From the sequence record MW630116.1: 64,000 bases of DNA, one strand, 5' to 3'. The notes beneath the pieces were generated by a model. It had not been told where the DNA came from. It saw nothing but the letters and a program-made list of their open reading frames with translations, and ran no database searches. Below, piece after piece: positions 1 to 64,000 of the stretch. Positions within the stretch are counted from its first letter, which is position 1. The number at the start of each line of letters is the position of its first letter. This DNA comes from Escherichia phage vB_EcoM-ZQ3. The position numbers and the translations under genes were made by a program.

Positions 1-88
1 AATTTCCGGTGATGACGATTACTATCGAAAATAACGACCAGGCATGGTCTTTGTATCAAATGTTGAAAGCTCACTTTAAGGAACAATA

Positions 89-268
89 ATGCCGTTATAC
101 GACTATAAATGTCAATCTGAAGATTGTGGTCATGAATATGAAAAAATTAAAAGGATTTCTGAACGAGAAAACGATGTTTGCCCTGAATGTCATCGTCTGT
201 CTACTCGTCGGGTTTCTGCTCCTAAACATGTGAACGGTGGTTTTTACGACTTACTTAAGAAGGGTTAA
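89..268 (+). CDS. small zinc-ribbon protein, FmdB-like (59 aa)
   Basis: ATG 89, TAA 266-268; translation MPLYDYKCQSEDCGHEYEKIKRISERENDVCPECHRLSTRR... has the MPxYxYxCxxCG...CPxC pattern of FmdB-type zinc ribbons; below the 60-aa cutoff of the ORF track. Confidence 0.5.
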   Translation: MPLYDYKCQSEDCGHEYEKIKRISERENDVCPECHRLSTRRVSAPKHVNGGFYDLLKKG

Positions 269-270
269 TT

Positions 271-696
271 ATGGCTTTTAAAGGTTTTGAAGTTGGTAAG
301 AAATATCGTATTATCAAAGGACAGGAAGATAATTTCTTGAGAATTCTTAATACGACTGGTAAACGTCTTAATACTAATCTGCATACTACTTTATTGTCCA
401 AAGATTTTATTGTGGAAGAGATGATTGGTTACGGCGTTTCTGTGATTGCTGTAGAAGCCGTAGGCGATTATGGCCGAACTATTCATAGTATGCAAGGTGA
501 TATTCTGCTTTATGGTGCAGAATTTAAATTCTTTGAAGAAGTTCCGGAACCAGATACAGCTGTCGATTTCAAAAAAGGCTCTATAGAATTTGTTGATGGT
601 TCGGTGATCGTATCAGGCGATGTGGTCATTACAGTTAAAAGTGAACAAGGGCGTTTGGCTGCAATTGATGCACTTCAGAAAATTAAATTTAAATAA
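271..696 (+). CDS. hypothetical early protein (141 aa); possibly goF-like by position upstream of gene 39 only
   Basis: ORF track 271..696; starts 3 nt after previous stop; followed by GGGC-UUCG-GCCC hairpin; size matches T4 goF but no sequence motif recognised. Confidence 0.5.
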   Translation: MAFKGFEVGKKYRIIKGQEDNFLRILNTTGKRLNTNLHTTLLSKDFIVEEMIGYGVSVIAVEAVGDYGRTIHSMQGDILLYGAEFKFFEEVPEPDTAVDFKKGSIEFVDGSVIVSGDVVITVKSEQGRLAAIDALQKIKFK

Positions 697-716
697 GGGC
701 TTCGGCCCTTTTTGCT
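697..716 (+). terminator. CUUCGG-type hairpin (gggcttcggccc) followed by T-run
   Basis: Perfect 4-bp stem with UUCG loop then ttttt; a TGCTT motif and TAGAAT -10 follow, consistent with a MotA-type middle promoter for gene 39. Confidence 0.55.
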
Positions 717-759
717 TTAGATTTCGGATGATAGAATACCTTCATAACGAGGAGACAAC

Positions 760-2577
760 ATGATTAAAAATGAAATTAAGGTATTGTCAGATGTAGAACA
801 TATTAAGAAACGCAGTGGCATGTATATTGGTTCTTCGGCCAAAGAAGCCCACGAGCGTTTTTTGTTTGGTAAATATCAACAAGTTGAATATGTTCCTGGT
901 CTGGTTAAATTAATCGATGAGATTATTGACAACTCGGTTGATGAAGCTATTCGTACATCATTTAAGTTTGCAAATAAAATTGATGTGCAAATTAAAAATA
1001 ATCAAGTTTCGGTGGAAGATAACGGACGTGGTATTCCTCAAGGTTTAGTTACCGACCAAACAGGTGAACAAATTCCTGGGCCTGTAGCAGCCTGGACTAT
1101 TCCAAAGGCTGGTGGTAACTTTGGCGATGACTCTGAACGCAAGACTGGTGGTATGAACGGCGTCGGGAGTAGTTTAACTAATATCTTCTCTACGTTGTTT
1201 ACAGGCATCACGTCAGATGGCGAAAATGAAATCACTGTTAACTGTTCAAACGGAATGGAAAACAAATCATGGTCTTCTAAGAAATCTAAAGGTAAAGGCA
1301 CTAAAGTAATCTTCACTCCTGATTTCACTTCATTTGAAGAGCATAATTTATCTCAAATTTATTTAGATATTACTTTAGACCGACTTCAAACATTGGCAGT
1401 CGTTTATCCTGATATCAAGTTCACATTTAATGGTAAAAAGGTTGATGGTAATTTTAAACGATTTGCTAAACAATTTGGTGAAGATAACATCATTCAAGAA
1501 AATGATAAAGTCTCTATAGCATTCACAACATCACCAGATGGCTTCCGTCATTTAACTTATGTGAATAACATCCATACTAAAAATGGTGGTCATCATGTTG
1601 AATGTGTAATGGATGATATCTGCGAACATCTTTTGCCCGGCATTAAAAAGAAATATAAGGGTATTGAAGTCACTAAAGCTCGTGTTAAAGAATGCCTCAC
1701 AATGTTGATGTTTATTAGAGACATGAGCAACATGCGTTTTGATTCTCAGACTAAAGAACGTTTAACGTCAACGTATGGTGATATTCGTAATCATATCCAA
1801 TTAGATGCTAAGAAAATTGCTCAGGCACTTCTTAAAAACGAAGCCTTGATTATGCCTATTGTTGAAGCAGCATTAGCTCGTAAATTGGCGGCAGAAAAGG
1901 CTGCAGAAACTAAAGCAGCTAAAAAGGCAACTAAAGCTAAGGTTCATAAGCATATTAAAGCTAACCAATGTGGTAAAGATGCAGATACGACATTGTTTTT
2001 AACAGAAGGTGATTCGGCAATTGGTTATCTCATTGATGTTCGTGACCGTGAACTACACGGCGGATTCCCATTACGTGGTAAGGTGATGAATAGCTGGGGT
2101 ATGTCATATGCTGATATGATGAAGAACAAAGAGCTCTTTGATATCTGTGCTATCACAGGTCTTATTCTTGGTGAAAAGGCAGAGAATACAAACTATCGTA
2201 ATATTGCAATTATGACCGATGCCGATCATGACGGTCTTGGAAGTATTTATCCGGCTTTGCTTGCTTTCTTTAGTAATTGGCCTGAATTGTTTGAACAAGG
2301 ACGTATTCGCTTTGTTAAAACGCCTGTAATTATTGCACAAATTGGCAAAACTCAAAAATGGTTTTATACTGTAGCTGAGTATGAAGAAGCTAAAGATACA
2401 CTGCCTAAGCATAGTATTCGATACATCAAGGGATTAGGCTCCCTTGAAAAGTCAGAATATCGTGAAATGATTCAGAACCCTGTGTACGACGTAGTTAAAC
2501 TTCCTGAAAATTGGAAAGAACTCTTTGAAATGTTGATGGGTGATGATTCAGAACTTCGTAAAGAATGGATGTCCTAA
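760..2577 (+). CDS. 39: DNA topoisomerase II large subunit (GyrB-like ATPase), fused gp39+gp60 form
   Basis: 605-aa ORF beginning MIKNEIKVLSDVEHIKKRSGMYIGS, closely resembling T4 gp39 as I recall it; the length equals T4 gp39 plus gp60, so there is no split and no bypass element. Confidence 0.92.
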   Translation: MIKNEIKVLSDVEHIKKRSGMYIGSSAKEAHERFLFGKYQQVEYVPGLVKLIDEIIDNSVDEAIRTSFKFANKIDVQIKNNQVSVEDNGRGIPQGLVTDQTGEQIPGPVAAWTIPKAGGNFGDDSERKTGGMNGVGSSLTNIFSTLFTGITSDGENEITVNCSNGMENKSWSSKKSKGKGTKVIFTPDFTSFEEHNLSQIYLDITLDRLQTLAVVYPDIKFTFNGKKVDGNFKRFAKQFGEDNIIQENDKVSIAFTTSPDGFRHLTYVNNIHTKNGGHHVECVMDDICEHLLPGIKKKYKGIEVTKARVKECLTMLMFIRDMSNMRFDSQTKERLTSTYGDIRNHIQLDAKKIAQALLKNEALIMPIVEAALARKLAAEKAAETKAAKKATKAKVHKHIKANQCGKDADTTLFLTEGDSAIGYLIDVRDRELHGGFPLRGKVMNSWGMSYADMMKNKELFDICAITGLILGEKAENTNYRNIAIMTDADHDGLGSIYPALLAFFSNWPELFEQGRIRFVKTPVIIAQIGKTQKWFYTVAEYEEAKDTLPKHSIRYIKGLGSLEKSEYREMIQNPVYDVVKLPENWKELFEMLMGDDSELRKEWMS

Positions 2578-2600
2578 GCTCCTTCGGGAGCTTCATTTTA
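2578..2600 (+). terminator. CUUCGG hairpin (gctccttcgggagc) after gene 39
   Basis: 5-bp stem with UUCG loop followed by T-rich tract. Confidence 0.5.
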
Positions 2601-2619
2601 ATTTTAATAAGGCTTAATT

Positions 2620-3720
2620 ATGAAAGTTATGTTTATCCCATCTCGTGCAGTCCCATTTAATCCTGACCGTGTACAAGGTGGTCTTGAAGCAGTACATTTA
2701 AATGTGTTGAAATATCTTGTGTCCATCGGTGCTGATATTGATTATATCGGTTTTGATAATGACACATTTGGTGATTGGAAGGTTAATCATCATCCTGTTG
2801 GTCATCTGACTAAATTCAGTCTAGGTATGAGTTATACTATGGCTCGTAAGATTGTTGAACTAGCCGGCATCCATGAATACGATTTTGTTGTTACTATGGA
2901 AACGACTAAACTAACCGTTCAGGCAATTAAAGACGCAGGTCTCTCTAAAGTTCATAAGAATTTTATGGCAACACCATTTGAACCGGTATCTCGTGGCATT
3001 GTTCAAATTTGGGACCAGACTATTCAAATTCATAAGAATGGTGGTAAGAGTTATGCTCCTACTAAAGCCTTCCGTGAATTTGAACGCAAATATTGTTATA
3101 TGACTTCAGGTCTGACTGACAAAATTGATTACGATTATTGGCGAGCAAATCCGTTGTTTGAAGCCGAAGATTATCCGGTTATTTGTTTGAATGAGAAACC
3201 TGAAGTTCTTCCGGCGACTGATCTGATTATTAGTGCACAACGTTATGACACTAAAATGCGTCGTACTGATGTTGCTCTTGAAGCGATTAAAGCACTAGGC
3301 GAAAATGGTGTAGGATACTGTCCTAGTAAATGGGCACCACCGGCTAAGTATCCTGTTATTATTGATGCTCCACACAGTGAAATCATGGAACGTCTTAAAA
3401 CAGCTAAAGCACTTATCAATACGTGTCCTGACACGGGTACGGTAGAGAATAGTTCTATTGAAGCCATCTCTAAAGGTGTCCCTGTGATTCAGTTAGTTTT
3501 TAAGGATTATCCGCACGCGACATTCGAATATGACCCAGATACTGTGCGTGTAGAAATTGATTCCTCTACTCCTAAGAAAGAAGTAGTTGCGCTTTACACA
3601 AAAGCGGTATTAGAATTCACTGACACATACGAAGCTCGAGTTAAACGTGCTGAAGCAGTATGGAAGAAGTATAACCGAGATGCGGTTGTTGCGATGTGGG
3701 ATAAAATCTTCACAGCGTAA
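2620..3720 (+). CDS. hypothetical protein (366 aa) with weak glycosyltransferase (GT-B) like C-terminal features
   Basis: Long uninterrupted ORF with RBS; C-terminal segment TGTVENSSIEAISKGVPVI resembles the sugar-donor binding region of GT-B enzymes; occupies the slot where T4 has mobA/rIIA.1; assignment is tentative. Confidence 0.6.
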   Translation: MKVMFIPSRAVPFNPDRVQGGLEAVHLNVLKYLVSIGADIDYIGFDNDTFGDWKVNHHPVGHLTKFSLGMSYTMARKIVELAGIHEYDFVVTMETTKLTVQAIKDAGLSKVHKNFMATPFEPVSRGIVQIWDQTIQIHKNGGKSYAPTKAFREFERKYCYMTSGLTDKIDYDYWRANPLFEAEDYPVICLNEKPEVLPATDLIISAQRYDTKMRRTDVALEAIKALGENGVGYCPSKWAPPAKYPVIIDAPHSEIMERLKTAKALINTCPDTGTVENSSIEAISKGVPVIQLVFKDYPHATFEYDPDTVRVEIDSSTPKKEVVALYTKAVLEFTDTYEARVKRAEAVWKKYNRDAVVAMWDKIFTA

Positions 3721-3736
3721 ATCCTGAATCGCCTGA

Positions 3737-3787
3737 GGCACTATTACACATAAGATGATAGATTATATGGTCTTTAGTAATAGTGCC
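3737..3787. repeat. 11-bp perfect inverted repeat (ggcactattac / gtaatagtgcc) with 29-nt loop
   Basis: Read directly: left arm 3737-3747, right arm 3777-3787, in the intergenic region before the rIIA.1-like ORF. Confidence 0.7.
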
Positions 3788-3812
3788 CTAGGAATCTACT
3801 GAAGAGAATATT

Positions 3813-4013
3813 ATGAGAACATATAACGTGGACTTGGAACTTTTTGATAAAGCAGTGCTCCGGGAATTCCGGCTTATCCAAAGATTTTTTGATATCGAGT
3901 CAGCAGAGTCCTTTAAAGAACGCTTTAAAGAAATTCGATATAAAATACAAACCGATACAGCTACTAAAGAAGAACTTCTTGAAGTAGCAGAAATTTTTAA
4001 ACGTAACTTGTGA
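3813..4013 (+). CDS. hypothetical small protein (66 aa), rIIA.1-like position
   Basis: ORF track; immediately upstream of rIIA with 12-nt spacing. Confidence 0.5.
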   Translation: MRTYNVDLELFDKAVLREFRLIQRFFDIESAESFKERFKEIRYKIQTDTATKEELLEVAEIFKRNL

Positions 4014-4025
4014 TGAGAGAAAAAT

Positions 4026-6239
4026 ATGATTATTGAAACGGCTAAAGAAACGATTATTGGTTCAGGCGGTAAGAGCACAGCATTCACTATTCAAGGCAAT
4101 AGCAAAGTTTATAAGATTTTGTCTAATGACCTTTATACAAACAAAGAATTGGCTTGTGTACGTGAATTAATCACAAACTGTATTGATGGACAAATTCTTA
4201 ATGGTTGCACTGATAAGTTTATTGTTCAGGCTCCAGGTCGTTTAGACCCACGTTTTGTAGTTCGAGACTTTGGTCCTGGTATGAGTGATTTCACCATTAG
4301 AGGTAATGACGAAGAGCCAGGAATCTATAACTCATATTTTGCTTCAACTAAAACATCGAGTAACGATTTCATTGGTGGATTCGGACTCGGCTCTAAAGCT
4401 CCGCTAGCATATACCGATACATTTAACCTTACGTCTTATCACAACGGTGAAGTTCGTGGTTACGTAATCTACCAAGATGACACAGGTCCACAAATTAAGC
4501 CGACCTTTGTAGATAAGATGGGTCCTGATGACCGTACGGGTGTAGAAGTAGTTGTACCGGTTAACCCGGAAGATTTTGAAAAGTTCGCATCCGAAATTGC
4601 ATATGTTATGCGTCCTCTAGGTGATATTGCAGAAGTTCGTGGTGTTAAAGATATTAAATACTTCCCTGAATTTGACGATGTATATTTGGCCAAGGAAGCT
4701 CCATGGGGTGAACGCGGTAATATCATGGCTGTTTACGGTGGTATTGTATATCCAATCGGAAGTGTTATTAAAGAACAAACATGGATGATGACTCGATGCA
4801 CCACAGCTTATATTAAATTCCCTATGGGTGAACTAGACGTAGCTCCGTCTCGTGAAGCATTGTCATTTGATAAACGTACAGTAGCAAATATCCATAAACG
4901 CGTTGCAGAAATTGATGCAAAATTATTTGCTGAAGATTCTAAGAAATGGATTGATTGTAAATACCCGCGTCATGTATTCCGTGAAATTGATTCTCTTGGT
5001 TATACCGCTCGTAAATACATGGAAAAGGCTGGGTCTAATATTGAATCACTGAAATACTCTAAAGAACAACTAACTTATTCTGAGTTGTACAAACGTTTTA
5101 AAATGGGGCCTGAGTGGTGTAATCTTGGCGTCGTATATGATATCGTTGAATCCCCTCGTCTTCGTCGTATTCGTGAAAGTGGTAGCTCATCATCGACCAT
5201 TTCAATTAACAGCCTGATTGGCATTAACATTAAAAATGTTGAAATCGTTATTGACGACGTTAAGGGACGCGTTCCATTAATGCGAGCTCTTAATTCAATT
5301 GAAATGTCTAAAGACGAGGTTAAATTAACTGGTAAAGTTCCACGCGGTTTTGGTAAAAGTGTACTATTCGTTGACCCTACAGACGAAGATGCAATGAAAC
5401 TTCTGGAACGCCTTAAAGTTATCTTTGATGGCGACAACATTAACATGTACAAGACTTCAGAGCTTTTACAAATCGTTAAGCCATGGATTGAAGTCAGGAA
5501 ACGGACTAATGAGCCTCGTCCTAAATCGCCAAGTGCTCATCGATTCTTTAAGAATGAAAACGACGTTTGGGTATCAGAAGATCTCTTTATTCCAGCGAGT
5601 GAAGCAGATGAAATCCAAGGTTATGCTATAGTTCGTAATCGTTCTAATGCTGAATGTCTTGACGCAGATAAAGGTTGGTTGAACTATGACTCCAATTTCT
5701 TGACCCGTATTGCTGATTTGTCAGGTATTAAAGAGTTCACTGTAGTTCGTCCACAGATTGCTAAGAAAGTTCGTAAACTTGGTGAAGTAGAATGCTTGTT
5801 CGAAAAATCAATTAATGACTATATTACGCTAATCGATAAAGTGGATTATGATGAGTATGTATCACCAAGTCGTAGAGCACAGCCTTATTTGAATCATATT
5901 ACTCGTAATGAAGAGCTTAACTTCCTTAGTAAGTATTTTAGCTCTAAAAACAAAGAAATCAGTAAAGATTTTGCAAAACTCTCAACAGTAAATAATCGTT
6001 GGGGATGGAATCGATTCGCAGGTGCTGAAAACAGAGATCTGAACAGGAAGTTAGAATTGTGTGCTAAAATTTTCGATAAGCTTAAAGATAATGCTTACGA
6101 TAATGATGATAAAATGGTTATTGAATTCGAAACCAATTATCATATTGTGTCAGAATACATGGGACGACGTGGTACTCTTTCTAAAGAACAGGTCGCTCAA
6201 ATCGTTAAATTCATGAAGGCCGTGGAAGCGGCCAAATAA
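4026..6239 (+). CDS. rIIA: rIIA lysis-inhibition / rapid-lysis protein (GHKL ATPase-like)
   Basis: 737-aa ORF (T4 rIIA is about 725 aa); N-terminal ATPase-like motif ELITNCIDG; followed 9 nt later by rIIB. Confidence 0.88.
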   Translation: MIIETAKETIIGSGGKSTAFTIQGNSKVYKILSNDLYTNKELACVRELITNCIDGQILNGCTDKFIVQAPGRLDPRFVVRDFGPGMSDFTIRGNDEEPGIYNSYFASTKTSSNDFIGGFGLGSKAPLAYTDTFNLTSYHNGEVRGYVIYQDDTGPQIKPTFVDKMGPDDRTGVEVVVPVNPEDFEKFASEIAYVMRPLGDIAEVRGVKDIKYFPEFDDVYLAKEAPWGERGNIMAVYGGIVYPIGSVIKEQTWMMTRCTTAYIKFPMGELDVAPSREALSFDKRTVANIHKRVAEIDAKLFAEDSKKWIDCKYPRHVFREIDSLGYTARKYMEKAGSNIESLKYSKEQLTYSELYKRFKMGPEWCNLGVVYDIVESPRLRRIRESGSSSSTISINSLIGINIKNVEIVIDDVKGRVPLMRALNSIEMSKDEVKLTGKVPRGFGKSVLFVDPTDEDAMKLLERLKVIFDGDNINMYKTSELLQIVKPWIEVRKRTNEPRPKSPSAHRFFKNENDVWVSEDLFIPASEADEIQGYAIVRNRSNAECLDADKGWLNYDSNFLTRIADLSGIKEFTVVRPQIAKKVRKLGEVECLFEKSINDYITLIDKVDYDEYVSPSRRAQPYLNHITRNEELNFLSKYFSSKNKEISKDFAKLSTVNNRWGWNRFAGAENRDLNRKLELCAKIFDKLKDNAYDNDDKMVIEFETNYHIVSEYMGRRGTLSKEQVAQIVKFMKAVEAAK

Positions 6240-6248
6240 GGAAACATT

Positions 6249-7196
6249 ATGTACAATATCAAATGCTTGTCCCAAGAAGAACAGTTAGAAGCTTACGGCC
6301 TGGTTGAATCAGGCAAATGGACTCGTAAAGAAATTGCCGATTACTTCGACATTTCAACAGATACTCTTCGTAAGATTGTTAAGAATTTTAAAGCAGAAGG
6401 CGTTGTCCCTGAAGCAAACGATGCCTCTTATGTAATCGAAGAAGTTCCAGAAAATGATGAACCTATTATCGGCGGACATCGTCCTGAAATCGTATGGAAC
6501 GCGTCATCTAAATTTATTTCAATTATTGAAGGACGCGTAGCATACAATGCGACCCCATCAAGTCATGCAAATTTTGAAGAAATTAAAGCTAATCTGGTCG
6601 CAGGAAACCTTAGTAAAGCTGTCGAACTTATTAACATCAAGAAAGCTATTAGTAAGTTTGTTGATGGTAATGTTACTATTGAAGGTGGTAGTTTATTTTA
6701 TCAAGGTATAGAAATTCGTTCAGGACTGGTTAATCGTATTATTGATTCCATGGAAAAAGGCGAAGACTTTAAATTCTATCTGCCGTTCCTTGAAAACCTG
6801 TTAGAAAACCCGAGCGAAAAAGCTGTACAACGTTTATTCGACTTCTTGGTTGCAAATGATATTGAAATCACTGAAGATGGGTATTTCTATGCGTGGAAAG
6901 TAGTTCGTAAGGACTATTTAGACTGCTATAGTGGCACATTTGATAACTCCCCAGGTAAAGTTGTTTCAATGCCTCGTACTCGAGTTAACGACGATGATAC
7001 TCAAACCTGTTCTCGCGGTCTCCACGTTTGTGCTAAATCTTATATTCGCCACTTTGGTTCAAGCTCAGATAAAGTTGTTAAGGTTAAAGTTCATCCACGT
7101 GATGTTGTATCCATCCCGGTTGACTATGGTGATGCTAAGATGCGTACTTGTCGTTATGAAGTAATTTCAGACGTTACTGAATTATTTGCAGAATAA
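6249..7196 (+). CDS. rIIB: rIIB protein
   Basis: 315-aa ORF; C-terminal region ...DGYFYAWKVVR...NSPGKVVSMPRTRVNDDDTQTCSRGLHVC... matches T4 rIIB as I recall it. Confidence 0.88.
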   Translation: MYNIKCLSQEEQLEAYGLVESGKWTRKEIADYFDISTDTLRKIVKNFKAEGVVPEANDASYVIEEVPENDEPIIGGHRPEIVWNASSKFISIIEGRVAYNATPSSHANFEEIKANLVAGNLSKAVELINIKKAISKFVDGNVTIEGGSLFYQGIEIRSGLVNRIIDSMEKGEDFKFYLPFLENLLENPSEKAVQRLFDFLVANDIEITEDGYFYAWKVVRKDYLDCYSGTFDNSPGKVVSMPRTRVNDDDTQTCSRGLHVCAKSYIRHFGSSSDKVVKVKVHPRDVVSIPVDYGDAKMRTCRYEVISDVTELFAE

Positions 7197-7201
7197 TAAT
7201 T

Positions 7202-7226
7202 GGGGACTTCGGTCCCCTTTTTTTCT
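7202..7226 (+). terminator. rho-independent terminator (ggggacttcggtcccc + T8)
   Basis: Perfect 6-bp stem with UUCG loop followed by tttttttt. Confidence 0.7.
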
Positions 7227-7238
7227 TTAGGGGTAATT

Positions 7239-7526
7239 ATGATTCATCCATTTGACGTATCAGAATCCAAAATTGCTAATCTTCGTGGTCATCATAAGTG
7301 TAAATCGGTTTATTGTGCTAAATTGGTAAAACACCCAGGTGATGCACACTATGGCTGGTTAGAATGCGACGAAGTTGTTAATGAAATTCCACCTGTAGAT
7401 GCTGAATATCTTGAAGAAGGTGACCGCATTTATTTTGGCGAACTACACATCAGAGGTATCTATGGTAAAGACGAACTTGGGATTGTTGAGACTGAAGAGT
7501 CTTCCGACATTTATCCTGTCGAATGA
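7239..7526 (+). CDS. hypothetical protein (95 aa)
   Basis: In-frame ATG at 7239 inside ORF-track entry 7200..7526; starts just after the terminator. Confidence 0.5.
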   Translation: MIHPFDVSESKIANLRGHHKCKSVYCAKLVKHPGDAHYGWLECDEVVNEIPPVDAEYLEEGDRIYFGELHIRGIYGKDELGIVETEESSDIYPVE

Positions 7527-7542
7527 GTTTTTGACTAGTGAA

Positions 7543-8019
7543 ATGAAGGTGAAGATTGCTGACACTGCTCGATATTCGTTGAGCCAAAATCCAGACCAAA
7601 ACAAAGAAGATGTAGTTCGACGTTGTAAGGTTGCAGTCTTTGCAGAGTATGTAGTAGCAAATTGGCTAGACGGATATGTTAATAAAGGTATTGAAGACGT
7701 AGAAGACCCGTACACGTATGCATGGGACGTGTTAGCCCATCCCAAGTATTGTGGAATTCGTGTAGAAGTCAAGACACACCAGATAGATTCTAAATGGATT
7801 TCTGTTACCACAGGATACAGTGGTGATTATCCAGGTGGCAACGGAATCAACATAGGGCCCTTCTTGAACCATCGAGTCGCAGATTGCATTATTATATTAG
7901 ATGTCAAAGAAACCTCACCTGACGTCTTCTCTTATTCTATAAAGTTCGTGGGAGACCATGAAGACCTAAAGAAAATCGTCCGCAAGAGCAACTACAACGG
8001 GTGGTATCTTCATCTTTAA
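7543..8019 (+). CDS. hypothetical protein with PD-(D/E)xK-like motif; possible DenB (endonuclease IV) by synteny
   Basis: ATG 7543 inside ORF-track entry 7399..8019; motif WDVLAHPKYCGIRVEVKT (D...E-x-K); position after rIIB corresponds to T4 denB. Confidence 0.45.
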   Translation: MKVKIADTARYSLSQNPDQNKEDVVRRCKVAVFAEYVVANWLDGYVNKGIEDVEDPYTYAWDVLAHPKYCGIRVEVKTHQIDSKWISVTTGYSGDYPGGNGINIGPFLNHRVADCIIILDVKETSPDVFSYSIKFVGDHEDLKKIVRKSNYNGWYLHL

Positions 8020-8030
8020 TTTCATAAAAG

Positions 8031-8087
8031 TGTTTACAACTAAGTAGGTCTATGATATAGTAGTCCTATCTAAAAGAGGATAACATC
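8031..8087 (+). promoter_or_regulatory. early promoter cassette (GTTTAC -35, dyad-flanked -10 gatatagt, RBS)
   Basis: gtgtttacaactaagtaggtctatgatatagtagtcctatctaaaagaggataacatcATG; imperfect dyad aagtaggtc/gtcctat around the -10. Confidence 0.55.
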
Positions 8088-8279
8088 ATGAAATTTAAAT
8101 TTTTCTACGCAAAACATAAAGTGACCGGTGAGTTTGTTTCAATGTACAACACCGCAGATGACGAAGGGATGATTTATACTCATTTAGGTCTATCTCATTG
8201 GGACTCAGACGTGCCTTATATGTCATCTGAAGCCGAAATAACTCGTTTAGTTAATGGACATATGAACGACCCATTTTAG
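8088..8279 (+). CDS. hypothetical protein (63 aa)
   Basis: ORF track; preceded by promoter cassette and RBS. Confidence 0.5.
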   Translation: MKFKFFYAKHKVTGEFVSMYNTADDEGMIYTHLGLSHWDSDVPYMSSEAEITRLVNGHMNDPF

Positions 8280-8544
8280 TGTTATTCTTTCTAAAGACCT
8301 TAAAGAGGTTATCAACAAAGGATATATGGAACTCGCGGAAGTTGAGATATGAGCTCTAAAATGTGGATAGGAATATGGTTGCTTAGTATCCCTATGATTT
8401 GTATAGTATTTTCAATTGTATTGAGGTACTTATGAAAAATGCACTTATTATTGTACTAAGAACAATTTGTGATACGGGTTTTTACATCGCATGTTCGTTC
8501 ACTGGAACATGGTTGGCTTTAACATATTTTAATGTAATTTAATT

Positions 8545-8602
8545 GTTTACAACAAGGTAGGATTATGGTATAGTAGTCCTACTGAAACATGAGGAACACA
8601 AA
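8545..8602 (+). promoter_or_regulatory. early promoter cassette with 9-bp dyad (gtaggatta / tagtcctac) around the -10
   Basis: gtttacaacaaggtaggattatggtatagtagtcctactgaaacatgaggaacacaaaATG. Confidence 0.55.
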
Positions 8603-8803
8603 ATGGCTAAGCTTTTTAAAGATGTTGAAATTGGTGAAAAATTTGTTCTGAATAATGGTCAGCAGCTTATTCGTGTAGCTTCTATCGCCGGACAAACTCA
8701 TAACTGTATCGCCCCAACGTGTTGGACTCGATTCTTTATTGAAGATGACACTGAATGTTTAACTGTTGAAGAGCTTTTTGAACGTTCTGATATAGCCGAA
8801 TAA
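8603..8803 (+). CDS. hypothetical protein (66 aa)
   Basis: ORF track; promoter cassette and RBS upstream. Confidence 0.5.
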   Translation: MAKLFKDVEIGEKFVLNNGQQLIRVASIAGQTHNCIAPTCWTRFFIEDDTECLTVEELFERSDIAE

Positions 8804-8805
8804 AA

Positions 8806-8879
8806 TTGTACAAACTCTTGAGAGCAGAGTATAATGCTCTCATGGATTACAAAAACATTAATCAATTGAGGAAATTAGC
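8806..8879 (+). promoter_or_regulatory. early promoter cassette with 8-bp dyad (tgagagca / tgctctca) flanking TATAAT
   Basis: ttgtacaaactcttgagagcagagtataatgctctcatgg...gaggaaattagcATG. Confidence 0.55.
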
Positions 8880-9326
8880 ATGTCCAAATATTTAACTCGT
8901 AAAGACCTTCTGGCAGTTGGCGGTGAAGTTGTTGCAGTAGTTCGTAATGGTGAATACGGTTCTGAAGTTTCTAAAGAGTTTCGTTCTCGTGAAGGTTTTT
9001 ACTTCTTTGTTAAAGGTTCATCTGACTGGCGTCAAGTAGCAGCACGATTCTTTGTAGGACGTCAACGTTCTAAACAAGGGTTGGATGCAATTCTTTCTCA
9101 CATTCGTCAAGGCCGTTCGCAACTAGCCCGTACTATGGGCACTAACAATATTGAATATGATGTAATCTTTGTCGCAGCTAAGAACATGAAACCCCTGACT
9201 ACTGGTTATGGTAAAGGACAATTGGCTCTGGCATTCACTCGCAATCATACATCAGAATATCAAACACTCACTGAAATGAACCGTCTTCTGGCAGATAATT
9301 TCAAATTCGTTCTGCAGAGTTACTAA
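8880..9326 (+). CDS. ndd: Ndd nucleoid disruption protein
   Basis: 148-aa ORF; C-terminal ...[45 protein letters not shown] matches T4 Ndd as I recall it. Confidence 0.8.
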
Positions 9327-9378
9327 TTTATACGGGCCTATTAAGTTAGGCCTTTAATTTATTTTTGAGGTAATTAAA

Positions 9379-9528
9379 ATGGTAGCATGGATTATTGCAT
9401 TGCTGTGTTGGTCGTTTTTATTCGTTAACACTTTAGTTACAGGCGAAACAACAGTATTTCAACAGGCTGTGTCACAAGGTACCTTAGCGGTCTTAGCTCT
9501 TCTTAACGTATTAAAAGGCGAGCAATGA
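9379..9528 (+). CDS. small hydrophobic membrane peptide (49 aa)
   Basis: ATG 9379, TGA 9526-9528; MVAWIIALLCWSFLFVNTLVTG...; not in ORF track (under 60 aa); position resembles T4 ac/ndd.x small ORFs. Confidence 0.35.
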   Translation: MVAWIIALLCWSFLFVNTLVTGETTVFQQAVSQGTLAVLALLNVLKGEQ

Positions 9529-9665
9529 TTAAGAAAATCTTAGCAGGAGCCTTCGGGCTCTTGTTTTTGCTTACGGTTCTGTACTACGGTGTGATGTTTG
9601 GGCTAATCCAAGTAGTGCTTTTCATTTCAGATGTTATAATGGTTATTCGTTCATTAATATGGTGA
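9525..9665 (+). CDS. small hydrophobic membrane peptide (46 aa)
   Basis: ATG 9525 overlapping previous stop (ATGA); MIKKILAGAFGLLFLLTVLYYGVMFGLIQVVLF...; ends 4 nt before gene 52. Confidence 0.35.
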   Translation: MIKKILAGAFGLLFLLTVLYYGVMFGLIQVVLFISDVIMVIRSLIW

Positions 9666-9669
9666 AAAT

Positions 9670-10995
9670 ATGCAATTGAATTCTCGTAATCTAAAAAGTA
9701 TTATTGATAACGAAGCCTTAGCATATGCGATGTACACCGTTGAAAACCGTGCAATCCCAAACATGATTGATGGATTTAAGCCGGTTCAACGTTTTGTGGT
9801 TCATCGTGCGTTAGATTTGGCTCGTGGTAATAAAGAAAAATTTCATAAACTTGCGTCAATTGCAGGAGGTGTTGCAGATTTAGGTTATCACCATGGTGAA
9901 TCTTCTGCACAAGATGCAGGTGCATTGATGGCTAACACATGGAACAACAACTATCCACTGTTAGATGGCCAAGGCAACTTTGGTTCTCGAACAGTCCAAA
10001 AAGCTGCAGCATCTCGTTATATTTTTGCTCGTGTAAGTAAAAATTTCTATAACGTATATAAAGATACTGAATATGCTCCAGCTCATGAAGATAAAGAACA
10101 CATTCCACCAAAATTCTATCTTCCTATTATTCCGACAGTTCTTTTGAATGGCGTCTCTGGTATTGCAACCGGTTACGCAACAAATATTCTGCCTCATAGT
10201 TTTAAATCAGTCAAAAAGGCTGTATTACAAGCTCTTCAAGGTAAAAATGTCACTAAGCCAAAAGTTGAATTCCCGGAATTCCGTGGTGAAGTACATGAAG
10301 TTGATGGGCGTTATGAGATTCACGGAACATATAAGTTCACATCTCGCACTCAAATGCAGATAACTGAAATCCCATATAAATTCGACCGTGAAACGTATGT
10401 GAGTAAGGTTCTTGACCCGTTGGAAGACAAAGGTCTAATCTCATGGGAAGATGATTGTGGTGAACACGGCTTTGGGTTTAAGGTGAAGTTCCGTAAAGAG
10501 TACTCGCTTCCTGATGATGAAGAGCTACGTCATGAAAAAATCATGAAAGATTTTAGTCTCATCGAACGTCGTTCACAAAACATCACAGTGATTAATGAAA
10601 AGGGTAAATTAGCAGTCTACGATAACGTAGTGGACTTAATCAAAGATTTTGTTGAAGTCCGTAAGACTTACGTTCAGAAACGTATTGACAACAAAATCCT
10701 TGAATCTGAAAAAGCATTTAAACTGGCTTTTGCTAAGGCACACTTCATCAAAAAAGTTATCAGTGGTGAAATTGTGATTCAGGGCAAGACTCGTAAAGCT
10801 TTGACTGAAGAGCTAGCACAAATCGAAATGTATAAAGAACATGTCGATAAACTGGTAGGTCTTAACATCTTCCATATCACTTCCGACGAAGCACGTAAAC
10901 TAGCAGAAGAAGCTAAAGCTAAGAAAGAAGAAAATGAGTATTGGAAGTCTACTGATGTTGTGACAGAGTACACTAAAGACTTGGAGGCACTTTGA
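9670..10995 (+). CDS. 52: DNA topoisomerase II medium subunit (GyrA-like)
   Basis: 441-aa ORF (T4 gp52 is about 442 aa); N-terminus ...AYAMYTVENRAIPNMIDGFKPVQRF is typical of the type II topoisomerase A subunit. Confidence 0.9.
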   Translation: MQLNSRNLKSIIDNEALAYAMYTVENRAIPNMIDGFKPVQRFVVHRALDLARGNKEKFHKLASIAGGVADLGYHHGESSAQDAGALMANTWNNNYPLLDGQGNFGSRTVQKAAASRYIFARVSKNFYNVYKDTEYAPAHEDKEHIPPKFYLPIIPTVLLNGVSGIATGYATNILPHSFKSVKKAVLQALQGKNVTKPKVEFPEFRGEVHEVDGRYEIHGTYKFTSRTQMQITEIPYKFDRETYVSKVLDPLEDKGLISWEDDCGEHGFGFKVKFRKEYSLPDDEELRHEKIMKDFSLIERRSQNITVINEKGKLAVYDNVVDLIKDFVEVRKTYVQKRIDNKILESEKAFKLAFAKAHFIKKVISGEIVIQGKTRKALTEELAQIEMYKEHVDKLVGLNIFHITSDEARKLAEEAKAKKEENEYWKSTDVVTEYTKDLEAL

Positions 10996-11071
10996 GTGCC
11001 ATAGCCTTAGGATTTCTCGGTGCAATAGCTGCACTAGTGATTTGGCTGTATTGGTTGGACAAACATGATTA

Positions 11072-11092
11072 GGGAGCTTCGGCTCCCTTTTG
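11072..11092 (+). terminator. rho-independent terminator (gggagcttcggctccc + T-run)
   Basis: 6-bp stem with UUCG loop followed by ttttgtgcattttt. Confidence 0.65.
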
Positions 11093-11112
11093 TGCATTTT
11101 TCTCACAAAACA

Positions 11113-11180
11113 GTTTACACGTGCTTCAAACATGATATTATAGACCTATCAAAACAAAACAACCAAATTGGAGAAATAAA
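11113..11180 (+). promoter_or_regulatory. early/middle promoter-leader cassette (GTTTAC, TGCTTCA MotA-box-like, -10, RBS), copy 1
   Basis: gtttacacgtgcttcaaacatgatattatagacctatcaaaacaaaacaaccaaattggagaaataaaATGtctaaa; near-identical to copy at 11435..11500. Confidence 0.55.
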
Positions 11181-11396
11181 ATGTCTAAAATGAAATTAAC
11201 CCAAAACACAACTACTCGTTTTGGTAAAGTTAAACCTGGTATGAATGCTCCCCGTAAAGCACTTGTTGAAGAATTAAATTTCTTAGAAGTTGAAATCAAT
11301 TCTTTAGTGGTTCGCGGTTCAAATGGACATCATTTAGAAAAGCTTCGTTCTAAAAAGGCAAAACTTATTGGCCTTATTAAAGAAATGAGTTTGTAA
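11181..11396 (+). CDS. hypothetical protein (71 aa)
   Basis: ORF track; begins MSK from the duplicated cassette; followed by hairpin gggcttttggaaaaagagccc. Confidence 0.5.
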   Translation: MSKMKLTQNTTTRFGKVKPGMNAPRKALVEELNFLEVEINSLVVRGSNGHHLEKLRSKKAKLIGLIKEMSL

Positions 11397-11434
11397 ATTT
11401 TACCAGGGCTTTTGGAAAAAGAGCCCAAAATAAA

Positions 11435-11500
11435 GTTTACTTTTGCTTCAAACATGATATTATAGACCTATCAAAACAAATACTAATTTGGAGAAATAAA
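11435..11500 (+). promoter_or_regulatory. early/middle promoter-leader cassette, copy 2 (upstream of motA)
   Basis: gtttacttttgcttcaaacatgatattatagacctatcaaaacaaatactaatttggagaaataaaATGtctaaa. Confidence 0.55.
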
Positions 11501-12133
11501 ATGTCTAAAGTTACTTACATCATCAAAGCTTCTGAAAACGTTCTGAATGAAAAAACTGCTGCAATAATGGTTTATATCATTAAGAACAACTTCACCACTG
11601 CTGCCAATGTCCGTGAAGCTCTGGAAGCTGAATACAATGCATCAGTTGTTAACTCTAACATTGGTGTATTGATTAAGAAAGGTTTAGTCGAAAAATCTGG
11701 TGATGGACTTATAGCAACAGGCGAAGCAATGGATATTATCCAAAAAGCTGCAGACCTCTTTGCCCAAGAAAATGCTCCAGAACTTCTTCAGAAACGTAAC
11801 ACTAGAAAAGCACGTGGAGTTACTCCCGAAATGCATGAATTAGCAAACTTTGTTTTTGAAAATATTAAAGATAAAGTTGAAGTTAAAGAAATTGGTGAAA
11901 ACCGTAGTAACTTGGAAGTTCGATTTGCAAAACGAGTTCTAGGTATTCGTCAGATCGAAATTCGTCGAGATGGTTGTCTTAGAATATTTGCATACAACAT
12001 GTCAGAAACTGAATCAAAGCTGTTTACTTCTCTTGAAAATGATGTTAAGATTAAGATCGGTGGTAAATATACTTACATTGACTTCCCTAATGTGTCCAAA
12101 GAAATCATTACCCTTGTAACTAACGTACTGTGA
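11501..12133 (+). CDS. motA: MotA middle-transcription activator
   Basis: 210-aa ORF starting MSKVTYIIKAS...VVNSNIGVLIKKGLVEKSGDGLI...QENAPELL, matching T4 MotA as I recall it (T4 MotA 211 aa). Confidence 0.9.
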   Translation: MSKVTYIIKASENVLNEKTAAIMVYIIKNNFTTAANVREALEAEYNASVVNSNIGVLIKKGLVEKSGDGLIATGEAMDIIQKAADLFAQENAPELLQKRNTRKARGVTPEMHELANFVFENIKDKVEVKEIGENRSNLEVRFAKRVLGIRQIEIRRDGCLRIFAYNMSETESKLFTSLENDVKIKIGGKYTYIDFPNVSKEIITLVTNVL

Positions 12134-12143
12134 GGAATACATA

Positions 12144-12488
12144 ATGAATAAGCTGAATATTATTAACGAACTTCGTAAATGTGCAGAACCTACTCAGGAA
12201 GGATGGGATATTTGGTACCACGGGGCTTATCTTGGAACTATAGTTAAAGTTAAAGCTGGGTTATATTTAATTATTCGCGAAAATTCTGAATTCCCTAATG
12301 GAGTAGCTCCTGGCGGTATACGTAAAAACTTTATGGCAGCTATCAGTTCATTTGTTGATGCAGCTTACGAAATCTATAAAGAAGATTATAAAGAATATCA
12401 GCAGTCACAACCGGTTATTCGTTCGATTGGTGTAAATAAACAAGCACAAAAATCTATTTGGCAACGTATTAAGGAATGGTTTAAATGA
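12144..12488 (+). CDS. hypothetical protein (114 aa)
   Basis: ORF track; tight spacing after motA. Confidence 0.5.
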
Positions 12489-12946
12489 AATCATTTAAAG
12501 AACGTTTAGAGCTATTAGATTTGGCCTTGTCTCGTGAGACCCCTGAAAGTCTAGCAGAAAAATTCCAGTCCTACGGTTATAATTATTCTGCTGATGATAT
12601 AATGAATGAAGTTCCTGAAATCTGTTGGCAAACGTGCTATTGGAATAATGACCAAAAAGTTCAACGTGTTATAGTATGTGCAGCTAATAGGTTTAAATTG
12701 AAGAGTGGTGGAACTCTGGTTATTCCTGGAGTTCGTCATTACTCTAAAGATATGGCTGAAGTACTTGATATAGTTGGTCCTCAATTAGTCTCGCAACAAG
12801 TTTGTGGTGACGACCAAGGCTTTATCGACCAATACTCTAATTACTGGACTCGTGAAGAAGCAATGATTATTGCAACGTATGCTGGACAGGTACGTATTGA
12901 ACGTGGCGGAAGTGAGAAAGAACTTTATTCAGAGGACCTTTATTAA
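12485..12946 (+). CDS. hypothetical protein (153 aa)
   Basis: ORF track; start overlaps previous stop (ATGA). Confidence 0.5.
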
Positions 12947-13227
12947 TGAATATTAAACAACTCCAGAAAGATGCTATTGAATCACGCATCCAAGATATCA
13001 AACGTCTTAATCATATGATGGAAGAAAACTATGGTATGTATGCTAATCAGCCTGGTTGGGACGCTTTAGACCATCCTTATTTGGTTAATTTATGTAAAGG
13101 TGATACGTTAGCAATTATTCGTGATGGGTTAAAACCTTTCTTACGCGACATGTATATTAAAATGAACGAAGAAATTATTAGCTCGTTGCAATATCAATTA
13201 AGGAAATTAGATGATGAGAATAATTGA
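12946..13227 (+). CDS. hypothetical protein (93 aa)
   Basis: ORF track; overlapping start/stop coupling. Confidence 0.5.
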   Translation: MNIKQLQKDAIESRIQDIKRLNHMMEENYGMYANQPGWDALDHPYLVNLCKGDTLAIIRDGLKPFLRDMYIKMNEEIISSLQYQLRKLDDENN

Positions 13228-13429
13228 TTCTAAAGCAGATTATTTTAATTCTGTTAATGATAAGAATAAAGCTTTAATTCGCCACTTTATTACTGAGATG
13301 GGATACACTGACTCTAAAGATTTGAAAGAGCACATTATCGAATGTTCTGTGGCTAAAAAGTTTTCTTTTACCGATAAATGTTTAAACGAGGTTATAAAGC
13401 ATTATGAACAATCTTGTAGCAAAACATAA
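13211..13429 (+). CDS. hypothetical protein (72 aa)
   Basis: ORF track. Confidence 0.45.
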   Translation: MMRIIDSKADYFNSVNDKNKALIRHFITEMGYTDSKDLKEHIIECSVAKKFSFTDKCLNEVIKHYEQSCSKT

Positions 13430-13512
13430 TTTCAATAAGGCTTCTGTTCATAAGGACAAGAAGAAATCAGAACTTCAATCTAAACGTAAACAAAAACATA
13501 AGGGTAAAGACT

Positions 13513-13812
13513 ATGCTTATTAAAATCAAAGAAAATCCTGCAACTGAACTTGTTATTCGATGCGAAGAACTTGCAGAGCTTTATCAGGTTAACCGAGAAG
13601 TATATCGTAGTGTTGTTGCAGATATGGCAGACGAAGTATGTTCTCGTATTCCTTTTAGTGTTGATTTCAATCACATGAAGCCTGGTGAAATCACTATCGT
13701 CTTTGGTTCTGACTATACTGAAGAACGGGCTCTTAATGCCCTAGAATATGAAATGTCGTTCTTCGACATACAGGACTATATTGATAGTTATAAGGAACGT
13801 TATGAGTCATAA
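13513..13812 (+). CDS. hypothetical acidic protein (99 aa); candidate Arn-like DNA mimic by position and charge only
   Basis: ORF track; acidic composition; lies in the motA-asiA interval where T4 carries arn. Confidence 0.45.
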   Translation: MLIKIKENPATELVIRCEELAELYQVNREVYRSVVADMADEVCSRIPFSVDFNHMKPGEITIVFGSDYTEERALNALEYEMSFFDIQDYIDSYKERYES

Positions 13813-13963
13813 TCTTCAGAACGTAGTAGAGGCCGAACGTGAGCGTGAGGCTTTAGTCTATAATGAACTATTAGTTCCGTTCTTGGCCTTACACTCGTAC
13901 GAACAGGAAGACTACACCAATTACGTTAAAAGCGTAGAAAAAGCCATTTACAATCAACACTGA
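13802..13963 (+). CDS. hypothetical protein (53 aa)
   Basis: ATG 13802 with aggaa RBS inside ORF-track entry 13748..13963; overlaps previous gene by 11 nt. Confidence 0.4.
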   Translation: MSHNLQNVVEAEREREALVYNELLVPFLALHSYEQEDYTNYVKSVEKAIYNQH

Positions 13964-14009
13964 TAATGGTACTATATCCATATCAACTAAGTGGAATGAA
14001 TAAAACGTT

Positions 14010-14282
14010 ATGAATAAAGACATTGAAATCGTACGTGAAATTATTACTATTGCTTCTATTTTGATTAAATTCTCTAGGGAAGATATTGTTGAAGACCGAG
14101 CAAGTTTCATCGGATTCTTGAATGAGATTGGAATTAAAAAAGATGGTCGGCAGCTAAATCAGAATTCGTTCAGAAAACTAATTACAAATTTAACTGCCGA
14201 AGAAAAGAAAACACTGATTAGTGAATTCAATGAAGGTTTTGAAAATATTTATCGTCATTTAGCGATGTATTCTAACAACTAA
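14010..14282 (+). CDS. asiA: AsiA anti-sigma-70 factor
   Basis: 90-aa ORF MNKDIEIVREIITIASILIKFSREDIVEDRASF...EFNEGFENIYRHLAMYSNN, matching T4 AsiA (90 aa) as I recall it. Confidence 0.9.
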   Translation: MNKDIEIVREIITIASILIKFSREDIVEDRASFIGFLNEIGIKKDGRQLNQNSFRKLITNLTAEEKKTLISEFNEGFENIYRHLAMYSNN

Positions 14283-14942
14283 TTATTTGGCCCTTCCTAG
14301 TATTCGGATTGCTTGGTTGCATATAGCCGCTAAGCGATCTTCCTCAAGTATATTACTCCCCTTATACCAATACATCGTCACAGTTCCAGCATAGATGTTA
14401 TCCAAATTAAAGTATGGGCAACTATACATATAAGAAAGTTCGGCGGTCTTAGATTTTGTAGGCAAAAATGCAAATTCTGATTTAGATGAGAAATGACGGC
14501 CACTTAAATGAATTATATATTCATTGGCCGTTTTATCCACAGGGAATCCGCCAAGGGACTTTTCAGAAATTGTGCTAGGTAGTTTGCCTTCGTAAGCTAT
14601 AAGGTCGACGAAATAATTTAAGTTTTTAGGTCTGAAAGAATACACAGCACTAAAATCTGCACCAGATGAGATATGAACTATTTGCAGTTGTTCTAGAGCC
14701 GCAGATTCAAAACGTAAAGCTCGTTCTTTTTGGATTATTTCAGTATAAGTATCATACTTAGCTCTTACATAATAATCCAGCAAAATACTTCCTTTGTACC
14801 ATATTAGTGCCATTAGGAACAAAAGAATAATTACCGCTACTCGAGACATTAAAACCTTTCCAGTAGCGTTATCTTTGAAAATACGATCTAGCAACCCAAA
14901 TAGAATATCACTAGGCGAAGATGATACTTTTGGTGTTGCCAT
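14283..14942 (-). CDS. t: holin T
   Basis: 219-aa ORF MATPKVSSSPSDILFGLLDRIFKDNATGKVL...AICNQAIRILGRAK, matching T4 holin T (218 aa) as I recall it; convergent with asiA with no gap. Confidence 0.9.
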   Translation of the reverse strand: MATPKVSSSPSDILFGLLDRIFKDNATGKVLMSRVAVIILLFLMALIWYKGSILLDYYVRAKYDTYTEIIQKERALRFESAALEQLQIVHISSGADFSAVYSFRPKNLNYFVDLIAYEGKLPSTISEKSLGGFPVDKTANEYIIHLSGRHFSSKSEFAFLPTKSKTAELSYMYSCPYFNLDNIYAGTVTMYWYKGSNILEEDRLAAICNQAIRILGRAK

Positions 14943-14951
14943 AATACCTCC

Positions 14952-15503
14952 TTACTTAAAGATATTTATAATCGCTTTGACAATAGATTTGTTTTCAAGG
15001 TCAGGGAATTTAGGGAATTCACCGCCGAGATGTTCATGTTTTTCTAAAAGGGCAAAGAATTTTTTGAGCTCTTTAAATTTTCGTTTTTCTTCTCTATTAG
15101 CAACCTCTGCGTCAATAAGAGAACTTAAAACACTGAATAATTTATAGAGTTCATGAATTTTCTTATCACGTTGAACTACGCATTTATACGCTTCATCTTC
15201 CTTCCACCCGGCGTCGGTCCAAATGTCAAATTCACCAGGTTCTTCTGTAGTAACATTTTGAAGAGCGCCCGGAGTGTCAATAACAATTTTTTGCTTATCA
15301 TAAGTCCATACTGTTTTTCCACGATGGTCTTCAACATATACCCATTCTTGTTCGCGTTCATCAAATACAACAGCATAGCCTTCTTTAGGGTCTAAAGGTT
15401 TTTTAACTGTTGAATGAGCAGGAAGACCAAGACCTTTAATCAGTTTGTAATTTTCTTCTTTGTAAAATTCTTTTGTGTCAAAATAATAATGATAGATTTT
15501 CAT
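14952..15503 (-). CDS. 38: gp38 tail fibre assembly chaperone (T4 type)
   Basis: 183-aa ORF MKIYHYYFDTKEFYKEENYKLIKGLGLPAHS...FFALLEKHEHLGGEFP; length equals T4 gp38; adjacent to gene 37. Confidence 0.88.
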   Translation of the reverse strand: MKIYHYYFDTKEFYKEENYKLIKGLGLPAHSTVKKPLDPKEGYAVVFDEREQEWVYVEDHRGKTVWTYDKQKIVIDTPGALQNVTTEEPGEFDIWTDAGWKEDEAYKCVVQRDKKIHELYKLFSVLSSLIDAEVANREEKRKFKELKKFFALLEKHEHLGGEFPKFPDLENKSIVKAIINIFK

Positions 15504-15510
15504 ATTTAGA

Positions 15511-15526
15511 AGGGGCCGAAGCCCCT
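15511..15526 (-). other. CUUCGG hairpin between genes 37 and 38 (no T-run)
   Basis: aggggccgaagcccct on the plus strand, i.e. a GGGGC-UUCG-GCCCC hairpin on the mRNA strand immediately upstream of the gene 38 start. Confidence 0.5.
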
Positions 15527-15530
15527 CTCC

Positions 15531-18500
15531 TTATGCTAAACGAACGATATAGTTAAAAGCAATGTTTTTAACCGTGTTTTCTGTATTACCTGTACTATTT
15601 ACAGTGATAGTATGACCATGCGAACCAATAGCTACCGTGTGAGTATGAGCACCTATACCAACCGAATGGCTATGAGCACCAATACCAACGGTGTGGGCAT
15701 GGTTACCGGTCGTGTTGGTTACACCAGACCAGTTTCTTGAAGCGTTGAAGTTGACAGGGATACCATTAACAAAGTTATTACCAGTATACCCTCTAGAGCC
15801 TGCCTGACCACCGAGGTAGAATGCACCACTTGCTGTGTAGAAGCTACTGTTGTCACTTCTAAAGTAACCAAATGAACCAGAGATTTCCATATTACCTCTG
15901 TTGTGGTTATGGTTGCCAGTAGTGTTGGTTGTCTTAGTACCATAGTCGAAGCTACTTGTTGTCTTAGTACCATAATCAAAACTTGACGTGGTTTTAGTAC
16001 CCAAGTCAGTACTCGAAGCAGATGCGCTATGGTTATGAGCCTTAACACCGTCTGCTTCTGTACTTAATACAGCACGCCCGGATGGTTTACCTTTAATAGT
16101 TTGACCACGCATATCCGGAATAGTACCGGTAGGATATGCTATAGCGAGCTTAGGATAAGCTGAAGTATCAAAAGTCTGACCTTCCATTATGGCATAACCT
16201 TCAGGAGGTGTATCAGTAGGCCAAGGAATCGGAGCTCCAATAGGATAACTTGAAACAATATCAGTTTTAAGTGATTCAATCGTACTGTTTAAGTTAGCAA
16301 AATTACCAGAACCACCCGTAATATTGCCGTCAGTTCCTAAAGTTGTGTTGCCTACAATAATTTTACCAGGTAAGCGGAAGTCACCGGTGCGACGGAATTC
16401 CCAACTTATATCGGTGCCACCCGTACTAGTGCCTTGGTGGTAATGAACACGGAAATCTCCTTGATTAATTAATGTCCCAATAGAATAAGTGCTATCACCT
16501 TGCACATAACGCTGTTTAACAATAGGAATATATTCAGAAGTAGCAGTACGCTCTATATTCATATAAATCGGAGCTCTGACGTTTACGTCGTTCTGAGATG
16601 CAAATGAACCGCACCCTGCTGGACGAACGCCGTCAGAAGCCTGAATATCTATATAAGCGTTTTGCCCTAATTGCATATTATAATTAGGACTTATGCGAGA
16701 ATTAGAAGTCAAAACAACAAGTTTACTATCATTATCAACAGTAACCATATTGCCGCCTAACCCATCATCACCTAATGTAACAGAATGACGCATTTGCACC
16801 ATACCATTATGAAGAGCAATACTTAACGGGCGAAGATTACCTATTTCGCCATTTTCTCCTTGGTCTTTAAGAGTAGGAATAATGTGCAATGCTGTTTCTG
16901 AACGACGGAAAATAGCACCATATTCAGCGTTCCAAATTCTTAGTGCGTTTGCTGTTCCGCCAAATTTAGCTTGTCCATTTACAGTCAATCCATTATTTGC
17001 AACTAAGCTTGATTCGGTTGTAATAGAACCAGAAGCAACAATACTACCTGAAGTTAATAAACCGCCATTAACTCGAAATTGAATAGGTCCGACAGTAGAA
17101 CCCGATCCAGGAGCAACTCGCTGAGAATAAAAATGGTAACCTTGCCCATCTGATACTTCAAAAACTGTTTCACGACTACGATCACCAGATGCGTTAAATG
17201 AATTACCCCACGCTTTAACAGTTACATAGCTTTTATTCTGCCCAGCACGAGTACCGCCTTCCCACAAAATTTGCTTAGTGCCATCAACTGTAGTAGTTGG
17301 AGCGAATGTTAGCCCAGCAGTAGAATTATTAGCTGCTAAATATACACCATTATATATTGAAAGCTGCTTAACAGATGTAATACCGCCATCAGCATAAAAC
17401 ATCACATTATTTGCACCGGTTACCAATTTCAAAATACCCGGGTTAATTTCCATACCTTGTTGGGTATTGATATTCATCTGACCTGTACCGCGGAAATAGT
17501 GGTTCATTTTACCGCCAGCATTGTACCCGATATGGGTTTGACCGTCTCCAGCATTGTTATTATCAGCTTGTGTTTGAACTGATAAAAGAGCGGCGTTGGT
17601 TCCAGGCATAATCCAAGTTGTGCCTTGGTCCTCGGAACGACCAAATATACCTTTACGAGTACTACGGAAACTGTCAGGAGTAATAGAAGCGACAGATTTA
17701 CCTGAACCAACTAAATCATAAACACCGGTTTTTTTGTATGATAAACCCGTCCCGTTATCGCCTAGAGCTAAATAAGCACCGAATCCTAAAGCGCCACCGT
17801 TACCGTAATCGCTTGACGGATATCCTTCAGTCACGGTCCCAATGGCTACACTATTGCGGACGATCATTCGGCCGTCATTACGAATACCATATAGTTTAAA
17901 TAATGGTGTATTACCAGTCCACCAAGAAACTTCATCAGCCAGGCCAGTTTGAGCTGTACAAATTTCATGGTAAATAGTTCCGCCCGATTTAGCACGAACT
18001 TTACGAAGATAGTTTACACCATTTGTTTCTCCGGTTCCAGGATAAACATAGTTAACCAAAGATTGAGAATCATATTGCCCAAAGGCTTTAGAATCATGAT
18101 TAATTAAATTAACACTAATAGATGGTGTACTAATAGAAGTTAAAGCAGTTAATTTGCGTGCCTGGAAAATACCGCCATCAGTAGAAATGAAATGAAATTC
18201 TGAATTTTGAGCCCCTGCTGCGGTTCCTTGGCGAACACGCATTGTAATTACGCCTTCATTTTCAGACTGCGGTTTTGAATATAAAACACCTCTCTCTGAT
18301 CCATCTGTATTTTCAAACCAAAGATGGGCATTGGAAGTATCATTTGTTGCTCTTGTGTAAAATGACCCTCGCATAGATCTAAAAACTAAGGCGGATACGC
18401 CTTCAGTAGAACCAATAGGTCCATTTACGGTCATTCCGCCGGTTTGTACATAATCGCCGTTTAATTTCAAAAGACCATTGATAGTTACATTTCCATCAAC

Positions 18501-18671
18501 TTGGCCGCCTTTAGCAAAACCCAGATCAATGATATTTCCTGAATCGTCTTTAGTAAAAATTGTTCTATCTTTTAAGTTTATAGCCAATTCACCTTCGGCT
18601 AATACTGAAGCAGCAGGACGTGCACCTGCAGTTTTGCTTCTTTTAAATTGTATTTGTTTTAAAGTAGCCAT
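15531..18671 (-). CDS. 37: gp37 long tail fibre distal subunit (receptor-binding, His-box tip)
   Basis: 1046-aa ORF; C-terminal His-box repeats GNHNHN / [33 protein letters not shown] typical of T4-type gp37. Confidence 0.9.
15931..16020 (-). repeat. three tandem copies of a roughly 30-bp in-frame repeat inside gene 37 (encodes [10 protein letters not shown] repeats)
   Basis: gtcttagtaccatagtcgaagctacttgtt / gtcttagtaccataatcaaaacttgacgtg / gttttagtacccaagtcagtactcgaagca (plus strand); protein shows ...[25 protein letters not shown]... Confidence 0.8.
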
Positions 18672-18679
18672 AAGTCCTC

Positions 18680-19345
18680 TTAATAATAGCCGAAATCTTG
18701 AACAGAATCTTTAATTACAATCTGGTCGAAACGAGGAACATGATTAGCCTCAGACGCCGGATTCTGTGAGAAAAAGTTTGGTGCTGTTAAAGTACCAGCC
18801 ATGGTATCGCCAGAACGCAATACACGGGAATTTGCGTTATCTGTAACAATATTTATTCGTCCATCAACGTAATCTTTTCTTGTGAGATCATTCGCTGCTA
18901 TAGGAGCAGTAGCGTTAGAACGGACAGGTCCAGTTGCATAAACCCCGCCCTTAGTGCTGATATCACCGGTACGAGTGTTAATAACCACAGTACGTAATGC
19001 AGAACCTTGAGAAGATTTAAATCCAATGCCATACCATGAAACAATATCAATGTTTGTCATATCATATGTTGCAGCATCACCGTTGCCCGGGAAAATACCA
19101 CTTTGATTTGTGTTATTTACGGCATAAGGTATTTGCACACCATTATTAAATGTTACTCGAGAGGCATACGTACCACCATTAGCTTTAGAAACGAAATCGT
19201 TATCAGCAGCTTGTGGTTTATTATATTCTGAATAGAGTTTAAACGTTTTATACAGGACGTCATCACCTGCTGGCATTAAAGGGAAATTACCTTGATGCCA
19301 TATAACGGCACCACCAGTTGTACTACCAGCTTTTAAATCGGCCAT
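18680..19345 (-). CDS. 36: gp36 long tail fibre hinge connector subunit
   Basis: 221-aa ORF (T4 gp36 221 aa), between genes 35 and 37; late promoter upstream. Confidence 0.8.
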
Positions 19346-19369
19346 AGTTGTCTCCTTATATGTATACCA

Positions 19370-19377
19370 TATTTATA
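19370..19377 (-). promoter_or_regulatory. late promoter TATAAATA for gene 36
   Basis: Plus strand tatttata at 19370-19377 is TATAAATA on the minus strand, about 25 nt upstream of the gene 36 start. Confidence 0.6.
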
Positions 19378-19384
19378 CAAAAAT

Positions 19385-19402
19385 GGGAGACCGAAGTCTC
19401 CC
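19385..19402 (-). terminator. terminator after gene 35 (gggagacttcggtctccc + U-run on minus strand)
   Basis: Plus strand gggagaccgaagtctccc; on the minus strand the hairpin is followed by atttttg. Confidence 0.6.
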
Positions 19403-19407
19403 TAAAT

Positions 19408-20535
19408 TTATTCTGATGCTTCTTTAAATTCTTGTCCAAATACCTTACCAGTATCAGTTGAAGATTGAGTAGGTAATGTCATTATGTCTGGAGCACTTAA
19501 AGATTCTGAAACATAATTTACACGAATACCATTTATACCAAACTCAGCAGGTTTTGAAACGCTTCCATTACATGACACTTCAGTGAATATAACGTTTCTT
19601 AATCCACCTTGCCCGACTGGAGCTGTACGATAACAATAAATCGTGAACCCGTCAGCACCAGCAGGAATTTCTATGTAGTCTTCATATATCTTCCATTCAC
19701 CTGCAGCCCCATCAAAGTTTATATCCTTAAATGAAATAGGTGAAGTAGAAGGAGATTTAAAGAAACGAATAGAAAGTCGTGTCGTCCCTTGTGCTAACAA
19801 ATCAGCATCGGCCATTAGTTGGAATTTCATATAAAGGAAATCTCCAGGCTTCAATTTATACCCAGCGAGAGGTGTAATAAGGGACGTTGTAGGCATCCTT
19901 TTAATTTCATTATTAGTACCTCCAACAGCAGATAAAAATGTGTCTGTCGATTCGTACGTACGACTAGGGAAGCCGGTAGCACCAATATCATCGATCGTGT
20001 CGTACACAACATCAAGTGGTGTACTATAGTCGGTTGAAGTTTTCTTATTACTATACTTAATATGTTCTAGTGCTATAGCATTCTTACCAGAAATATAAAA
20101 TGCTGAATAAGAAATGTCCACTATATTTAAAACTTGTTGAGCTAATGGAATAACAGAACTCCCAGCTTTAGTAAACCATGCGAGAACTTCGGGTGGAAAG
20201 TTTGTTTTAGCATTAGTAACAAGAGCAAATATAAAATTTGAAGCGTATGTGTCCATGTAAGTAACGAATGCGCTTGACGTGGCGTCGTTTTCAGTAGAGA
20301 AATTATATGTCTTAGATTCAACTACTGCACCTGTTGTAGGATTTATTACACGAACGTTTAATCCAACGGAAAAAACCTGGGACCCAAGTGGATTATCTTG
20401 GAACTTAATATAAGCAGGAGATGTTGATAGCGGGCAAGAGCCCGCTATGCTTAATTTAAATCGTACTGAATTGCTTTCCGATAAAAATGGCGTTTGGACG
20501 TATCCTTGTCCGAACTTAGCCATAAATTTTTCCAT
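19408..20535 (-). CDS. 35: gp35 long tail fibre proximal connector
   Basis: 375-aa ORF (T4 gp35 372 aa) between genes 34 and 36. Confidence 0.8.
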   Translation of the reverse strand: MEKFMAKFGQGYVQTPFLSESNSVRFKLSIAGSCPLSTSPAYIKFQDNPLGSQVFSVGLNVRVINPTTGAVVESKTYNFSTENDATSSAFVTYMDTYASNFIFALVTNAKTNFPPEVLAWFTKAGSSVIPLAQQVLNIVDISYSAFYISGKNAIALEHIKYSNKKTSTDYSTPLDVVYDTIDDIGATGFPSRTYESTDTFLSAVGGTNNEIKRMPTTSLITPLAGYKLKPGDFLYMKFQLMADADLLAQGTTRLSIRFFKSPSTSPISFKDINFDGAAGEWKIYEDYIEIPAGADGFTIYCYRTAPVGQGGLRNVIFTEVSCNGSVSKPAEFGINGIRVNYVSESLSAPDIMTLPTQSSTDTGKVFGQEFKEASE

Positions 20536-20543
20536 AATACCTC

Positions 20544-23500
20544 TTATTCAATCCACTCGAATTTAACAGATTTATTCACAGGATCTGGAATAATGCGGAC
20601 ATTACCAATCCTTAAGAAATCCCTTATTGTCAAGTTTCCGATTGTTGCATTATCAGAAGGTAAAGCGCCAATATCAGAAGGTTGAGGAGGGTTTCCACCA
20701 TCAAATACCTGAACAAAACTCGACCAAGAATTTTTAGTTTTCTGCCATGTACGTGTCCAACGGGTTGTACGTGCTTCTGGAGTTGTTGGATAAGTAATCC
20801 AATCTTGGTAAAGCGAATCAAGTGTGTTACCAAACTGAGTCAGTGTACCAGGAGATTTAACTTCTTCGCCACGTTCTAAGTATGGAAGTCCAGTCACTTC
20901 ATTAGTTTTTTCAACCATTTTAAAATAACCCGGGAACTGGTTATAAGTGGCTGAATCGTTAATATCTATTGACCAGAATCCGACTGTATCAGCAGTAGGA
21001 GCACGAGTGTATAAATCAGCAGTTTTAGAACCATGAGAACGAATTCTCGAGTTAACAGTTAAACCACCTGAATTTATAGTAGCACCTTTGGCAATGATTA
21101 AGCCTTCACCAATCGTTACTTGGCCGGATGCATTATTAATAGCTAAAGGACGTAATCCATTAAATCCGCCAGTCTGATCACCTGATGCAGTAAGCATAAA
21201 ATAGGTATTAACAGCATCATTACGAATAAAGAATCCGTAATTACCACTAATTGCTCTGAATGCGTTTGCACTATAGGTTATAAATTCACCCTGTGCTGTC
21301 ACCGAACGTCCAAATGTTGCCGCACCATTAGCATTCAATGTTCCGGATGCATTAACATTAATCGGCCGAACTGTACCGTTGATGCTGAAAGTAATATTAC
21401 CAAGGTTATCCCGTTGTGAATAAAAGTGGTTAGATGTTTCATCACCAACTTCAAATATCGTAGCACGAGATGTATCAGAACCGCCGGCGAATTGGTTACC
21501 CCATACACGGATATTCATCGCCTGAGCAGGGTTGTTTCCAGTTTGTGGACCTTTTTCAAATATTAAGCGAGTTGAAGCACCTGTATTAGAAATAGTTAAT
21601 GTACTATTAGCAGATACCGAACCACCAAACGTAGCCGTACTAGATGATACAAGAGGGGCACTCAGATTCGTTTGTTGGGTTAAGGTTAGTGAACCATTAA
21701 CCGTCTGTGCAATGTCCCTACGAATGAACTGAGATGAATCTAGGCCATCTAATAAATTTGCGTCAGCAGCTTTTGCTTTTAATGGCAAGTAATTTGCCAA
21801 TACACGGTTTAATTCATACGGTGATACTGCATAGCTATTTTTCTCGTATAGCTCTAAGTTTTGTGTAGAACCGACTGTATCATTACCAACGAATGTAATA
21901 GAACCGGATGAAGTTTTAACGAATCCGCGAATTGCTGTAGTAGCAGCCCATGTTGGTTCACTCTGCACAATCCATTTTAAATTCTTAGGAGATACAGCAG
22001 TGTTCGCTGACGTTCCAGTCACAGTTTCAGACTGGGTTGCAACCTTGATTACACCTTCAGACGTTTCAGTGGACTTAGTCCCTAAAAGCTTTTTAGGAGT
22101 AATAAGAACATCATCTAAAGTTCCTGCATTAGATTCTGCCTGGGTCGCTACGCGAAGTGTACCACGTTGTGTTTCATTTGCTTTAGAAATATCAAGAGTA
22201 TAATGGTTCCACAAGGTTCCTTCTTCAATAAGTCCGGAATCAGAATTAACACTGGTACGGTCAGAAGAATCAAAATGAGTTTTAATTTTCAGTGGAGTTG
22301 AGATACGAGTATCATCAGTTCCAGTATCAAATTCAACTTGCGTAGCAATTTCGGCTATGCCGGATAATCCTTCCGTAGCTTTCCTATCATTTAACGTCTT
22401 AGGCGTTACTGCACGTGTATAATCAGTCCCAGCATTAGTTTCTGTTTGCGTAGCAATTTCAATTAAACCAATACGTCCATCAGTAGAAGTTTTCTTATGT
22501 AGTGTTTCAGGAGTTACTACAGCGTGAGAATAACCTGCTTGTGATTGACCAGCAATTACTTCACTATCAACAGCTAAAATTACTGCACCTTGTTGAGCAT
22601 ACGTTGCTTTATATTGGTCAAGGGCTTTAGGAGAAATAGTTAAATTATTTACGGTTTTATTATAAACGTTAGTGCCTGCGGCCCCACGAGTTTCGGCAGG
22701 AGTAGCAGAAGTAGTTGATACATATTTAACTATACCAGATAGTGTTTCAGAACCCTGACGTGCCTGCAATTTCTTAGGTGTAATAATCGTTGTGTCATCA
22801 AGACCAGCATCGGTTTCAGTCTGAGTAGCAATTTCGGCAAGACCGCGACGAGTTTCAGTTGCTGTACGCTCATTTAGTTTTTTAGGCGTAACAATAGTAT
22901 CGTCCACAAATGATGCTGTGGAATTCTGGTTAACTTGTGCTGTTGTAGCAATTTTAGCGATACCACGTCGAGCTTCAGTTGCTGTACGATTTGCCAACGT
23001 TTCAGGAGTAATAGCAACTTCTTTAGCTGGAGTATTCTCTAAATCAACATTTGCTTGCGCTTGAGTAGCAAGAGCAATAACACCTAAACGAGCTCGTGTA
23101 GCATCAGTTCCAGCATCAACACGTTCTACCGTAGGGACGTTTTGTTGAACAACCCAATAACGTGTACCAGCAACGGTGTCTTCGATATACGATAATTCTA
23201 ATACAGGAACATATGAAGTAGTGCCATTGAATTCTAGTTCAGTAACAGAGACCCATTGAGCATCAGGTGGATATTCAGAACGTTTAGGGAACTGAAGCAA
23301 CGCAACAGAAGAAGCAATTGTATCACCTTCGGCAGCTTTAATTTTTACTGTTTGGCCTTTACGCATGTAGTTCATTGAAATTTTAACAGTGTCACCACTC
23401 AAAATTCCAGTAGGCAGCGTAAGATTAATAGTTCCGGTTGTAGCGTTATTTGTGCCAAAAATAAGAACTTCTTCATTTGGACGAATATTTGAATCAGCAC

Positions 23501-24419
23501 GGATAATACGAAGACGCGATTTCTGGCCGCCTTCCCATATACGCCATAAACTATTTGAAGCATCAAAAACAAAAAACGCGTCAGAGTCATTTCTGCCTTC
23601 GGCAATATGAGTCCCGACTTCACCAATAGACGTTGTATCATCAAATGTTTTAACAATTGTATGATACAGCGGGTTTAATTTATCTAAATCGACTAGGCTG
23701 ATTATATCACCATTGTTAGCATTACGTGGAAGTGTAATGTTGATTGGTGCTGCACTAGTAAAACGACGAATGATAAAATCATTTGCTTGTGCTTGATATG
23801 GCGCCGCAGGTGTAACAGTGATTGATTCTTTACCATAATCAATGATATACATCTGCCACAAACGATTACTAAACACAAACAATAGTTGTGAACGTGGGCG
23901 CGTCATTAAAACTGTACGAACTTGTTCACCTCTAAAGTTTAAAATACTCTGCACAGACGCGTTAATCTGTACTTTAACTGTCCCGGTTCTTCCACCAATA
24001 TCAGCCAAAACAACAGTATCACCATCAACCGGTGCACTTGGCAACGTGAAAACCATATCATTGCCGGCACCAGTGTTAACCGAAATCGATTCACCTGAAG
24101 AAAGTTGATAAGTCCCAGAAGCGACAGTTATCCATTGTGCATCAGTACGAACTGCACGCCATTGTAAAAGGTTAAATGCCCCGGAAGGAGACACGATATC
24201 ATTTATTGCTTGATATAATCGGTTGTCATAAAGAACAACAAATCCTTTGTTATATCCACGCGTAGAATCATATACTTGAACGGTGTTTTCTTGTACCAGG
24301 AAGTCAACGTTTACGCCATCAGTACCTACTGTACGGTCGGCTAATGCTACGTTAACAATCTTGTCGCCACCGGCGTCCAGACCGTCTTCGGCTCTGAACT
24401 TACGTTTGATGTCGGCCAT
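20544..24419 (-). CDS. 34: gp34 long tail fibre proximal subunit
   Basis: 1291-aa ORF (T4 gp34 1289 aa); late promoter upstream; divergent from rnh as in T4. Confidence 0.88.
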   Translation of the reverse strand: MADIKRKFRAEDGLDAGGDKIVNVALADRTVGTDGVNVDFLVQENTVQVYDSTRGYNKGFVVLYDNRLYQAINDIVSPSGAFNLLQWRAVRTDAQWITVASGTYQLSSGESISVNTGAGNDMVFTLPSAPVDGDTVVLADIGGRTGTVKVQINASVQSILNFRGEQVRTVLMTRPRSQLLFVFSNRLWQMYIIDYGKESITVTPAAPYQAQANDFIIRRFTSAAPINITLPRNANNGDIISLVDLDKLNPLYHTIVKTFDDTTSIGEVGTHIAEGRNDSDAFFVFDASNSLWRIWEGGQKSRLRIIRADSNIRPNEEVLIFGTNNATTGTINLTLPTGILSGDTVKISMNYMRKGQTVKIKAAEGDTIASSVALLQFPKRSEYPPDAQWVSVTELEFNGTTSYVPVLELSYIEDTVAGTRYWVVQQNVPTVERVDAGTDATRARLGVIALATQAQANVDLENTPAKEVAITPETLANRTATEARRGIAKIATTAQVNQNSTASFVDDTIVTPKKLNERTATETRRGLAEIATQTETDAGLDDTTIITPKKLQARQGSETLSGIVKYVSTTSATPAETRGAAGTNVYNKTVNNLTISPKALDQYKATYAQQGAVILAVDSEVIAGQSQAGYSHAVVTPETLHKKTSTDGRIGLIEIATQTETNAGTDYTRAVTPKTLNDRKATEGLSGIAEIATQVEFDTGTDDTRISTPLKIKTHFDSSDRTSVNSDSGLIEEGTLWNHYTLDISKANETQRGTLRVATQAESNAGTLDDVLITPKKLLGTKSTETSEGVIKVATQSETVTGTSANTAVSPKNLKWIVQSEPTWAATTAIRGFVKTSSGSITFVGNDTVGSTQNLELYEKNSYAVSPYELNRVLANYLPLKAKAADANLLDGLDSSQFIRRDIAQTVNGSLTLTQQTNLSAPLVSSSTATFGGSVSANSTLTISNTGASTRLIFEKGPQTGNNPAQAMNIRVWGNQFAGGSDTSRATIFEVGDETSNHFYSQRDNLGNITFSINGTVRPINVNASGTLNANGAATFGRSVTAQGEFITYSANAFRAISGNYGFFIRNDAVNTYFMLTASGDQTGGFNGLRPLAINNASGQVTIGEGLIIAKGATINSGGLTVNSRIRSHGSKTADLYTRAPTADTVGFWSIDINDSATYNQFPGYFKMVEKTNEVTGLPYLERGEEVKSPGTLTQFGNTLDSLYQDWITYPTTPEARTTRWTRTWQKTKNSWSSFVQVFDGGNPPQPSDIGALPSDNATIGNLTIRDFLRIGNVRIIPDPVNKSVKFEWIE

Positions 24420-24449
24420 TCGTTTTTCCTTTATTGTTTCAATAATACT

Positions 24450-24457
24450 TATTTATA
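24450..24457 (-). promoter_or_regulatory. late promoter TATAAATA for gene 34
   Basis: Plus strand tatttata, reverse complement TATAAATA, about 30 nt upstream of the gene 34 start. Confidence 0.6.
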
Positions 24458-24460
24458 CCA

Positions 24461-24522
24461 GTTTACGCTTTCAAATGAGTGTGTTACTATAGACAAGTTG
24501 ACTAACTGAACAAGAGGTTCAT
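24461..24522 (+). promoter_or_regulatory. early promoter (GTTTAC ... tactatag) for rnh
   Basis: gtttacgctttcaaatgagtgtgttactatagacaagttgactaactgaacaagaggttcatATG. Confidence 0.5.
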
Positions 24523-25440
24523 ATGGATTTAGAAATGATGTTGGATGAAGATTACAAAGAAGGTATTGCACTTGCCGACTTTAGTAACATTGCATTGGCC
24601 GCCGCATTAAACAACTTTGAAGACGGCGATAAAATTACTGTTCCGATGGTTCGCCATGTAATCTTGAATTCAATTCGTAAAAACGTGGTGATGTTCCGTA
24701 AGCAAGGCTATACAAAATTTGTATTGTGTATGGATAATGCTACTTCAGGTTATTGGCGTCGTGACTTTGCTTACTATTACAAGAAAAATCGTAAAACCGA
24801 TCGTGAAGCTTCAAAGTGGGATTGGGAAGGATATTTTACTGCACTCCATCAAGTTGTTGATGAGATTAAGAAATACATGCCATACGTTGTAATGGATATT
24901 GACAAGTATGAAGCGGATGACCATATCGGTGTATTAACTAAATATTTGTCATTAGCTGGTCATAAGGTATGTATTGTTGCATCAGATGGTGACTTTACAC
25001 AATTACACAAATATCCTAACGTTAAACAGTGGTCGCCACCACAGAAAAAATGGGTTAAAATTAAGAACGGTTCTGCTGAAATTGATTGCATGACTAAAAT
25101 TCTTAAAGGTGACCGTAAAGATGGCGTTGCATCTGTTCGAGTTCGTGGTGACTTCTGGTTTACTCGAGTTGATGGTGAACGAACTCCGAGCATGAAAACA
25201 ACGATTATTGAAGCAATTGCCAATGACCGTTCTCAAGCCGAAGTATTATTAAGTGCAGAAGAATATAAACGGTATCAAGAAAATTTGGTTCTCATTGATT
25301 TTGATTATATCCCTGATAATATTGCTTCAACCATTATAGAGTATTATAACTCATATAAACCACAACCTAAAGGCAAGATTTATTCATACTTTGTAAAATC
25401 TGGTCTTTCTAAATTAACAAGTGTAATTAATGAATTCTGA
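24523..25440 (+). CDS. rnh: RNase H (5'-3' exonuclease / flap endonuclease)
   Basis: 305-aa ORF (T4 RNase H 305 aa); sequence matches T4 rnh as I recall it; synteny next to gene 34. Confidence 0.9.
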   Translation: MDLEMMLDEDYKEGIALADFSNIALAAALNNFEDGDKITVPMVRHVILNSIRKNVVMFRKQGYTKFVLCMDNATSGYWRRDFAYYYKKNRKTDREASKWDWEGYFTALHQVVDEIKKYMPYVVMDIDKYEADDHIGVLTKYLSLAGHKVCIVASDGDFTQLHKYPNVKQWSPPQKKWVKIKNGSAEIDCMTKILKGDRKDGVASVRVRGDFWFTRVDGERTPSMKTTIIEAIANDRSQAEVLLSAEEYKRYQENLVLIDFDYIPDNIASTIIEYYNSYKPQPKGKIYSYFVKSGLSKLTSVINEF

Positions 25441-25447
25441 GGTAAAC

Positions 25448-25717
25448 ATGGCTAAGAAAGAAGCAGTTGAATTTAATCAAGATGTGCATGGTGAAGAACT
25501 GGCTAAACTAGTCAAGGAAGCTTCCGATAACAAACTTAAAATTTCTGGTTATAATGAACTGATTAAAGACATTCGTACTCGTGCTAAAGAAGAGCTTGGT
25601 GTCGATGGAAAAATGTTTAATCGTTTGTTAGCTCTTTATCATAAAGACGCTCGTGACCAATTTGAAGCTGAAAACGAAGAGGTAGTCGAGCTTTATGACA
25701 CAGTTTTCACTAAGTGA
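25448..25717 (+). CDS. dsbA: DsbA double-stranded DNA-binding protein (late transcription enhancer)
   Basis: ATG 25448 with GAGG RBS; 89 aa MAKKEAVEFNQDVHGEELAKLVKEASDNKLKISGYNELIKDIR..., matching T4 DsbA (89 aa) as I recall it. Confidence 0.85.
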   Translation: MAKKEAVEFNQDVHGEELAKLVKEASDNKLKISGYNELIKDIRTRAKEELGVDGKMFNRLLALYHKDARDQFEAENEEVVELYDTVFTK

Positions 25718-26033
25718 TATTAAACCGGTTGATGAGGCCGGTTTATCTGAACAAGAATTAGCAGTAAAACACGATAAAGATGATATCGCTAAATTGCTTG
25801 ACCGACAAGAAAACGGATTCATTATCGAATCCATGGTTGAACAATTTGGTATGTCTTATTTAGAAGCAACAACTGCTTTCTTGGAAGAAAATTCTATTCC
25901 AGAAACACAATTTGCTAAATTTATTCCTACAGGAATTGTTGAAAAAATTACAAGCGAAGCAATTGACGAAAACATGCTTCGCCCATCAGTTGCTCGTGGT
26001 GAAAAAACTAATACGTTAGATTTCTTATTATGA
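25695..26033 (+). CDS. 33: gp33 late transcription accessory protein
   Basis: 112-aa ORF MTQFSLSDIKPVDEAGLSEQELAVK...RGEKTNTLDFLL, matching T4 gp33 (112 aa) as I recall it. Confidence 0.85.
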   Translation: MTQFSLSDIKPVDEAGLSEQELAVKHDKDDIAKLLDRQENGFIIESMVEQFGMSYLEATTAFLEENSIPETQFAKFIPTGIVEKITSEAIDENMLRPSVARGEKTNTLDFLL

Positions 26034-26683
26034 TTAAAATACGCATGCCTCCTGATGGAGAACGTTATATTAACGGAAAATCGGTATACAAACTATACTT
26101 GATGTGCAAACAACATTTTAATGGTCGGTATGACGTAATCAAATATAACTGGTGCATGCGTGTTTCGGATAATGCGTATCAAAAACGCCGAGATAAATAT
26201 TTCTTTGAAAAGCTAGCAGAGAAATATAAATTGAAGGAACTCACCTTGATATTCATCAGTAACTTAGTTGCTAACCAAGATGCATGGATTGGTGAGATAT
26301 CAGACGCTGATGCATTAGTTTTCTATAGGGAATATATTGGACGTCTCAAACAAGCCAAGGAGACGTTTGCTGAAGATGTACGTAACATCTACTATTTCAG
26401 TAAGAAAGTTGAAGTTAGCGCGCTTCAAGAGATATTTGATTATAATAACAACGTTCAGTCGAGCTACATATTCAAATTGCTACAAAGCAATATAATTTCA
26501 TTTGAGACTTTCTTATTGTTGGACTCATTTTTGAATATTATAGATAAGCACGACGAACTTACTGACAATTTAGTCTGGCAAAATTATTCTACCAAATTAA
26601 AGGCATATCGAAAAATACTCCAAATCGATGGAAATGCTGCTAAGAAATTGTTCATAGAAACAATCAAATCATGTAAGTATTAA
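26030..26683 (+). CDS. 59: gp59 helicase loader
   Basis: 217-aa ORF MIKIRMPPDGERYINGKSVYKLYLMCKQHFNGRYDVIKYNWCMRVSD..., matching T4 gp59 (217 aa) as I recall it. Confidence 0.9.
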   Translation: MIKIRMPPDGERYINGKSVYKLYLMCKQHFNGRYDVIKYNWCMRVSDNAYQKRRDKYFFEKLAEKYKLKELTLIFISNLVANQDAWIGEISDADALVFYREYIGRLKQAKETFAEDVRNIYYFSKKVEVSALQEIFDYNNNVQSSYIFKLLQSNIISFETFLLLDSFLNIIDKHDELTDNLVWQNYSTKLKAYRKILQIDGNAAKKLFIETIKSCKY

Positions 26684-26712
26684 GCTTTATTTCTTGTGTG
26701 TTAAAATTACTT

Positions 26713-26797
26713 TATAAATAAATCATACCAGCTACGAGGTATAAGTGTCGTAGCAACCAACTGTAAAATTTAATTAATCTAAATAAAGGCAAATAAA
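26713..26797 (+). promoter_or_regulatory. gene 32 leader: TATAAATA late-type promoter, hairpin gctacga...tcgtagc, and AU-rich unstructured operator
   Basis: tataaata at 26713-26720; hairpin 26731-26754; AU-rich aaccaactgtaaaatttaattaatctaaataaaggcaaataaa before ATG, resembling the T4 gene 32 autoregulatory operator. Confidence 0.55.
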
Positions 26798-27700
26798 ATG
26801 TTTAAACGTAAAAGTACCGCAGACCTCGCAGCTCAGATGGCTAAACTGAATGGTAACAAAGGTTTCTCTTCAGAAGATAAAGGTGAATGGAAGCTGAAAC
26901 TCGATGCGTCCGGTAATGGTCAAGCGGTAATTCGTTTCCTGCCGGCAAAAACAGATGACGCACTTCCGTTTGCAATTCTTGTTAACCACGGGTTCAAGAA
27001 AAATGGTAAATGGTATATTGAAACCTGTTCATCTACACACGGCGATTACGACTCTTGTCCGGTATGTCAGTACATTAGTAAAAATGACCTGTACAATACA
27101 AACAAAACAGAATATTCTCAACTGAAACGTAAAACTTCTTATTGGGCTAATATCCTGGTTGTTAAAGACCCACAAGCTCCAGATAATGAAGGTAAAGTAT
27201 TCAAATACCGTTTCGGTAAAAAGATTTGGGACAAAATCAATGCAATGATTGCAGTCGATACTGAAATGGGTGAAACTCCTGTTGATGTAACTTGCCCATG
27301 GGAAGGTGCTAACTTTGTGCTGAAAGTTAAACAGGTTTCTGGTTTCAGTAACTATGACGAATCTAAATTCCTGAATCAATCTGCGATTCCAAACATTGAT
27401 GATGAATCTTTCCAGAAAGAATTGTTCGAACAAATGGTTGACCTTTCTGAAATGACTTCTAAAGATAAGTTCAAATCGTTTGAAGAATTGAATACTAAAT
27501 TTACTCAAGTTCTTGGTACTGCCGTTCTTGGTGGTGCAGCAGCTGCCGCAGCTTCTGTTGCAGATAAAGTTGCTTCTGACCTCGACGATTTTGATAAAGA
27601 CATGGAAGCCTTTAGTTCTGCAAAAACTGAAGATGACTTCATGAGCTCTACCTCATCCTCTGATGATGGCGACCTCGATGACCTGTTAGCTGGTCTATAA
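26798..27700 (+). CDS. 32: gp32 single-stranded DNA-binding protein
   Basis: 300-aa [52 protein letters not shown]... with acidic C-terminal tail; matches T4 gp32 as I recall it. Confidence 0.93.
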
Positions 27701-27706
27701 TAAATT

Positions 27707-27728
27707 GGGAGACTTCGGTCTCCCTTTT
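27707..27728 (+). terminator. rho-independent terminator (gggagacttcggtctccc + T-run)
   Basis: 7-bp stem with UUCG loop followed by ttttga. Confidence 0.65.
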
Positions 27729-27755
27729 GAGTATCTGTAAATTGCCAAAAAAGAT

Positions 27756-27813
27756 GTTTACTTCTTCCCTAGATGTGATATTATAGTTCTATCAACAACA
27801 TGAGGAAATCAAA
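27756..27813 (+). promoter_or_regulatory. early promoter cassette (GTTTAC ... gatattatag ... caacaacatgaggaaa RBS module)
   Basis: gtttacttcttccctagatgtgatattatagttctatcaacaacatgaggaaatcaaaATG. Confidence 0.55.
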
Positions 27814-28218
27814 ATGGAAATCGGAAAATCTTATATCATTAACCCTTTGTTTAAAGACGACTTTGTTCAAGAAGCACCACACAATAACGCTAAGATGTTA
27901 AAATTGATTGAACTCCACGGGCCTAGTTTTGTTGTAAACGGAATGGAACCTGATTATGATGGCGATACGCCAAACGTAGTAAGTGTAACTATGGAAGATG
28001 GTACTGTATGTTCTGCCGGTGGTGAAATTGAAACTTATTTTGAGATTTATCCTGACGAGTTCAAATACTTTATTGAGTACTTTACTGAGGTAACTTTAGA
28101 AAAGCCTCAACCTACTAACGAAGGTATAACTTTAGGTGTAACAAAAATCCATTGTATCGTAGATGAAACCAACGTCGACGAAATCATCAAACTTTTGCAA
28201 AAAACTTTTAAAAAGTAG
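27814..28218 (+). CDS. hypothetical protein (134 aa)
   Basis: ORF track; promoter cassette upstream. Confidence 0.55.
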   Translation: MEIGKSYIINPLFKDDFVQEAPHNNAKMLKLIELHGPSFVVNGMEPDYDGDTPNVVSVTMEDGTVCSAGGEIETYFEIYPDEFKYFIEYFTEVTLEKPQPTNEGITLGVTKIHCIVDETNVDEIIKLLQKTFKK

Positions 28219-28279
28219 TGTACAATCAGATAGGGTTATGTTATAGTAGTCCTATCAAATAAAAGTGAAGGAGAATAAA
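28218..28279 (+). promoter_or_regulatory. early promoter cassette with 6-bp dyad (gatagg / cctatc)
   Basis: gtgtacaatcagatagggttatgttatagtagtcctatcaaataaaagtgaaggagaataaaATG. Confidence 0.55.
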
Positions 28280-28528
28280 ATGAGATTGCAACGCCAGAGC
28301 ATCAAAGATTCGGAAGTTAGAGGTAAATGGTACTTCAACATTGTCGGTAAAGACGCTGAACTCCTTGAACAAGCCGAAGAAGCTTTACGTGAAATGGGTT
28401 GGAACGAAGAATGCGATGGATGTCCACTCTACGAAGATGGTGAAAGTGCAGGATTCTGGATTTATCATTCTGACGTCGATCAGTTTAAAGCTGATTGGAA
28501 AGTTGTTAAGAAAAATCTGAGGAAATAA
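28280..28528 (+). CDS. hypothetical protein (82 aa)
   Basis: ATG 28280 with gaaggag RBS inside ORF-track entry 28265..28528 (track start is GTG). Confidence 0.5.
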   Translation: MRLQRQSIKDSEVRGKWYFNIVGKDAELLEQAEEALREMGWNEECDGCPLYEDGESAGFWIYHSDVDQFKADWKVVKKNLRK

Positions 28529-28530
28529 TT

Positions 28531-28779
28531 ATGAATGTTGTTGTTGAATACTCTCAAGGCGCTGATGTCGGATATGAAGTTTATACTTCAGTTAATTTAG
28601 ACCATCCGGATTTGGCCGAATTCATTGGCGACGCATTTGATTTGTCTGGGCGATACACAACAAAACCTCGCGTTTGTGTTATAACATTTGACCCGACCGA
28701 CGGCTGTCAAATCCAGACTGATTTGGTTTCTTCTAAATCACAAATCCAAAAAGTTATTAAAGGACTTAAAAATGCTTAA
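28531..28779 (+). CDS. hypothetical protein (82 aa)
   Basis: ORF track; start 3 nt after previous stop; overlaps frd start. Confidence 0.5.
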   Translation: MNVVVEYSQGADVGYEVYTSVNLDHPDLAEFIGDAFDLSGRYTTKPRVCVITFDPTDGCQIQTDLVSSKSQIQKVIKGLKNA

Positions 28780-29359
28780 ATTAGTATTCGCATGTGCTCC
28801 GACTAAAACAGTTGATGATAAGCTGGAATATGCTTTTGGATTAGGTGATGGACTTCCATGGAAGCATATCAAACAAGATATGAGTAACTTTGTTGCTCGC
28901 ACTAAAAACACTGTAATGGTTATGGGTGCTAAGACTTTTGCATCATTACCTCGTCTACTACCAGATCGCACTCATGTGGTTGTCACTGATATGGCCAGAA
29001 AACTGCCTAGGACTAAAACCAACGAACTTGCACGGTTCTATATCACCCAATCTGAATTTATTACCTTGGTAACAGGTGGTGAAATTAACCTGTTTAGACC
29101 TGCAACTGACGTACCGTTTAAACTTTCTACTGAACATGTTAATGTCTCGGTTATTGGTGGTCCTGCTTTATTAAAACAAGCACTGCCTTATGCCGATGAA
29201 ATCGTGATGACTAAAATCATTAAGAAATGTCGTGTTAATTCCGATGTTCAACTTGATAAAGATTTCGTCCAAGATATTATGCTTCAACGTTCTATGGTAG
29301 AATCTCATTACTACAGAATCGATGAACTCACCGAAATTACTGAGAGCGTTTATAAATGA
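28772..29359 (+). CDS. frd: dihydrofolate reductase
   Basis: ATG 28772 inside ORF-track entry 28688..29359; 195 aa MLKLVFACAPTKTVDDKLEYAFGLGDGLPWKHIKQDM...; size and position match T4 frd; stop overlaps td start. Confidence 0.85.
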   Translation: MLKLVFACAPTKTVDDKLEYAFGLGDGLPWKHIKQDMSNFVARTKNTVMVMGAKTFASLPRLLPDRTHVVVTDMARKLPRTKTNELARFYITQSEFITLVTGGEINLFRPATDVPFKLSTEHVNVSVIGGPALLKQALPYADEIVMTKIIKKCRVNSDVQLDKDFVQDIMLQRSMVESHYYRIDELTEITESVYK

Positions 29360-30216
29360 AACAATACCAATACCTAATTAAAGATATCTTAGAAAATGGC
29401 TACGAAACAGACGACCGTACAGGTACCGGCACTATTGCCCTGTTCGGAACTAAATTACGTTGGGATCTGACTAAAGGATTCCCTGCGGTAACAACTAAGA
29501 AATTAGCATGGAAAGCTTGTATTGCCGAGTTACTGTGGTTCATGTCCGGTTCTACTAATGTTAACGAATTACGTCTTCGTACCCATGGTAGTCTAATTGA
29601 AGGTAAAACTATTTGGGACGATAATTACGAAAATCAGGCAAAAGACCTTGGGTACCATAGCGGTGAACTTGGTCCTATATATGGTAAACAATGGCGTGAT
29701 TTCGGCGGTGTAGACCAATTAGTTGAAACAATCGACCGTATTAAAAAATTACCAACTGATCGTCGTCAAATTGTTTCTGCCTGGAATCCAGCTGAAATAA
29801 ATCAAATGGCACTTCCTCCTTGCCATATGTTCTACCAGTTCAATGTGCGTAATGGTCATCTTGATTTACAATGGTATCAACGCAGTGTAGATGTTTTCTT
29901 GGGCCTGCCGTTCAACATTGCCTCGTACGCTGCCTTGACGCATATTGTAGCGAAGATGTGTAACCTTATCCCAGGTGATTTAGTGTTCTCAGGCGGCAAC
30001 ACGCATATCTACAGCAATCATGTAGAACAATGCAAAGAAGTTCTTCGTCGTGAACCTAAAGAGTTGTGTGAATTAGTTATTAACGGATTACCATACAAAT
30101 TTAGACATCTATCAACCGAAGAACAAATCGAATATGTATTAAAACTTCGTCCTAAAGACTTTATTCTTAAAAATTACGAATCACATCCAGCTATCAAAGC
30201 TAAAATGGCGGTATAA
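29356..30216 (+). CDS. td: thymidylate synthase (intron-free)
   Basis: 286-aa continuous ORF MKQYQYLIKDILENGYETDDRTGTGTIALFG...; same length as spliced T4 TS; no interruption. Confidence 0.92.
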   Translation: MKQYQYLIKDILENGYETDDRTGTGTIALFGTKLRWDLTKGFPAVTTKKLAWKACIAELLWFMSGSTNVNELRLRTHGSLIEGKTIWDDNYENQAKDLGYHSGELGPIYGKQWRDFGGVDQLVETIDRIKKLPTDRRQIVSAWNPAEINQMALPPCHMFYQFNVRNGHLDLQWYQRSVDVFLGLPFNIASYAALTHIVAKMCNLIPGDLVFSGGNTHIYSNHVEQCKEVLRREPKELCELVINGLPYKFRHLSTEEQIEYVLKLRPKDFILKNYESHPAIKAKMAV

Positions 30217-30217
30217 A

Positions 30218-30472
30218 ATGATTTTACGTTTTATTAATTCATATGGCACCACAATTTTTGAAATGAAAAATCCTACAGAACTAGATATCCCTTCGCCAAA
30301 TAGTGAAATCACAGTTAAAGGTGAACGATTCATTTGCTATTCACATGAACGAATTTATGACTATCGTGAATTTTGTGGTGGTTACGGTATAGAAAAAGAA
30401 CCGTTGGTTTATTTCGATATCACAGTCTTGACACCTAAAGAATACGAAGAAATTATTGCTGAGGATAATTAA
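30218..30472 (+). CDS. hypothetical protein (84 aa)
   Basis: ORF track; starts 2 nt after td stop. Confidence 0.5.
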   Translation: MILRFINSYGTTIFEMKNPTELDIPSPNSEITVKGERFICYSHERIYDYREFCGGYGIEKEPLVYFDITVLTPKEYEEIIAEDN

Positions 30473-30487
30473 CGCTTCAGTTTAAAA

Positions 30488-30524
30488 GTGTATAATAAAT
30501 TAACGGGATAAATACTATCCCGTT
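30488..30524 (+). promoter_or_regulatory. TGnTATAAT-like -10 (tgtataat) followed by 9-bp perfect hairpin (aacgggata / tatcccgtt) in nrdA leader
   Basis: aagtgtataataaattaacgggataaatactatcccgtttggagtaatg; hairpin 30502-30524. Confidence 0.5.
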
Positions 30525-30559
30525 TGGAGTAATGTCTATCAACCTATACTGAGGACTAT

Positions 30560-31984
30560 ATGCAAGTAACTAAGAGCAGTGGTGTATCCCAAAATTTTGA
30601 TGCACAGAAAATTATTCAAGTCTTAACTTGGCAATGTGAAGGAACACAAATTGACCCATATGAATTGTACGAAGAAATTAAGACCCATCTTGTTGACGGG
30701 ATGAGCACCAAAGATATCCAGAAGATTTGTATTAAAGTTGCAGCTAACTCGATTTCTGTCGAAGAACCTGATTATCAGTATGTCGCCGCCAAAGGGCTAA
30801 TGTTTGCACTCCGTAAAGATGTATACGGACAGTTTGAACCGCCTGCTTTTATCGACCATATTTCTTATTGTGTTAATGAAGGCAAATACGACCCTGAGCT
30901 GTTGTCTCAATATTCAGCAGAAGAAATCATTTATCTCGATTCACAGATTAAACATGAACGAGACTTTGACCTGACTTATGCTGGTGCTATGCAGCTTAAA
31001 GAAAAATATCTAGTTAAAGATAAAACAACTGGGAAGATTTATGAAACTCCACAGTTTGCTATCATGGCTATTGGTATGGCCTTACATCAAGACGAAACTC
31101 ATGACCGTTTGAAACATATTATTCGTTTTTATGATGCCGTTTCTACTCATCAAGTTTCATTGCCTACCCCAATTATGGCAGGTGCTCGTACTCCGACTCG
31201 CCAGTTCTCTAGTTGTGTAGTTATTGAAGCAGGTGATTCGTTAAAATCTATTAACAAAACTTCAGCATCAATTATTGAATATATTTCTAAACGAGCTGGT
31301 ATCGGTATCAACGTTGGTATGCTTCGTGCAGAAGGTTCTAAGATTGGTATGGGTGAAGTTCGACATACAGGTGTTATTCCATTCTGGAAACATTTCCAAA
31401 CTGCAGTAAAATCTTGTTCTCAAGGTGGTATTCGCGGTGGTGCTGCTACAGCGTATTATCCGATGTGGCACTTAGAAGTAGAGAACCTATTAGTTCTGAA
31501 AAATAACAAAGGTGTGGATGAAAACCGTATTCGACATATGGACTACGGAATTCAGATTAATGACCTTATGATGGAACGCCTTGGTAAAAATGATTATATT
31601 ACTTTATTTAGCCCTCACGAAATGTCAGGCGAACTATACTACTCGTTCTTTGAAGATCAAGATAAATTCCGTGAGCTTTATGAGAAAGCTGAAAAAGACC
31701 CGGCAATCAGAAAGAAAAGAATCAAAGCACTAGAACTCTTTGAATTGTTCATGACTGAACGTTCTGGCACTGCTCGAATTTATCCACAGTTTGTTGATAA
31801 CACGAATAACTACACTCCATTTATTCGTGAAAAAGCTCCAATTCGTCAGAGTAACTTATGTTGTGAAATCGCTATTCCAACTAATGATGTGAATAGCCAA
31901 CAAACCCGTTTAATCAAAATTAAGAAGTCGGATGTAGCTAAGTTTTATGAAGCTAATCCTGGCGGTATAATTCAAAGCAAATAA
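30560..31984 (+). CDS. nrdA: ribonucleotide reductase alpha subunit, N-terminal fragment (NrdA-a), ending just after the NLCxEI active-site motif
   Basis: 474-aa ORF; ATP-cone and catalytic core up to ...QSNLCCEIAIPTNDVNSQ, then about 25 unrelated residues and a stop. Confidence 0.88.
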   Translation: MQVTKSSGVSQNFDAQKIIQVLTWQCEGTQIDPYELYEEIKTHLVDGMSTKDIQKICIKVAANSISVEEPDYQYVAAKGLMFALRKDVYGQFEPPAFIDHISYCVNEGKYDPELLSQYSAEEIIYLDSQIKHERDFDLTYAGAMQLKEKYLVKDKTTGKIYETPQFAIMAIGMALHQDETHDRLKHIIRFYDAVSTHQVSLPTPIMAGARTPTRQFSSCVVIEAGDSLKSINKTSASIIEYISKRAGIGINVGMLRAEGSKIGMGEVRHTGVIPFWKHFQTAVKSCSQGGIRGGAATAYYPMWHLEVENLLVLKNNKGVDENRIRHMDYGIQINDLMMERLGKNDYITLFSPHEMSGELYYSFFEDQDKFRELYEKAEKDPAIRKKRIKALELFELFMTERSGTARIYPQFVDNTNNYTPFIREKAPIRQSNLCCEIAIPTNDVNSQQTRLIKIKKSDVAKFYEANPGGIIQSK

Positions 31985-32795
31985 AGTACACAGACCGTTA
32001 ATAAATAATCCATAACAAGAGGAAAAGTTATGGATTATTCTAAAATTTACAATAACCTTATTTCTAAAGCTAAGAACAGAAAATTAGATTGCTATACCGA
32101 ATCACACCATATTATACCTCTGTGTATTGGTGGTTCTGATACAAAGGAAAACCTGGTAGATTTGACACCCGAAGAGCATTACATAGCTCATCAATTATTA
32201 GTAAAGATATATCCAGATAATTATAAATTGGTATTTGCCGCTAATATGATGTGTGTTTATTCTGAAGATAATATTGAACGAAAGAACACCAATAAACGCC
32301 ATGGGTGGCTTAGAAGAAAATTGGCTATTTCTGTATCTGAAAATAATAAAGGCAAACCAGCTTGGAACAAAGGTATTCCGGTAACTGACGAGCATAGAGA
32401 AAAACTTCAAACAACTTGGGTATTTACTTTCCCAGACGGTCATGAAGAAATCCATAAAGGCCTAAGAGAATTTTGCGAACTACATTCACTCAATGCTTCG
32501 GCAATGTCGGCCGTATGCAAAGGCAAAAGGTCTCAACATAAAGGCTTTAAGTGTCGAAAGCTTGATAATATCTCTGAAAACGATAATCAAGAATACGTCA
32601 GTAAACCTCATCCAAAGGGATTAAAACCCCATAACTTAATTGCTGTAAAAATAAACGGTATAGAATATCAATCAATACATCGAGCATCTAAAGCTCTAGG
32701 AATATCTCGAAAAAAGGTAGAAGAATTAAATGAATATTGATTATGAATTTGTAGATGAATTTTACGAAGATGATGAGTATACAACAATACAAGTT
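31985..32795 (+). mobile_element. homing endonuclease gene insertion splitting nrdA (approximate boundaries)
   Basis: Segment between loss of NrdA homology in nrdA-a and its resumption in nrdA-b (around ...ENKGEVGLCTLSAF); contains the HNH ORF plus a new stop and a new start. Confidence 0.7.
32030..32740 (+). CDS. free-standing HNH homing endonuclease (MobE-like) inserted within nrdA
   Basis: 236-aa ORF; N-terminal HNH motif ESHHIIPLCIGGSDTKENLVDLTPEEHYIAH; C-terminal basic repeats (NKGKPAWNKGIPVTDEHREKL, IAVKINGIEYQSIHRASKALGISRKKVEE) typical of homing-endonuclease DNA-binding modules. Confidence 0.82.
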   Translation: MDYSKIYNNLISKAKNRKLDCYTESHHIIPLCIGGSDTKENLVDLTPEEHYIAHQLLVKIYPDNYKLVFAANMMCVYSEDNIERKNTNKRHGWLRRKLAISVSENNKGKPAWNKGIPVTDEHREKLQTTWVFTFPDGHEEIHKGLREFCELHSLNASAMSAVCKGKRSQHKGFKCRKLDNISENDNQEYVSKPHPKGLKPHNLIAVKINGIEYQSIHRASKALGISRKKVEELNEY

Positions 32796-33719
32796 ATTGA
32801 AAACAAAGGTGAAGTGGGCCTCTGCACTCTTTCTGCCTTTGTTCTTGATAAATTTGATTGGCAAGACCAAGATAAAATTAATGAACTTGCTGAAGTACAA
32901 GTACGTGCACTTGATAACCTGTTAGACTATCAAGATTATCCGGTTCCAGAAGCTTTAAAAGCTAAAAAGCGTCGAAACCTCGGGGTTGGTGTTACGAACT
33001 ATGCTGCATGGTTAGCTTCTAACTTTGCTTCATATGAAGACGCTAACGATTTGACTCATGAATTGTTTGAGAGATTGCAATATGGCCTTATCAAAGCTTC
33101 AATCAAACTCGCCAAAGAAAAAGGACCTTGTGAGTATTATTCAGACACTAAATGGTCTAGAGGCGAATTACCTATCGATTGGTACAATAAAAAGATTGAC
33201 CAAATCGCAGCCCCGAACTACGTCTGTGACTGGGAAGAACTTCGAGCTGAACTCAAAGAACATGGAATTCGTAACTCAACGTTGTCTGCACTCATGCCTT
33301 GTGAGTCAAGCAGTCAAGTATCAAACTCTACAAACGGGATTGAGCCCCCGCGCGGTCCGGTAAGTATTAAAGAATCTAAAGAAGGAAACTTCCGTCAGGT
33401 TGTTCCTAATATAGAACATAACATGAGTCTTTACGACTACGCGTGGAAACTTGCTAAGAAAGGTAATAAACCTTATTTGACCCAAGTTGCTATCATGTTG
33501 AAATGGGTGTGCCAATCTGCTTCTGCTAATACTTACTATGACCCTGCAGTATTTGAGAAAGGTAAAGTGCCAATGTCAGTAATGCTTGACGATCTGCTTT
33601 ACTTCTGGTACTTTGGCGGAAAAAACCTCTACTATCATAACACTCGTGATGGGTCAGGTACAGATGACTATGAATTAGAAACACCTAAAGCTGAAGATTG
33701 TTCTGCTTGTAAGCTTTAA
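32730..33719 (+). CDS. nrdA: ribonucleotide reductase alpha subunit, C-terminal fragment (NrdA-b)
   Basis: 329-aa ORF; after about 20 novel residues resumes NrdA homology at ...GLCTLSAF... and runs to the C-terminal redox tail ...EDCSACKL; start overlaps HNH ORF end by 11 nt. Confidence 0.88.
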   Translation: MNIDYEFVDEFYEDDEYTTIQVIENKGEVGLCTLSAFVLDKFDWQDQDKINELAEVQVRALDNLLDYQDYPVPEALKAKKRRNLGVGVTNYAAWLASNFASYEDANDLTHELFERLQYGLIKASIKLAKEKGPCEYYSDTKWSRGELPIDWYNKKIDQIAAPNYVCDWEELRAELKEHGIRNSTLSALMPCESSSQVSNSTNGIEPPRGPVSIKESKEGNFRQVVPNIEHNMSLYDYAWKLAKKGNKPYLTQVAIMLKWVCQSASANTYYDPAVFEKGKVPMSVMLDDLLYFWYFGGKNLYYHNTRDGSGTDDYELETPKAEDCSACKL

Positions 33720-33774
33720 GACTTTTGATTATAATTTACTCATGGATGAGTTAATAACTAAGTGAGAAAATATA

Positions 33775-34953
33775 ATGAGTACAGTTTTTAACACACAACA
33801 AGTCGATGTTTTGAATGAACCAATGTTCTTTGGTTCTGGTCTTGGCCTCGCACGTTATGATATTCAGCGACATAAAGTTTTTGAAGAACTTATTGAAAAG
33901 CAATTGTCGTTTTTCTGGCGCCCAGAAGAGGTAAACTTGATGTTGGACTCTGCGCAGTTCAATAAGCTTCCTCAGTTCCAACAGGACATCTTTACAAACA
34001 ATCTTAAGTATCAATCATTATTAGATTCTATCCAAGGCAGGGCCCCATCTGCGGTACTTATGGCACTGATTTCCGACCCTTCATTAGATACGTGGGTTGC
34101 AACATGGACATTCAGTGAAACTATTCACTCTCGTTCGTACACTCATATTATGCGAAATCTTTATACCGATCCATCTAAGGTATTTGATGAAATTGTATTA
34201 GACGAAGCAATCATGAAACGAGCTGAATCAATAGGTAAATATTACGATGATGTTCTGGTTAAAACTCGTTATTGGGAAAACGCTAAAGCCGATATCGAAT
34301 ACCAAAAAGAAATTAATGCAGACGAAGACGTTATTGAAGATGCTATTGAGCATGAGACATATTGGAAGCGTGAGCTAATGAAATCTCTTTATCTTTGCCT
34401 TCATGTAATTAACGCCTTAGAAGCTATTCGTTTTTACGTATCATTTGCATGTACTTTCAACTTCCATAAAAATATGGAAATTATGGAAGGTAATGCAAAG
34501 ATTATGAAGTTCATTGCTCGTGACGAACAACTCCATCTCAAGGGTACTCAGTACATTATCCGTCAACTTCAATCTGGTACTGACGGTGATGAGTGGGTTC
34601 AAATTGCTAAAGAATGTGAACAAGAAGCAGTTGACATTTTTATGGAAGTAAATAGTCAAGAGAAGGAATGGGCTGCACACCTCTTTAAAGATGGTACATG
34701 TCCAGGTATCAATACGCAGAGTATGTGTGCTTTTGTTGATTACTTGACTGTGTCTCGTATGAAACAGTGTGGTTTGCCATGTCCAATTACTGATGCTCCG
34801 ACCAAGCATCCGTATCCTTGGATTCGTGAATATCTGAACTCTGATTTAGTTCAAGCAGCTCCTCAGGAAGTTGAAATCAGTTCTTATCTTGTCGCACAAA
34901 TTGATAATGATGTAGACCAAAATGTAATCAATTCATACAAAAAATATTTCTAA
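33775..34953 (+). CDS. nrdB: ribonucleotide reductase beta subunit (intron-free)
   Basis: 392-aa continuous ORF with class Ia R2 features; T4 NrdB 388 aa. Confidence 0.9.
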   Translation: MSTVFNTQQVDVLNEPMFFGSGLGLARYDIQRHKVFEELIEKQLSFFWRPEEVNLMLDSAQFNKLPQFQQDIFTNNLKYQSLLDSIQGRAPSAVLMALISDPSLDTWVATWTFSETIHSRSYTHIMRNLYTDPSKVFDEIVLDEAIMKRAESIGKYYDDVLVKTRYWENAKADIEYQKEINADEDVIEDAIEHETYWKRELMKSLYLCLHVINALEAIRFYVSFACTFNFHKNMEIMEGNAKIMKFIARDEQLHLKGTQYIIRQLQSGTDGDEWVQIAKECEQEAVDIFMEVNSQEKEWAAHLFKDGTCPGINTQSMCAFVDYLTVSRMKQCGLPCPITDAPTKHPYPWIREYLNSDLVQAAPQEVEISSYLVAQIDNDVDQNVINSYKKYF

Positions 34954-34957
34954 GGAC

Positions 34958-34971
34958 GGGACTTCGGTCCC
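34958..34971 (+). terminator. CUUCGG hairpin (gggacttcggtccc) after nrdB
   Basis: 5-bp stem with UUCG loop; weak T-run (actttatta) and the denA start follows within 10 nt, so possibly a stability element rather than a strong terminator. Confidence 0.45.
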
Positions 34972-34979
34972 ACTTTATT

Positions 34980-35389
34980 ATGAAAGATATCGCCGCCGAA
35001 TATTCCTTTATTAAATATACAGAATTGGAGCTATTAGAAGATGCAACAATTAAAACAGTTGATGTCCCTAATAAGAAAAATGTCATATATGCTATTGCTA
35101 TAGATGACGAACTTGTGTATATTGGTAAAACCAAGAATTTAAAGAAACGCATTAACTATTATCGAACAGCCATAAATCGAAAAGACCAGACTTCAGATTC
35201 AAGAAAATCACTTATGATTTTGGATGCCTTAATGCAAGGCAAAAAGGTTGAATTCTGGGCCCGCCAATGTTTTGACCTTTCAGTCACCAACGAACTTGGT
35301 TCAATGACCATCGCAACAATGGACCTTGAAGAACCACTTTTTATCAAAAAGTTCAACCCGCCTTGGAATATCCAACATAAGAAAAAGTA

Positions 35390-35390
<1 letters not shown>
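34980..35390 (+). CDS. denA: endonuclease II (GIY-YIG family)
   Basis: 136-aa ORF (T4 DenA 136 aa) with GIY-YIG-like motif VIYAIAIDDELVYIGKTKNLKKRINYYR; position after nrdB as in T4. Confidence 0.8.
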
Positions 35391-36571
<1,181 letters not shown>

Positions 36572-36573
36572 TG

Positions 36574-36633
36574 GTTTACAAACACCAAGGAAGGTGTTAC
36601 TATGGTTTTTATCAACAACACGAGGAGAAAATT
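36574..36633 (+). promoter_or_regulatory. early promoter cassette (GTTTAC, dyad aacacc/ggtgtt, tactat -10, caacaacacgaggag RBS)
   Basis: gtttacaaacaccaaggaaggtgttactatggtttttatcaacaacacgaggagaaaattATG. Confidence 0.55.
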
Positions 36634-37134
36634 ATGAATATGCAATTGATTACTAACGATATGGTTGTGGCAGCATTTGGTGATTCTACAGATGGAATCC
36701 GAGTCTTTAAGAAAGGACGTCCAGTTGGTTATCTTACTGACCTACGTGTTACTCTAGCGAAAAATGCTAAAAAGAAGTTAAAGCAAAAGGAATATTCAAC
36801 ACGTTACACCGAAGAGAAACGTGAAGCGATGCCGGAAGCAGTTAATGCCATGGTAGAATTTCTTCAAAACAATTTGACTAAATATGACGCTAATGTGTTC
36901 ATTAATATTAGTCAACCAAATGTACATATCGCAGGTATAAAATTCTACATTATTTGCGACCCTCTTACCGACAAATTCAACCGCCTCGGAATTTCAAGTC
37001 CATATCATACAGCAGAAGAGTTGTGTGTATTGTTTGAATCGTACAAAATCCAGTGCGATGGTCCGAAAACCGTTCTTATCAATGGATTATCCCGAGATGA
37101 AATCATTGAGATTATTAAAACATGCTTAAAGTAA
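36634..37134 (+). CDS. alc: probable Alc (transcription terminator on dC-DNA), by size and synteny
   Basis: ATG 36634 inside ORF-track entry 36571..37134 gives 166 aa (T4 Alc 167 aa); lies between rnlA and the spanin pair as in T4; no motif confirmed. Confidence 0.5.
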   Translation: MNMQLITNDMVVAAFGDSTDGIRVFKKGRPVGYLTDLRVTLAKNAKKKLKQKEYSTRYTEEKREAMPEAVNAMVEFLQNNLTKYDANVFINISQPNVHIAGIKFYIICDPLTDKFNRLGISSPYHTAEELCVLFESYKIQCDGPKTVLINGLSRDEIIEIIKTCLK

Positions 37135-37478
37135 ATCCGATTTATGCTATAGTAGCAGCTTTTGCTCTAGTTTCTACGGTAACAATAGTTGTCTTAAACA
37201 ACAAAGTTGATTCGTTGAATACTGAATTAGCTTCTGTCAAAGAGACCGCTAAAAACAATGCTAAAGTATTAGACGACTTCAAGGTTCAATATCAGTCAAT
37301 CGAAGAAATGACTTATAAGAACCGTGTTTTAGTTGACCAACTTAAGGCCGAAAATGAAAAGCTCCGTAAGGATTCGAAGAAGAAGAACGTGGTGGCAAGT
37401 AAACCAGGATTGGTCGAAAAACAAATCAACAAGTCCTTCGATTCCTTTGCAGAAGACCTCAGGAAGCTCTCAGAATGA
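37122..37478 (+). CDS. i-spanin (Rz-like; T4 pseT.3 equivalent)
   Basis: 118 aa; N-terminal transmembrane helix (IYAIVAAFALVSTVTIVVL) then coiled-coil-like region; followed by lipoprotein ORF. Confidence 0.7.
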   Translation: MLKVNPIYAIVAAFALVSTVTIVVLNNKVDSLNTELASVKETAKNNAKVLDDFKVQYQSIEEMTYKNRVLVDQLKAENEKLRKDSKKKNVVASKPGLVEKQINKSFDSFAEDLRKLSE

Positions 37479-37765
37479 TTAAATTAACCGCAGTTGTATT
37501 ATCTATTAGTATTTTGGCTGGATGTGCCCAGGATGTGCCCTTAAGCCCTAAAGAAACTTTACATCCGCCATGGCCTGAATCTATTGTTGAATATAACCAG
37601 AAATGGCAAGTAAAGGTTATTGATGGTAATCCGTGGGTTGGAATGCCGTTTGAAGACTCTCAAGAATTTCGTATCTGGTTAAACGATGTAAAAAGATATG
37701 TACATGACCAGAAGACTATGATATGTTATTATCGTAGTGGTTTAAAAGAGGAAAAATGCCAATGA
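37475..37765 (+). CDS. o-spanin lipoprotein (Rz1-like; T4 pseT.2 equivalent)
   Basis: 96 aa; signal peptide with lipobox LAGC (MIKLTAVVLSISILAGCAQ); start overlaps i-spanin stop. Confidence 0.7.
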   Translation: MIKLTAVVLSISILAGCAQDVPLSPKETLHPPWPESIVEYNQKWQVKVIDGNPWVGMPFEDSQEFRIWLNDVKRYVHDQKTMICYYRSGLKEEKCQ

Positions 37766-37980
37766 CTAAAGAACAACATGAATACATTAAAGGGCTTATC
37801 TATGAATCTGAAATGGCGGCTATGATTTATGGGCGCCAGATTCAACGATTAGAATCTTTGCCTCCGACTAATGACCGATTGTTAGTTCAGTCTCGTGCTA
37901 ATCTGAAAAATGAATATCAGAATAAGTGGGCAGTAGCGACTAAAGCTCTTCACGAGTATATTGAATCTTTAGTAAAATAG
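37756..37980 (+). CDS. hypothetical protein (74 aa)
   Basis: ORF track. Confidence 0.5.
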   Translation: MPMTKEQHEYIKGLIYESEMAAMIYGRQIQRLESLPPTNDRLLVQSRANLKNEYQNKWAVATKALHEYIESLVK

Positions 37981-38037
37981 TTTACAAACTCTCAGGAGCA
38001 GAGTATAATGCTCCTATGGATAATTGAGGAAATCTAA
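37980..38037 (+). promoter_or_regulatory. early promoter cassette with 7-bp dyad (aggagca / tgctcct) flanking TATAAT
   Basis: gtttacaaactctcaggagcagagtataatgctcctatggataattgaggaaatctaaATG. Confidence 0.55.
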
Positions 38038-38336
38038 ATGAAAACATTACTAGAGAATTACATCAAACGGTCTGATGAGTATATTGATATCTGTCGTGGA
38101 ATGTCACTCGGCAATTATGACAAAGATGCAGCAAAGGCACTAGATGAAGCAGGTAAAGCTCTTCGTAAAGCTGCTAAAGAAAAAGGGTTGGATTTGCAAC
38201 AACTCAAAAGTCATATGATTAAATTTATTTCTTCAAACGTTAGAAGTACGTCAATTAATAAAAACGTTGCTGAAATTAATAAAGACCGGCGCGAGCATAA
38301 CATTCGTATTCTTGAAATTTTCTTAGGAATAAAATA

Positions 38337-38337
<1 letters not shown>
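38038..38337 (+). CDS. hypothetical protein (99 aa)
   Basis: ORF track. Confidence 0.5.
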
Positions 38338-39419
<1,082 letters not shown>

Positions 39420-39420
<1 letters not shown>

Positions 39421-39611
39421 TGAAACGATTATATGAAGTGATTGAGGCCATCGAACAGCATAAAGAATATTTGTTTGTAGCCTGGCCTTTAGTAAATGGA
39501 CAGTTCGGTATTGATGTGCTGGACTATGAGCATGAAGAACGTTTGGACGGTGGTATATTTGATAACGTCGACCAGGCAATTGAATGGTTAAATGAAAACT
39601 ATGTACGATAA
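39420..39611 (+). CDS. hypothetical protein (63 aa)
   Basis: ORF track; start overlaps pseT stop. Confidence 0.45.
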
Positions 39612-39816
39612 ACATCATGAAATCGAAGATGAAGCATACAAAATGCTTCGTAAACTAGTGGGACTTAATATGAGTCCTACATTAATCAACAAACTCGCAG
39701 GAATTCGTAATGATCTGAATACTCGTTACAAAGGTGAATATCATGTAGAGTTTGTTCCTGTAGGTGAACCGACCGAGCGATTTGTTGTTCGAGTTAAAGT
39801 AAATACTGTACACTGA
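39592..39816 (+). CDS. hypothetical protein (74 aa)
   Basis: ORF track. Confidence 0.45.
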   Translation: MKTMYDKHHEIEDEAYKMLRKLVGLNMSPTLINKLAGIRNDLNTRYKGEYHVEFVPVGEPTERFVVRVKVNTVH

Positions 39817-39823
39817 GGTAATT

Positions 39824-40099
39824 ATGTTCCCAACTTATTCTGAAATTGTAAAGGTAGTCTTCAGTCAGATTATTGCTAATAATATGTTTGAAGTGCTTGA
39901 TAATGCAGCCGAACTCAGAGTTCATGCTCAACTAACTCATGTACTCAATGCTTTGCTCCCAGACCAAGTAGATTCTATTGCTATTACTCTTCTCCCTGGG
40001 TCTGCACACGTCATAGTGGTATTTGATCTTGACGGCGATTTAGTTATCCAATGTGATATCAATTTCGGTACACAAAAAATTGAATGCAAAGCAATTTAA
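39824..40099 (+). CDS. hypothetical protein (91 aa)
   Basis: ORF track. Confidence 0.45.
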   Translation: MFPTYSEIVKVVFSQIIANNMFEVLDNAAELRVHAQLTHVLNALLPDQVDSIAITLLPGSAHVIVVFDLDGDLVIQCDINFGTQKIECKAI

Positions 40100-40101
40100 T
40101 G

Positions 40102-40159
40102 GTTTACAACATGGTGGAGTTGTGATACTATAACTCTACCAACAAATGAGGAAATAGAA
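40102..40159 (+). promoter_or_regulatory. early promoter cassette with 9-bp dyad (ggtggagtt / aactctacc)
   Basis: gtttacaacatggtggagttgtgatactataactctaccaacaaatgaggaaatagaaATG. Confidence 0.55.
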
Positions 40160-40396
40160 ATGCTAAGTGAAAACCCAATTACAGTACACGAATTTCAGAT
40201 TAAAGTAAAAGAATTTGCTCAAGCACTCATCAATAAAGTGTCTGAACGTTTCCAAGATGCAACATTACGAGTTATTCAAGAATCTCCACGTTCTTTTCTC
40301 ATAATCGTTAATCCTAAAGATGGTGACCAAATTACTAATCTTAAATTAGGCAGTGATGGTCTTGTTGAAGCAACTCGAGTATATGGAACACTATAA
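40160..40396 (+). CDS. hypothetical protein (78 aa)
   Basis: ORF track. Confidence 0.5.
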   Translation: MLSENPITVHEFQIKVKEFAQALINKVSERFQDATLRVIQESPRSFLIIVNPKDGDQITNLKLGSDGLVEATRVYGTL

Positions 40397-40516
40397 TGAG
40401 AGCTATCTCATTACTATCGTGAATGGTCATAAATCTGAGCACTACCAACTTAGCCTGTCTAATCCGGTTAAAGGTATTGTTGAATCAGAATCTGTTTATA
40501 TCTCCTAAGGATTGTT

Positions 40517-41509
40517 ATGTTACCTGTCATCAGAAAACTTATTTCTCCAAAAGAACTGGCTGAGATTATTCCTTTGTCGGAAGCTTACGCATCACAAGTG
40601 GCTTCTCATCGCGAACAAGTTAATTCGATTATGAACGGTGAAGACCCACGCAAACTTATTGTTGTAGGTCCTTGTTCAATTCATGACCCTATTGCTGCTG
40701 TTGAATACGGCAAACGTCTGGCTGAACTTCAAACTCGTCTTCCTAATGTTCTGTTAGTGATGCGCGTTTATTTTGAAAAGCCTCGAACTACCGTAGGTTG
40801 GAAAGGTCTTGTAAATGATCCATATCTTGACGGAAGTTTTGATATGAACCACGGTCTTATAGTTGCACGAACATTGTGTCGTAAACTTCTACGTATGGGA
40901 CTTCCATTAGCAACTGAAGTATTAGACCCATTCACGATTAAGTATCTTTCTGGTATTTTCTCATGGGTTGCTATTGGCGCCCGTACGACTGAAAGTCAGA
41001 CACATCGTGAAATTGCTTCAGGTCTACCGATGTGCGTAGGCTTCAAGAACGCAACCAATGGTTCTATTAAAGTAGCTACAGACGCGATGTATAGTGCCGC
41101 CTGGCCTCATCGGTATATGGGTATGGACGTCGATGGTACTGTAGGCATTGTTGAAGCTGAAGGTAATCAGAATACGCATATCGTATTGCGTGGCGGGACT
41201 AACGGCCCGAACTATCATTCTTCTGATATTCAAGAAGCTTCTAACAAAGCAAGTGCATTAGGTCTGAATCATTATGTAATGGTTGACTGTAGCCATGCAA
41301 ACGCTGATGGGTATTATAGCAATCAAATTGGTATTGGTAAAAATTTAGCAGCTAATGATTTGGTCAAAGGAATTATGATAGAATCATTCCTACATGAAGG
41401 AAATCAAAAAATTTCTGATAATATGTCCTATGGCGTTTCCGTTACCGATGCGTGCATCGGTTGGGAACAAACTAAAGAGCTGTTAACTTATATTAATAAG
41501 GTTCAATAA
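40517..41509 (+). CDS. 3-deoxy-D-arabino-heptulosonate 7-phosphate (DAHP) synthase, class I alpha (AroG/AroF/AroH-like)
   Basis: 330-aa ORF with canonical motifs aligned to E. coli AroG as I recall it: VVGPCSIHDP, MRVYFEKPRTTVGWKGL, IGARTTESQTHRE, VGFKN, DCSHAN, ESFLHEGNQ, TDACIGWE; stop overlaps cd start. Confidence 0.9.
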   Translation: MLPVIRKLISPKELAEIIPLSEAYASQVASHREQVNSIMNGEDPRKLIVVGPCSIHDPIAAVEYGKRLAELQTRLPNVLLVMRVYFEKPRTTVGWKGLVNDPYLDGSFDMNHGLIVARTLCRKLLRMGLPLATEVLDPFTIKYLSGIFSWVAIGARTTESQTHREIASGLPMCVGFKNATNGSIKVATDAMYSAAWPHRYMGMDVDGTVGIVEAEGNQNTHIVLRGGTNGPNYHSSDIQEASNKASALGLNHYVMVDCSHANADGYYSNQIGIGKNLAANDLVKGIMIESFLHEGNQKISDNMSYGVSVTDACIGWEQTKELLTYINKVQ

Positions 41510-42090
41510 TGAAAGCTAGCACATATCTTCAAATTGCTTATTTGATTTCTCAAGAATCAAAATGTTGTTCATGGAAAGTTGGTGCCGTCATTGAAAAAGA
41601 TGGACGCATTATCTCTACTGGATATAATGGCTCACCCGCAGGTGGCGTTAACTGTTGTGAACATGCATCCGAAAATGGTTGGTTGAAGAATAAACCAAGC
41701 CCGGTCATCGTTGCTGGACATAAAGAAGGCACTACAGCATTTGGACGGGCAGATAATTTTGTTTTGGCTAAAGAACATCGGGCCGCTCATAGTGCATGGT
41801 CTGCCAATAACGAAATCCATGCGGAACTGAATGCAATTTTGTTTGCAGCTCGTAAAGGTAATTCTATTGAAGGTGCTACGTTATATACTACGCTTTCTCC
41901 ATGTCCTGATTGCACTAAAGCTATTACGCAGTCAGGTATTAAAAAGGTTGTATATGCAGAATTATATGACCGATCTCCTGAAAATTGGGCAGACATTCTT
42001 AAACAAGCTGGTATTGAAGTAATTCAGTACTCTCGTAATAATCTTCGTTCTCTGAATTGGGAACAAATCCGAAACTTTTGTGGTGAATAA
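41509..42090 (+). CDS. cd: dCMP deaminase
   Basis: 193-aa ORF (T4 Cd 193 aa) with zinc-binding deaminase motifs HAELNAI and SPCPDC. Confidence 0.88.
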   Translation: MKASTYLQIAYLISQESKCCSWKVGAVIEKDGRIISTGYNGSPAGGVNCCEHASENGWLKNKPSPVIVAGHKEGTTAFGRADNFVLAKEHRAAHSAWSANNEIHAELNAILFAARKGNSIEGATLYTTLSPCPDCTKAITQSGIKKVVYAELYDRSPENWADILKQAGIEVIQYSRNNLRSLNWEQIRNFCGE

Positions 42091-42091
42091 T

Positions 42092-42388
42092 ATGATTTTA
42101 ACTGAACAAGAAACTATGGTTCTTCGTGAACGTATTAAAACTATTCTGTCTGTAGGCGTTCATTGTGTTGTATTTGAAAAGGCTAACGGTGATGTTCGTA
42201 CGATGTTTGCCTCCCGTGATGAACTTGAAGTCAAATACGAAAATAACAATCCGGCAACAGAAGTTCGTTATGAACCTCGTGAATCAGTTCGAGCATTCGA
42301 TACCAAGTTAGGCCAGTGGCGTTCTTTCCGCCTTGATAAAGTAATTTCGGTTGATGGTACTCCGGTAGAACGTTTGCTTCTTATGTAA
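42092..42388 (+). CDS. hypothetical protein (98 aa)
   Basis: ATG 42092 inside ORF-track entry 42080..42388. Confidence 0.5.
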   Translation: MILTEQETMVLRERIKTILSVGVHCVVFEKANGDVRTMFASRDELEVKYENNNPATEVRYEPRESVRAFDTKLGQWRSFRLDKVISVDGTPVERLLLM

Positions 42389-42445
42389 TATGCTTTACGA
42401 ATAGTATGGTATTATTAATCTATCGTCAAACAACAAGGAAATAAG

Positions 42446-42778
42446 ATGTCTGAAGTACAACTCCCAATTCGTGCTATTGGTGAATATGTCATTCTGGTTT
42501 CTGAACCTGCTCAAGCAGGTGATGAAGAAGTTACCGAATCAGGACTTGTGATTGGTAAACGTGTTCAAGGTGAAGTTCCTGAACTATGCGTAGTTCATTC
42601 TGTAGGTCCTGATGTTCCTGAAGGTTTTGTTGAAGTAGGTGATTTGACTCCACTACCAGTTGGACAAATTCGAAATGTTCCACATCCATTTGTGGCTTTG
42701 GGACTTAAACAACCTAAAGAAATTAAACAGAAATTCGTAACATGCCACTATAAAGCTATTCCGTGTCTTTATAAGTGA
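42446..42778 (+). CDS. 31: gp31 co-chaperonin (GroES-like) for capsid folding
   Basis: 110-aa [45 protein letters not shown]...[14 protein letters not shown], matching T4 gp31 as I recall it. Confidence 0.9.
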
Positions 42779-42779
42779 T

Positions 42780-42787
42780 ATAAATAA
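42780..42787 (+). promoter_or_regulatory. late promoter TATAAATA upstream of rIII
   Basis: gtgatataaataac; followed by hairpin gaagagaacactcttc. Confidence 0.5.
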
Positions 42788-42902
42788 CTATATGAAGAGA
42801 ACACTCTTCTAAGCGGTAGCCTACAACTGAGAGACTTGTCGAAAGAAGGTGAAATTCAGACGAACGTGGCTACTAAATATTATCTCGAATTGAGAATTTA
42901 AA

Positions 42903-43151
42903 ATGATTAAACAATTACAACACGCTCTTGAACTGCAACGCAACGCATGGAATAACGGTCACGAAAACTATGGCGCATCTATTGATGTTGAAGCCGAAGC
43001 TCTTGAAATCCTGCGTTATTTCAAACATCTGAACCCAGCACAGGCCGCACTGGCTACTGAACTGGAAGCAAAAGATGAACTGAAATATGCTAAGCCTTTG
43101 GCTTCAGCAGCTCGTAAAGCAGTACGTCATTTTATTATTACCCTGAAGTAA
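42903..43151 (+). CDS. rIII: rIII lysis inhibition accessory protein
   Basis: 82-aa ORF MIKQLQHALELQRNAWNNGHENYGASIDVEAEALEILRYFKHLNPAQ..., matching T4 rIII (82 aa) as I recall it. Confidence 0.9.
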   Translation: MIKQLQHALELQRNAWNNGHENYGASIDVEAEALEILRYFKHLNPAQAALATELEAKDELKYAKPLASAARKAVRHFIITLK

Positions 43152-43516
43152 GTTAAATCGAGGAGCCGTCGAACTGTCTGATTAATGATTTGCGAATCAT
43201 TATAGTTTTAAGACCCCGGCAGTTTTACGGTGTACCTCTTGAATGTTATTCTTATAGCGGCAAGTGCATGCTACCCCGAGGTGATGGCCAATCGGGAGTA
43301 CGCCTCAAGGCCTATATATCCATCAGTATATATCTTATCCTCGAGAAATCGAACCCGGAACCTTTAAGCTAACGGTGTGCAACAGATAAGAGCTATAAGG
43401 TATGATGACGGGTTTATGGTTATCCTGTCGTTAAATATCCGAAAACCTATGTTCCCCTTGAGGGCTTGCGCAGGCAATGTCAATAAGTCCTGCATTTTCA
43501 TTAAAGAGAATTTATA
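43152..43516. other. ORF-poor, relatively GC-rich intergenic region (about 365 nt) of unknown function
   Basis: No convincing ORF in any frame; contains hairpin taatgatt-tgcg-aatcatta (43183-43202); atypical for this otherwise tightly packed AT-rich genome. Confidence 0.5.
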
Positions 43517-43696
43517 ATGGCAAAACAAGCTAAAGCAAAGAAAGCAGTTGAAAAGAAAGTTGATGGTACCTCTAAACGCGCTGGATACAAGCGTGGGTCG
43601 AACTCTCGTATTAATCAAACAGTTGAGAAGATCATGCGCAGAGCACGTGCAGTTCTTCGAGATGATGCTTCTCGTTTTGGAAAGGTTGTTGCATAA
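43517..43696 (+). CDS. small lysine-rich basic protein (59 aa), tentative
   Basis: ATG 43517, TAA 43694-43696; MAKQAKAKKAVEKKVDGTSKRAGYKRGSNSRINQTVEKIMRRARAVLRDD...; followed by a strong terminator; an alternative overlapping frame (43548..43733) exists. Confidence 0.4.
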   Translation: MAKQAKAKKAVEKKVDGTSKRAGYKRGSNSRINQTVEKIMRRARAVLRDDASRFGKVVA

Positions 43697-43701
43697 TTTT
43701 A

Positions 43702-43724
43702 GGGAGACTTCGGTCTCCCTTTTG
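43702..43724 (+). terminator. rho-independent terminator (gggagacttcggtctccc + T-run)
   Basis: Identical hairpin to the one at 27707; followed by ttttgtgcgttt. Confidence 0.65.
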
Positions 43725-43756
43725 TGCGTTTAGGGCAGAAAAAGTTTAAAAAAGAT

Positions 43757-43827
43757 GTTTACTCTCCTGTAGGATGTGTTACTATAGACTTGTACCACCT
43801 AATCAATAAAAACAACCGGAGAATAAA
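43757..43827 (+). promoter_or_regulatory. early promoter cassette (GTTTAC ... tactatag ... ggagaataaaATG)
   Basis: gtttactctcctgtaggatgtgttactatagacttgtaccacctaatcaataaaaacaaccggagaataaaATG. Confidence 0.5.
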
Positions 43828-44199
43828 ATGAACACTATCAATTTAAATGCTACAATTAAATGCCGTGACCATGATGGATATAAATCTCAAGTTGTTAACG
43901 AGTTACAGTGGATGGTTCGTTCAGTTCAAGGTGATGTGGTTTATTGTACAACTCCTGATGGCCCTTCAGACGATTTTTGTTATCATATCGAAATTGAAAA
44001 CTTTTTCACTGGTGAAATTTACCGTCTGAATTCTACAGTTTATGGTTGTATTCGTTCTAAAACTTACGAAGATGAAGAGACTGGTTACTCTGAAGATGTT
44101 GTATGGTACGAAAATGCCAGAAATCGTGCAGAGTCATTAATCGAGAAGATTAAAGCAAAAGGTGTTATTGATTCAGCTAAGTGGACAAAAATCAAATAA
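43828..44199 (+). CDS. hypothetical protein (123 aa)
   Basis: ORF track; promoter cassette upstream. Confidence 0.55.
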   Translation: MNTINLNATIKCRDHDGYKSQVVNELQWMVRSVQGDVVYCTTPDGPSDDFCYHIEIENFFTGEIYRLNSTVYGCIRSKTYEDEETGYSEDVVWYENARNRAESLIEKIKAKGVIDSAKWTKIK

Positions 44200-44203
44200 A
44201 AAT

Positions 44204-44273
44204 GTTTACTTTGGTACAGGTTATGTTATTATAGACCTGTACCAACAAACAACTTAAACATCTGGAGAATAAA
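44204..44273 (+). promoter_or_regulatory. early promoter cassette with perfect 8-bp dyad (ggtacagg / cctgtacc)
   Basis: gtttactttggtacaggttatgttattatagacctgtaccaacaaacaacttaaacatctggagaataaaATG. Confidence 0.6.
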
Positions 44274-44639
44274 ATGAACTACACCAACTTCGAACGCAAA
44301 TATGTTTCTAACGGTATCGCTGGTTCTATCGATATGGTTTGTTTGTGGAAGCATAAAAATGGTTCAGTATGTGAAATTGAGCAGTGCATGGCTCCTAATT
44401 ATGTTTATATGCGATTTGAAAATGGCATCACGGTTTCAATCACGATGGAAGGTTCCAACTTCAAAATTGCATTAGATGACGATTTCCGTCAACGTGATTT
44501 AGGTACTCATCCTTGCTGGAACGGTGTTAATCGTAAACTTCTGGTTAAAACTTGGATTCGTCATATCCTGAGTAACCGAGCTAAACCTGAACACCTGGAA
44601 GCAATCTTTGATGTAGTTCTGAACGAATTCGACATCTAA
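44274..44639 (+). CDS. hypothetical protein (121 aa)
   Basis: ORF track. Confidence 0.55.
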   Translation: MNYTNFERKYVSNGIAGSIDMVCLWKHKNGSVCEIEQCMAPNYVYMRFENGITVSITMEGSNFKIALDDDFRQRDLGTHPCWNGVNRKLLVKTWIRHILSNRAKPEHLEAIFDVVLNEFDI

Positions 44640-44646
44640 TTTAACT

Positions 44647-44662
44647 GGGAGCTTCGGCTCCC
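44647..44662 (+). other. CUUCGG hairpin (gggagcttcggctccc) without T-run, immediately upstream of an RBS
   Basis: Hairpin ends 4 nt before gagg RBS of the ORF at 44675; more consistent with an mRNA stability or processing element than a terminator. Confidence 0.5.
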
Positions 44663-44674
44663 ACTGAGGAAATT

Positions 44675-45289
44675 ATGTTTAAAGTTAATACTTTTTATAA
44701 AATGAATTTTAAAAATGGGGATATTACTCCACGCCTTAAAAACATGTTCTCATATGACCTTATCGAGCCTTTTGAAGTTTTAGAAGTTACTGATGCCGGC
44801 TCGGTTTGTGAAATTAGAACTTCTGAAGGTAAAATTTATCAGGCAGGTGTTGGTAAATTCAGTAATTGTTTTACTTTAATATTCTCGACCGATTTAGATG
44901 AGCATTTTATTGAATGTCCTAACCCTAAGGTCCACGAAGTTCCACATCAAGAAACTAAGAAAAATGGCCCGCACGAATATACGAAGGTTGAAACTCCTCA
45001 CGGCGTGATGTGGCGTCATAACTCTCCTTTTGGAAGTAAAGGAACATTTGCTCAACCGTCTAAACCGTATGACGATGAAAAATACATCGTCGTCTTTTTA
45101 TCTGAACAAGGTACTCAAGACCGTGGATGCCAGCGAAGTGGTTTACTAAGTGAACTTGAAGCTCATAACCAAGCACGTGAATTCGTTGAGAAAAATCCTG
45201 GTTCTGAAGCTCTAGTCATGAAAGCAATTACTCAATATATCACTGCTCAACCTGTTGTTCATCCGGTAGAAATTAATTTCGTTAAGTAG
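44675..45289 (+). CDS. hypothetical protein (204 aa)
   Basis: ORF track. Confidence 0.55.
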   Translation: MFKVNTFYKMNFKNGDITPRLKNMFSYDLIEPFEVLEVTDAGSVCEIRTSEGKIYQAGVGKFSNCFTLIFSTDLDEHFIECPNPKVHEVPHQETKKNGPHEYTKVETPHGVMWRHNSPFGSKGTFAQPSKPYDDEKYIVVFLSEQGTQDRGCQRSGLLSELEAHNQAREFVEKNPGSEALVMKAITQYITAQPVVHPVEINFVK

Positions 45290-45343
45290 TTTACATCCAA
45301 GGACGGATTAGAGTATAATGATTTCTTTAGTAAGTGGAAAAAT
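45289..45343 (+). promoter_or_regulatory. early promoter (GTTTAC ... TATAAT)
   Basis: gtttacatccaaggacggattagagtataatgatttctttagtaagtggaaaaatATG. Confidence 0.5.
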
Positions 45344-45541
45344 ATGAAATTTTTAATAGCACAAACAGTTCAATTAAAAGGTGTTGGAATTCCTGGGGTG
45401 ATTTTTAAAGTTCTCCCTGAATTTAAAACCGGCGCTGGAATTATCAATGAAGCGTATGCTGTTCAATGGGTTGATTGGACTTCTGACATACGTATGGGTA
45501 AAGAGTTATCTCCTATTAAAGGGTTGAAACATGTTGAATAA
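45344..45541 (+). CDS. hypothetical protein (65 aa)
   Basis: ORF track. Confidence 0.45.
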   Translation: MKFLIAQTVQLKGVGIPGVIFKVLPEFKTGAGIINEAYAVQWVDWTSDIRMGKELSPIKGLKHVE

Positions 45542-45743
45542 ATTAATCCAGAAATTGTTTGGTACGGAAATGATCGAAGTTACTTATCGTGTAACAGACT
45601 GCTCGCCTATTCATCCACAGGATGAACCGTTTATCAAGACAATTAAAATGCTTAAAAATGACGGTGGTTTATCTATTGAAGACCGTCTGCCTAGTTACGG
45701 ACATTGGGCTGATGTTGAAATTATAAGTGTTAAAGATGTCTGA
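45531..45743 (+). CDS. hypothetical protein (70 aa)
   Basis: ORF track. Confidence 0.45.
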   Translation: MLNKLIQKLFGTEMIEVTYRVTDCSPIHPQDEPFIKTIKMLKNDGGLSIEDRLPSYGHWADVEIISVKDV

Positions 45744-46194
45744 ATTAGAAATAAGAAGCAATTTCAAATGGCCGTCATGCGCATTAAGTAATTTTGCCCA
45801 GTGGCCTTTCGTTATGGATGGTATTCAATTCGGAGGTCTTGAAGGATTTCTCCAAGGATGTAAGGTGAAAAATGTTGAACAACAAAGACGTATATTTGGG
45901 CTGTCAGGACTGGCCGCACAGCAAGCTGGAAGGTCTTATGCAAGAGCTCAGGACCATGGGACTCTCTTCTGGTTAGGAGTTCCATTTTCAAGATACTCTG
46001 AAGCATGGAAAGAATTATATACAAATGCATATTTTGAAGCAGCGATCCAAAACAAGGGGTTTCGCGACGCCTTACAAGCCTCTAAAGGAAAAATTTTGAA
46101 GCACAGCATGGCCAGCCACCTAACAAAAGATGATACAATATTAACTGAAGCTGAATTTATTGATGTGTTAAACCTATTAAGAGACTCTTTATGA
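45736..46194 (+). CDS. NADAR-like (DUF1768/YbiA-like) domain protein, tentative
   Basis: ATG 45736 inside ORF-track entry 45727..46194; motif ...ALSNFAQWPFVMDGIQFGGLEGFLQGCKV... resembles the NADAR signature (SNF...PF..DG..F...E.F.Q..K). Confidence 0.5.
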   Translation: MSELEIRSNFKWPSCALSNFAQWPFVMDGIQFGGLEGFLQGCKVKNVEQQRRIFGLSGLAAQQAGRSYARAQDHGTLFWLGVPFSRYSEAWKELYTNAYFEAAIQNKGFRDALQASKGKILKHSMASHLTKDDTILTEAEFIDVLNLLRDSL

Positions 46195-47006
46195 AGCCTA
46201 CTATTTTGACTGATATTGATGGTGTATGTTTAAGCTGGCAATCTGGACTTCCTTATTTTGCCCAAAAATATAATCTTCCATTAGAACATATTTTAAAAAT
46301 GATTCAGGACGAAAAATTTATTTCTCCTGGTAAACTGTTCAATACCGACGATAACCTTGGTAAACAATTAATAGAAAAATATAATAGCTCTGATTTTATT
46401 CGTTACTTAGCGCCTTATTCGGATGCTCTTCGAGTTATCAATAAACTAAAAGAAGACTATAATTTTGTAGCCGTGACGGCGCTAGGTGATTCAATTGATG
46501 CTCGATTGAATAGACAATTTAATTTGAATGCTTTGTTCCCAGGCGCTTTTTCTGAAGTAATGATGTGTGGTCATGATTCGTCAAAGGAACAATTATTTGA
46601 ACTAGCTAAAACAAAATATAACGTGATTTGTTACGTTGACGATTTAGCTCATCATTGCGACCATGCAGCAGAAATTCTTAATGTACCGATTTATTGGTTG
46701 GCTCGTGGTGAACGTGATGCCATTCCTCGTACTGCACAACGTGTACACACGTGGGATGATATTGAATCTCGTTTGGTTCCACCCGAGCATAATTCAGATT
46801 CAGATCGTGAAGACCTTTTAAAACGATTGGCGGATTTGCTTAAAGAATCTGGTACAACAAGTCCAGGTGCATGGCCTAATCAAATTGGCGCTCCGTCGAA
46901 TCCGTATACCTGGCGAACCCAAGGACCAACCGATATGCGGCCATGGTGGACGATTCAAACCTTTCCTTTAGATTCGTCCAAATGGACTTGGTCTACAAAT
47001 TGTTAA
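46191..47006 (+). CDS. HAD-superfamily hydrolase-like protein
   Basis: 271-aa ORF with N-terminal motif ILTDIDGVCL (DxDG motif I of HAD phosphatases); start overlaps previous stop. Confidence 0.55.
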   Translation: MKPTILTDIDGVCLSWQSGLPYFAQKYNLPLEHILKMIQDEKFISPGKLFNTDDNLGKQLIEKYNSSDFIRYLAPYSDALRVINKLKEDYNFVAVTALGDSIDARLNRQFNLNALFPGAFSEVMMCGHDSSKEQLFELAKTKYNVICYVDDLAHHCDHAAEILNVPIYWLARGERDAIPRTAQRVHTWDDIESRLVPPEHNSDSDREDLLKRLADLLKESGTTSPGAWPNQIGAPSNPYTWRTQGPTDMRPWWTIQTFPLDSSKWTWSTNC

Positions 47007-47015
47007 GGGTTAATT

Positions 47016-47285
47016 ATGTTTGTAGTTCATGATATTACAGATGGCAAAAACACCACACGTGACTACGGTCATGTTAACATGTTCTTTCGAGACTGGCCGT
47101 TGTTTCGTTCAGTAAAAGACGCAGAAATATTTAAAGAGTGTGTTGAACAAGGGTTCATCTACATTTCAGAATACTATGTTGAAGGACTCGGTAAATGGAT
47201 TACCACTTATCAGAAAACGCTGAAATCGCTTCTAGATGAAGTGGCTTATAATAGAACCGTAACCAAAATCGAGGACATCAAATGA
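47016..47285 (+). CDS. hypothetical protein (89 aa)
   Basis: ORF track. Confidence 0.5.
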   Translation: MFVVHDITDGKNTTRDYGHVNMFFRDWPLFRSVKDAEIFKECVEQGFIYISEYYVEGLGKWITTYQKTLKSLLDEVAYNRTVTKIEDIK

Positions 47286-48775
47286 TTTTAGATATTTTAA
47301 ACCAAATAGCTGCGATCGGTTCTACTAAAACAAAACAAGAAATCCTTAAGAAAAATAAGGACAACAAATTACTTGAACGTGTGTATCGTTTAACATATGC
47401 ACGTGGTATCCAGTATTATATTAAGAAATGGCCAGGACCAGGTGAAAGGTCTCAAGCGTATGGTCTTCTTGAATTAGATGACATGTTGGATTTTATTGAG
47501 TTCACATTAGCCACTCGTAAACTCACTGGTAATGCTGCAATTAAAGAGCTCATGGGTTATATCGCTGACGGTAAACCTGATGATGTAGAAGTCCTTCGTC
47601 GTGTAATGATGCGAGACCTTGAAGTAGGTGCTTCAGTGTCTATCGCGAATAAGGTGTGGCCTGGACTTATTCAATTGCAACCACAGATGTTAGCATCTGC
47701 ATATGATGAGAAATTGATTACTAAAAATATTAAATGGCCCGCATTTGCCCAATTAAAAGCAGATGGTGCTCGTTGTTTCGCTGAAGTTCGCGATGATGGT
47801 GTTCAATTCTTTTCTCGTGCCGGTAATGAATACCATGGTCTTACTCTATTAGCTGATGAACTAATGGAAATGACTAAAGAAGCTCGTGAAAGACACCCTA
47901 ATGGGGTTTTAATCGACGGTGAATTAGTTTATCATTCATTCGATATTAAAAAGGCTGTGAGCTCAGGAAATGACCTGTCGTTCTTATTTGGTGATAATGA
48001 AGAATCCGAAGAAGTACAAGTTGCAGACCGTAGCACTTCAAATGGTTTAGCAAATAAATCTCTTCAAGGGACTATTTCTCCTAAAGAAGCGGAAGGTATG
48101 GTTCTTCAAGCCTGGGACTATGTTCCTTTAGATGAAGTCTATTCTGACGGCAAAATTAAAGGTCAGAAATACGATGTTCGTTTTGCTGCTCTTGAAAATA
48201 TGGCTGAAGGCTTTAAGCGAATTGAGCCAATTGAAAATCAGTTAGTTCGTAATCTTGACGAAGCTAAAGTGGTTTATAAAAAATATGTTGACCAAGGTCT
48301 TGAAGGTATTATCCTTAAAAACCGTGATTCATATTGGGAAAACAAACGCTCTAAGAACCTAATTAAATTTAAAGAAGTTATTGATATCGCTTTAGAAGTT
48401 GTAGGATACTATGAACATTCTAAAGACACTAACAAATTAGGTGGTGTCGAACTCGTATCACGTTGTCGTCGTATTACAACCGATTGTGGTTCAGGGTTTA
48501 AAGATACAACTCATAAAACAGTTGATGGTGTAAAGGTTCTTATTCCTTTAGATGAGCGTCATGATTTGGACCGTGAACGATTAATGACCGAAGCTCGTGA
48601 AGGTAAATTGATTGGACGTATTGCTGATTGTGAATGCAATGGTTGGGTTCATTCTAAAGGACGTGAAGGCACTGTAGGTATTTTCCTTCCAATTATTAAA
48701 GGGTTCCGTTTTGATAAAACAGAAGCGGATTCGTTTGAAGACGTATTTGGACCGTGGTCCCAGACAGGTTTATAA
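47282..48775 (+). CDS. 30: ATP-dependent DNA ligase
   Basis: 497-aa ORF MILDILNQIAAIGSTKTKQEILKKNKDNKLLERVYRLTY... with active-site lysine motif AQLKADGAR; matches T4 DNA ligase (487 aa) as I recall it. Confidence 0.93.
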   Translation: MILDILNQIAAIGSTKTKQEILKKNKDNKLLERVYRLTYARGIQYYIKKWPGPGERSQAYGLLELDDMLDFIEFTLATRKLTGNAAIKELMGYIADGKPDDVEVLRRVMMRDLEVGASVSIANKVWPGLIQLQPQMLASAYDEKLITKNIKWPAFAQLKADGARCFAEVRDDGVQFFSRAGNEYHGLTLLADELMEMTKEARERHPNGVLIDGELVYHSFDIKKAVSSGNDLSFLFGDNEESEEVQVADRSTSNGLANKSLQGTISPKEAEGMVLQAWDYVPLDEVYSDGKIKGQKYDVRFAALENMAEGFKRIEPIENQLVRNLDEAKVVYKKYVDQGLEGIILKNRDSYWENKRSKNLIKFKEVIDIALEVVGYYEHSKDTNKLGGVELVSRCRRITTDCGSGFKDTTHKTVDGVKVLIPLDERHDLDRERLMTEAREGKLIGRIADCECNGWVHSKGREGTVGIFLPIIKGFRFDKTEADSFEDVFGPWSQTGL

Positions 48776-48963
48776 TGAAAGCTTATTTAGAAACAGTTAT
48801 TGTAGCTAAGAAGGATGGTGGAGATGTTTCCACCTCTTGCTCTCAGATTATATTAGATTTTCCTAATGAAAATTCGTATCGGGTTTTCGTAGATAACGTT
48901 AATGGGTACGAAAAAGGCCCTAATTTTGAAGTTTATCGTACTTTGCTCCCGATTGTGGATTAA
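48775..48963 (+). CDS. hypothetical protein (62 aa)
   Basis: ATG 48775 overlapping ligase stop (TAATG) inside ORF-track entry 48754..48963. Confidence 0.45.
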   Translation: MKAYLETVIVAKKDGGDVSTSCSQIILDFPNENSYRVFVDNVNGYEKGPNFEVYRTLLPIVD

Positions 48964-48984
48964 GAGCCTTCGGGCTCTTTTTGG
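48964..48984 (+). terminator. rho-independent terminator (agagccttcgggctct + T-run)
   Basis: 6-bp stem with UUCG loop followed by ttttgg. Confidence 0.6.
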
Positions 48985-49018
48985 CATAAATATAAATTAT
49001 TACTAAAAGGAAAACACT

Positions 49019-51106
49019 ATGTCTGAACAATTAAATGAAGTGTTTGAATCTGAAGGCGGTCTTCCTGTCGTCAATTTGAACCCTAAAGCTAAAGTTCCAC
49101 AAGTCTGGAAAATTGGTGATATCGATACAAACATCGTAGTTCGCTTATTCTCTTATCTTTCTGAAGGCGATGCTGTAAAACAAGTTAAACTTGGCGACAA
49201 ATATGCTCATGTTGTTATTATGAGTCTGTCTGAAAAGGGTAATCTCGCTGAATTGAAAAATGGCCTTGGTCCTGCTCCTATTGATGCAATCAACACTATT
49301 TTCAATACAGTATATGAACAGGTTAAAGCTCTTCGTATGGATGCAGTTCTGTTCCGGTTCCCTACCAAGAAATTGAAAGGACGTGGACAGCAGCTTCAAA
49401 CTCTTCTTGCTCGTTTAGTTTCTACTAAAACCGGTGGTCGTTTTAAAGTATTGTCGGCAATGTATCAATTCACAGGTAAACACACCTATGTGATGATGGT
49501 TCGTAAAAATGCTAACATTGAAGATATTAAAGGCATCCCTAACATTAACACAGAGTTGTACACGAAAGTAGATTCTGATGTTGGCGAAGTTTATGTGAGT
49601 AAAAAGACTGGCGAAACGGTCACCAAAGAAACAGCTATCGCTGGTTCTATTGCTGCTGTAGAAGAAAAACGTAAAGATAAGCCTGTTATTGCTCGTACTA
49701 AAATTTCTCGTCGTGCTATTGCAGCAAGTCAATCTTTAGAAGCTGACCGTCAAGAAGGTGAGTTATTCCAGAAATACGAAAATTCTGCTAAAGAAGTTAG
49801 TGGCCCAGCTACAGCCGAATTACTTCCTGAAGCATATGAAATCGTACTAGCCCAAGCATCGTCCACAGCAAAAGGCACTTTAGTTGCTGATATCGAAAAT
49901 AAGATTTATAATCGTATTGATGAATCCTTTAAATTTGCCGATGAAGTTTCTTATGGTAGTGTTATTAAGCCAACTTTAGAAAAGTTTGCTAAGAAAATTA
50001 AAACTGAAAAAACAACATCTGTTAAAGCATTAGCTGCTTTTGTTGAAGCTGCAAATGAAATTGCAGACTCTATTAAAGACGAATGGTTTGAAGATTTTAG
50101 ACGTGATAATTTCCAACTGCCCGACGACGTTTTAGCTGAAGTATCTGAAAGAACTTGGAAACAACGTAAATCAGCGTTCTTGTCTAATGTGATGTATACT
50201 TATGCACGGGAATCGGCTAGAGGCACCTTTAATATAACAATGAATCGGGACCCTAAACAATACTCTGTTGCTGAAAAACGAGCTATTCGTGAATATGCCT
50301 CTTCTGCGTATATCGATATCAATAATATGTTGTTAGGTCGTTATAAACCAGATTTTTACGATGTTGCAGATGAAGATGAAGTTAAACGCGCTATTGATGG
50401 TCTTGATTCGGCGTTTTTAAATGGAGACCGTTTACCTGAAGGACTAACGTTATATAGAGCTCAGTCTATCAGAATGCCTATTTACGAAGCAATGGTTAAA
50501 AATAAGGTATTCTACTTCAGAAACTATGTTTCCACTTCACTAGCTCCTATTATTTTCGGCGGGTTTAAAGAGAACGTTGCCCTTGGACTTGCTCCTGAAG
50601 AAGTTCGCAAAGAGCTTAACATTGATAATAATGACGAAGGTGTTACTATTTCTCCTAGTCAAGTAAGAACAGCTATGCATGCACCAGACCAAATCCGTGT
50701 TAACGTTGGATGGGCTATTGATGGCGCCCATAAAGTTAACGTGATTTATCCTGGACAGTTGAGTAATCACCCTAATGAGCAAGAAATTATTTTGCCTAGA
50801 GGCATTCTCTTGCAGATAAATAAAATTACAGATGCGTCATCTGACACTGGTGCAGGTTTAGAATCCAACCTTAAATTTATTCAAGCTGAAGTCATGTCCT
50901 CGGACCAGTTGGACGAAGCTGTCATTTACGACGGTGATGTTCTCATGGAAACAGGTGAGGTGGTTGCTATGACGGGTGAAATCGAATCAGATGAGCCGAT
51001 ATCGTTCTCCTCATTTGTAGAAAAAACTAGTGCTCCTAAAGGATTGAAATTGTTAGCATCTTTAATGGATTTAGAATCAGTTCCGTTTAAATTTGTCCAA
51101 GGATAG
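49019..51106 (+). CDS. alt: Alt ADP-ribosyltransferase (virion-packaged)
   Basis: 695-aa ORF (T4 Alt 682 aa); C-terminal region carries ADP-ribosyltransferase R-S-E triad candidates (YTYARESARG, NYVSTSLAP, EQEIILPRG); adjacent to ligase as in T4. Confidence 0.85.
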   Translation: MSEQLNEVFESEGGLPVVNLNPKAKVPQVWKIGDIDTNIVVRLFSYLSEGDAVKQVKLGDKYAHVVIMSLSEKGNLAELKNGLGPAPIDAINTIFNTVYEQVKALRMDAVLFRFPTKKLKGRGQQLQTLLARLVSTKTGGRFKVLSAMYQFTGKHTYVMMVRKNANIEDIKGIPNINTELYTKVDSDVGEVYVSKKTGETVTKETAIAGSIAAVEEKRKDKPVIARTKISRRAIAASQSLEADRQEGELFQKYENSAKEVSGPATAELLPEAYEIVLAQASSTAKGTLVADIENKIYNRIDESFKFADEVSYGSVIKPTLEKFAKKIKTEKTTSVKALAAFVEAANEIADSIKDEWFEDFRRDNFQLPDDVLAEVSERTWKQRKSAFLSNVMYTYARESARGTFNITMNRDPKQYSVAEKRAIREYASSAYIDINNMLLGRYKPDFYDVADEDEVKRAIDGLDSAFLNGDRLPEGLTLYRAQSIRMPIYEAMVKNKVFYFRNYVSTSLAPIIFGGFKENVALGLAPEEVRKELNIDNNDEGVTISPSQVRTAMHAPDQIRVNVGWAIDGAHKVNVIYPGQLSNHPNEQEIILPRGILLQINKITDASSDTGAGLESNLKFIQAEVMSSDQLDEAVIYDGDVLMETGEVVAMTGEIESDEPISFSSFVEKTSAPKGLKLLASLMDLESVPFKFVQG

Positions 51107-51164
51107 TTTACAAACACATGGATGTGTGATACTATCATCCCATCAACAACATGAGGAAAACGTT
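51106..51164 (+). promoter_or_regulatory. early promoter cassette with dyad (ggatg / catcc) and caacaacatgaggaaa RBS module
   Basis: gtttacaaacacatggatgtgtgatactatcatcccatcaacaacatgaggaaaacgttATG. Confidence 0.55.
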
Positions 51165-51458
51165 ATGAAATCTATGCTTCGCTTTAATGGTCAAGAACTA
51201 GTAGTTGAAGATGTTATCCCAGCGGATGATGCTTTTAACGAAGCTGTGATTGACGAATTGAATCGAGTATTCCCAGGTGCATTCCATATTGCTATGGAAC
51301 CTCTTAAAAACTTTCGTGACCCTGAACACACCGATCAAATTTTTGTCGGTGTAGTGACGGGTCATTTAGAAACAGAGGTACCAATGGTCGTATTAGTTAA
51401 ATACTCTAAAGATGATACTCCATTCCGAGCACCAGCATTCCTTTCATTCCGTAAATAA
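51165..51458 (+). CDS. hypothetical protein (97 aa)
   Basis: ATG 51165 inside ORF-track entry 51093..51458, downstream of the promoter cassette. Confidence 0.5.
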   Translation: MKSMLRFNGQELVVEDVIPADDAFNEAVIDELNRVFPGAFHIAMEPLKNFRDPEHTDQIFVGVVTGHLETEVPMVVLVKYSKDDTPFRAPAFLSFRK

Positions 51459-51467
51459 ACCCCTAAA

Positions 51468-51484
51468 GGGAGACAACGTCTCCC
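51468..51484. terminator. bidirectional hairpin (gggagac-aac-gtctccc) between convergent genes
   Basis: 7-bp stem; T-run ttttt follows on the plus strand; lies between the plus ORF ending 51458 and minus gene 54 ending 51492. Confidence 0.6.
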
Positions 51485-51491
51485 TTTTTCT

Positions 51492-52454
51492 TTATAGTCC
51501 TAAAACTCTTGACGCAGAATTCACCACACCTGTCAATGTGTTTATATTAGACACACCTCCAGCAGTCCCACCTAATCTAGAAAGTCTTGATACTGCACTT
51601 CCTAGACCAGAATCATTCTGATTATTTCCAAACATTCCTGAAACACTACTAATAAGTCCTGATTCCAGCCATTCTAAAGCAGCCTGTCTATTTACAGCAC
51701 CTGATTGCATAACGCGATAAGCAAATGTTACATCAAAAACTGTTATCTGATTATCACCATCATATGTTAACTCAGGAGAAGAGACACTAACAGGAATACA
51801 TCCGGTGAACATGACAGCGGTATGTGGTAAGCCATTTCGTGCGTGTAAATTAACCTGAATATCTGCTTCGACGTCTTGTGGTAAAGCACGAAGACCTGTT
51901 ACAGGGTCTTGGACTGAGTTTACCCAGTCTTGCATTGCTCTAAAGTTAGATGCTTCGGAATCCATTCTAAAGCTTATTACTAACGGGTCCATTTCACGGC
52001 CGGTAATTCGGATGTTCGGGGAGTTATAGTTGAAATCCGTTTCATAAGATAATCGGTTCTCAGGCATTTTTACAGAATAAATCATTAAACCTGTATTATT
52101 ATATGCCATATTGAAGAAGTCTATCAAATAAGCTCCTACTGTGAACTCGCCTAACAAGCTTTGTACCGTACGTTGACTCATTGCTCCAATCAGATATTTA
52201 CTTACACCTGATTTTCGAATTAATTTCTGTGTCCCTGCTGTAATCAGGGTTGTTACGCCCTGATTGATATCACCTTGAGTCAATCCTAGCCAATCGGAAT
52301 CCAACCCTAAGTTATTATAAGCAAAACTACCAATTGACGAAATTAGTGAAGACGATTTGGTTGATGGTGTAGTAGCAAATACACAACTAAACATATTGTT
52401 TCGTTGGAAATCTGCATTTATAGCTTGGTTATTAAATTCTTCTAAAGAGTACAT
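51492..52454 (-). CDS. 54: gp54 baseplate tail-tube initiator
   Basis: 320-aa ORF (T4 gp54 320 aa); order 51-27-28-29-48-54 on the minus strand matches T4. Confidence 0.8.
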   Translation of the reverse strand: MYSLEEFNNQAINADFQRNNMFSCVFATTPSTKSSSLISSIGSFAYNNLGLDSDWLGLTQGDINQGVTTLITAGTQKLIRKSGVSKYLIGAMSQRTVQSLLGEFTVGAYLIDFFNMAYNNTGLMIYSVKMPENRLSYETDFNYNSPNIRITGREMDPLVISFRMDSEASNFRAMQDWVNSVQDPVTGLRALPQDVEADIQVNLHARNGLPHTAVMFTGCIPVSVSSPELTYDGDNQITVFDVTFAYRVMQSGAVNRQAALEWLESGLISSVSGMFGNNQNDSGLGSAVSRLSRLGGTAGGVSNINTLTGVVNSASRVLGL

Positions 52455-53563
52455 TAGAAAGTCCCCGCATAAAGTGAAGAACGGTTTAATGTAATAATTT
52501 CTCGCATTGTTATCTCTAACGTAAATGTTGACGGTAAGTTAGGAGCAATAGCGAGACCATTAAATTGACCATTTGGAGTTTTATCAAAACGTACGCTTTG
52601 AATTTGACATGGGCCAAATACGTCAGTTAATCCATCAAATTTAGACGTATAACCAAAGTTTTTAACCATCCAAATTGTAGGGTTGCTTACAACTAATACA
52701 TTTGTTAATGACGCAGTAATCTTTTCAAACAATGTCTTATTTTTTACTGCATCATCAGGCGTCATAGGCTCAATAAACGTTGAACGGTACCATTCGTCTA
52801 AATAACTTTTAATCTCTTGGGCGTACTGTGATTTACCGGTCTCACCATATGAGAAATAGTTAAAATACTGGTAAATGTTTATAATAGCCATAAGGTCTTC
52901 GGTTGAACGTGGAGTTAAATCCCATGTAAAGACTTTAGTACGGTTCTCAGCACCGCCATACATACTACGAGAAGTCGTATAAATCTGTTCGTTATTATCA
53001 GCCATAAGCCCTTGAGTAATAGAATCTAATGCACCAAAAACTGCAGTAGAAGCAATGTTACTTAAAACACCTGTAGCAGTACCTCCACCTTTAGTAATAA
53101 GACTATCACCGATATCATTAAAACGATGTGAAGTTGTATCAACGTCAGATTTGGAACGTGGCAAAAGTATATTAGCAACAGGAGTTTTGTTTATAGTAGG
53201 TTTATTAGCTCCGGCAGGAAGCAACCCATTAGAGAATTTAGTCACTGCATCTTTCACATTATCAGTTAAATCTGATATGATACCATTAGATGAAGTGCCG
53301 GCGTACGCCGGACGTAAATTCCTGAGGGATCCTGAATCGCGTGCAGACATATTGTACGCGGTAAATAATAATCCATTCTTATAAAGGTCCGTTACCTGGA
53401 AGTCTCCTGCGGAGTCATTTCCGGCTGCTCTTCCTGTAGGAAATTGAGCAACATAAGTTTTAGTAGTTGTTTCGGTTTTAGTGCTTTGCCCAGCACTTTC
53501 TGAGACTGGGATTGCTTTATTTAAATCCTTTGCATCTACTACTATTTCTTTTACACTAATCAT
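52454..53563 (-). CDS. 48: gp48 baseplate tail-tube cap
   Basis: 369-aa ORF (T4 gp48 364 aa); synteny. Confidence 0.8.
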   Translation of the reverse strand: MISVKEIVVDAKDLNKAIPVSESAGQSTKTETTTKTYVAQFPTGRAAGNDSAGDFQVTDLYKNGLLFTAYNMSARDSGSLRNLRPAYAGTSSNGIISDLTDNVKDAVTKFSNGLLPAGANKPTINKTPVANILLPRSKSDVDTTSHRFNDIGDSLITKGGGTATGVLSNIASTAVFGALDSITQGLMADNNEQIYTTSRSMYGGAENRTKVFTWDLTPRSTEDLMAIINIYQYFNYFSYGETGKSQYAQEIKSYLDEWYRSTFIEPMTPDDAVKNKTLFEKITASLTNVLVVSNPTIWMVKNFGYTSKFDGLTDVFGPCQIQSVRFDKTPNGQFNGLAIAPNLPSTFTLEITMREIITLNRSSLYAGTF

Positions 53564-53571
53564 AATAATCC

Positions 53572-55344
53572 TTAATTAACACCGGTGGCATGGAAAATTC
53601 CAGGAGCCGTTGTACTTGTTACAGGGGTCATATTCTGGACTACGGTATTCTTTTTGACGACATTATTTGTGTTACTAATCGCCGCTACCGGTTGTTGCTG
53701 TTTAGATTCAGAAGCACGTCCTTTCTCTATTGACTGAACTTGTTTTGCTTCAGGAGATTTAGTCGAAGATTCAGGCTTAACTGTTGTCTGAGCCTTTTTG
53801 GCTTCAGCCATTTTATTATTTAGCTTTTCAAATCTAGCATCTAATTCCTTTTTAACAACAGGAGTTTTATTAAGTTCAGGGTCTTTAATAAGTTTACTTA
53901 AATCGGCATAAGACTTCTCGACGTTTTTAGCATTTTCCGGATTAGACATATCGATTTTATCGATATAATCCTCAAATCTAACTAGTGCCGCACGAGTTTC
54001 ATTAGCTTTTATATACGCCTCTTTACGCTCCTCTTCAGGTAACTCTTTTAATTTTGCCGATTCCGCAGCACGCTCATCGCTTGTACTAAACTCTTCTTTA
54101 TTGTCATTACCACGAACCCAGTTAGTAACGAATGTTTTGCCGCGTTGTAACATATCAAGACCTTTAGAAACGGTTCCTAATTCCCCATCGTCACGCTTCA
54201 TTTGATATTTAGCGACTTTCTCTTGGTCTTCTTTCTTTAATTTGTTCCCAGTAGTTTCTTGGAATCCTTCCAAAGCACGTCCTTCTATTTCGTCCGCGGT
54301 ATCGCCAAAACCTATAGCACGCAATATAGACGCAGAGAGTTTAGCCATTCCTAATTGAATTAGTTCACCTAAGTTCATTAATGCTGTTCCTACACCTTTG
54401 ACAATAGCAACGGTTAAACCACCCCAGTCTCCAGCTTCCCACAATTGTTTTATAGAGTCAATAGAAGTGAATATATCACTTAAGAATTTACCCCACTCTT
54501 TAGCTTCATCGGAGAATTTAGTAAAGTTTTCATCAAATAAATCCCAGGCAGAAGTGAACTTGTCTGTCCAATATTTGAAATGGACTATCAATAAATCAAT
54601 ACCGATAACAATACCAAGAATAAGTGCGGCCATTTTTGCTGCTTCAATAGCAGCCGTTATAGTGTATTTGAAAAGCATTCCAGCAATTCTGTCCGAAATT
54701 GATATTGATTTATTAAACCCGGCTTGAACTGTTTTGGTGAGCATTGCAATTTTATCGCTCAATTTAAAGCTAATCCCGCCTTTAGAATCGGAAGTAGAAT
54801 TAGCACTTTCTTGAACCGGGGCTGGGAAGAAATCTTCGTCTGGCTTATTATCAATCTTTTCAGGTGTAGGTAATGCTTTAAACAGCTCATCATAAGTTTC
54901 ATTCTCAACCACTTTAACAGGTATTGCGTTCTCAATTACTTCAAGAGAGGTGCCTCCTGTATTTTGAATAGCGGTAGATGTTTGTAATTTTTGCTCTAAT
55001 AATGTAGCTAATCGGTCTAACTTGGAGCTTATTGCACTAGAAACTTCGTTTATACTTTTAGTGACTTCAGTTTGTTTTTCAATAACTTCTGCGATAAGCT
55101 CTGTGCCTTCAGCAGTATTATCTGTCGAATTCTTTAAGTCTCCAATTGATTCAATAATTCCATTGCCTTTATCTTCTACACTTTGTGATGTGAGTTCAGA
55201 CGCGGCTTGGACATCGTCTAGTTTTGATGAAATGTTATTCAATGCTTCTAATGAATCGGTAGCTGCATCAGCAGCTACTTTTTGTGGTTTATTATCGGCA
55301 ATGACCTTATTTCTACGCATGGATTTCATTTCTTCAGGTTTCAT
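53572..55344 (-). CDS. 29: gp29 tail length tape-measure / baseplate hub protein
   Basis: 590-aa ORF (T4 gp29 590 aa); synteny. Confidence 0.82.
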   Translation of the reverse strand: MKPEEMKSMRRNKVIADNKPQKVAADAATDSLEALNNISSKLDDVQAASELTSQSVEDKGNGIIESIGDLKNSTDNTAEGTELIAEVIEKQTEVTKSINEVSSAISSKLDRLATLLEQKLQTSTAIQNTGGTSLEVIENAIPVKVVENETYDELFKALPTPEKIDNKPDEDFFPAPVQESANSTSDSKGGISFKLSDKIAMLTKTVQAGFNKSISISDRIAGMLFKYTITAAIEAAKMAALILGIVIGIDLLIVHFKYWTDKFTSAWDLFDENFTKFSDEAKEWGKFLSDIFTSIDSIKQLWEAGDWGGLTVAIVKGVGTALMNLGELIQLGMAKLSASILRAIGFGDTADEIEGRALEGFQETTGNKLKKEDQEKVAKYQMKRDDGELGTVSKGLDMLQRGKTFVTNWVRGNDNKEEFSTSDERAAESAKLKELPEEERKEAYIKANETRAALVRFEDYIDKIDMSNPENAKNVEKSYADLSKLIKDPELNKTPVVKKELDARFEKLNNKMAEAKKAQTTVKPESSTKSPEAKQVQSIEKGRASESKQQQPVAAISNTNNVVKKNTVVQNMTPVTSTTAPGIFHATGVN

Positions 55345-55874
55345 TCAAGCAATCCAATAATTTCTGCTATACCCTTAATAGGGCCATTAGGGCCTGGAAT
55401 AGCAATAGTTGTCGAAAGGTCTTCTGCCCATTTGATTACAAAAGCAGGCATCTCAAGGAAAGAAATTTCTTTCTCTTCGTCATTAACTTTTATTAAGCAA
55501 TTTGATAGCATTTCACTGATTGTAGCGAATTGTTCAAATTTGCCTGGGGGTCTAAAATAAAAAGTATTACCTTGAAATTGGAATTCTGTTCGTTGGCATA
55601 CATAGACGTCATCTAGTTTATAAGTGAATCCATCTTTTTCAACTTCAGACTTAAGTTTGTTATTAAATTCCAATATGTGTAGACATGCAAAATCAAAATC
55701 TGCTGGACTCATATTTTTACAAATAGAATCAGCTAAGATTTTCATGTTTTCGTCAGGGCCTTTAACGTCCTTTAAAAGATTATAATGTTTGAGCCCTAAT
55801 TTGGGAATCATTACCTTTTTATTAGACTGTGGTAGAATTATTTTCTTTAGAGGTAGAATCAGATTTAAGTTCAT
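55341..55874 (-). CDS. 28: gp28 baseplate hub distal subunit
   Basis: 177-aa ORF (T4 gp28 177 aa); synteny. Confidence 0.78.
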
Positions 55875-56994
55875 TTTTAACCTTAACTGGGTTAACAGGT
55901 TCTAACACCATTGAGTTGGTAAACATGTACAGATGAGTTTGTGAGTTGTTATTTGATAACTCATGAATAACTTCATCCACGTAAAATTCGGATTTGAATT
56001 GGTTCTTTTGGTCAACAAATATAATTTTAGTAGCAGGCGTTATGTTAAAATTACCTGTAGTAGTGCATTTAGCATATCCGTCGTATTGAGCCATTGTCTG
56101 AAGACGACTTGCTTCTTCAAATCCATTACGATAGGTCATTTCAGAATATCCACCTGATCTTGACACAAGAATAGCATTATCACCATCACCTGTAACAATA
56201 ACCGGAATAGATGTATCTAAAAATGAATGAGCGAATATCGTGGCGTTTTTAATAGGGTCTCTTGTAAATTGGTTAGCTTTAGTCATCCAGGTGAAATCCC
56301 ATACTAATGGATACTCAAGCTCTTGAATATACTGACCTACAGTATTTGGCTCGCCTACAACCATCTTAATGCCTTCCTGACCAATAAGAGTATCATAGTC
56401 AATCATGTTTACGCCTAAAATATCTTGCCATACGAATACGAACTTATCACTCGCTGTAGCAAGTCCTAATTCTCTGACATATGCCAAATAATCATCAAAT
56501 GTGCTTGTCCAAGGAATATCAGGAACATAAGCATTAATAGTGTTTATTGGCGGAGTAATTAACGTACGGTCTTTATATATGACACCTAACATTTCACGTA
56601 TAGATTCTCCTGCGTCTGAGAAGAATGGTCGCCCAAATTTAAGGTTCTCTATAGAATGTATTGTTCCAAGCTCAATTGCAATAATATTGTCACCTTTTGA
56701 GTCCACAGACACAGAATAATGTCTACATCCGTAAATTCGAGTTCTAACTTGGAGAGGTGTGTTTGAATTTGAAACAGAGATTTGGACTATCTGTCTACCA
56801 TCCATTTTAGTGTGGATGTTTTTAGTGTCATAAAATTGAAGAATCCCTTCATTTCTTCCATATAGCGAATCTCGCATGGTTAAAGTTGTTATTGTTGCTG
56901 CGAGTTCAACATATCTATTTTCTTGCCAAGCCGAATAATCTTGATATAATTTAACGCTTAAGTTAGGATATCCTGGACGTTGGAATACTGTCAT
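55822..56994 (-). CDS. 27: gp27 baseplate hub subunit
   Basis: 390-aa ORF (T4 gp27 391 aa); synteny. Confidence 0.82.
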
Positions 56995-57743
56995 TTTTTA
57001 TGGTCCTTTTCTACTAATGTTAAAGCAATACCACGTTCAACAGGAATCATTTGCATAATAGAATCCAATGTGTATTGACTCTTTACTAGTGAATGGTTTA
57101 TCTGATAGAATGTAAAAATCTCATCAGGGTTAACTAACAATTTAAAAACCTCTAAGATATCAGTATATGTTTTAACATGACGTTCACAACAACCTAATCT
57201 AAGGGCCAAATTAATAGGGTTCATAGAAGCAATAACCTTCTCGAGCGAGTCAATGTCTATTGCTTCTATTACTTGGATTTGGTTCTCTTCAGTCAAATCA
57301 TTCCATGGGTACCATTCATCATTATAATATATTTCTTTTATGTTTTCGCTTATCATTAATGCTTTATTGTCATAAAACTTTTCAGGGAAAGAAAAACGTA
57401 TTTTTATACCAGCAACATCAAGTTCAGGTTCGACTAGTTCTTTTTGATATATCTCAAATGGTGCAGTTTTTTCTTTAGAGCATTTAGGGCAAGTGAAAAT
57501 AACGGGAACTTTTGTTTTGCCTATAGAGCCTGCAAAAACTTGCAGGAATATAAATGGTTGCCATGTTTTAGGGTACTCGCCAAAATAATCATCAATCAGA
57601 TCGGCAATTATTTCTTTTTGTTCTTGCGGCGAACGATGTTCGATATCATTTCTAACTAGTAAAAAGTCTCTATAATCCGCCACAGTGAACGGCTTAAAAC
57701 GATGAACACCATCCGGTAATTTACAACGAATTATATTAGCCAT
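56991..57743 (-). CDS. 51: gp51 baseplate hub assembly catalyst
   Basis: 250-aa ORF (T4 gp51 249 aa); divergent from gene 26. Confidence 0.78.
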
Positions 57744-57760
57744 AATTACTCCTTTTCTAT

Positions 57761-57772
57761 TATTTATAAATA
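57761..57772. promoter_or_regulatory. bidirectional late promoter (TATAAATA on both strands) between genes 51 and 26
   Basis: tatttataaata: plus-strand TATAAATA at 57765-57772 (gene 26), minus-strand TATAAATA from plus tatttata at 57761-57768 (gene 51). Confidence 0.65.
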
Positions 57773-57790
57773 CACAATAAAGGAGTTAAC

Positions 57791-58417
57791 ATGTACAAAT
57801 ATACGTTTACCGTACGTTTAGGCGATAAAGAAGTGAATTGTAGAGCCTTTACTTTAAAAGAATATTTAGGACTCATAGGTGCGCGGGCTACCGGTACTAT
57901 TGAATCAGCAGTGAACAATATTATCACTAATTGCTCTAACGCTAAAAACTTGACTAAACAAGAAGCCGAGTTATTGTTGGTAAATCTGTGGGCACATTCA
58001 TTAGGTGAAGTGAATCAAGAACACACCTGGAATTGTTCCTGTGGGCATTCATTTCAAGTCTATATGAATTTATTGCACACTCAATTAGATGAACAGGCCG
58101 ATCCCTGGTATTCGTTCAGCGGTATTAAAATTAAGTTCCGTCAACCTAAATTATTTGACGATAAAAATATCGCATTAATGATTGCTTCATGTATTGAGGC
58201 CGTTTTTGTCAATGGAGAGTCCATCCCTGTTGAAGATTTAACTGAAGCAGAAATAAACGACCTTTACGGCCTTATAACAGAAGATGACATGATCAATATT
58301 AAAAATCTTTTAGTATCGCCATCAATTTATCTGGCAACCCCTATTAAATGTCCCAAATGTGGGGCGTCACACGTTCACACAATACGAGGCCTCAAAGAAT
58401 TCTTTGAGTTACTATAA
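57791..58417 (+). CDS. 26: gp26 baseplate hub subunit
   Basis: 208-aa ORF (T4 gp26 208 aa); synteny. Confidence 0.8.
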   Translation: MYKYTFTVRLGDKEVNCRAFTLKEYLGLIGARATGTIESAVNNIITNCSNAKNLTKQEAELLLVNLWAHSLGEVNQEHTWNCSCGHSFQVYMNLLHTQLDEQADPWYSFSGIKIKFRQPKLFDDKNIALMIASCIEAVFVNGESIPVEDLTEAEINDLYGLITEDDMINIKNLLVSPSIYLATPIKCPKCGASHVHTIRGLKEFFELL

Positions 58418-58815
58418 TGTCTAATATCAATAAACTTTATTCAGATATCGACCCAGAAATGCGTATGGATTGGAACAAGGACGTTGCTCGTTCTGTAGGA
58501 CTTCGTTCTATTAAAAATAGTCTTCTTGGCATAGTGACAACTAGAAAAGGCTCACGCCCCTTCGACCCTGAATTTGGATGCGATTTGGTCGACGAACTTT
58601 TCGAGAACATGACACCACTTACAGCCGATACGATTGAGCGTAATATCCAGGCAGCTGTTCGTAACTATGAGCCACGCATCGACAAACTTTCTGTAAGTGT
58701 AACGCCAGTATATGATGACTATACGGTTATAGTAGAGATTAGATTTTCGGTCGTAGATAACCCTGACGATATTGAACAAATTAAACTTCAGTTAGCGTCA
58801 AGCAATAGAGTGTAA
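58417..58815 (+). CDS. 25: gp25 baseplate wedge subunit
   Basis: 132-aa ORF (T4 gp25 132 aa); start overlaps gene 26 stop. Confidence 0.82.
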   Translation: MSNINKLYSDIDPEMRMDWNKDVARSVGLRSIKNSLLGIVTTRKGSRPFDPEFGCDLVDELFENMTPLTADTIERNIQAAVRNYEPRIDKLSVSVTPVYDDYTVIVEIRFSVVDNPDDIEQIKLQLASSNRV

Positions 58816-58895
58816 TGCTTCAAGGCAACCTATGTATAATGGTTTTAGGTCCTTCCGATACAGCCGGGAGATTATTAGTTAAAAGAGAGAACATT

Positions 58896-59309
58896 ATGAA
58901 GCTGGAAGATTTACAGGAAGAGTTAGACGCAGACTTAGCTATTGATATGACAAAGTTGCAATATGAGACAGCGAATAATGTTAAGTTATACAGCAAATGG
59001 CTACGTAAGCACTCATTTATTCGTAAAGAAATGTTGCGTATAGAGACTCAGAAGAAAACTGCTCTAAAAGCAAGATTAGACTACTACTCGGGACGAGGTG
59101 ACGGTGATGAATTCAGTATGGACCGATACGAGAAATCTGAAATGAAAACTGTCCTGGCTGCAGATAAAGATGTGCTTAAAATAGAGACTACTTTACAATA
59201 CTGGGGAATTTTACTTGAGTTCTGTAGTGGTGCACTTGACGCAGTTAAGTCTCGTAGTTTTGCACTTAAACATATCCAGGATATGCGAGAATTTGAAGCG
59301 GGGCAATAA
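58896..59309 (+). CDS. uvsY: UvsY recombination mediator
   Basis: ATG 58896 inside ORF-track entry 58815..59309 gives 137 aa MKLEDLQEELDADLAIDMTKLQYETANNVKLYSKWLRKHSFIRKEMLRIETQKK...; matches T4 UvsY (137 aa) as I recall it. Confidence 0.9.
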   Translation: MKLEDLQEELDADLAIDMTKLQYETANNVKLYSKWLRKHSFIRKEMLRIETQKKTALKARLDYYSGRGDGDEFSMDRYEKSEMKTVLAADKDVLKIETTLQYWGILLEFCSGALDAVKSRSFALKHIQDMREFEAGQ

Positions 59310-59533
59310 TGCGTTATTCAATTGAAGATGCCTTTAATAATGATGAAGAATTTGAAACTGAAATTAAATTCTTAATGGAAAAGTATCGTCTGCGTCGCCA
59401 GGATATTCGTATTCTGGCAGACCACCCTTGTGGCGAAGACGTCCTTTATATTAAAGGGAAGTTTGCCGGGTACATCGATGAGTATTTTTATACAAAAGAT
59501 ATGGGTATCGATATGTGCATGCGAGTGGTATAA
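59309..59533 (+). CDS. hypothetical protein (74 aa), uvsY.-1-like position
   Basis: ORF track; start overlaps uvsY stop. Confidence 0.5.
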   Translation: MRYSIEDAFNNDEEFETEIKFLMEKYRLRRQDIRILADHPCGEDVLYIKGKFAGYIDEYFYTKDMGIDMCMRVV

Positions 59534-59536
59534 ATA
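59529..59536 (+). promoter_or_regulatory. late promoter TATAAATA
   Basis: gtggtataaatagat, about 30 nt upstream of the ORF at 59566. Confidence 0.55.
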
Positions 59537-59565
59537 GATATGTAATTTCAACTTAGGAGGCAATC

Positions 59566-59733
59566 ATGTCAGATAAGATTTGTGTTGTCTGTAAAACTCC
59601 AATCGATTCTGCATTGGTTGTTGAAACAGACAAAGGACCAGCACATCCTGGCCCTTGTTATAATTATGTCCAACAAATGCCGGTTTCAGAAAGTTCAGAA
59701 GAGCAATTGAACGAAACCCAACTTTTACTATAG
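59566..59733 (+). CDS. small cysteine-rich protein (55 aa), possible zinc ribbon
   Basis: ATG 59566 with aggagg RBS; MSDKICVVCKTPIDSALVVETDKGPAHPGPCYNYV...; under the ORF-track cutoff. Confidence 0.45.
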   Translation: MSDKICVVCKTPIDSALVVETDKGPAHPGPCYNYVQQMPVSESSEEQLNETQLLL

Positions 59734-59756
59734 TGTTACCTTTTTGCCTATGGTTT

Positions 59757-59787
59757 TGGCCCTTCCAAAAAGGTCGGGCCTTTTTTT
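59757..59787. terminator. hairpin (ggccc ... gggcc) followed by T7 between convergent transcripts
   Basis: ggcccttccaaaaaggtcgggcc then ttttttt; lies between the plus ORF ending 59733 and minus ORF ending 59790. Confidence 0.6.
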
Positions 59788-59789
59788 AA

Positions 59790-60023
59790 TTAGAAGTCTT
59801 CTTCCTCATCCTCATCATCGTCGCCTTCAAGTTCGGCACGCTTACCTGCTAAGGCATCCCTGACAGAAATATCATCTGTATCTTTTAATTCCGTTTCTTT
59901 TATACGTTTCTTATAATAAGCTTCCAATTCTTCAAGCCCTTCTAAGGTATGACAACTAGCAATTTTACCCATGAATTCGTCAATAGATGCTTCGTATAAA
60001 AATTGTTTAAATTCAAGTACCAT
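59790..60023 (-). CDS. small acidic protein (77 aa), UvsW.1-like
   Basis: ORF track; highly acidic C-terminus (EGDDDEDEEEDF); immediately downstream of uvsW on the same strand. Confidence 0.6.
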   Translation of the reverse strand: MVLEFKQFLYEASIDEFMGKIASCHTLEGLEELEAYYKKRIKETELKDTDDISVRDALAGKRAELEGDDDEDEEEDF

Positions 60024-60048
60024 TTTTATCTCCTAAGGGCCGAAGCCC

Positions 60049-61563
60049 TTATAAATTAATTGTTTTCATTACATAGTTAAATTTCTCATCAGCGTAACGT
60101 TGGATACGATCAATACCGTGTTTTAACAAGTAATTAAGATGAGTATACTTCTTTTTAGTATTTAATGATTTAGGTTTTACACCTGCGTCATCGATGAGAT
60201 CCCAAACTGTAGCAATAGCTTTAGAACCATGCTTACGAAGCACGCGACCTACGGTTTGAAGTACGATAATTTTTGATTTAACACCATGGGCAAAAATAAC
60301 ATGATGAAGATTCTTGACTGAAATACCAGTAGAGAATACTCCATACGATGCGACAATAATAATGCCTTTGCCATTTTCTGCCATGACTTTAAGCGCGTTA
60401 CGTGTTTCAGTATCAACTTCACCTGATACGTAATAAACTTTTTCGTATCCAAGCTCTTTAATAGCTTCAAATATTTCTTTACCGTGTGTAACGTGTTTAA
60501 ACATTACAAAGGCGTTCTCGTCTTTCTTAGCCAATTTGACTGAAAGTTGAGCAATCCACTTTGTACGTCGTTTTAGTCCGGTAATAATTTTAACTTCTTC
60601 TTGGTATGTTTTACCTTTTAATTTAACAGTGAATTCGTCCGGATAACGAAGGAAAATACTATTAATCTTAAGCTCAGTTACCTGTCCGTCTTCCATTAAT
60701 TTAGACGTGCTAACAGGACGGAAGATTTCACCGAACATACCTACATACTGCATTACATTGGCTTTTCCATCTCTTAATGAGCCAGATAAACCGAATTTAA
60801 ACATGCAATTATTTAATCCCGAGATGATTGAAGAAATACTTTTGCCTGTTGCTAAGTGGCATTCATCATTCATCATCATACCGAACTGAGAGAACCATTC
60901 TTTAGGCTGCTTAACTACGGTTTGCCATGTGCCAACAATAATTGGAGCATCGTTTTTAGATTTGTCTGCTTTATCAGCACCACCACCAATTTTCTTAATC
61001 ATCGAATGGCTAAACAAGCGATAATCAACAAAATCATTAGCCATCTGGGTTGTCAATGCTGTTGTAGGGACGATAATGAGAATTTTACCTTCATAGTTCT
61101 CTAGATAATATCGAGCTAAAAGTGCTTGGATTAGTGATTTACCTGCTGATGTCGGAAGGTTTAAAATTCGACGACGATTAACTAGTCCTTCATATACTGC
61201 ATCTTTTTGATACCAATGTGGTTCGATTTTGGAGTTGCCTGAATAAATTTCTTGTTTAGAAAGCCATGCGTCAAAATCTTCCCTGGTAAGGTCTTCGGTC
61301 TCAAAGATTTTAGGGTCAATCCATACAGAATAACTCATATTGTTACAGAACTTTTTTATTTGTCCTACAAGTCCATATGGTAACAAACGATTGTAATCTA
61401 AAAGTCGAATTCTACCATCCCAGTTCCCATATTTGTAACGCGGGTTGAATTTGTACCCATCGGCTTCAAAGCTAAAAAAGTCACGAAGTTCGTAAAACGT
61501 ACTTTCGTCGCATTCAATGCGCACGTGACTAAAATCATAAAAATGTACTTTAATGTCAGTCAT
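60049..61563 (-). CDS. uvsW: UvsW DNA/RNA helicase (SF2)
   Basis: 504-aa ORF (T4 UvsW about 503 aa) with helicase motifs (LNLPTSAGKS Walker A; DECH box). Confidence 0.88.
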   Translation of the reverse strand: MTDIKVHFYDFSHVRIECDESTFYELRDFFSFEADGYKFNPRYKYGNWDGRIRLLDYNRLLPYGLVGQIKKFCNNMSYSVWIDPKIFETEDLTREDFDAWLSKQEIYSGNSKIEPHWYQKDAVYEGLVNRRRILNLPTSAGKSLIQALLARYYLENYEGKILIIVPTTALTTQMANDFVDYRLFSHSMIKKIGGGADKADKSKNDAPIIVGTWQTVVKQPKEWFSQFGMMMNDECHLATGKSISSIISGLNNCMFKFGLSGSLRDGKANVMQYVGMFGEIFRPVSTSKLMEDGQVTELKINSIFLRYPDEFTVKLKGKTYQEEVKIITGLKRRTKWIAQLSVKLAKKDENAFVMFKHVTHGKEIFEAIKELGYEKVYYVSGEVDTETRNALKVMAENGKGIIIVASYGVFSTGISVKNLHHVIFAHGVKSKIIVLQTVGRVLRKHGSKAIATVWDLIDDAGVKPKSLNTKKKYTHLNYLLKHGIDRIQRYADEKFNYVMKTINL

Positions 61564-61592
61564 GTCAAATTACCATGTAATAAATATAGTTA

Positions 61593-61600
61593 TATTTATA
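61593..61600 (-). promoter_or_regulatory. late promoter TATAAATA for uvsW
   Basis: Plus strand tatttata at 61593-61600 is TATAAATA on the minus strand, about 30 nt upstream of the uvsW start. Confidence 0.55.
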
Positions 61601-61613
61601 ATGAGGAAATACC

Positions 61614-62282
61614 ATGATCGATAAAGACTATATTGAAGAGTTACGTGCTCTTTCTGATAAAAAGGAAGCCAAAGCTAAACTGTTTGAATATGCGGAACAA
61701 TTTGGCATTAGTGTTAAGAAAACAAAATCATTCGATAATATTGTTATTGATATCGAAGAAGCTCTTAACGCACTGGCTGATGAACCATTACCTGAAACTG
61801 ATGGATTATCTATCACCGATTTAATTACTGCCGCAGATGATGTAGACGGTGTTAATTTCACCAACGAAGAAGTTAAAGAAGAAGCTATTCTGTTGTTTGA
61901 TTCTCCAACAGAACAAGTTGAAGTATTAGAAGTTGTCGAACAAGAAAAAGAATTCGACCATGATAAATTCGAAGAAGCAATTACTCAGGTTATTGAATCA
62001 GAAAAAGAGCCCGAGGCAGAGGTAAATAAAGAAGTAAAATTTGTTCTGCCTGAAAATTTTAGTCCTACACTCATTAAATTAGGCAAAAGCCCGGGATATG
62101 TTACTGTTCCTTGGTGGATTTATCAATGGATAGCCGAAACGCCTGATTGGAAATCTCGCCCAACTAGTTTTGTGCATGCTTCTGCTCACCAAACATTATT
62201 TAGCTTAATTTATTATATTAATCGCGATGGATCAGTTCTAATTCGTGAATCTCGTAATTCTTCTTTCGTAACATTAAAATAA
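61614..62282 (+). CDS. inh: probable Inh (inhibitor of prohead protease), by size and synteny
   Basis: 222-aa ORF (T4 Inh about 226 aa) immediately upstream of hoc. Confidence 0.6.
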   Translation: MIDKDYIEELRALSDKKEAKAKLFEYAEQFGISVKKTKSFDNIVIDIEEALNALADEPLPETDGLSITDLITAADDVDGVNFTNEEVKEEAILLFDSPTEQVEVLEVVEQEKEFDHDKFEEAITQVIESEKEPEAEVNKEVKFVLPENFSPTLIKLGKSPGYVTVPWWIYQWIAETPDWKSRPTSFVHASAHQTLFSLIYYINRDGSVLIRESRNSSFVTLK

Positions 62283-62291
62283 GGATAACTT

Positions 62292-63422
62292 ATGGCTTTT
62301 ACAGTTGATATAACTCCTAAAACCCCTACTGGAGTTATAGATGAGACTAAGCAGTTTACTGCTACTCCCAGTGGTGAAACTGGAGGTGGAACTATTACCT
62401 ATGCATGGAGTGTAGACGGTGCTCCTCAAGTAGGATCGGCAGAAACTTTTGATTATGTGTTAAAAGGACCTGCTGGAACAAAAACAATTAAAGTTGTTGC
62501 AACAAATACTATTCCTGACTCTGAAGCTGAAACAGCTGAAATTAGTACAACTATTACAGTTCAAAACAAGACACAGACAACTACCTTGGCAGTAACTCCC
62601 AATAGTCCTGCTGCTGGAGTAATTGGAACCCCGGTTCAATTTACTGCTGCATTAGCTTCTCAACCTGACGGAGCGTCTGCTACGTATCAGTGGTATGTAG
62701 ATGATTCACAAGTTGGTGGAGAAACTAACTCTACATTTAGCTATACTCCAACTACAAGTGGAGTAAAAAGAATTAAATGCGTAGCCCAAGTAACTGCAGA
62801 AAATTACAATGAAAAGGAAGTTACTTCGAATGAAGTATCATTGACAGTTAATAAGAAGACAATGAATCCACAGGTTACATTGACTCCTCCTTCTATTAAC
62901 GTTCAGCAAGATGCTTCGGCTACATTTACTGCTAATGTTACTGGCGCACCTGAAGCAGCACAAATTACTTACTCATGGAAGAAAGATTCTTCTCCTGTAG
63001 AAGGGTCAACTAACGTATATACTGTCGATACCTCATCTGTTGGAAGTCAAACTATTGAAGTTACTGCAACTATTACTGCAACTGATTACGATAGCAAAAC
63101 TATTACAGCAGAAGGTCAAGTTCAGGTAACTGATAAAGTTGCTCCAGAACCAGAAGGTGAACTACCTTATGTTCATCCTCTTCCACATCGCACTTCAGCT
63201 TATATCTGGTGCGGTTGGTGGGTTATGGATGAAATCCAAAAAATGACTGAAGAAGGTAAAGATTGGAAAACTGAAGATCCGGATAGTAAATACTACCTGC
63301 ATCGTTACACTCTTCAGAAGATGTTGAAAGACTATCCAGAAGTTGATGTTCAAGAATCACGTAATGGATACATCATCCATAAAACTGCTTTGGAAACTGG
63401 TATCATCTATACCTATCCATAA
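62292..63422 (+). CDS. hoc: Hoc highly immunogenic outer capsid protein (Ig-like domains)
   Basis: 376-aa ORF (T4 Hoc 376 aa); repeated Ig-like segments (TITYAWSVDG..., ATYQWYVDDS..., QITYSWKKDS...). Confidence 0.85.
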   Translation: MAFTVDITPKTPTGVIDETKQFTATPSGETGGGTITYAWSVDGAPQVGSAETFDYVLKGPAGTKTIKVVATNTIPDSEAETAEISTTITVQNKTQTTTLAVTPNSPAAGVIGTPVQFTAALASQPDGASATYQWYVDDSQVGGETNSTFSYTPTTSGVKRIKCVAQVTAENYNEKEVTSNEVSLTVNKKTMNPQVTLTPPSINVQQDASATFTANVTGAPEAAQITYSWKKDSSPVEGSTNVYTVDTSSVGSQTIEVTATITATDYDSKTITAEGQVQVTDKVAPEPEGELPYVHPLPHRTSAYIWCGWWVMDEIQKMTEEGKDWKTEDPDSKYYLHRYTLQKMLKDYPEVDVQESRNGYIIHKTALETGIIYTYP

Positions 63423-63427
63423 TCGTA

Positions 63428-63455
63428 AGGGGCTTCGGCCCCTTTCTTCGTTTTT
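63428..63455 (+). terminator. rho-independent terminator (aggggcttcggcccct + T-rich)
   Basis: 6-bp stem with UUCG loop followed by ttcttcgttttt. Confidence 0.65.
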
Positions 63456-63521
63456 AAAGCATACAAAACACATCTTGAGATTGATGTATAATGGCACAAA
63501 CCAAATAATACAGGATTGATT

Positions 63522-63716
63522 ATGAGAGCTGAAGTTGAAGTTTATACATTACATGAGGCGGGATTTTCATTCGTAGAAATTGCTCAAAAAATCGGTTTAC
63601 AACCTAAAGAAGTTGGATTACTATGGACTAAAGCCGAGACAGCTCGGTCAAAGTTTAAAGCAAAAGAAAAAGTTGTATACCGTAAACGTTTTATTAACAA
63701 AAAGGTGAAGAAATGA
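63522..63716 (+). CDS. hypothetical small basic protein (64 aa)
   Basis: ATG 63522 inside ORF-track entry 63516..63716; preceded by tgtataat -10-like element. Confidence 0.45.
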   Translation: MRAEVEVYTLHEAGFSFVEIAQKIGLQPKEVGLLWTKAETARSKFKAKEKVVYRKRFINKKVKK

Positions 63717-63964
63717 GTTTTGCACAGGAATTAAGAGAAAGGGCGCTGGCCACTAAAGCCAATTTGTTGAAAGATTTTATTACTAACTTCTCTGTGATGG
63801 CAGAGAAAGCCGCTGACAAAGGCCAGACACAATTTACATACTATCCGTCAAAGAATGATTTAACTATCACCGAGCAAATCGACCAGTGGTTCCGTGATAA
63901 CGGCTTTCAGTACAAAATTAATCACGACCAGCGTGATGGGCACTGGATAGAAATCAAGTTCTAG
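63713..63964 (+). CDS. hypothetical protein (83 aa)
   Basis: ORF track; start overlaps previous stop. Confidence 0.5.
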   Translation: MSFAQELRERALATKANLLKDFITNFSVMAEKAADKGQTQFTYYPSKNDLTITEQIDQWFRDNGFQYKINHDQRDGHWIEIKF

Positions 63965-64000
63965 TATGCTTTACATTTTTTGATGGTATAATGAATCTAG

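Follow-up and report, generated by a model that had tools for sequence, protein, structure and literature searches.

The genome of Escherichia phage vB_EcoM-ZQ3 contains, between positions 8,031 and 51,164 of the 64,000 nucleotides analysed here (sequence record MW630116.1; hereafter the window), a family of repeated promoter-like cassettes with dyad symmetry at or near the -10 element, which raises the question of what these dyads are for and when a promoter has one. The window derives from an RB69-like T4-type coliphage (Mosigvirus), with approximately 97-99% identity to HX01, JS09 and phi25-307. The first-pass annotation had counted at least 15 intergenic sites of this kind, and this count is borne out. 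The pattern GTTTAC-N14-19-TANNNT has 20 matches in the window against 5.9 ± 2.5 expected, and a two-block PWM trained on 17 clear sites recovers all 17 and one more. The resulting 18 sites, at 8032, 8545, 8806, 11113, 11435, 13946, 24461, 27756, 28218, 35390, 36574, 37980, 40102, 43757, 44204, 45289, 51106 and 63595, are all on the + strand, which is the strand of early transcription, and 17 of them are intergenic; the - strand of the window has zero matches to this matrix. The match at 63595..63624 lies within gene 24.3, has no hairpin and is a doubtful member.

The sites display the features of T4-type early promoters: a GTTTAC-type -35 element, a 17-nt spacer (counted from TTTACA), TGn, TAnnnT and A-rich upstream sequence. 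The extended -10 TG and the A-rich stretch are found in the majority of the 18, and variant -35 elements occur at 8806 (TTGTAC), 13946 (ATTTAC) and 28218 (GTGTAC). The promoters sit 5' of, and face the same way as, motA, asiA, rnh, frd.2, frd.1, rnlA, alc, cd.2, 30.8, 30.7, alt.-3 and other genes. By their sequence they qualify as strong, sigma70-dependent promoters of the T4 early type (UP element, G-TTTAC(A) -35, TGn, TAnnnT -10), the class described for T4 by Hinton 2010 (PMC2988021), of which 57 were predicted in RB69 (Nolan 2006, PMC1524935). A literature search found no TSS or Term-seq paper for T4 or Mosigvirus, and start sites (about 7 nt past the -10) and 3' ends are predicted positions throughout. 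The predicted start site lies 18-38 nt before the ATG, with GAGGA or GGAGA as the Shine-Dalgarno (SD) sequence. Mean pairwise identity between cassette copies is 45% over 84 nt, compared to 26% for random pairs. Two broader statements of the first-pass annotation need correction. A shared RBS module was overstated, since exact ATCAACAACATGAGGAAA is present at only two cassettes (27791 and 51142); the copy at 36611 has two mismatches, those at 8545 and 40102 match more loosely, and a second module, GGAGAA(A)TAAAATG, is found at five others. Nor are most small hypothetical ORFs preceded by a cassette: of 37 + strand ORF calls shorter than 150 aa within 8031-51500, only 11 have one at most 110 nt upstream.

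Dyads occur in these promoters well above chance. When the spacer, the -10 and the following 14 nt were folded and compared with shuffles of the flanks (pass at p<=0.03), a significant inverted repeat within the spacer or around the -10 was obtained at 10 of 18 sites (56%), against 5% of 218 -10-like hexamers elsewhere in the window (binomial p ~3e-9); eight of the 18 show no significant local dyad. The four dyads cited earlier were recovered to within 0-2 nt. In the 30.7 promoter (44204..44276; cited dyad GGTACAGG 44213 / CCTGTACC 44236) a 15-bp hairpin, 44211-44225 / 44230-44245, surrounds the -10 at 44227-44232 (z -5.8), and in the cd.2 promoter (40102..40162; cited dyad GGTGGAGTT 40113 / AACTCTACC 40132) a 13-bp hairpin, 40112-40124 / 40129-40141, surrounds the -10 at 40126-40131 (z -5.0). 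The cassette upstream of ndd (8806..8882, -10 8830-8835) pairs TGAGAGCA 8819-8826 with TGCTCTCA 8835-8842 (z -4.5), and the early promoter of an RB69ORF231c homolog (37980..38040, -10 38004-38009) pairs AGGAGCA 37994-38000 with TGCTCCT 38009-38015 (z -3.9). The cassette of an ndd.x-like ORF (8032..8090; -35 8032-8037, -10 8056-8061, ATG 8088) has its -10 inside a hairpin at 8044-8069 (z -3.1), that at 8545..8605 (-10 8569-8574, ATG 8603) has 11 bp, 8556-8566 / 8573-8583, around the -10 (z -4.5), and the frd.1 promoter (28218..28282) has arms 28229-28239 / 28246-28256, again around the -10. These last three have TATAGTAGTCCTA with TAGG upstream in common, and are thus paralogs rather than independent cases. 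A modest hairpin, 13961-13985 (z -3.5), is found in the asiA promoter (13946..14012).

Bracketing of the -10 by the dyad, as first described, holds at many sites but not at 35390, 36574, 51106 and 45289, where both arms lie in the spacer. The rnlA promoter (35390..35449) has its hairpin entirely within the spacer (35397-35404 / 35408-35415, z -4.7), and the alc promoter (36574..36636) has a spacer hairpin ACACC/GGTGT at 36581-36598, followed by a T-rich stretch (z -2.3). The spacer palindrome ACACAT-gg-ATGTGT (51114-51127) of the alt.-3 promoter (51106..51167) is non-significant taken alone, as is the 4-bp spacer dyad ATCC/GGAT, the only one of the 30.5 promoter (45289..45346). Four more sites, 11113, 11435, 27756 and 43757, feature an upstream stem-loop, which in three of them is a UUCG terminator hairpin. 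Region 11072..11183 comprises such a hairpin (11072-11087) and then promoter 11113, region 27707..27816 the gene 32 terminator (GGGAGACTTCGGTCTCCC + TTTT, 27707-27724) and then the frd.2 promoter 27756, and region 43702..43830 the 30.9 terminator (43702-43719) and then the 30.8 promoter 43757; none of these three promoters, nor the motA promoter (11435..11503), has a core hairpin of its own. The rnh promoter (24461..24525), in the divergent region beside gene 34, has neither a hairpin nor a co-directional upstream gene. No Rfam family matched at gathering threshold anywhere in the window.

The presence of a core hairpin follows the context of the promoter. It is found in 10 of the 12 promoters in the window that abut the upstream ORF, and in none of the six that follow a UUCG terminator or are otherwise non-abutting (Fisher p = 0.0015). 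Terminator-preceded promoters of T4, IME08 and JD18 likewise have no local hairpin. The rule has exceptions: abutting promoters 45289 and 51106 show no significant hairpin, and several abutting promoters of CGG4-1 and IME08 have none. This distribution points to read-through RNA as the place where the hairpin functions, and away from promoter recognition and DNA recombination. In the literature searched, no description was found of such a terminator-or-hairpin rule, nor of the anti-SD helices at alc and 30.8 discussed below.

Compensatory changes, even within the -10, provide evidence at the sequence level that the hairpins are under selection across genera. At orthologous promoters in T4, in Dhaka-, Gelderland- and Jiaodavirus phages and in IMG/VR contigs, the hairpin is kept and its arms differ; that of 30.7 is the same in T4, IME08 and PSD2002. 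Covariation is strongest in the set of orthologs of the frd.1 promoter (28218), composed of 51 IMG/VR loci, the window and 8 other phage loci, or 31 unique sequences, nearly all of which have a 10-16 bp hairpin around the -10. In a 15-pair alignment, 9 of the 15 pairs show compensatory changes and 83.6% of cells are paired, against 31-51% in slid registers, and 0 of 500 shuffles, a control that leaves phylogeny in among orthologous sites that are not independent, reach the observed covariation score. A 13-pair alignment gives 5 of 13 compensatory pairs and 86.3% paired, against 25-44% in slid registers. One covarying pair takes in position 3 of the -10 itself (TACTAT/..ATGGTA.. versus TAGTAT/..ATGCTA..). 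Two compensatory pair changes separate the paralogs 8806 and 37980, and the 51106 palindrome reads CCACAT-gg-ATGTGG in IME08, a compensatory change relative to ACACAT-gg-ATGTGT here.

Taken as a whole, these observations are best explained, and with somewhat better than even probability, by a hairpin built into early promoters that serves as an intercistronic barrier or insulator in read-through RNA. In this compact genome the promoters lie immediately next to the stop codon of the gene before them; where a separate terminator does not fit, the non-conserved spacer would have evolved complementarity to the sequence just after, and partly including, the -10. With its 5' arm upstream of the predicted start site, the hairpin would be available only to RNA that continues out of the preceding gene, and promoter-initiated RNA would be unable to form it. 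In read-through RNA the hairpin would end within the first bases of the downstream message (about +1 to +7), where it may stand in for a terminator stem-loop, either by attenuating read-through or by marking and protecting the upstream message at its 3' end. In a minority of cassettes (43757 clearly, 27756 weakly), the same spacer position would be used as an anti-Shine-Dalgarno arm, such that read-through RNA would be poorly translated as well. Action as RNA rather than duplex DNA is suggested by better folding of the + strand than of the - strand (-12.8 vs -9.9 kcal/mol, Wilcoxon 1.4e-5) and by one G.U pair invariant in 9/9 sequences of the 13-pair alignment. This indication is only suggestive, as G.T modestly exceed A.C mismatches in the outer helix, outside TGn and the -10 (14 versus 10, or versus 5 without the dubious 13946).

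Two other readings also place the function in RNA. The hairpins could be bona fide intrinsic (Rho-independent) terminators of the upstream gene, as might be expected from their complementary distribution with UUCG terminators, from the T-rich stretch after 36581-36598 and from the reporter result of Arbiol for one RB49 stem-loop (PMC2839356), the stem-loop of PeSL211/210 having cut lacZ expression in that work about as much as rrnB T1. Yet the -10-bracketing hairpins run into (T)ATCAAC or ACCAAC instead of a U tract, A/U and G.U pairs abound in the stems, loops measure up to 9 nt, and a terminator scan of the window that detects all UUCG terminators detects none of them, flagging among core hairpins only 36581-36598, which qualifies weakly. 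The core hairpins are thus not canonical intrinsic terminators, and this reading is rather unlikely. An equally small chance is given to a mainly translational role, by which read-through RNA could not be translated, the arrangement known from T4 e, 49, soc and I-TevI, and the downstream gene would be expressed from its own promoter only. Beyond the T4 precedent (PMC3014915), this fits 43757 and its orthologs, where TCTCC in the spacer (43763-43767) complements the SD GGAGA at 43818-43822 (probability of SD pairing with pre-start nucleotides 0.97, p 0.01), as well as the cassettes upstream of alc in the majority of other T4-like phages, which are clearly designed in this way: in contigs of such phages the SD is fully paired to the spacer in 19 of 25 unique sequences. 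Within the window, such sequestration of the RBS is otherwise seen only weakly, at 27756, where TTCTTCC in the spacer may pair with the SD GAGGAA (0.84). Against it, the -10-bracketing and spacer-internal classes have their SD 20-35 nt past the hairpin, with predicted SD pairing of about zero in both, below shuffled expectation, so that a translational role does not explain the -10-bracketing class.

The remaining alternatives concern DNA. Inverted repeats might extrude as cruciforms or single-strand hairpins and act as recombination hotspots, in line with the shuffling idea for such elements that the first-pass annotation had cited, or as a shut-off switch disabling the -10. Some dyads are perfect Watson-Crick palindromes (51114-51127, 44213/44236), the mechanism of early-promoter shut-off is still unexplained, and one mini-circle crossover has been mapped to the loop of a PeSL stem-loop (Arbiol 2010, PMC2839356). 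The hotspot claim is weakly borne out, with one clean case: direct-repeat cassettes 11113 and 11435, whose copies 11122-11189 and 11444-11509 are the only long near-identical cassette repeat (68 bp, 92.6% identical), flank ORF 11181-11396, and in JK36 there is only one cassette and the ORF is missing. In addition, one further junction lies within a cassette 5' UTR in ATK47, and a segment replaced among the compared Mosigvirus genomes (44681-45528) contains one cassette. However, most other indels among these genomes lie away from cassettes (five such cases), and the sole clear case involves cassettes without a core hairpin. Inverted repeats with loops of 4-9 nt and arms of 7-15 bp are poor at extrusion. 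At the conserved G.U positions each of the two cruciform arms would contain a mismatch, the + strand folds better than the - strand, and a DNA function intrinsic to the promoter would not predict loss of the hairpin after terminators or where nothing transcribes in; this explanation is accordingly unlikely. That the dyads arise by chance, as a by-product of the promoter consensus, or as an operator for a dimeric protein is highly improbable. The sequence common to paralogs 8032, 8545 and 28218 could be read in this way, but the observed 56% contrasts with the 5% control rate, and arms differ among cassettes and orthologs with complementarity kept, which rules out a shared operator sequence as well as an artefact of the consensus; no half-site common to the cassettes or orthologs compared, as expected of a palindromic operator, was found. 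Under the preferred insulator reading, repeated cassettes could still be used as homology for unequal recombination, as seen for the 11113/11435 pair only.

It is tempting to speculate, as a possibility that we regard as less than even, that the spacer of these early promoters is a dual-use element, which sets the distance between -35 and -10 and also supplies the 5' arm of a helix that forms in RNA only upon read-through. Such a helix would have two outputs: an insulating hairpin ending at the downstream start site (frd.1, cd.2, 30.7, ndd and others), or an anti-Shine-Dalgarno arm by which read-through RNA is silenced (at 30.8 in this phage, at alc in most of the other T4-like genera). If true, the principle of e, 49, soc and I-TevI, known at a few late promoters, would apply to a large proportion of Tevenvirinae early promoters as well, and the anti-SD spacers of alc and 30.8 would put a classic T4 regulatory device to wider use. 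Expression of many early genes would then depend almost wholly on the gene's own promoter, which would help explain the sharp drop in early protein synthesis once early promoters are shut off. The arrangements also provide testable designs for the insulation of tandem phage genes.

The cassettes themselves are of a known kind, the PeSL (promoter-early stem-loop), expected in this phage since about 57 early promoters were predicted for RB69-type phages and PeSLs have been published for three T4-like lineages; what is added here is evidence for selection on the hairpins and on when and why a hairpin is present. The resemblance noted in the first-pass annotation is supported, since cassette anatomy corresponds to the published definition, in which an AT-rich region and a sigma70-like early promoter are combined with a stem-loop and with the SD and ATG of the gene that follows (Arbiol 2010, PMC2839356), with a significant spacer or -10 hairpin at 10 of 18 sites as the stem-loop adjoining or overlapping the promoter. 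In RB49 and phi1, the stem-loop is most often found in the interval from -35 to -10 or overlapping the -10 (PMC2839356), and the layout is alike: intergenic, repeated and early-facing, with cassette pairs flanking variably present small ORFs (here 11113/11435). Unlike the near-perfect TTGACA-N17-TATAAT promoters with G-run/C-run stems of RB49, reported as conserved over about 100 bp, those of this phage have a GTTTAC -35, heterogeneous A/U- and G.U-rich stems and about 45% identity over 84 nt. Promoter and terminator activity as well as mini-circles were shown experimentally for RB49/phi1, whereas the cassettes of this phage are known from sequence alone. PeSLs were extended to the T-even group (TTTACW-N17-TAYWAT) and the nt-1/KVP40 pair by Comeau 2014 (PMC4122927). 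As far as the accessible part of that paper goes, the PST/T4 elements have the same consensus and stem-loops upstream of the promoter (AGNA-loop-TCNT), a layout fitted by the terminator-plus-promoter cassettes 11072-11183, 27707-27816 and 43702-43830, whereas many hairpins here enclose the -10, as they also do in T4 itself (L004 8767, 21576, 24988). The promoters resemble the early promoters of T4 and RB69 (PMC2988021, PMC1524935) in GTTTAC at -36 to -31, TGn, TAnnnT and the A-rich UP region, those of RB69 also in a C-rich -3 to -1, and precede orthologs of early genes of T4 (motA, asiA, alc, rnlA, frd.x, cd.x, 30.x, alt.-3); a text search of these two papers turned up no dyads or hairpins described inside early promoters. 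A further parallel is T4 e, soc, 49 and I-TevI, where the promoter sits inside the 5' arm of an inhibitory hairpin or ahead of that arm, such that only read-through RNA folds (PMC3014915). Those are late promoters with the 3' arm over the SD or AUG, whereas the -10-bracketing hairpins here belong to early promoters and leave the SD free; the anti-SD variant (43757, and alc in other genera) would work in the same way as its T4 counterparts.

By sequence similarity, the phage is placed among the T4-type myoviruses as a member of the genus Mosigvirus (RB69-like), phi25-307, HX01, JS09, F2 and others being 97–99% identical to the window over 7–10 kb (megablast). Gene order was taken from annotated relatives. 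Early transcription runs along the + strand, which carries, in order, 39, rIIA, rIIB, denB, ndd.x, ndd, ac, 52, motA, arn.x and asiA, and, beyond the − strand genes t, 38, 37, 36, 35 and 34 (14283–24419), rnh, dsbA, 33, 59, 32, frd.2, frd.1, frd, td, nrdA, nrdB and denA; then rnlA, alc, pseT.x, pseT, cd.x, a DAHP synthase gene, cd, 31 and rIII; and finally 30.9 to 30.1, 30, alt and alt.-3, after which late baseplate genes lie on the − strand. The DAHP synthase gene (aroF/aroG-like, 40411–41506), located between cd.2 and cd, is also found in many Mosigvirus relatives and is absent in mar005P1; the boundaries of this indel are the gene ends, not promoter cassettes. At 31896–32832, nrdA is split into ORFs of 474 and 329 aa by a 236-aa ORF (32030–32740) that has domain matches to I-HmuI NUMOD-like, HNH and the I-TevI DNA-binding domain. 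This ORF, absent in ATK47, PhAPEC2 and mar005P1, looks like a free-standing homing endonuclease and recalls mobE of Aeromonas phage Aeh1.

The pattern GTTTAC-N14-19-TANNNT has 20 matches in the window, compared to 5.9 ± 2.5 in shuffled sequences. A two-block weight matrix trained on 17 clear promoter sites recovers these and one more, all 18 on the + strand and none on the − strand; sites are designated here by the coordinate of their −35 start. Most have a TGn motif preceding the −10, with an upstream region rich in A, and thus share the architecture of the ‘UP/-35/TGn/-10’ class of T4 early promoters (PMC2988021), of which 57 were predicted in RB69 (PMC1524935). As all defining features recognizable in sequence are present, the elements are considered T4-type early promoters. 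A generic TTGACA/TATAAT scan showed little or no enrichment (22 vs 24.8 expected in one region, 82 vs 64.2 ± 8.0 in another), with the cassettes as its top hits, so that a family-specific profile was required. The spacers of 11113 and 11435 contain a MotA-box-like TGCTTCA; assignment as middle promoters was dropped, since the motif lies 7 nt from the −10 and not at the 11–13 nt of the middle-promoter consensus (PMC1524935). A literature search found no TSS or Term-seq study of T4 or Mosigvirus. Separately, a possible middle promoter lies in the intergenic region before nrdA (30470–30560), where a MotA-box-like CGCTTCA is separated by 12 nt from a TATAAT and a 10-bp hairpin (AACGGGATAAATACTATCCCGTT) is also present; in mar005P1, nrdA.1 is inserted in the equivalent region.

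Many of these promoters contain a core hairpin, i.e. an inverted repeat in the spacer or around the −10. The four dyads cited in the first-pass annotation are all present, 0–2 nt from where it had placed them. When spacer, −10 and 14 further nucleotides were folded against versions with shuffled flanks and fixed −10, 10 of the 18 sites gave p≤0.03 (8032, 8545, 8806, 13946, 28218, 35390, 36574, 37980, 40102 and 44204), whereas 5% of 218 other −10-like hexamers in the window did so (binomial p 3e-9). At 8 sites the −10 lies between the arms and is partly contained in them; at 35390 and 36574, and weakly at 51106 and 45289, both arms lie inside the spacer. An Rfam scan gave no match. Two further claims of the annotation need to be narrowed: the supposedly shared ribosome-binding module occurs exactly (ATCAACAACATGAGGAAA) at 2 cassettes and in 3 looser copies and is not general, a second module, GGAGAA(A)TAAAATG, serving 5 other cassettes; and the statement that most small ORFs follow a cassette was too broad, as 11 of the 37 small + strand ORFs in range do. 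When IMG/VR was scanned with an exact pattern of promoter and UTR module, no more than 2 loci were found.

The presence of a core hairpin depends on what lies upstream. Classical terminators in the window consist of a G+C-rich stem closed by a UUCG tetraloop, together with a T run. Of the promoters lacking a core hairpin, 11113, 27756 and 43757 are each preceded by such a terminator and 11435 by another stem-loop; the rnh promoter 24461 has no co-directional gene upstream, and 63595 is a doubtful intragenic site. By comparison, where an upstream ORF has its stop codon directly against the −35 or overlapping it, 10 of 12 promoters carry one (Fisher p = 0.0015). In T4, IME08 and JD18 as well, promoters that follow a terminator have no local hairpin. 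With a stop codon touching the −35, only the spacer and a few bases after the −10 would be free for a post-gene stem-loop, and the hairpin would therefore be built there for lack of other free sequence. The UUCG hairpins form a family of their own, GGGAG(A)CTTCGG(T)CTCCC and variants (697, 7203, 9547, 11072, 27707, 34958, 43702, 44647, 48964 and 63429), most followed by a T run, which copies 34958 and 44647 lack; those at 27707–27729 and 43702–43724 are identical over 23 nt.

Syntenic regions were compared in Mosigvirus (ATK47, PhAPEC2, mar005P1) and beyond (T4, Dhakavirus IME08 and PSD2002, Gelderlandvirus CGG4-1, Jiaodavirus JD18). With the profile and folding test, hairpins of different arm sequence were found at orthologous promoters in all of these phages, upstream of frd.1, cd.2, 30.7 and the ORF231c homolog, and T4 has three strong −10-enclosing hairpins in the syntenic region (L004 8767, 21576 and 24988). 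Within the window, two compensatory pair changes separate the paralogs 8806 (GAGAGCA/TGCTCTC) and 37980 (AGGAGCA/TGCTCCT). Single-protein searches for related loci (30.7, cd.2) yielded near-identical relatives only. A Frd.1 protein alignment query retrieved 51 IMG/VR loci, and the resulting set, with the window and 8 other phage loci included, comprised 31 unique promoter sequences, nearly all with a 10–16 bp hairpin around the −10 and with widely different arms. The helix occurs in three registers (sums of paired positions relative to the −10 start of +1, −4 and −5); as the register shifts between lineages, no common structure could be imposed on all orthologs and pairs were counted per register group. 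In group A4, both sides changed in 9 of 15 pairs and 83.6% of cells were paired, compared to 31–51% with the partner column slid; in group A5, the values were 5 of 13 pairs, and 86.3% vs 25–44%. Neither covariation score was reached in 500 shuffles, controls which, like the slid registers, leave phylogeny in place. One covarying pair includes the third base of the −10 hexamer itself (TACTAT/..ATGGTA.. vs TAGTAT/..ATGCTA..).

In view of how many independent arm sequences there are, and of the contrast with the slid registers, it appears very unlikely that the hairpins are a product of chance or of the promoter consensus, and the chance explanation was rejected together with that of an operator, for which the window elements also tested negative. 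Termination and translational control were considered as well. The core hairpins are followed by (T)ATCAAC or ACCAAC without a U tract, and a scan that detected the UUCG terminators found none of the −10-bracketing hairpins and flagged only 36581–36598: they are not canonical intrinsic terminators. Pairing of the Shine-Dalgarno (SD) sequence with nucleotides preceding the start site has a predicted probability of about 0 at core-hairpin sites, which are thus predicted not to sequester the ribosome-binding site; among all window elements, 43757 alone tested positive for this.

Whether the structure matters in DNA or in RNA can be approached from its position. The expected start site is some 7 nt downstream of the −10, and positions −3 to −1 of RB69 promoters are rich in C (PMC1524935). 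The 3′ arm ends 7–13 nt after the −10 and the 5′ arm precedes the start site, so that transcripts started at the promoter cannot form the hairpin and only read-through RNA entering from the upstream gene can. Hairpin-bearing sites fold more stably as + than as − strand (−12.8 vs −9.9 kcal/mol, Wilcoxon 1.4e-5), whereas the strands do not differ at sites without a hairpin. One G.U pair is invariant in 9/9 sequences of group A5, where a perfect Watson-Crick partner would put a second −10-like hexamer (TATAGT) in the spacer; we infer that avoidance of such a hexamer may be the reason for its use. Counts of G.T vs A.C in the outer helix (14 vs 10, or 14 vs 5 without the dubious 13946) were too few to decide between RNA and DNA. 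The hairpin is likely to act at the RNA level, and its dependence on context also speaks against a role inherent in the promoter DNA. We incline slightly towards an intercistronic barrier or insulator formed in read-through RNA, replacing a terminator stem-loop. Such a hairpin would attenuate read-through, as was measured for one RB49 stem-loop by Arbiol et al. (PMC2839356), and could shield the upstream message at its 3′ end and leave the downstream leader presented unstructured.

In some cassettes, the spacer begins with bases that are complementary to the SD. At 43757, the 30.8 promoter, TCTCC pairs with GGAGA (43763–43822; P 0.97, p 0.01), and the IME08 and T4 orthologs have longer, covarying anti-SD helices; complementarity is weak at 27756. 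Loci upstream of alc were likewise retrieved with a protein-alignment query (IMG/VR T4-like contigs L082–L111; T4 region L004:18571–18640). In most other T4-like phages, the alc promoter features a helix of 8–15 bp between spacer and SD region, in many covarying versions, and in 19 of 25 unique sequences the spacer pairs with the whole of the SD; in the Mosigvirus alc cassette (36574), a local hairpin within the spacer takes its place. The logic is that known from T4 e, soc, 49 and I-TevI (PMC3014915), here applied to early promoters, and no description of this design at early promoters (alc, 30.8) was found in the searchable literature.

The first-pass annotation had also likened the cassettes to the promoter-early stem-loops (PeSLs) proposed as recombination hotspots. 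ORF 11181–11396 is flanked by cassettes 11113 and 11435, which have a 68-bp direct repeat in common (92.6% identical). JK36 lacks this ORF and has a single cassette aligning to both window copies, and other records show the same two-piece pattern over the region (97% coverage). On these alignments, this is a textbook PeSL-type event, the one such in the Mosigvirus comparison. In ATK47, a tandem frd.2-like duplication (L001 12348–12735) has its junction in the cassette leader, and the second copy kept the leader (caaatgaggaaatcaaaATG) with no promoter of its own; in PhAPEC2, a replaced segment (44681–45528) includes cassette 45289. Five other indels lie away from cassettes: the HNH homing endonuclease ORF that splits nrdA, the DAHP synthase gene, a small ORF (28529–28760), nrdA.1, and a 142-bp insert (43257–43398). 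As the cassettes average only 45% identity over 84 nt, a hotspot role is possible for near-identical pairs; as a general cassette property it does not emerge from this comparison, and the hairpins are not required for it. The 142-bp insert is non-coding, lies between rIII and 30.9, and shares about 95% identity with sequences of the Klebsiella/Enterobacter T4-like phages JD18, KPV15 and Marfa, in which the flanks are unrelated; ATK47, PhAPEC2 and mar005P1 have an unrelated 40–50 bp or so at this position. It has no Rfam match and an unremarkable fold (z −1.3), and is possibly a small mobile segment. Nearby, some 80 nt of non-coding sequence after rIII (43159–43235, aaatcgaggagccgtcgaactgtctgattaatgatttgcgaatcattatagttttaagacccc...) are near-identical in T4, ATK47 and the window, which is unusual for an intergenic stretch, genes being about 80% identical between those genera.

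Overall, the cassettes had been recognized essentially correctly from the outset, and their interpretation is supported. The kind of element is already known, although it had not been spelled out in this lineage; what is new is analytical, namely the covariation across genera, the rule of terminator or hairpin, and the anti-SD spacers. Should the dual-use reading of the spacer be confirmed experimentally, the finding would gain interest. In layout, the cassettes fit the PeSL definition (Arbiol 2010, PMC2839356; Comeau 2014, PMC4122927). They differ from the PeSLs of RB49 in promoter consensus, stem composition and lower copy-to-copy identity, and, unlike published T-even PeSLs, in which the stem lies upstream of the promoter, many of the window stems enclose the −10.

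Follow-up and report, generated by a model that had tools for sequence, protein, structure and literature searches.

How a reading frame of only 71 amino acids came to carry almost the same promoter, leader and translation start as motA, the gene for the activator of middle-mode transcription, is the question raised by the region between gene 52 and motA in Escherichia phage vB_EcoM-ZQ3. The stretch of DNA analyzed, here called the window, comprises 64,000 nucleotides (record MW630116.1) and belongs to an RB69-like T-even phage of the genus Mosigvirus; over bases 10900-12200 it is 99.0% identical to Escherichia phage HX01 and at least 95% identical to more than 150 other records. All the features described below lie on the + strand. 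The conserved upstream flank is gene 52 (9670-10995), a 441-aa ORF for the medium subunit of topoisomerase II, annotated as gp52 in HX01, RB69 and T4; its stop codon is overlapped by a 26-aa hydrophobic ORF (10992-11072), which is an annotated CDS in HX01 and occupies the same position as T4 motA.1. The 71-aa ORF (11181-11396) comes next, followed by motA (11501-12133), which matches the Pfam families MotA_activ (1.8e-40) and MotCF (3.2e-8) and is annotated as motA in relatives; arn.4-like genes are found downstream of motA. The answer that we consider very probable is that a single T4-type early regulatory cassette, known as PeSL, stands in tandem before the two genes, and that recombination between its copies would insert, delete or swap a small ORF upstream of motA.

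The initial annotation had described near-identical promoter-leader-start segments ahead of the two genes, and pairwise alignment confirmed that they are real. A repeat search combined with MAFFT alignment refined the two direct repeats to 11104-11189 for copy A (86 nt) and 11426-11509 for copy B (84 nt), which share 85% global identity over 86 nt; a 2-nt indel in the leader makes the period 322 nt on the left side and 320 nt on the right. Two blocks are perfectly conserved, one of 37 nt (11122-11158 = 11444-11480, TGCTTCAAACATGATATTATAGACCTATCAAAACAAA) and one of 22 nt (11168-11189 = 11488-11509, TTGGAGAAATAAAATGTCTAAA), and both ORFs open with ATG TCT AAA (MSK), as had been noted.

Copy A is composed of an A-rich, UP-like stretch (11104-11112), a -35 element GTTTAC (11113-11118), the heptamer TGCTTCA (11122-11128), a TG (11133-11134), a -10 element TATTAT (11136-11141), a predicted transcription start at about 11148, a GGAG (11170-11173) and the ATG TCT AAA (11181-11189). 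Copy B, whose orthologues in RB69, JS98, Marfa and Kc304 are the promoter and leader of motA, has the same parts: A-rich stretch (11426-11434), GTTTAC (11435-11440), TGCTTCA (11444-11450), TATTAT (11458-11463), predicted start at about 11470, GGAG (11490-11493) and ATG TCT AAA (11501-11509). In both copies GTTTAC and TATTAT are separated by a 17-nt spacer ending in TGa, and the promoter of copy A has 10/12 matches to the sigma-70 consensus, plus the TG; read in the PeSL register, an AT-rich stretch (cacaaaaca in A, caaaataaa in B) is followed by TTTACA or TTTACT, respectively, N16 and TATTAT with TG. The leader of about 33 nt is unstructured in both, folding no better than shuffled sequence, and GGAG is placed 7 nt before ATG in each. 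A Rfam scan of 10900-11600 returned nothing relevant, the sole match being a chance miRNA (E = 0.89); thus, the repeated leader is not a known RNA element. An inverted repeat bracketing the -10, present in some other early promoters of the window, was not found in the motA cassettes.

Each promoter is preceded by a stem-loop, which ends 25 nt before the -35 in A and 9 nt before it in B. Stem-loop 1, belonging to cassette A, is the hairpin GGGAGC-UUCG-GCUCCC (11071-11088), extended to 11095 by UUUUGUG; it has a UUCG loop, a folding energy of -12.9 kcal/mol (z = -2.8) and a U-run after the stem. The annotation of SA79RD lists it as a rho-independent terminator, and RB69 and T4 have conserved it; it is a hairpin of the intrinsic-terminator type, predicted to end gene 52 transcription. 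Stem-loop 2 (11406-11426), directly upstream of promoter B, has the form GGGCUUUU-GGAAA-AAGAGCCC and is followed by AAAAUAAA; its folding energy is -12.2 kcal/mol (z = -2.9). In JS98 it reads GAGCUCUU-GAAA-AAGAGCUC, with compensatory changes in the stem, and it is confined to alleles carrying the ORF, being absent from RB69. Since it has no U-run, stem-loop 2 is probably a weak terminator at most.

The comparison with relatives revealed a locus that exists in many states. The gap between gene 52 and motA measures 185 bp in RB69 and 505 bp in the window, a difference of exactly one 320-bp repeat unit. Among the roughly 155 Mosigvirus-level records, about half give an alignment broken into two pieces, with a span of about 981 bp rather than 1301; the identity of the flanks overlaps between records with and without the ORF (96.5-99% versus 96.1-98.2%), and the presence/absence polymorphism is therefore patchy. 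The empty alleles are joined in different ways. The single cassette of RB69 consists of an A-type upstream part and spacer connected to a B-type leader, with the junction inside the 37-nt block, while in L011, L014 and many isolates an A-type leader is connected to motA, with the junction inside the 22-nt SD-ATGTCTAAA block; this second type is reported in qualitative terms, since BLAST, by opening gaps, aligned other alleles over the full query as well. In the Dhakavirus contig L020 an A-type SD is fused to motA. An exact-pattern scan of IMG/VR for the cassette returned 12 loci, which serve to define alleles and not their frequencies.

Occupied alleles are equally diverse. In the Dhakaviruses JS98 and VR5 an orthologue of the 71-aa ORF is located between the cassettes. 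An unrelated 75-aa ORF (phrog_10955), found in 168 records from several genera, lies between the same cassettes in MN04 and L019 (Dhakavirus) and in L012, L013 and L016 (Tequatrovirus-like); L013 combines a T4-type motA promoter on the left with a Dhakavirus-type copy on the right, and in L012 the left cassette is half-deleted, leaving a degraded 'half' cassette. IME341 carries a 73-aa ORF at this site, IME08 both the 71-aa and the 73-aa ORF with three cassettes, and in Klebsiella phage Marfa related cassettes enclose an ORF of 30 aa. Such comparisons do not tell, for any one event, insertion from deletion.

The 71-aa ORF is present in 93 phage records, 76 of them at 88% identity or more and 17 at Dhakavirus level. 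It belongs to phrog_6200 (4e-40), a family of unknown function; only a sub-threshold match was obtained in Pfam, and a search of 5.8 billion proteins yielded 8 clusters only, all of close relatives. The AlphaFold2 model (pLDDT 76) displays a disordered, basic N-terminal tail followed by a helical hairpin (helices 23-44 and 50-70), a generic fold for which the PDB offered no match at E <= 0.001. Between the window and JS98 the ORF has 71% nucleotide identity, with dN/dS of 0.18 and dS of 1.29, values indicative of a real gene under purifying selection; the corresponding nucleotide identity for motA is 71.6%. The Dhakavirus orthologues start with MNK and have their own, different SD, and MotA starts with MSK in every genus examined (T4, JS98, Marfa, Kc304); this distribution indicates that the SD and the MSK of the ORF were copied from motA, so that the start shared in the window would represent a conversion or crossover tract from motA reaching into the ORF. 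The motA-like early promoter, leader, Shine-Dalgarno and first three codons ascribed to the ORF by the initial annotation are all present.

Two other accounts of the likeness have to be weighed. According to one of them the segments have no special relationship, being two independent early promoters that resemble each other only through the long promoter/RBS consensus of T-even phages. The early promoters of the window do have in common GTTTAC, TGn, TAyTAT and a start region of the type 'ag.cctatcaac', and in the Tequatrovirus UFV13 a cassette about 85% similar, ending in ATGTCTAAAGTA, is found at an unrelated locus adjoining spackle. However, when the 15 early-promoter cassettes of the + strand of the window were compared in all pairs, the A/B pair was found about 6 standard deviations above the remaining 104, which have a mean identity of 59% ± 4.4% and a maximum of 77%, and its longest exact run of 37 nt compares with 18 nt or less in all of these; the A/B homology therefore exceeds the family resemblance of early promoters. 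In addition, a 34-nt core pattern allowing up to 3 mismatches matches copies A and B only in the whole 64 kb, with 0 matches expected from 100 shuffles, and the indel seen in relatives corresponds to exactly one repeat unit, with junctions within the repeats. Independent origin thus appears extremely unlikely, and the earlier proposal that the segments are homologous through recombination is upheld by their identity and by the position and length of the indel.

The other account is that of a recent tandem duplication in the window genome, also put forward by the initial annotation, in which the promoter, leader and start of motA were copied before a newly acquired ORF and near-identity simply reflects youth. 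It agrees with the 85% identity and with the perfect 37- and 22-nt blocks, which include three codons, but we hold it to be highly improbable. The ORF stands between two cassettes in more than 70 independent Mosigvirus records, which therefore also excludes an assembly artefact, and in the 17 Dhakavirus-level ones; its divergence between the two genera equals that of motA, and an identity as low as 71% excludes a recent import from Mosigvirus to Dhakavirus. Furthermore, the upstream flanks of the copies are unrelated, with the terminator and cacaaaaca in A versus stem-loop 2 and aaaataaa in B. The arrangement of an ORF between two cassettes is, on this comparison between genera, old, and the claim of a recent duplication is not supported.

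The similarity of the copies in spite of this age can be traced to exchange within genomes. Both copies have TGCTTC and TATTAT in the window, and TGCTTT and TACTAT in JS98; in VR5 both read TTATGCTTT, and in IME08 P1 and P2 both read AAACGTGTTATTAT. In SA79RD the spacer of copy A has been converted to the B type (TTTT), and in PHB12 an A-type leader precedes both genes. Variants that are specific to a genome and common to its copies indicate gene conversion; the near-identity seems best explained by repeated recombination and gene conversion together with promoter constraint, although part of it could be due to strong selection on promoter and leader alone.

As regards expression, both copies fit the T4-type early promoter, with a UP-like A-tract, a -35 GTTTAC, TGn and a -10 at sigma-70 spacing, as described for T4 and RB69 (PMC2988021; PMC1524935). 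The T4 motA is an early gene (PMC2988021), and an early-type promoter is found at the equivalent position of the T4 genome. On the basis of this orthology and of the consensus matches, host sigma-70 RNA polymerase is expected to fire both copies immediately after infection, so that the 71-aa ORF and motA would be expressed as two early units, which the terminator hairpin at 11071-11095 would shield from gene 52. Transcripts from promoter A would probably read into motA as well, because stem-loop 2 is not followed by a U-run. Both mRNAs carry GGAG and an A-rich site, as found where T4 RegB cuts motA mRNA, and they are likely RegB targets; in T4 the cleavage of motA mRNA occurs within the SD (PMC2988021), and strong RegB sites follow the consensus GGAGRAYARAA (PMC3014915). 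The sequence GGAGAAATAAA, in the unstructured leader, matches this consensus at 9/11 positions and is a predicted RegB site.

The initial annotation had gone further, placing both genes under early/middle control and, from the GTTTAC and TGCTTCA of each copy, suggesting that MotA may regulate its own locus. GTTTAC proved to be a plain T4-type early -35 element. A reading centered on TGCTTCA takes it for a MotA box, through which MotA would activate the promoters in the middle mode, or repress them when bound to the spacer, autoregulating motA and co-regulating the 71-aa ORF. It can appeal to TTTGCTTCA in copy B, which agrees with (a/t)(a/t)TGCTT(t/c)a at every position (PMC2988021), to TGCTT(C/T)A, which Mosigvirus, Dhakavirus and Marfavirus have all retained in their motA cassettes, and to the presence of TATGCTTTG on the bottom strand of the T4 motA promoter spacer; moreover, the shut-off of T4 early promoters is incompletely understood (PMC3014915, PMC2988021), and motA mutants overproduce several early products (PMC2988021). 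Nevertheless, we judge this reading improbable. A working MotA box is centered at -30, located 12±1 bp from the -10 (PMC2988021), with GCTT at -30 to -27 (PMC1524935), whereas TGCTTCA, although its core is that of the box, stops 7 bp before the -10 and places GCTT at -25 to -22 in both copies, about half a helical turn off. No alternative -10 (TAnnnT) occurs 12±1 bp downstream of TGCTTCA, where ATAGAC, TAGACC and AGACCT are found. A full -35 GTTTAC stands 3 nt upstream of the heptamer and has not been replaced by the box; a strong -35 is a feature that middle promoters lack. TGCTTYA is itself common, with 67 occurrences in the window; the pattern TGCTTYA-N11-13-TANNNT occurs at 11 sites of the window, all on the + strand, where 1.7 are expected by chance, and none of the 11 is at the cassettes. 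Copy B, which reads TTTTGCTTCA, matches the box (a/t)(a/t)(a/t)TGCTTtA, and copy A, which reads ACGTGCTTCA, has kept the core alone. The core is not conserved in the homologous cassettes of Kc304 (TGCATTA) and UFV13 (TGTTTTA), and T4 has no top-strand box; where it is retained, the whole cassette is conserved, so that conservation of the box by itself says little. Finally, MotA alone binds DNA weakly (PMC2988021). Activation as a MotA middle promoter is not supported by these features; repression by MotA bound to the spacer is conceivable, but it gains no backing from them. A combined proposal is that the gene 52-motA gap is a dedicated landing pad, in several T-even genera, for small early genes that are captured, swapped and co-expressed with motA, and that the spacer TGCTT(C/T)A is a MotA operator which, as MotA builds up, shuts off both motA and the captured gene. 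This combination seems to us unlikely; if true, the operator would account in concrete terms for some of the T4 early-promoter shut-off that is still unexplained. The finding as it stands leaves the knowledge of MotA regulation unchanged.

Returning to the recombining PeSL cassettes, the direct repeats spaced by 320 bp would serve as a substrate for the very active homologous recombination of the phage, a view that the population data support. A crossover between the copies would excise the ORF, either losing it or freeing it as a small circle; by the opposite reaction an ORF cassette would be inserted, and exchange with other phages would replace one ORF with another. Non-reciprocal exchange would maintain the near-identity of the copies and may, in the lineage of Mosigvirus, have put the Shine-Dalgarno and the first three codons of motA on the ORF. 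The junctions are scattered along the homology, and general recombination therefore fits better than a site-specific enzyme.

The feature is a further example of a known cassette type and an ordinary one for T4-like phages. Its value is that of a clean natural example in which PeSL cassettes shuffle small ORFs beside a core regulatory gene: public genomes hold the empty state, with at least two types of junction, three unrelated ORFs and a two-ORF array, across Mosigvirus, Dhakavirus and Tequatrovirus at least. It also illustrates that recombination or gene conversion between regulatory repeats can enter reading frames and rewrite their first codons. In practical terms, it accounts for a presence/absence difference that is common in therapeutic Mosigvirus isolates and flags annotation errors at the gene 52-motA locus.

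Among known systems, the MotA-dependent middle promoters resemble the cassettes in their TGCTT(c/t)A core and in having a good -10 preceded by TGn; however, the 7-bp spacing and the strong -35 set the cassettes apart, and they are not members of this class. The resemblance to the early promoter of T4 motA and its RegB-cleaved leader (Uzan et al. 1990, as reviewed in PMC2988021, PMC3014915) is closer: the position downstream of the gene 52/motA.1 terminator is the same, as are GTTTAC, TGn, the TAyTAT -10, the GGAG with an A-rich 3' side and the MSK start. T4, on the other hand, has a single copy, with an 18-nt spacer of other sequence and no top-strand TGCTT, and no ORF is found between motA.1 and motA, while some Tequatrovirus relatives carry the 75-aa ORF and a second promoter of Dhakavirus type. 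Integron-like cassette arrays offer an analogy only: in both cases small ORFs from a shared pool are interchangeable at one site, which may hold none, one or two of them. Here, however, no integrase and no attC or attI are found, each cassette brings its own promoter, and the spread of the junctions along the homology fits general homologous recombination.

The closest counterpart is the PeSL (promoter-early stem-loop) itself, a mobile regulatory cassette of T4-like phages (Arbiol et al. 2010, PMC2839356; Comeau et al. 2014, PMC4122927). In the published model a stem-loop, an early promoter and an SD/ATG flank small ORFs, and recombination leads to indels, replacements and mini-circles (PMC2839356, PMC4122927). 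The motA locus is not mentioned in either paper, and a literature search found no description of it. Some differences are evident. The site described here is between core genes, 52 and motA, and its right cassette is the promoter of the master regulator of the middle mode; the copies are unusually alike, with homology running three codons into both reading frames; stem-loop 2 has no U-run, unlike the effective terminators described for the PeSLs of RB49; and the TTTACW-TAYWAT spacing is 16 nt, compared with 17 nt in the PST/T4 PeSL consensus. Conversely, all the features that define a PeSL at the sequence level are found in both copies, namely a stem-loop, an AT-rich stretch, a sigma-70-like early promoter (T4/PST TTTACW...TAYWAT), an SD and an ATG. 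As in the published cases, small ORFs of unknown function are flanked by tandem copies, a degraded 'half' cassette is found, here in L012, and close relatives have lost, gained or exchanged the ORF through junctions that fall within the cassettes; these are located between the -10 and the SD and between the SD and the ATG, like the published mini-circle junctions.

The cassette that precedes motA in the window (copy B, 11426-11509) has a counterpart about 85% alike in Escherichia phage UFV13 (NC_031103, 400-490), which lies at an unrelated locus and is followed by a 60-aa ORF adjoining spackle. Its 3' end also reads ATGTCTAAAGTA (MSKV...), and its box, the spacer motif that is TGCTTCA in both copies at the window's motA locus, is TGTTTTA. 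Since this cassette is found at an unrelated locus, the promoter-leader-start module is dispersed across loci and genera. Relatives of the 73-aa ORF, a small ORF found between gene 52 and motA in IME341 and IME08, are present with 63-66% identity in the Mosigvirus phages ST0, PNJ-6, NicPhage and others, at a very different genome position, indicating that this ORF family moves from locus to locus.

Early-promoter cassettes also stand in tandem at a second place in the window, 43757-44280, with -35 elements at 43757 and 44204; the two are 77% identical, share the SD/start sequence GGAGAATAAAATGAAC, and probably represent a further pair of promoter-early stem-loop (PeSL) cassettes. A 123-aa ORF (43828-44199) lies between them and a 121-aa ORF (44274-44639) follows the one at 44204.

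In some early promoters of the window (8545, 37980, 40102, 44204, 51106 and others) the -10 hexamer is bracketed by an inverted repeat, one arm lying in the spacer and the other in the bases transcribed first; the repeat at 44204 extends over 11 bp, GGTACAGGT...ACCTGTACC. Between each early promoter's own spacer and start, the longest repeat averages 4.6, against 3.67 in cross-pair controls, and repeats of at least 6 bp are found in 3/15 early promoters versus 4.3% of the controls. The motA cassettes have no inverted repeat around the -10.

In T4 (NC_000866, ~3150-3170, - strand), the early promoter of motA has the spacer AACCAAAGCATACTGTGG, which carries TATGCTTTG on its bottom strand, an inverted MotA-box-like sequence whose resemblance may be coincidental. 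Over the whole window TGCTTYA occurs 67 times, with 25 expected; the extended pattern TGCTTYA-N11-13-TANNNT is found at 11 sites, all on the + strand, compared with 1.7 expected, and these are candidate MotA-dependent middle promoters (for example 22179, 25323, 42391, 58816 and 63967).

At the motA locus of IME08 (HM071924, 600-1300), a homolog of the 71-aa ORF, the 73-aa ORF and motA lie under three tandem cassettes; the record's annotation misses the 73-aa ORF and makes the motA CDS 75 nt too long. In the metagenomic clusters P0005 and P0008 the 71-aa protein appears in a 51-aa form (98% identity at 72% coverage), because either the gene call began at the internal Met21 or those contigs have a disrupted 5' end. 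In PHB12 (MK524178, ~56117-56175) motA carries the leader type of copy A, the window cassette before the 71-aa ORF (11104-11189), although that ORF is present; the two leaders have therefore been fully homogenised. Finally, a Tequatrovirus-like genome (IMGVR_UViG_2974787500) has a degraded left cassette upstream of motA, in which the -35 is lost and the promoter spacer is joined directly to the gene 52-side terminator, resembling the "half PeSLs" of Comeau et al. 2014.

Follow-up and report, generated by a model that had tools for sequence, protein, structure and literature searches.

Arn of bacteriophage T4 (PDB 3WX4; Pfam family DM_Arn, PF22134) is a small, negatively charged DNA mimic that inhibits McrBC and also binds H-NS. 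Its residue N70 is required for blocking PUA-Cal-HAD, and between T4 and T2 the N70S exchange alone is enough to switch this inhibition (PMC12871103). In T2 and T4, arn belongs to an operon with the order arn.4-arn.3-arn.2-arn.1-arn, which counts against McrBC in T2, where deletion of mcrC suppresses the defect caused by deletion of arcZ (bioRxiv 10.64898/2026.06.19.733364). A 2026 preprint on the early genes of Mosigvirus described this genus as having no Arn homologue. The same work reported that Gp94 of Mosigvirus AV110, an elongasome-modulating peptide (Emp), inhibits growth and binds MreB/C/D, and that the Arn.2 and Arn.3 orthologues were non-toxic in the same screen (bioRxiv 10.64898/2026.09.14.751387). 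RB69-type DNA is reported in a 2026 NAR paper to carry arabinosylated 5-hydroxycytosine, not hmC (PMC13326640).

Here, we analyzed positions 12144-13963 of a window of 64,000 nt, the whole stretch of DNA under study, from Escherichia phage vB_EcoM-ZQ3 (MW630116.1). The phage region is that of a T4-like Mosigvirus, with 99% identity to Mosigvirus HX01. As in the T2/T4 arn operon, the space between motA and asiA is taken up by the same genes in unchanged order, on one strand and closely packed. The interval is a conserved, mostly known operon that holds one new, divergent member of the known Arn family.

Layout and conservation of the block

The block is flanked upstream by motA, encoding the middle-transcription activator (11501-12133, + strand; Pfam MotA_activ 1.8e-40, MotCF 3.2e-8; 52% identity to T4 MotA), and downstream by asiA, encoding the anti-sigma-70 factor (14010-14282, + strand; Pfam AsiA 2.4e-32; 73% identity to T4 AsiA). 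The + strand of 12144-13963 is occupied throughout by ORFs, seven in all: the Arn.4 orthologue and Emp equivalent (12144-12488, 114 aa), the Arn.3 orthologue (12485-12946, 153 aa), the Arn.2 orthologue (12946-13227, 93 aa), the Arn.1 orthologue in its full-length form (13211-13429, 72 aa), a lysine-rich DUF7230 ORF (13404-13523, 39 aa), the acidic Arn homologue (13513-13812, 99 aa), and an acidic positional counterpart of T4 asiA.1 (13802-13963, 53 aa). Successive genes overlap by 4, 1, 17, 26, 11, and 11 nt, and a Shine-Dalgarno-like AGGA/GAGG motif precedes every one of the seven, in line with the translational coupling proposed in an earlier sequence-only reading of the locus. That reading had placed the block and its flanks correctly and had rightly noted that the corresponding T4 interval carries arn and small accessory genes; it counted six ORFs, having missed the 39-aa ORF.

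[quoted passage not shown] The order motA, arn.4, arn.3, arn.2, (arn.1), 39-aa ORF, acidic 86-99-aa ORF, MSHNL-ORF, asiA was seen in dozens of related loci, and the same block order was found in Tequatrovirus, Mosigvirus, Gaprivervirus, and further genera. GC content of the block ORFs (0.29-0.39) was the same as that of the flanks. Compared with phage ATK47, all seven ORFs had dN/dS values of 0-0.34, indicating purifying selection.

When the seven ORFs and the flanks were scanned with the Pfam, NCBIfam, and PADLOC libraries, the usable matches were DUF7230 (39-aa ORF), PD-T4-9_B (N-terminus of Arn.3), and MotA and AsiA (flanks). Matches of block ORFs to NEL, KapB, DUF4276, REase_II, and Hp1 lay far under the cut-offs and were taken as chance. 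PDB sequence searches with the Arn.4, Arn.3, Arn.2, Arn.1, 39-aa, and 53-aa ORFs gave no meaningful match, and an Rfam scan of 10900-14400 found no RNA family.

A divergent Arn homologue in the arn slot

The 99-aa ORF (13513-13812) has a pI of 4.37, with 21 D+E against 10 K+R and a net charge of -11. It holds the same operon slot as T4 arn, between arn.1 and asiA.1/asiA; as in T4, it follows arn.1 and a 39-aa ORF and precedes an asiA.1-type ORF and asiA. The sequence-only reading had called this ORF acidic, as expected for a DNA-mimic inhibitor, and had suggested comparing it with Arn by profile and structure prediction. Both comparisons agreed with this idea and point to a diverged homologue of Arn.

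Using a profile of the 99-aa family to search the PDB (177,635 sequences), we obtained 3WX4 as the top match (E 8.5e-4 and 5.3e-4), and the alignment was colinear across 80 residues. Alignment of the family with T4-type Arn by hhalign gave an E of 5.8e-5 over 81 columns. The two are also connected by a bridge protein, P0135, which matched the 99-aa family at E 4.2e-11 in a HMMER scan of 1.84e9 proteins and is 33% identical to T4 Arn over 90 aa (E 7e-11). Among 4,106 locus ORFs, the family's own profile retrieved T4 Arn (E 7e-6) together with slot ORFs of other genera, and this search converged on 32 ORFs, all of which lie in the arn slot or beside arn.3. With the AF2 model of the protein (pLDDT 86.8), Foldseek returned 3WX4 first from the PDB (TM 0.77/0.77, probability 1.00, 96 aligned columns; next matches at most 0.46), a fold match that is not fully independent because the PDB set used to train AlphaFold includes 3WX4.

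The relationship is a distant one. Direct pairwise comparison of the ORF with T4 Arn gave about 16-21% identity (E 0.004), and the exhaustive HMMER scan of 1.84e9 proteins returned the 99-aa family only, T4 Arn not being reached directly. Even at E up to 10, the Pfam model DM_Arn did not match the ORF; it scores T4 Arn at 186.7 bits and P0135 at 16 bits, with a gathering cut-off of 26 bits. The 99-aa protein and T4 Arn share LY-x6-Y-x-S-(V/I)-V toward the N-terminus, a central hairpin with an invariant Gly, and (E/Q)DY(F/I) at the C-terminus. The protein resembles T4 Arn in length (99 versus 92 aa) and net charge (-11 versus -9), and differs from it in having an additional C-terminal tail, SYKERYES. 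T4 Arn N70 aligns with T69 of the 99-aa protein in the profile alignment, and a threonine at this position argues against PUA-Cal-HAD inhibition, with no bearing on family membership. By sequence and predicted fold, the 99-aa ORF is a remote homologue of T4 Arn, and we infer that it acts as a DNA mimic.

T4-type Arn was found in 485 phage records and the 99-aa type in 178, and in no fetched locus did the two occur together. The ORF has a dN/dS of 0.16 within the genus and is 33% identical to the Gaprivervirus copy, a fast divergence as expected of a host-interacting inhibitor. One GenBank record, MZ501047 (Bas47), already labels it as Arn. The ORF was absent from the AV110 screen because it had not been recognized as a T4 homologue.

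The other small ORFs

The Arn.4 orthologue is basic (pI 9.2), shows 75% identity to T4 DNA across all 114 residues (tblastn 1.4e-57), and matches PHROG 1594 at 8.6e-51. Along its entire length it shares 86% identity with the 109-aa CDS adjoining motA in AV110 (Gp94/Emp) and, like Emp, lies directly downstream of motA. The protein is longer here than in AV110 (114 versus 109 aa), with a 5-residue insertion and several substitutions in residues 45-60.

The Arn.2 orthologue shows 41% identity to T4 Arn.2 (9.5e-21) and matches PHROG 1844 at 1e-40; its amino acids are unchanged in ATK47 despite 4 synonymous changes. The Arn.1 orthologue, which matches PHROG 4452 at 8e-40, is 74% identical to T4 Arn.1, and tblastn matches residues 1-67 to T4 DNA, reaching upstream beyond the 43-aa gene annotated there. 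The annotations of both arn.1 and arn.4 in T4 seem to be truncated.

The 39-aa ORF is strongly basic (net +9) and passes the gathering cut-off of Pfam DUF7230 (PF23876; 47.5 bits versus 27, E 1.9e-12). It matches PHROG 1359 at 1.2e-21, was found in 39 of the fetched loci, has a dN/dS of 0.06 compared with ATK47, and is 82% identical to an intact T4 ORF that carries no annotation. The 53-aa ORF matches PHROG 5245 at 6.9e-31, and relatives were present in every Mosigvirus and Gaprivervirus locus. With T4 AsiA.1 it has in common the N-terminus MSHNL(E/Q)(N/K)V (blastp 0.001), and its family profile aligns with T4 AsiA.1 (about 2e-5) only across residues 1-28; position and size agree, but the likeness is confined to the N-terminus. 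Later iterations of this profile search gathered unrelated proteins with only the MSHNL N-terminus in common and were set aside.

Arn.3 and its N-terminal helices

The Arn.3 orthologue, 76% identical to T4 Arn.3, begins with a two-helix module, which is followed by a conserved core; the protein has the invariant motifs AANR, RH, QGFxD, R, A, Q, and LYSEDLY. In precomputed assignments for its homologues, PF26092 was present on almost all of the 120 listed (130 were found at E <= 0.001). Arn.3 is a widespread protein; it is confidently modelled and has no structural relative.

Residues 1-30, predicted to form the two helices, match positions 1-30 of the 77 positions of the PADLOC profile PD-T4-9_B (E 1.9e-7), which is equated with CmdA by gene order, not by sequence. 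A PD-T4-9_B match was present in 10 of the 48 Arn.3 family members (best 2.5e-10), and no match to the whole profile was found for Arn.3. CmdA, the antitoxin of CmdTAC (PD-T4-9), is described as an N-terminal helix pair and then a disordered tail (PMC11618068). Arn.3 resembles it in the predicted N-terminal helix pair; in contrast to CmdA, it has a folded 110-residue core ending in LYSEDLY and lacks the disordered chaperone-addiction tail ending in LAA. The neighbourhoods also differ, as CmdA is encoded between the genes for an ADP-ribosyltransferase toxin and a SecB-like chaperone, whereas arn.3 has arn.4 and arn.2 as neighbours. A blastn search of E. coli genomes with the 5' end of arn.3 gave no match, and among the matches listed in a tblastn search of phage records there were T4-like phages only, plus two chance-level tail matches (E 3). 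Scanning genome contigs for CmdA-like sequence yielded one match, rejected as spurious; it comes from a Planctomycetota MAG, on the strand opposite a GTPase gene.

The match of the Arn.3 N-terminus to the CmdTAC antitoxin profile is the best side lead of this analysis. One speculative and rather improbable interpretation is that the helices are a phage copy of the toxin-binding helices of CmdA, acting as a decoy antitoxin for CmdT-type mRNA ADP-ribosyltransferases or as a partner of the phage's own ADP-ribosyltransferases, and that the core, with no solved structural relative and with the invariant residues R84, H85, Q111, and D115, provides a new activity. If this reading were true, the arn operon would be a cassette for takeover and counter-defence with multiple targets, and not one anti-McrBC gene with passengers.

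Transcription and regulatory sites

An early-type sigma-70 promoter and the motA leader lie at 11426-11509 on the + strand; at 11436-11463, the promoter scan gave TTTACT-16-TATTAT with an upstream TG. Ahead of a 71-aa ORF, 11104-11189 shares 84-89% identity with this stretch, indicating a duplicated promoter/leader. No + strand terminator was detected between the motA leader (11426-11509) and 13963, and the strict MotA-box middle promoter pattern had no match within 11400-14300. The promoter ahead of motA probably serves the whole block. A promoter-like site ahead of asiA was also found by the promoter scan (13947-13975, + strand).

The regulatory sites described for the T2/T4 arn operon look different here. 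In T4, the site of ArcZ pairing is CCAGGGAAAT, located at the 3' end of arn.2, whereas the sequence here is TTAAGGAAAT, a comparison made by direct reading of the 10-nt site only. The proposed RNase E motif GCATT is replaced by CCACT, and the 70-nt 'intergenic region' of T2/T4 is here the coding 5' part of the 72-aa arn.1, which overlaps arn.2 by 17 nt. RNAduplex runs of ArcZ against long stretches were uninformative, as they produced long artificial duplexes no better than those of shuffles.

Discussion

We consider it likely that this interval represents the conserved arn operon of T-even phages in its Mosigvirus version, with seven coupled small genes reached by read-through from the early promoter ahead of motA. 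The seven genes would be co-transcribed from this promoter, and their products would act on the host early in infection. By analogy with AV110 Gp94 (86% identity), the Arn.4/Emp orthologue may bind the MreBCD elongasome and disturb cell-wall growth. The 99-aa Arn homologue would most likely sit in the DNA-binding site of a host DNA-binding protein, and its target may be one of those of Arn in T4, the modification-dependent nuclease McrBC or the nucleoid protein H-NS. Blocking targets of this type would shield newly made phage DNA or lift silencing. Arn.3, Arn.2, Arn.1, the 39-aa DUF7230 peptide, and the AsiA.1-like peptide would be conserved partners.

It is possible, if on balance doubtful, that the 99-aa protein has kept the Arn fold and been retargeted in Mosigvirus, away from McrBC and toward another host factor; examples are a glycosylase, a modification-dependent nuclease other than McrBC, and a defence of the assembly type, for instance PUA-Cal-HAD. 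Identity has fallen to about 16-21% with T4 Arn and to 33% even with the Gaprivervirus copy, and the gene is missing in some related phages (L010, L016, L017, L019, L028), as would be expected for a host-specific counter-defence. The cytosine modification of its phage genus reportedly differs from that in T4; RB69-type DNA is reported to be without hmC (PMC13326640), and the relevant target in Mosigvirus may therefore be a factor other than McrBC. That one exchange, N70S, switches PUA-Cal-HAD inhibition shows that specificity changes easily (PMC12871103), yet a T in place of N at the position aligned with N70 speaks against PUA-Cal-HAD in particular. Slot, size, charge, and the C-terminal (E/Q)DY(F/I) are kept across genera, and this fits a conserved function equally well.

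The sequence-only reading had proposed that the block is candidate anti-defence cargo without recognizable motifs. Taken this way, the block would be new accessory or anti-defence cargo with no T4 counterpart, perhaps acquired horizontally. We regard this as very improbable. Most records do call the ORFs 'hypothetical', and the Pfam, NCBIfam, and PDB sequence searches were empty for five of them, but four ORFs are orthologues of T4 Arn.1-4 (41-76% identity) and the 39-aa ORF belongs to DUF7230 and is 82% identical to T4 DNA, which refutes the idea for these five. The order kept across Tevenvirinae genera indicates a conserved operon, not a mobile one, and the GC content equals that of the flanks. 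The orthologue of the first gene is a reported takeover factor (MreB/C/D), not an anti-defence one, and the Arn.2 and Arn.3 orthologues were non-toxic. The comparisons showed no homology to housekeeping proteins. Hardly credible at all is the notion that the 39-aa and 53-aa ORFs are chance frames in AT-rich DNA. Both have little length, share 11-26 nt with adjacent genes, and are left out of several annotations, the former in the T4 RefSeq and the latter in AV110. Nevertheless, Shine-Dalgarno motifs precede both; the 39-aa ORF exceeds the DUF7230 cut-off, has a dN/dS of 0.06, and recurs in 39 loci, and the 53-aa ORF combines its PHROG 5245 match (7e-31) with relatives in every Mosigvirus and Gaprivervirus locus.

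The analysis also corrects annotation: a conserved 39-aa gene is missing in the T4 RefSeq, and Arn.1-4 are widely mislabelled 'anti-restriction nuclease'. The evidence says that Mosigvirus, reported to be without Arn, has an Arn homologue at the syntenic position, which fills a stated gap. The Arn family is also widened, as at least five further groups of T4-like phages have similar acidic proteins of 86-99 aa in the same slot; no tested copy of these slot proteins scored above the cut-off of the current Pfam Arn model. An Arn relative in a reported arabinosylated 5-hydroxycytosine background amounts to a natural experiment, one that asks whether the real target of the Arn fold is McrBC, H-NS, or another factor.

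Gene content of the motA-asiA interval

Within the genus Mosigvirus (Tevenvirinae), the 11400-14400 region shared 99% identity with Escherichia phage HX01 and 96-98% with many other records. Gene order was that of T4 (52 - motA - arn.4..arn - asiA.1 - asiA - t - 38), with gene 52 (topoisomerase, 9670-10995), motA (11501-12133) and asiA (14010-14282) on the + strand, and holin t followed by gp38 on the - strand beyond asiA. Between gene 52 and motA, the window carries a basic 71-aa ORF (11181-11396, + strand, pI 10.4, PHROG 6200), found in just a few fetched loci, whereas T4 has the unrelated 49-aa motA.1. Also on the + strand, within 10992-11100, a 26-aa hydrophobic ORF with a TTG start overlaps the gene 52 stop by 4 nt, and 3' of it lies a GC-rich, terminator-like hairpin (GGGAGC-TTCG-GCTCCC) followed by a T-run; the record of phage ATK47 has a rho-independent terminator annotated at the equivalent site. 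An early promoter with its leader is duplicated before the 71-aa ORF (11104-11189) and before motA (11426-11509) at 84-89% identity, and both genes share the start ATGTCTAAA.

The six small ORFs that the sequence-only reading had listed between motA and asiA (12144-13963) were all recovered at the same coordinates and sizes and are real, but a seventh gene, at 13404-13523, had been overlooked. Translational coupling, also proposed there, agrees with head-to-tail packing (overlaps of 4, 1, 17, 26, 11, and 11 nt), and an AGGA/GAGG motif lies upstream of every ORF. All seven frames were under purifying selection in comparison with ATK47 (dN/dS 0 to 0.34). Scans found neither a + strand terminator nor a strict MotA-box promoter inside the block, and placed one early-type promoter upstream of motA and another upstream of asiA. 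From the early-type promoter before motA and the lack of these internal elements, we therefore infer that the block is co-transcribed from the motA promoter.

The suggestion that these ORFs had no recognizable motif and were candidates for novel takeover or anti-defence cargo did not hold for five of the seven, which have clear counterparts in T4: the 114-aa ORF (Arn.4, full length on T4 DNA, 75% identity), the 153-aa ORF (Arn.3, 76%), the 93-aa ORF (Arn.2, 41%), the 72-aa ORF (Arn.1, 74%), and the 39-aa ORF (an intact T4 ORF between arn.1 and arn, 82%). Many records call Arn.1-4 "anti-restriction nuclease", which is a propagated gene name without tested function; the functions of arn.1-4 are described as unknown (bioRxiv 10.64898/2026.06.19.733364, a 2026 preprint). 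The finding is real and mostly ordinary: the block is a T4-like phage's conserved arn operon and no new kind of system. It includes one new divergent Arn family member and the one overlooked gene.

The overlooked gene (13404-13523, + strand) encodes a lysine-rich 39-aa protein (net charge +9, PHROG 1359) scoring 47.5 bits against Pfam DUF7230 (cut-off 27). The gene shares 26 nt with arn.1 on one side and 11 nt with the Arn-like gene on the other. Its T4 copy is intact (NC_000866 about 161583-161699; 2084-2200, - strand, in L003, the fetched T4 locus) and is missing from the T4 RefSeq annotation. Conservation exceeded that of most neighbours (dN/dS 0.06; 79-82% identity across genera).

The acidic 99-aa protein as a diverged Arn

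The product of 13513-13812 is markedly acidic, as had been noted (pI 4.37, net charge -11), and is very probably homologous to Arn. In direct comparison with T4 Arn, about 16-21% of residues are identical; blastp in a small-database search gave no direct match among T4 proteins, and a word-indexed search of 5.8 billion proteins matched only six near-identical clusters. In tblastn searches of phage records, this ORF type occurred in 178, 13 of them Gaprivervirus copies in the same slot at about 31% identity, and T4-type Arn in 485, mutually at least 88% identical.

A profile combining the Mosigvirus and Gaprivervirus sequences placed PDB 3WX4, the T4 Arn structure, first among 177,635 sequences (E 8.5e-4), with a colinear match over about 80 residues; a richer alignment gave E 5.3e-4. 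Aligned by hhalign, the family and T4-type Arn matched over 81 columns (E 5.8e-5, probability 65.5%). An exhaustive HMMER search of 1.84 billion representative proteins returned only the family itself and one new member, the 91-aa database protein P0135 (E 4.2e-11). As P0135 also matches T4 Arn (33% identity over 90 residues, E 7e-11), it bridges the two. When 4,106 ORFs from 78 fetched loci anchored on Arn.3 were searched with the family profile alone, outside matches were solely T4-type Arn (E 7e-6) and the same-slot ORFs of other genera, and iteration converged at 32 ORFs, every one in the slot or beside arn.3. In the superfamily alignment, one Gly is invariant and the C-terminus carries an (E/Q)DY(F/I) motif.

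An AlphaFold2 model built from an alignment without any Arn sequence reached pLDDT 86.8. For this model, Foldseek ranked 3WX4 first in the PDB (TM 0.77, probability 1.00, 96 columns; second-best TM at most 0.46), a fold match to be read in light of the inclusion of 3WX4 in AlphaFold training. Pfam DM_Arn (PF22134) recognizes T4 Arn (8e-56), did not recognize the 99-aa protein or other divergent slot proteins, and gave P0135 16 bits, under its 26-bit cut-off. Profile, bridge protein, and predicted fold together point strongly to a diverged Arn, in line with the earlier expectation of a DNA mimic-like protein.

Evolution of the family is fast, with 33% identity between genera. The Arn-type gene is absent from some related phages; it is facultative and can move. 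Five otherwise Gaprivervirus-like loci (L010, L016, L017, L019, L028) do not have it, and in three others (L039, L043, L045) it lies between arn.3 and arn.2, not before asiA.

Neighbouring genes

In a September 2026 preprint, 45 early proteins of Mosigvirus AV110 were screened; the 109-aa Gp94, which adjoins gp95 (MotA), inhibited E. coli growth, gave rise to lemon-shaped cells, bound MreB, MreC, and MreD, and was named Emp, and gp92 and gp93 did not inhibit growth (bioRxiv 10.64898/2026.09.14.751387). The CDS immediately 3' of motA in the AV110 record is a 109-aa Arn.4 orthologue, 86% identical to the 114-aa protein of the window; by position, gp92 is Arn.2 and gp93 is Arn.3. Relative to Emp, the T4 arn.4 sequence appears truncated, either in its annotation or in the gene itself. 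Within L003 3131-3457 (- strand), the annotated gene encodes 68 aa. The T4 DNA upstream of it preserves the remaining residues of the 109-114-aa protein in the same frame, yet T4 itself has no ATG there; in other Tequatrovirus loci, the 109-aa ORF is intact.

Residues 1-30 of Arn.3 (12485-12574) form two predicted helices and match positions 1-30 of PADLOC PD-T4-9_B (E 1.9e-7), which is matched by 10 of 48 Arn.3 family members (best E 2.5e-10). PD-T4-9 is the defence system CmdTAC, its second gene being, by gene order, the antitoxin CmdA, which is described as two N-terminal helices followed by a disordered tail (PMC11618068). A CmdA-like module in the Arn.3 N-terminus is a lead from this profile match. 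The 203-aa Arn.3 homologue P0018, a database protein, has two copies of the N-terminal module.

Work on the sRNA ArcZ in T2/T4 used a 70-nt stretch between arn.2 and arn.1 as an "intergenic region" (bioRxiv 10.64898/2026.06.19.733364). In the window (13190-13300), this stretch instead codes for the N-terminal 29 residues of the 72-aa Arn.1; T4 DNA (L003 2290-2400) holds the same N-terminal amino acids without an ATG, although there is a TTG to start from. In place of GCATT, the proposed RNase E motif of T2/T4, the window has CCACT through synonymous changes, and the ArcZ site CCAGGGAAAT is replaced by TTAAGGAAAT, which doubles as the arn.1 Shine-Dalgarno.

The 53-aa ORF before asiA has only its N-terminus, MSHNL(E/Q)(N/K)V..., in common with T4 AsiA.1, and the same residues begin otherwise different 85-112-aa ORFs preceding asiA in other genera. 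The pattern suggests a module conserved at the N-terminus or for initiation, or else a recombination joint. The start occurs at 13802-13830 in the window, in other fetched loci (L029 5269, L032 5550, L035 4930, L045 5900), and in T4 asiA.1, followed by variable sequence (50-54-aa peptides, 85-97-aa or 112-aa proteins).

Possible target of the Arn-like protein

According to a review (PMC12707154), T4 Arn mimics DNA, keeps McrBC from restricting hmC DNA that is not glucosylated, and binds H-NS as well. Inhibition of the PUA-Cal-HAD system has been reported for it too, and there the single residue N70 sets specificity (PMC12871103). In T2, the arn transcript is stabilized by host ArcZ, which matters only with McrBC present (bioRxiv 10.64898/2026.06.19.733364). 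By homology, the 99-aa protein most likely works like T4 Arn, and would act as an acidic decoy on the DNA-binding surface of some host protein. McrBC as that specific target is at best a tentative proposal. RB69-type DNA is reported to contain arabinosylated 5-hydroxycytosine instead of hmC (PMC13326640), and the N70-equivalent residue in the profile alignment is T.

No Arn homologue was reported in AV110, and Arn function was thus taken to be Tequatrovirus-specific or performed by an unrelated protein (bioRxiv 10.64898/2026.09.14.751387). The homology evidence for the 99-aa ORF fills this gap. Its Arn identity is not wholly new, as the Bas47 record (BASEL) carries an Arn annotation on the equivalent ORF, which the accompanying paper left undiscussed. 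Two leads deserve follow-up: the target of the Arn-like protein in Mosigvirus, and Arn.3, with its candidate CmdA-like module and its core.

What the first reader, a model, noticed from the sequence alone, without database searches (positions are those of the whole stretch)
15931..16020. In-frame tandem 30-bp repeats in the receptor-binding tip region of gp37
Three consecutive copies of a 30-nt unit (two near-perfect, one diverged) encode [10 protein letters not shown] repeats immediately N-terminal to the His-box region of the long tail fibre distal subunit. Tandem repeats in adhesin tips can expand or contract and may alter fibre geometry or host range.
Basis: seen in the sequence. Interest (0 to 1): 0.4.

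Follow-up and report, generated by a model that had tools for sequence, protein, structure and literature searches.

The report
Structural repeat in gp37 needle stem
The 10-residue [10 protein letters not shown] repeat is real, but it is an old, conserved building block of the iron-binding needle stem of a T4-type tail fibre, always matched by one histidine box on the returning strand, and shows no sign of being an unstable tract.

Summary
The repeat is real but sits on the minus strand at 15927-16001, inside a 1046-aa gp37 gene (15531-18671). It encodes [10 protein letters not shown] twice, then GTKTT.

At the DNA level the two full copies are only 21/30 identical, and all 7 differing codons are synonymous. 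Each copy is 28-29/30 identical to the copy at the same position in other T4-like phages. The duplication is therefore old and is not being homogenised or slipped.

The tip matches the T4 gp37 crystal structure 2XGF (E=1e-94). The repeat lies in the needle stem, between the first and second His-x-His boxes, and not in the receptor-contacting head.

Copy number does vary among relatives, from 0 to 5 ten-residue units. It always varies together with the number of 9-residue His boxes on the descending strand:
- The observed classes (first-to-second box spacing / number of boxes) are 22/2, 32/3, 42/4, 52/5 and 72/7.
- In 243 proteins the slope is 9.99 and r is 0.9998. A further 130 loci show the same classes.
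- No mismatched combination was found.

The window has 2.5 units and 4 boxes. Relatives with the same head type have 1.5 units and 3 boxes.

The repeat is therefore one half of a modular needle rung that sets stem length. This is an ordinary member of a known family; the pairing rule is a modest new observation.

The parts
15531..18671 (-). gp37-type long tail fibre distal subunit (1046 aa)
   Evidence: ORF, translation. The C-terminal 289 aa match T4 gp37 tip 2XGF at E=1.1e-94. Pfam Collar PF07484 matches aa 812-859.
16095..16238 (-). Collar (knob, D10-like) domain, aa 812-859
   Evidence: Pfam PF07484, E=9.6e-12. Coordinates.
16029..16037 (-). Ascending His box 1 (H879-N-H881), at the base of the needle
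   Evidence: Aligns with T4 HSH (H883/H885 by my numbering of the 2XGF chain).
15972..16001 (-). Repeat unit 1, [10 protein letters not shown] (aa 891-900)
   Evidence: It is 28-29/30 nt identical to unit 1 of phages CJY920, JM17 and TuIb.
15942..15971 (-). Repeat unit 2, [10 protein letters not shown] (aa 901-910). This is the unit absent from T4 and from relatives with the same head type.
   Evidence: It is 28/30 nt identical to TuIb unit 2 but only 21/30 to its own unit 1. It appears as a 10-aa gap in P0005, P0007 and P0008 in alignment A1.
15927..15941 (-). Half unit GTKTT (aa 911-915), leading into TNTTGNHNH
   Evidence: It is present in every length class, including the 22/2 class that has no full unit.
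15903..15911 (-). Ascending His box 2 (H921-N-H923), just below the head
   Evidence: It starts 42 residues after the start of box 1.
15702..15902 (-). Head (tip) domain, aa 924-990, the hypervariable presumed receptor-binding part
   Evidence: This head type is shared with prophage fibres P0004-P0014 and phage CJY920. Only one phage record covers the tip at the DNA level, at 80% identity.
15600..15707 (-). Four consecutive descending 9-residue His boxes: [36 protein letters not shown] (aa 989-1024)
   Evidence: One box is absent, as a 9-aa gap, in same-head relatives that carry one unit.
15654..15680 (-). Descending box GAHSHSVGI, the box that pairs with the extra ascending unit. The gap placement among the boxes is ambiguous.
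   Evidence: Alignment A1. Coordinates.
14952..15503 (-). gp38-type tail fibre assembly chaperone (183 aa), immediately downstream
   Evidence: Pfam Caudo_TAP PF02413, E=7.7e-5. The same 183-aa ORF follows gp37 in CJY920.
18680..19345 (-). gp36 (221 aa), immediately upstream
   Evidence: Pfam Phage_T4_gp36 PF03903, E=3.3e-36.

Best explanation
The [10 protein letters not shown] repeat is the ascending-strand half of a modular rung in the stem of the gp37 needle.

In this fibre tip each chain leaves the collar, runs up to the head, turns, and runs back. The trimer therefore forms a six-stranded antiparallel needle whose axis holds iron ions bound by His-x-His boxes.

Each 10-residue [10 protein letters not shown] unit on the way up lies beside one 9-residue G-x-H-x-H-x-V-(G/A)-I box on the way down. 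Adding or removing a rung needs both halves. It changes the stem by one predicted metal site and, by my estimate, about 2-2.5 nm.

This phage has 2.5 units facing 4 consecutive boxes, with six His boxes in all. T4 has 1.5 units facing 3.

Shown here: homology to the solved T4 tip, the position of the repeat in the stem, the strict paired length rule, and the age of the duplication.

Inferred: the residue-level register, the length per rung, and that a mismatched needle would misfold.
For: 1. Homology. The tip matches 2XGF at E=1.1e-94, with the collar, His boxes and C-terminus aligned and one extra decapeptide relative to T4.

2. The pairing rule in proteins. In 244 complete homologous proteins, the spacing from box 1 to box 2 and the number of terminal 9-spaced boxes fall into these classes: 32/3 (91), 42/4 (141), 41/4 (3), 52/5 (6) and 72/7 (2). 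The one remaining protein lacks box 2. There is no 32/4 or 42/3. Over the 243 proteins that have a second box, the fit has slope 9.99, intercept 2.03 and r=0.9998.

3. Independent loci. 130 loci from viral and genome collections (74 distinct sequences) add a 22/2 class and show the same rule. The three apparent exceptions are two degenerate boxes and one 31/3 case.

4. Repeated coupling. Among 52 head-sequence clusters, 6 contain both 32/3 and 42/4 forms. At cluster level, Fisher's exact test gives p=9e-14.

5. Direct alignment. Against relatives with the same head type, the window has +10 aa ([10 protein letters not shown]) on the ascending arm and +9 aa (one GxHxH box) on the descending arm.

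6. Register. Islam et al. 2019 report T4 contacts G921-F970 and H929-G964 and D11 limits 882/1009. This gives i+j of about 1892, which places T4 unit 895-904 opposite residues 988-997, the H989/H991 box (my inference).

7. Age of the duplication. Unit 1 and unit 2 differ at 7 synonymous and 0 non-synonymous codons. Each is 28-29/30 identical to the unit at the same position in other phages.
Against: - No coordinates could be inspected, so the register rests on two published contacts and on domain limits.
- The AlphaFold2 monomer model was uninformative (pLDDT 56.6, pTM 0.24), as expected for an intertwined trimer.
- Part of the coupling could come from recombination that swaps heads as cassettes and so keeps both stem halves from one parent, rather than from structural selection alone.
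- The sequence sets contain many related prophage fibres, so counts of sequences overstate the number of independent events.
- The Bartual et al. 2010 structure paper was not held, so I could not check whether it already describes these units.
Confidence: 0.85

Rival explanations
1. This is a hypermutable in-frame tandem repeat. The 30-nt units would expand and contract by slippage or unequal recombination, producing fibre-length or host-range variants within populations.
For: - The repeat is in frame, and its unit number differs among relatives and from T4.
- Units 2 and 3 share a 14-nt exact match (GGTACTAAGACAAC) spaced 30 nt apart. That could in principle support short-homology recombination in a T4-like phage.
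- Tetart et al. 1996 (cited) showed that duplications in the T4 gp37 C-terminus can expand host range.
Against: - The full copies share only 21/30 nt, and their longest shared exact run is 8 nt.
- Each copy corresponds to the copy at the same position in other phages rather than resembling its neighbour.
- All four DNA-level relatives examined have the same number of units.
- Unit number never changes without a matching His-box change in about 370 sequences.
- The closest pairs that differ in length class are only about 80% identical in the head, so no recent transition was caught.
Confidence: 0.07
2. The conserved repeat, like the His boxes, mainly serves as a patch of nucleotide homology. 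It would let unrelated phages and prophages exchange head cassettes by recombination. On this view the pairing rule is a by-product of double crossovers that keep both stem halves together.
For: - Unit DNA is 87-97% identical between phages whose heads differ.
- The same stem types occur with many head types: 52 head clusters, 6 of them mixed.
- The head is flanked by a direct TNTTGNHxH repeat that is 22/27 nt identical.
- The gene is strongly mosaic. Only 3 of 730 matching phage records cover at least 80% of it.
Against: - Peptide conservation is stricter than homology alone would need. In the matched units G1, K3 and F8 never vary, and D9 and Y10 are near-invariant; within the window's two copies every codon difference is synonymous.
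- Single crossovers inside heads or stems should produce mismatched classes, and none are seen.
- This role is compatible with the structural explanation rather than an alternative to it.
Confidence: 0.06
3. This is a chance or low-complexity Ser/Thr-rich stretch with no specific role.
For: The region is rich in Thr, Ser and Gly.
Against: - The window has two identical decapeptides in tandem.
- [10 protein letters not shown] is the commonest unit, with 183 occurrences across the homologues.
- The motif is part of a solved structure.
Confidence: 0.01

Closest known systems
Bacteriophage T4 gp37 receptor-binding tip (PDB 2XGF; collar, needle and head with seven Fe-binding His-x-His sites)
   Same: It has the same collar, the same first His box followed by [22 protein letters not shown], the same terminal boxes [40 protein letters not shown], and a gp38-type chaperone gene downstream.
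   Different: - T4 has 1.5 units facing 3 nine-spaced boxes, plus an extra pair of 14-spaced boxes near the head, making 7 boxes in all.
- The window has 2.5 units facing 4 boxes and no 14-spaced pair, making 6 boxes in all.
- The window's head is unrelated and larger: 67 aa between the flanking boxes, against about 35 in T4.
gp37 of phage TuIb (X55191) and of many Tequatrovirus/Mosigvirus phages (CJY920, JM17, slur03)
   Same: They have the same 2.5-unit and 4-box stem. Unit DNA is 28/30 nt identical, position by position, to TuIb.
   Different: The head domains differ, except in CJY920, which shares the head type at about 80% DNA identity.
Side tail fibre tips of enterobacterial prophages, and what appears to be the phage lambda side tail fibre (Stf)
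   Same: The collar-needle-head module is the same, with [10 protein letters not shown] units and 9-spaced His boxes. These fibres make up most of the homologues found.
   Different: They sit on unrelated fibre shafts (lambda-, Mu- or P2-like N-termini). Prophage fibres with the window's head type carry one unit and three boxes.
Tetart et al. 1996 host-range duplications in the T4 gp37 C-terminus
   Same: These are also tandem in-frame duplications in the same protein region, thought to arise at short His-box homologies. The window's head is flanked by such a repeat. The paper is cited and its content is recalled from memory.
   Different: Those duplications copy a head-containing segment and arose in the laboratory. 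Here there is a single head, and the repeat is an old stem element.
Bas63 (Felixounavirus) long and short tail fibre tips
   Same: They have a T4-like collar, needle and head with a variable number of His-x-His motifs. The authors suggest that motif number scales with needle length.
   Different: No pairing between ascending decapeptides and descending boxes is described in the passages read.

Membership tests
T4 gp37-type receptor-binding tip (collar-needle-head) | Significant sequence similarity to the solved T4 gp37 tip | tested here: met
   2XGF chain A at E=1.1e-94, in two stretches covering the collar, both needle arms and the C-terminus.
T4 gp37-type receptor-binding tip (collar-needle-head) | Phage tail collar domain preceding the needle | tested here: met
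   Pfam PF07484, E=9.6e-12, aa 812-859.
T4 gp37-type receptor-binding tip (collar-needle-head) | His-x-His boxes on both the ascending and descending arms around a variable head | tested here: met
   Two ascending boxes (aa 879, 921) and four descending boxes (aa 991, 1000, 1009, 1018).
T4 gp37-type receptor-binding tip (collar-needle-head) | Dedicated assembly chaperone gene (gp38/Tfa type) immediately downstream | tested here: met
   A 183-aa ORF at 14952-15503 matches Caudo_TAP PF02413.
T4 gp37-type receptor-binding tip (collar-needle-head) | Intertwined trimer with iron ions on the axis | not testable with these tools
   Only a monomer model could be made, and it was of low confidence (pLDDT 56.6).
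Slippage-prone (contingency-type) tandem repeat | Near-identical nucleotide copies in tandem | tested here: not met
   Full copies share 21/30 nt, with a longest exact shared run of 8 nt.
Slippage-prone (contingency-type) tandem repeat | Copies more alike within a genome than between genomes, or copy number differing among close relatives | tested here: not met
   Each unit is 28-29/30 identical to the unit at the same position in other phages, against 21/30 to its neighbour. All four DNA relatives have two units.
Slippage-prone (contingency-type) tandem repeat | Length heterogeneity within a population | not testable with these tools
   No reads are available.
Tetart-type His-box-bounded duplication of the gp37 head | Two or more tandem copies of the head-containing segment between His boxes | tested here: not met
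   There is a single head (aa 924-990), flanked by one TNTTGNHxH on each side.

The most novel reading that the evidence does not exclude
The strict one-to-one pairing of a 10-residue ascending unit with a 9-residue descending His box may be an undescribed design rule of gp37/Stf-type needles. It was seen for 2, 3, 4, 5 and 7 rungs, with no mismatches in about 370 sequences. Stem length may be a selected, tunable trait, for example the reach through LPS or capsule layers. If so, paired rungs could be added or removed deliberately to engineer fibre reach.
Probability: 0.3. Interest if true: 0.4.

Novelty: new member of a known kind. Interest (0 to 1): 0.2.

Why it matters
For annotation, this shows that an apparent tandem repeat in an adhesin is a fixed structural element and should not be flagged as a variable tract.

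For phage engineering, the pairing rule gives a concrete constraint. Chimeric gp37 or Stf tips should keep the ascending unit count equal to the descending His-box count minus two. Needle length could be changed only by adding or removing both halves of a rung.

The biology is otherwise that of a well-studied family.

Tried and rejected
- AlphaFold2 monomer prediction of the tip with a 45-sequence alignment gave pLDDT 56.6 and pTM 0.24. This was too poor to read strand register, so I ran no fold search on it.
- The Bartual et al. 2010 structure paper could not be retrieved by DOI or by a guessed PMC id. The register was inferred instead from contacts quoted by Islam et al. 2019.
- My first regex anchors mislabelled some sequences as exceptions, with an 8- versus 9-residue spacing error and a wrong first box. 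Inspecting the sequences and anchoring on the PDMRG motif removed them.
- A search for near-identical pairs differing in rung number found none closer than about 80% in the head. No recent gain or loss event could be dissected.
- One literature query failed on term length.

Full report
**Observation**

The flagged span lies inside a 1046-aa ORF on the minus strand, 15531-18671. Tandem Repeats Finder reports a period-30 array at 15928-15985 (2.0 copies, 83% matches, score 79).

Read on the coding strand, the sequence is ...[45 protein letters not shown].... The units are 16001..15972, 15971..15942 and a half unit at 15941..15927.

The description 'two near-perfect, one diverged' is true of the peptide only:
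- The two full DNA copies share 21/30 nt.
- They differ at seven codons, all synonymously.
- Their longest shared exact run is 8 nt.

**What the gene is**

The C-terminal 289 residues match the crystal structure of the T4 gp37 receptor-binding tip, 2XGF, at E=1.1e-94. Pfam finds the phage tail collar domain at aa 812-859.

The neighbouring genes are gp36 (18680-19345), a 183-aa gp38/Tfa-type assembly chaperone (14952-15503) and holin t. Other parts of the window are 95-97% identical to T4-like coliphages.

The gene is mosaic. Only 3 of 730 matching phage records cover at least 80% of it. Only one record, phage CJY920, matches the whole tip at the DNA level, at 80% identity.

**Where the repeat sits**

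Published descriptions of the T4 tip give these limits:
- collar or knob, D10: residues 811-881 and 1010-1026
- D11: residues 882-1009, a six-stranded antiparallel stem with seven iron ions
- small tip: residues 932-959

Each chain runs up to the tip and back. The window protein has His-x-His boxes at aa 879 and 921 on the way up, and at 991, 1000, 1009 and 1018 on the way down. The repeat (aa 891-915) therefore lies in the ascending arm of the stem, between boxes 1 and 2. It is not in the head (aa 924-990).

T4 has one decapeptide fewer ([15 protein letters not shown]).

**Comparative test**

I collected three sets of homologues:
- 120 proteins from a word-indexed search
- 150 cluster representatives from an exhaustive HMMER search
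- 158 loci from viral and genome collections

For each complete tip I measured two things: the spacing from the first to the second His box, and the number of terminal boxes spaced 9 residues apart.

Among 244 proteins the classes were 32/3 (91), 42/4 (141), 41/4 (3), 52/5 (6) and 72/7 (2). One further protein has no second box. Over the 243 proteins that have a second box, the fit has slope 9.99, intercept 2.03 and r=0.9998.

The 130 classifiable loci (74 distinct sequences) gave 22/2, 32/3, 42/4 and 52/5. There were three apparent exceptions:
- a box with a 2-residue deletion in a 'Candidatus Erwinia dacicola' genome
- a box with His replaced by Tyr in E. albertii
- one 31/3 case

No 32/4, 42/3 or similar mismatch was seen.

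The heads fall into 52 sequence clusters, and six of these contain both 32/3 and 42/4 forms. The window's head type is one of them. The window and CJY920 have 2.5 units and 4 boxes. Prophage fibres P0004-P0014 have 1.5 units and 3 boxes.

Alignment A1 shows the difference directly: a 10-residue gap ([10 protein letters not shown]) in the ascending arm and a 9-residue gap (one GxHxHxVxI box) in the descending arm.

**Register**

Islam et al. 2019 report that T4 G921 contacts F970 and that G964 contacts H929 of a neighbouring chain. Together with the D11 limits 882/1009, this gives an antiparallel register of i+j about 1892.

On that register the T4 unit 895-904 lies beside residues 988-997, which contain the H989/H991 box. 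This is my inference, and I did not check it against coordinates.

It explains the rule. One ascending decapeptide covers one descending His box, and the ascending strand needs one extra residue per rung. My reading is that this is because it takes the outer path, which I did not check against the structure.

From the published dimensions (needle about 20 nm long, knob about 4.5 nm) and about 64 residues per arm, I estimate one rung at roughly 2-2.5 nm.

**Is it unstable?**

The evidence says no:
- Window unit 1 is 28-29/30 identical to unit 1 of CJY920, JM17 and TuIb.
- Window unit 2 is 28/30 identical to TuIb unit 2.
- Units 1 and 2 within the window share only 21/30.

The duplication therefore predates the divergence of these phages, and the copies have not been homogenised. 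All four relatives examined at the DNA level have two units. The closest pairs of sequences that differ in rung number are only about 80% identical in the head, so changes are rare and old.

Units 2 and 3 do share a 14-nt exact match, so a 30-nt deletion or duplication by short-homology recombination is conceivable. It would give a mismatched needle of a kind never observed.

**Relation to what is known**

- The motif is part of the solved T4 structure. It is present in identical form in TuIb gp37, in what appear to be phage lambda side tail fibre genes, and in many prophage fibres.
- Variable numbers of His boxes, and the suggestion that they scale with needle length, are already in the literature.
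- Tandem duplications in the gp37 C-terminus that expand host range were described by Tetart et al. 1996 (cited). Those copy the head-containing segment, which is single here.
- I did not find the paired 10/9 rule stated in the papers I could read. However, the primary structure paper was not available.

**Verdict**

The repeat is real, the coordinates are slightly off, and the gene identification is correct. The repeat is an ancient, conserved structural module of the needle stem, and its number is locked to the number of descending His boxes. It is not a tract that freely expands and contracts, and nothing here ties it to host range. This is an ordinary member of a well-known family, with one modest and possibly new regularity.

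Noticed in passing
L085-L096, L129 (genome-contig loci): The same Stf-like fibre tip (59% identity to the window) appears in unrelated taxa: Chromatium, Pseudomonas, Shewanella, Neobacillus, Paenibacillus, Kitasatospora and Bradyrhizobium. It lies on contigs of about 48.4-48.5 kb or on very small low-coverage contigs. This looks like phage lambda DNA contaminating the assemblies rather than real prophages.
   Followed up: no
window 15903-15929 and 15693-15719 (minus strand): The head domain is flanked on both sides by the same nonapeptide TNTTGNHxH, with 22/27 nt identical. A direct repeat like this could mediate duplication or exchange of the head cassette.
   Followed up: partly
L111 (Candidatus Erwinia dacicola) and L140 (Escherichia albertii): The descending His boxes are degenerate: GAH-TV with a 2-residue deletion in L111, and AYSH with His replaced by Tyr in L140. 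The ascending unit count is unchanged, so these may be decaying prophage fibre genes.
   Followed up: no
window 15531-18671: gp37 is strongly mosaic. Only 3 of 730 matching phage records cover at least 80% of the gene, and the tip's head type is otherwise seen mainly in prophage fibres with a shorter stem.
   Followed up: partly
window 15444-15484: There is a weak period-15 tandem repeat (2.7 copies, 80% matches) inside the gp38-type chaperone gene.
   Followed up: no
window 30000-36000: In several close relatives (JM17, AV111) this 6-kb nrd/RNA ligase region aligns in two pieces spanning about 7.1 kb, with homing endonuclease genes annotated there. The window may therefore lack an endonuclease insertion that they carry.
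   Followed up: no
P0039, P0079 (prophage fibre tips): These are the longest stems seen. Five ten-residue units are arranged as 20-residue super-repeats (DLGxKxxSSFDYSTKTTNxP), facing seven consecutive His boxes.
   Followed up: partly
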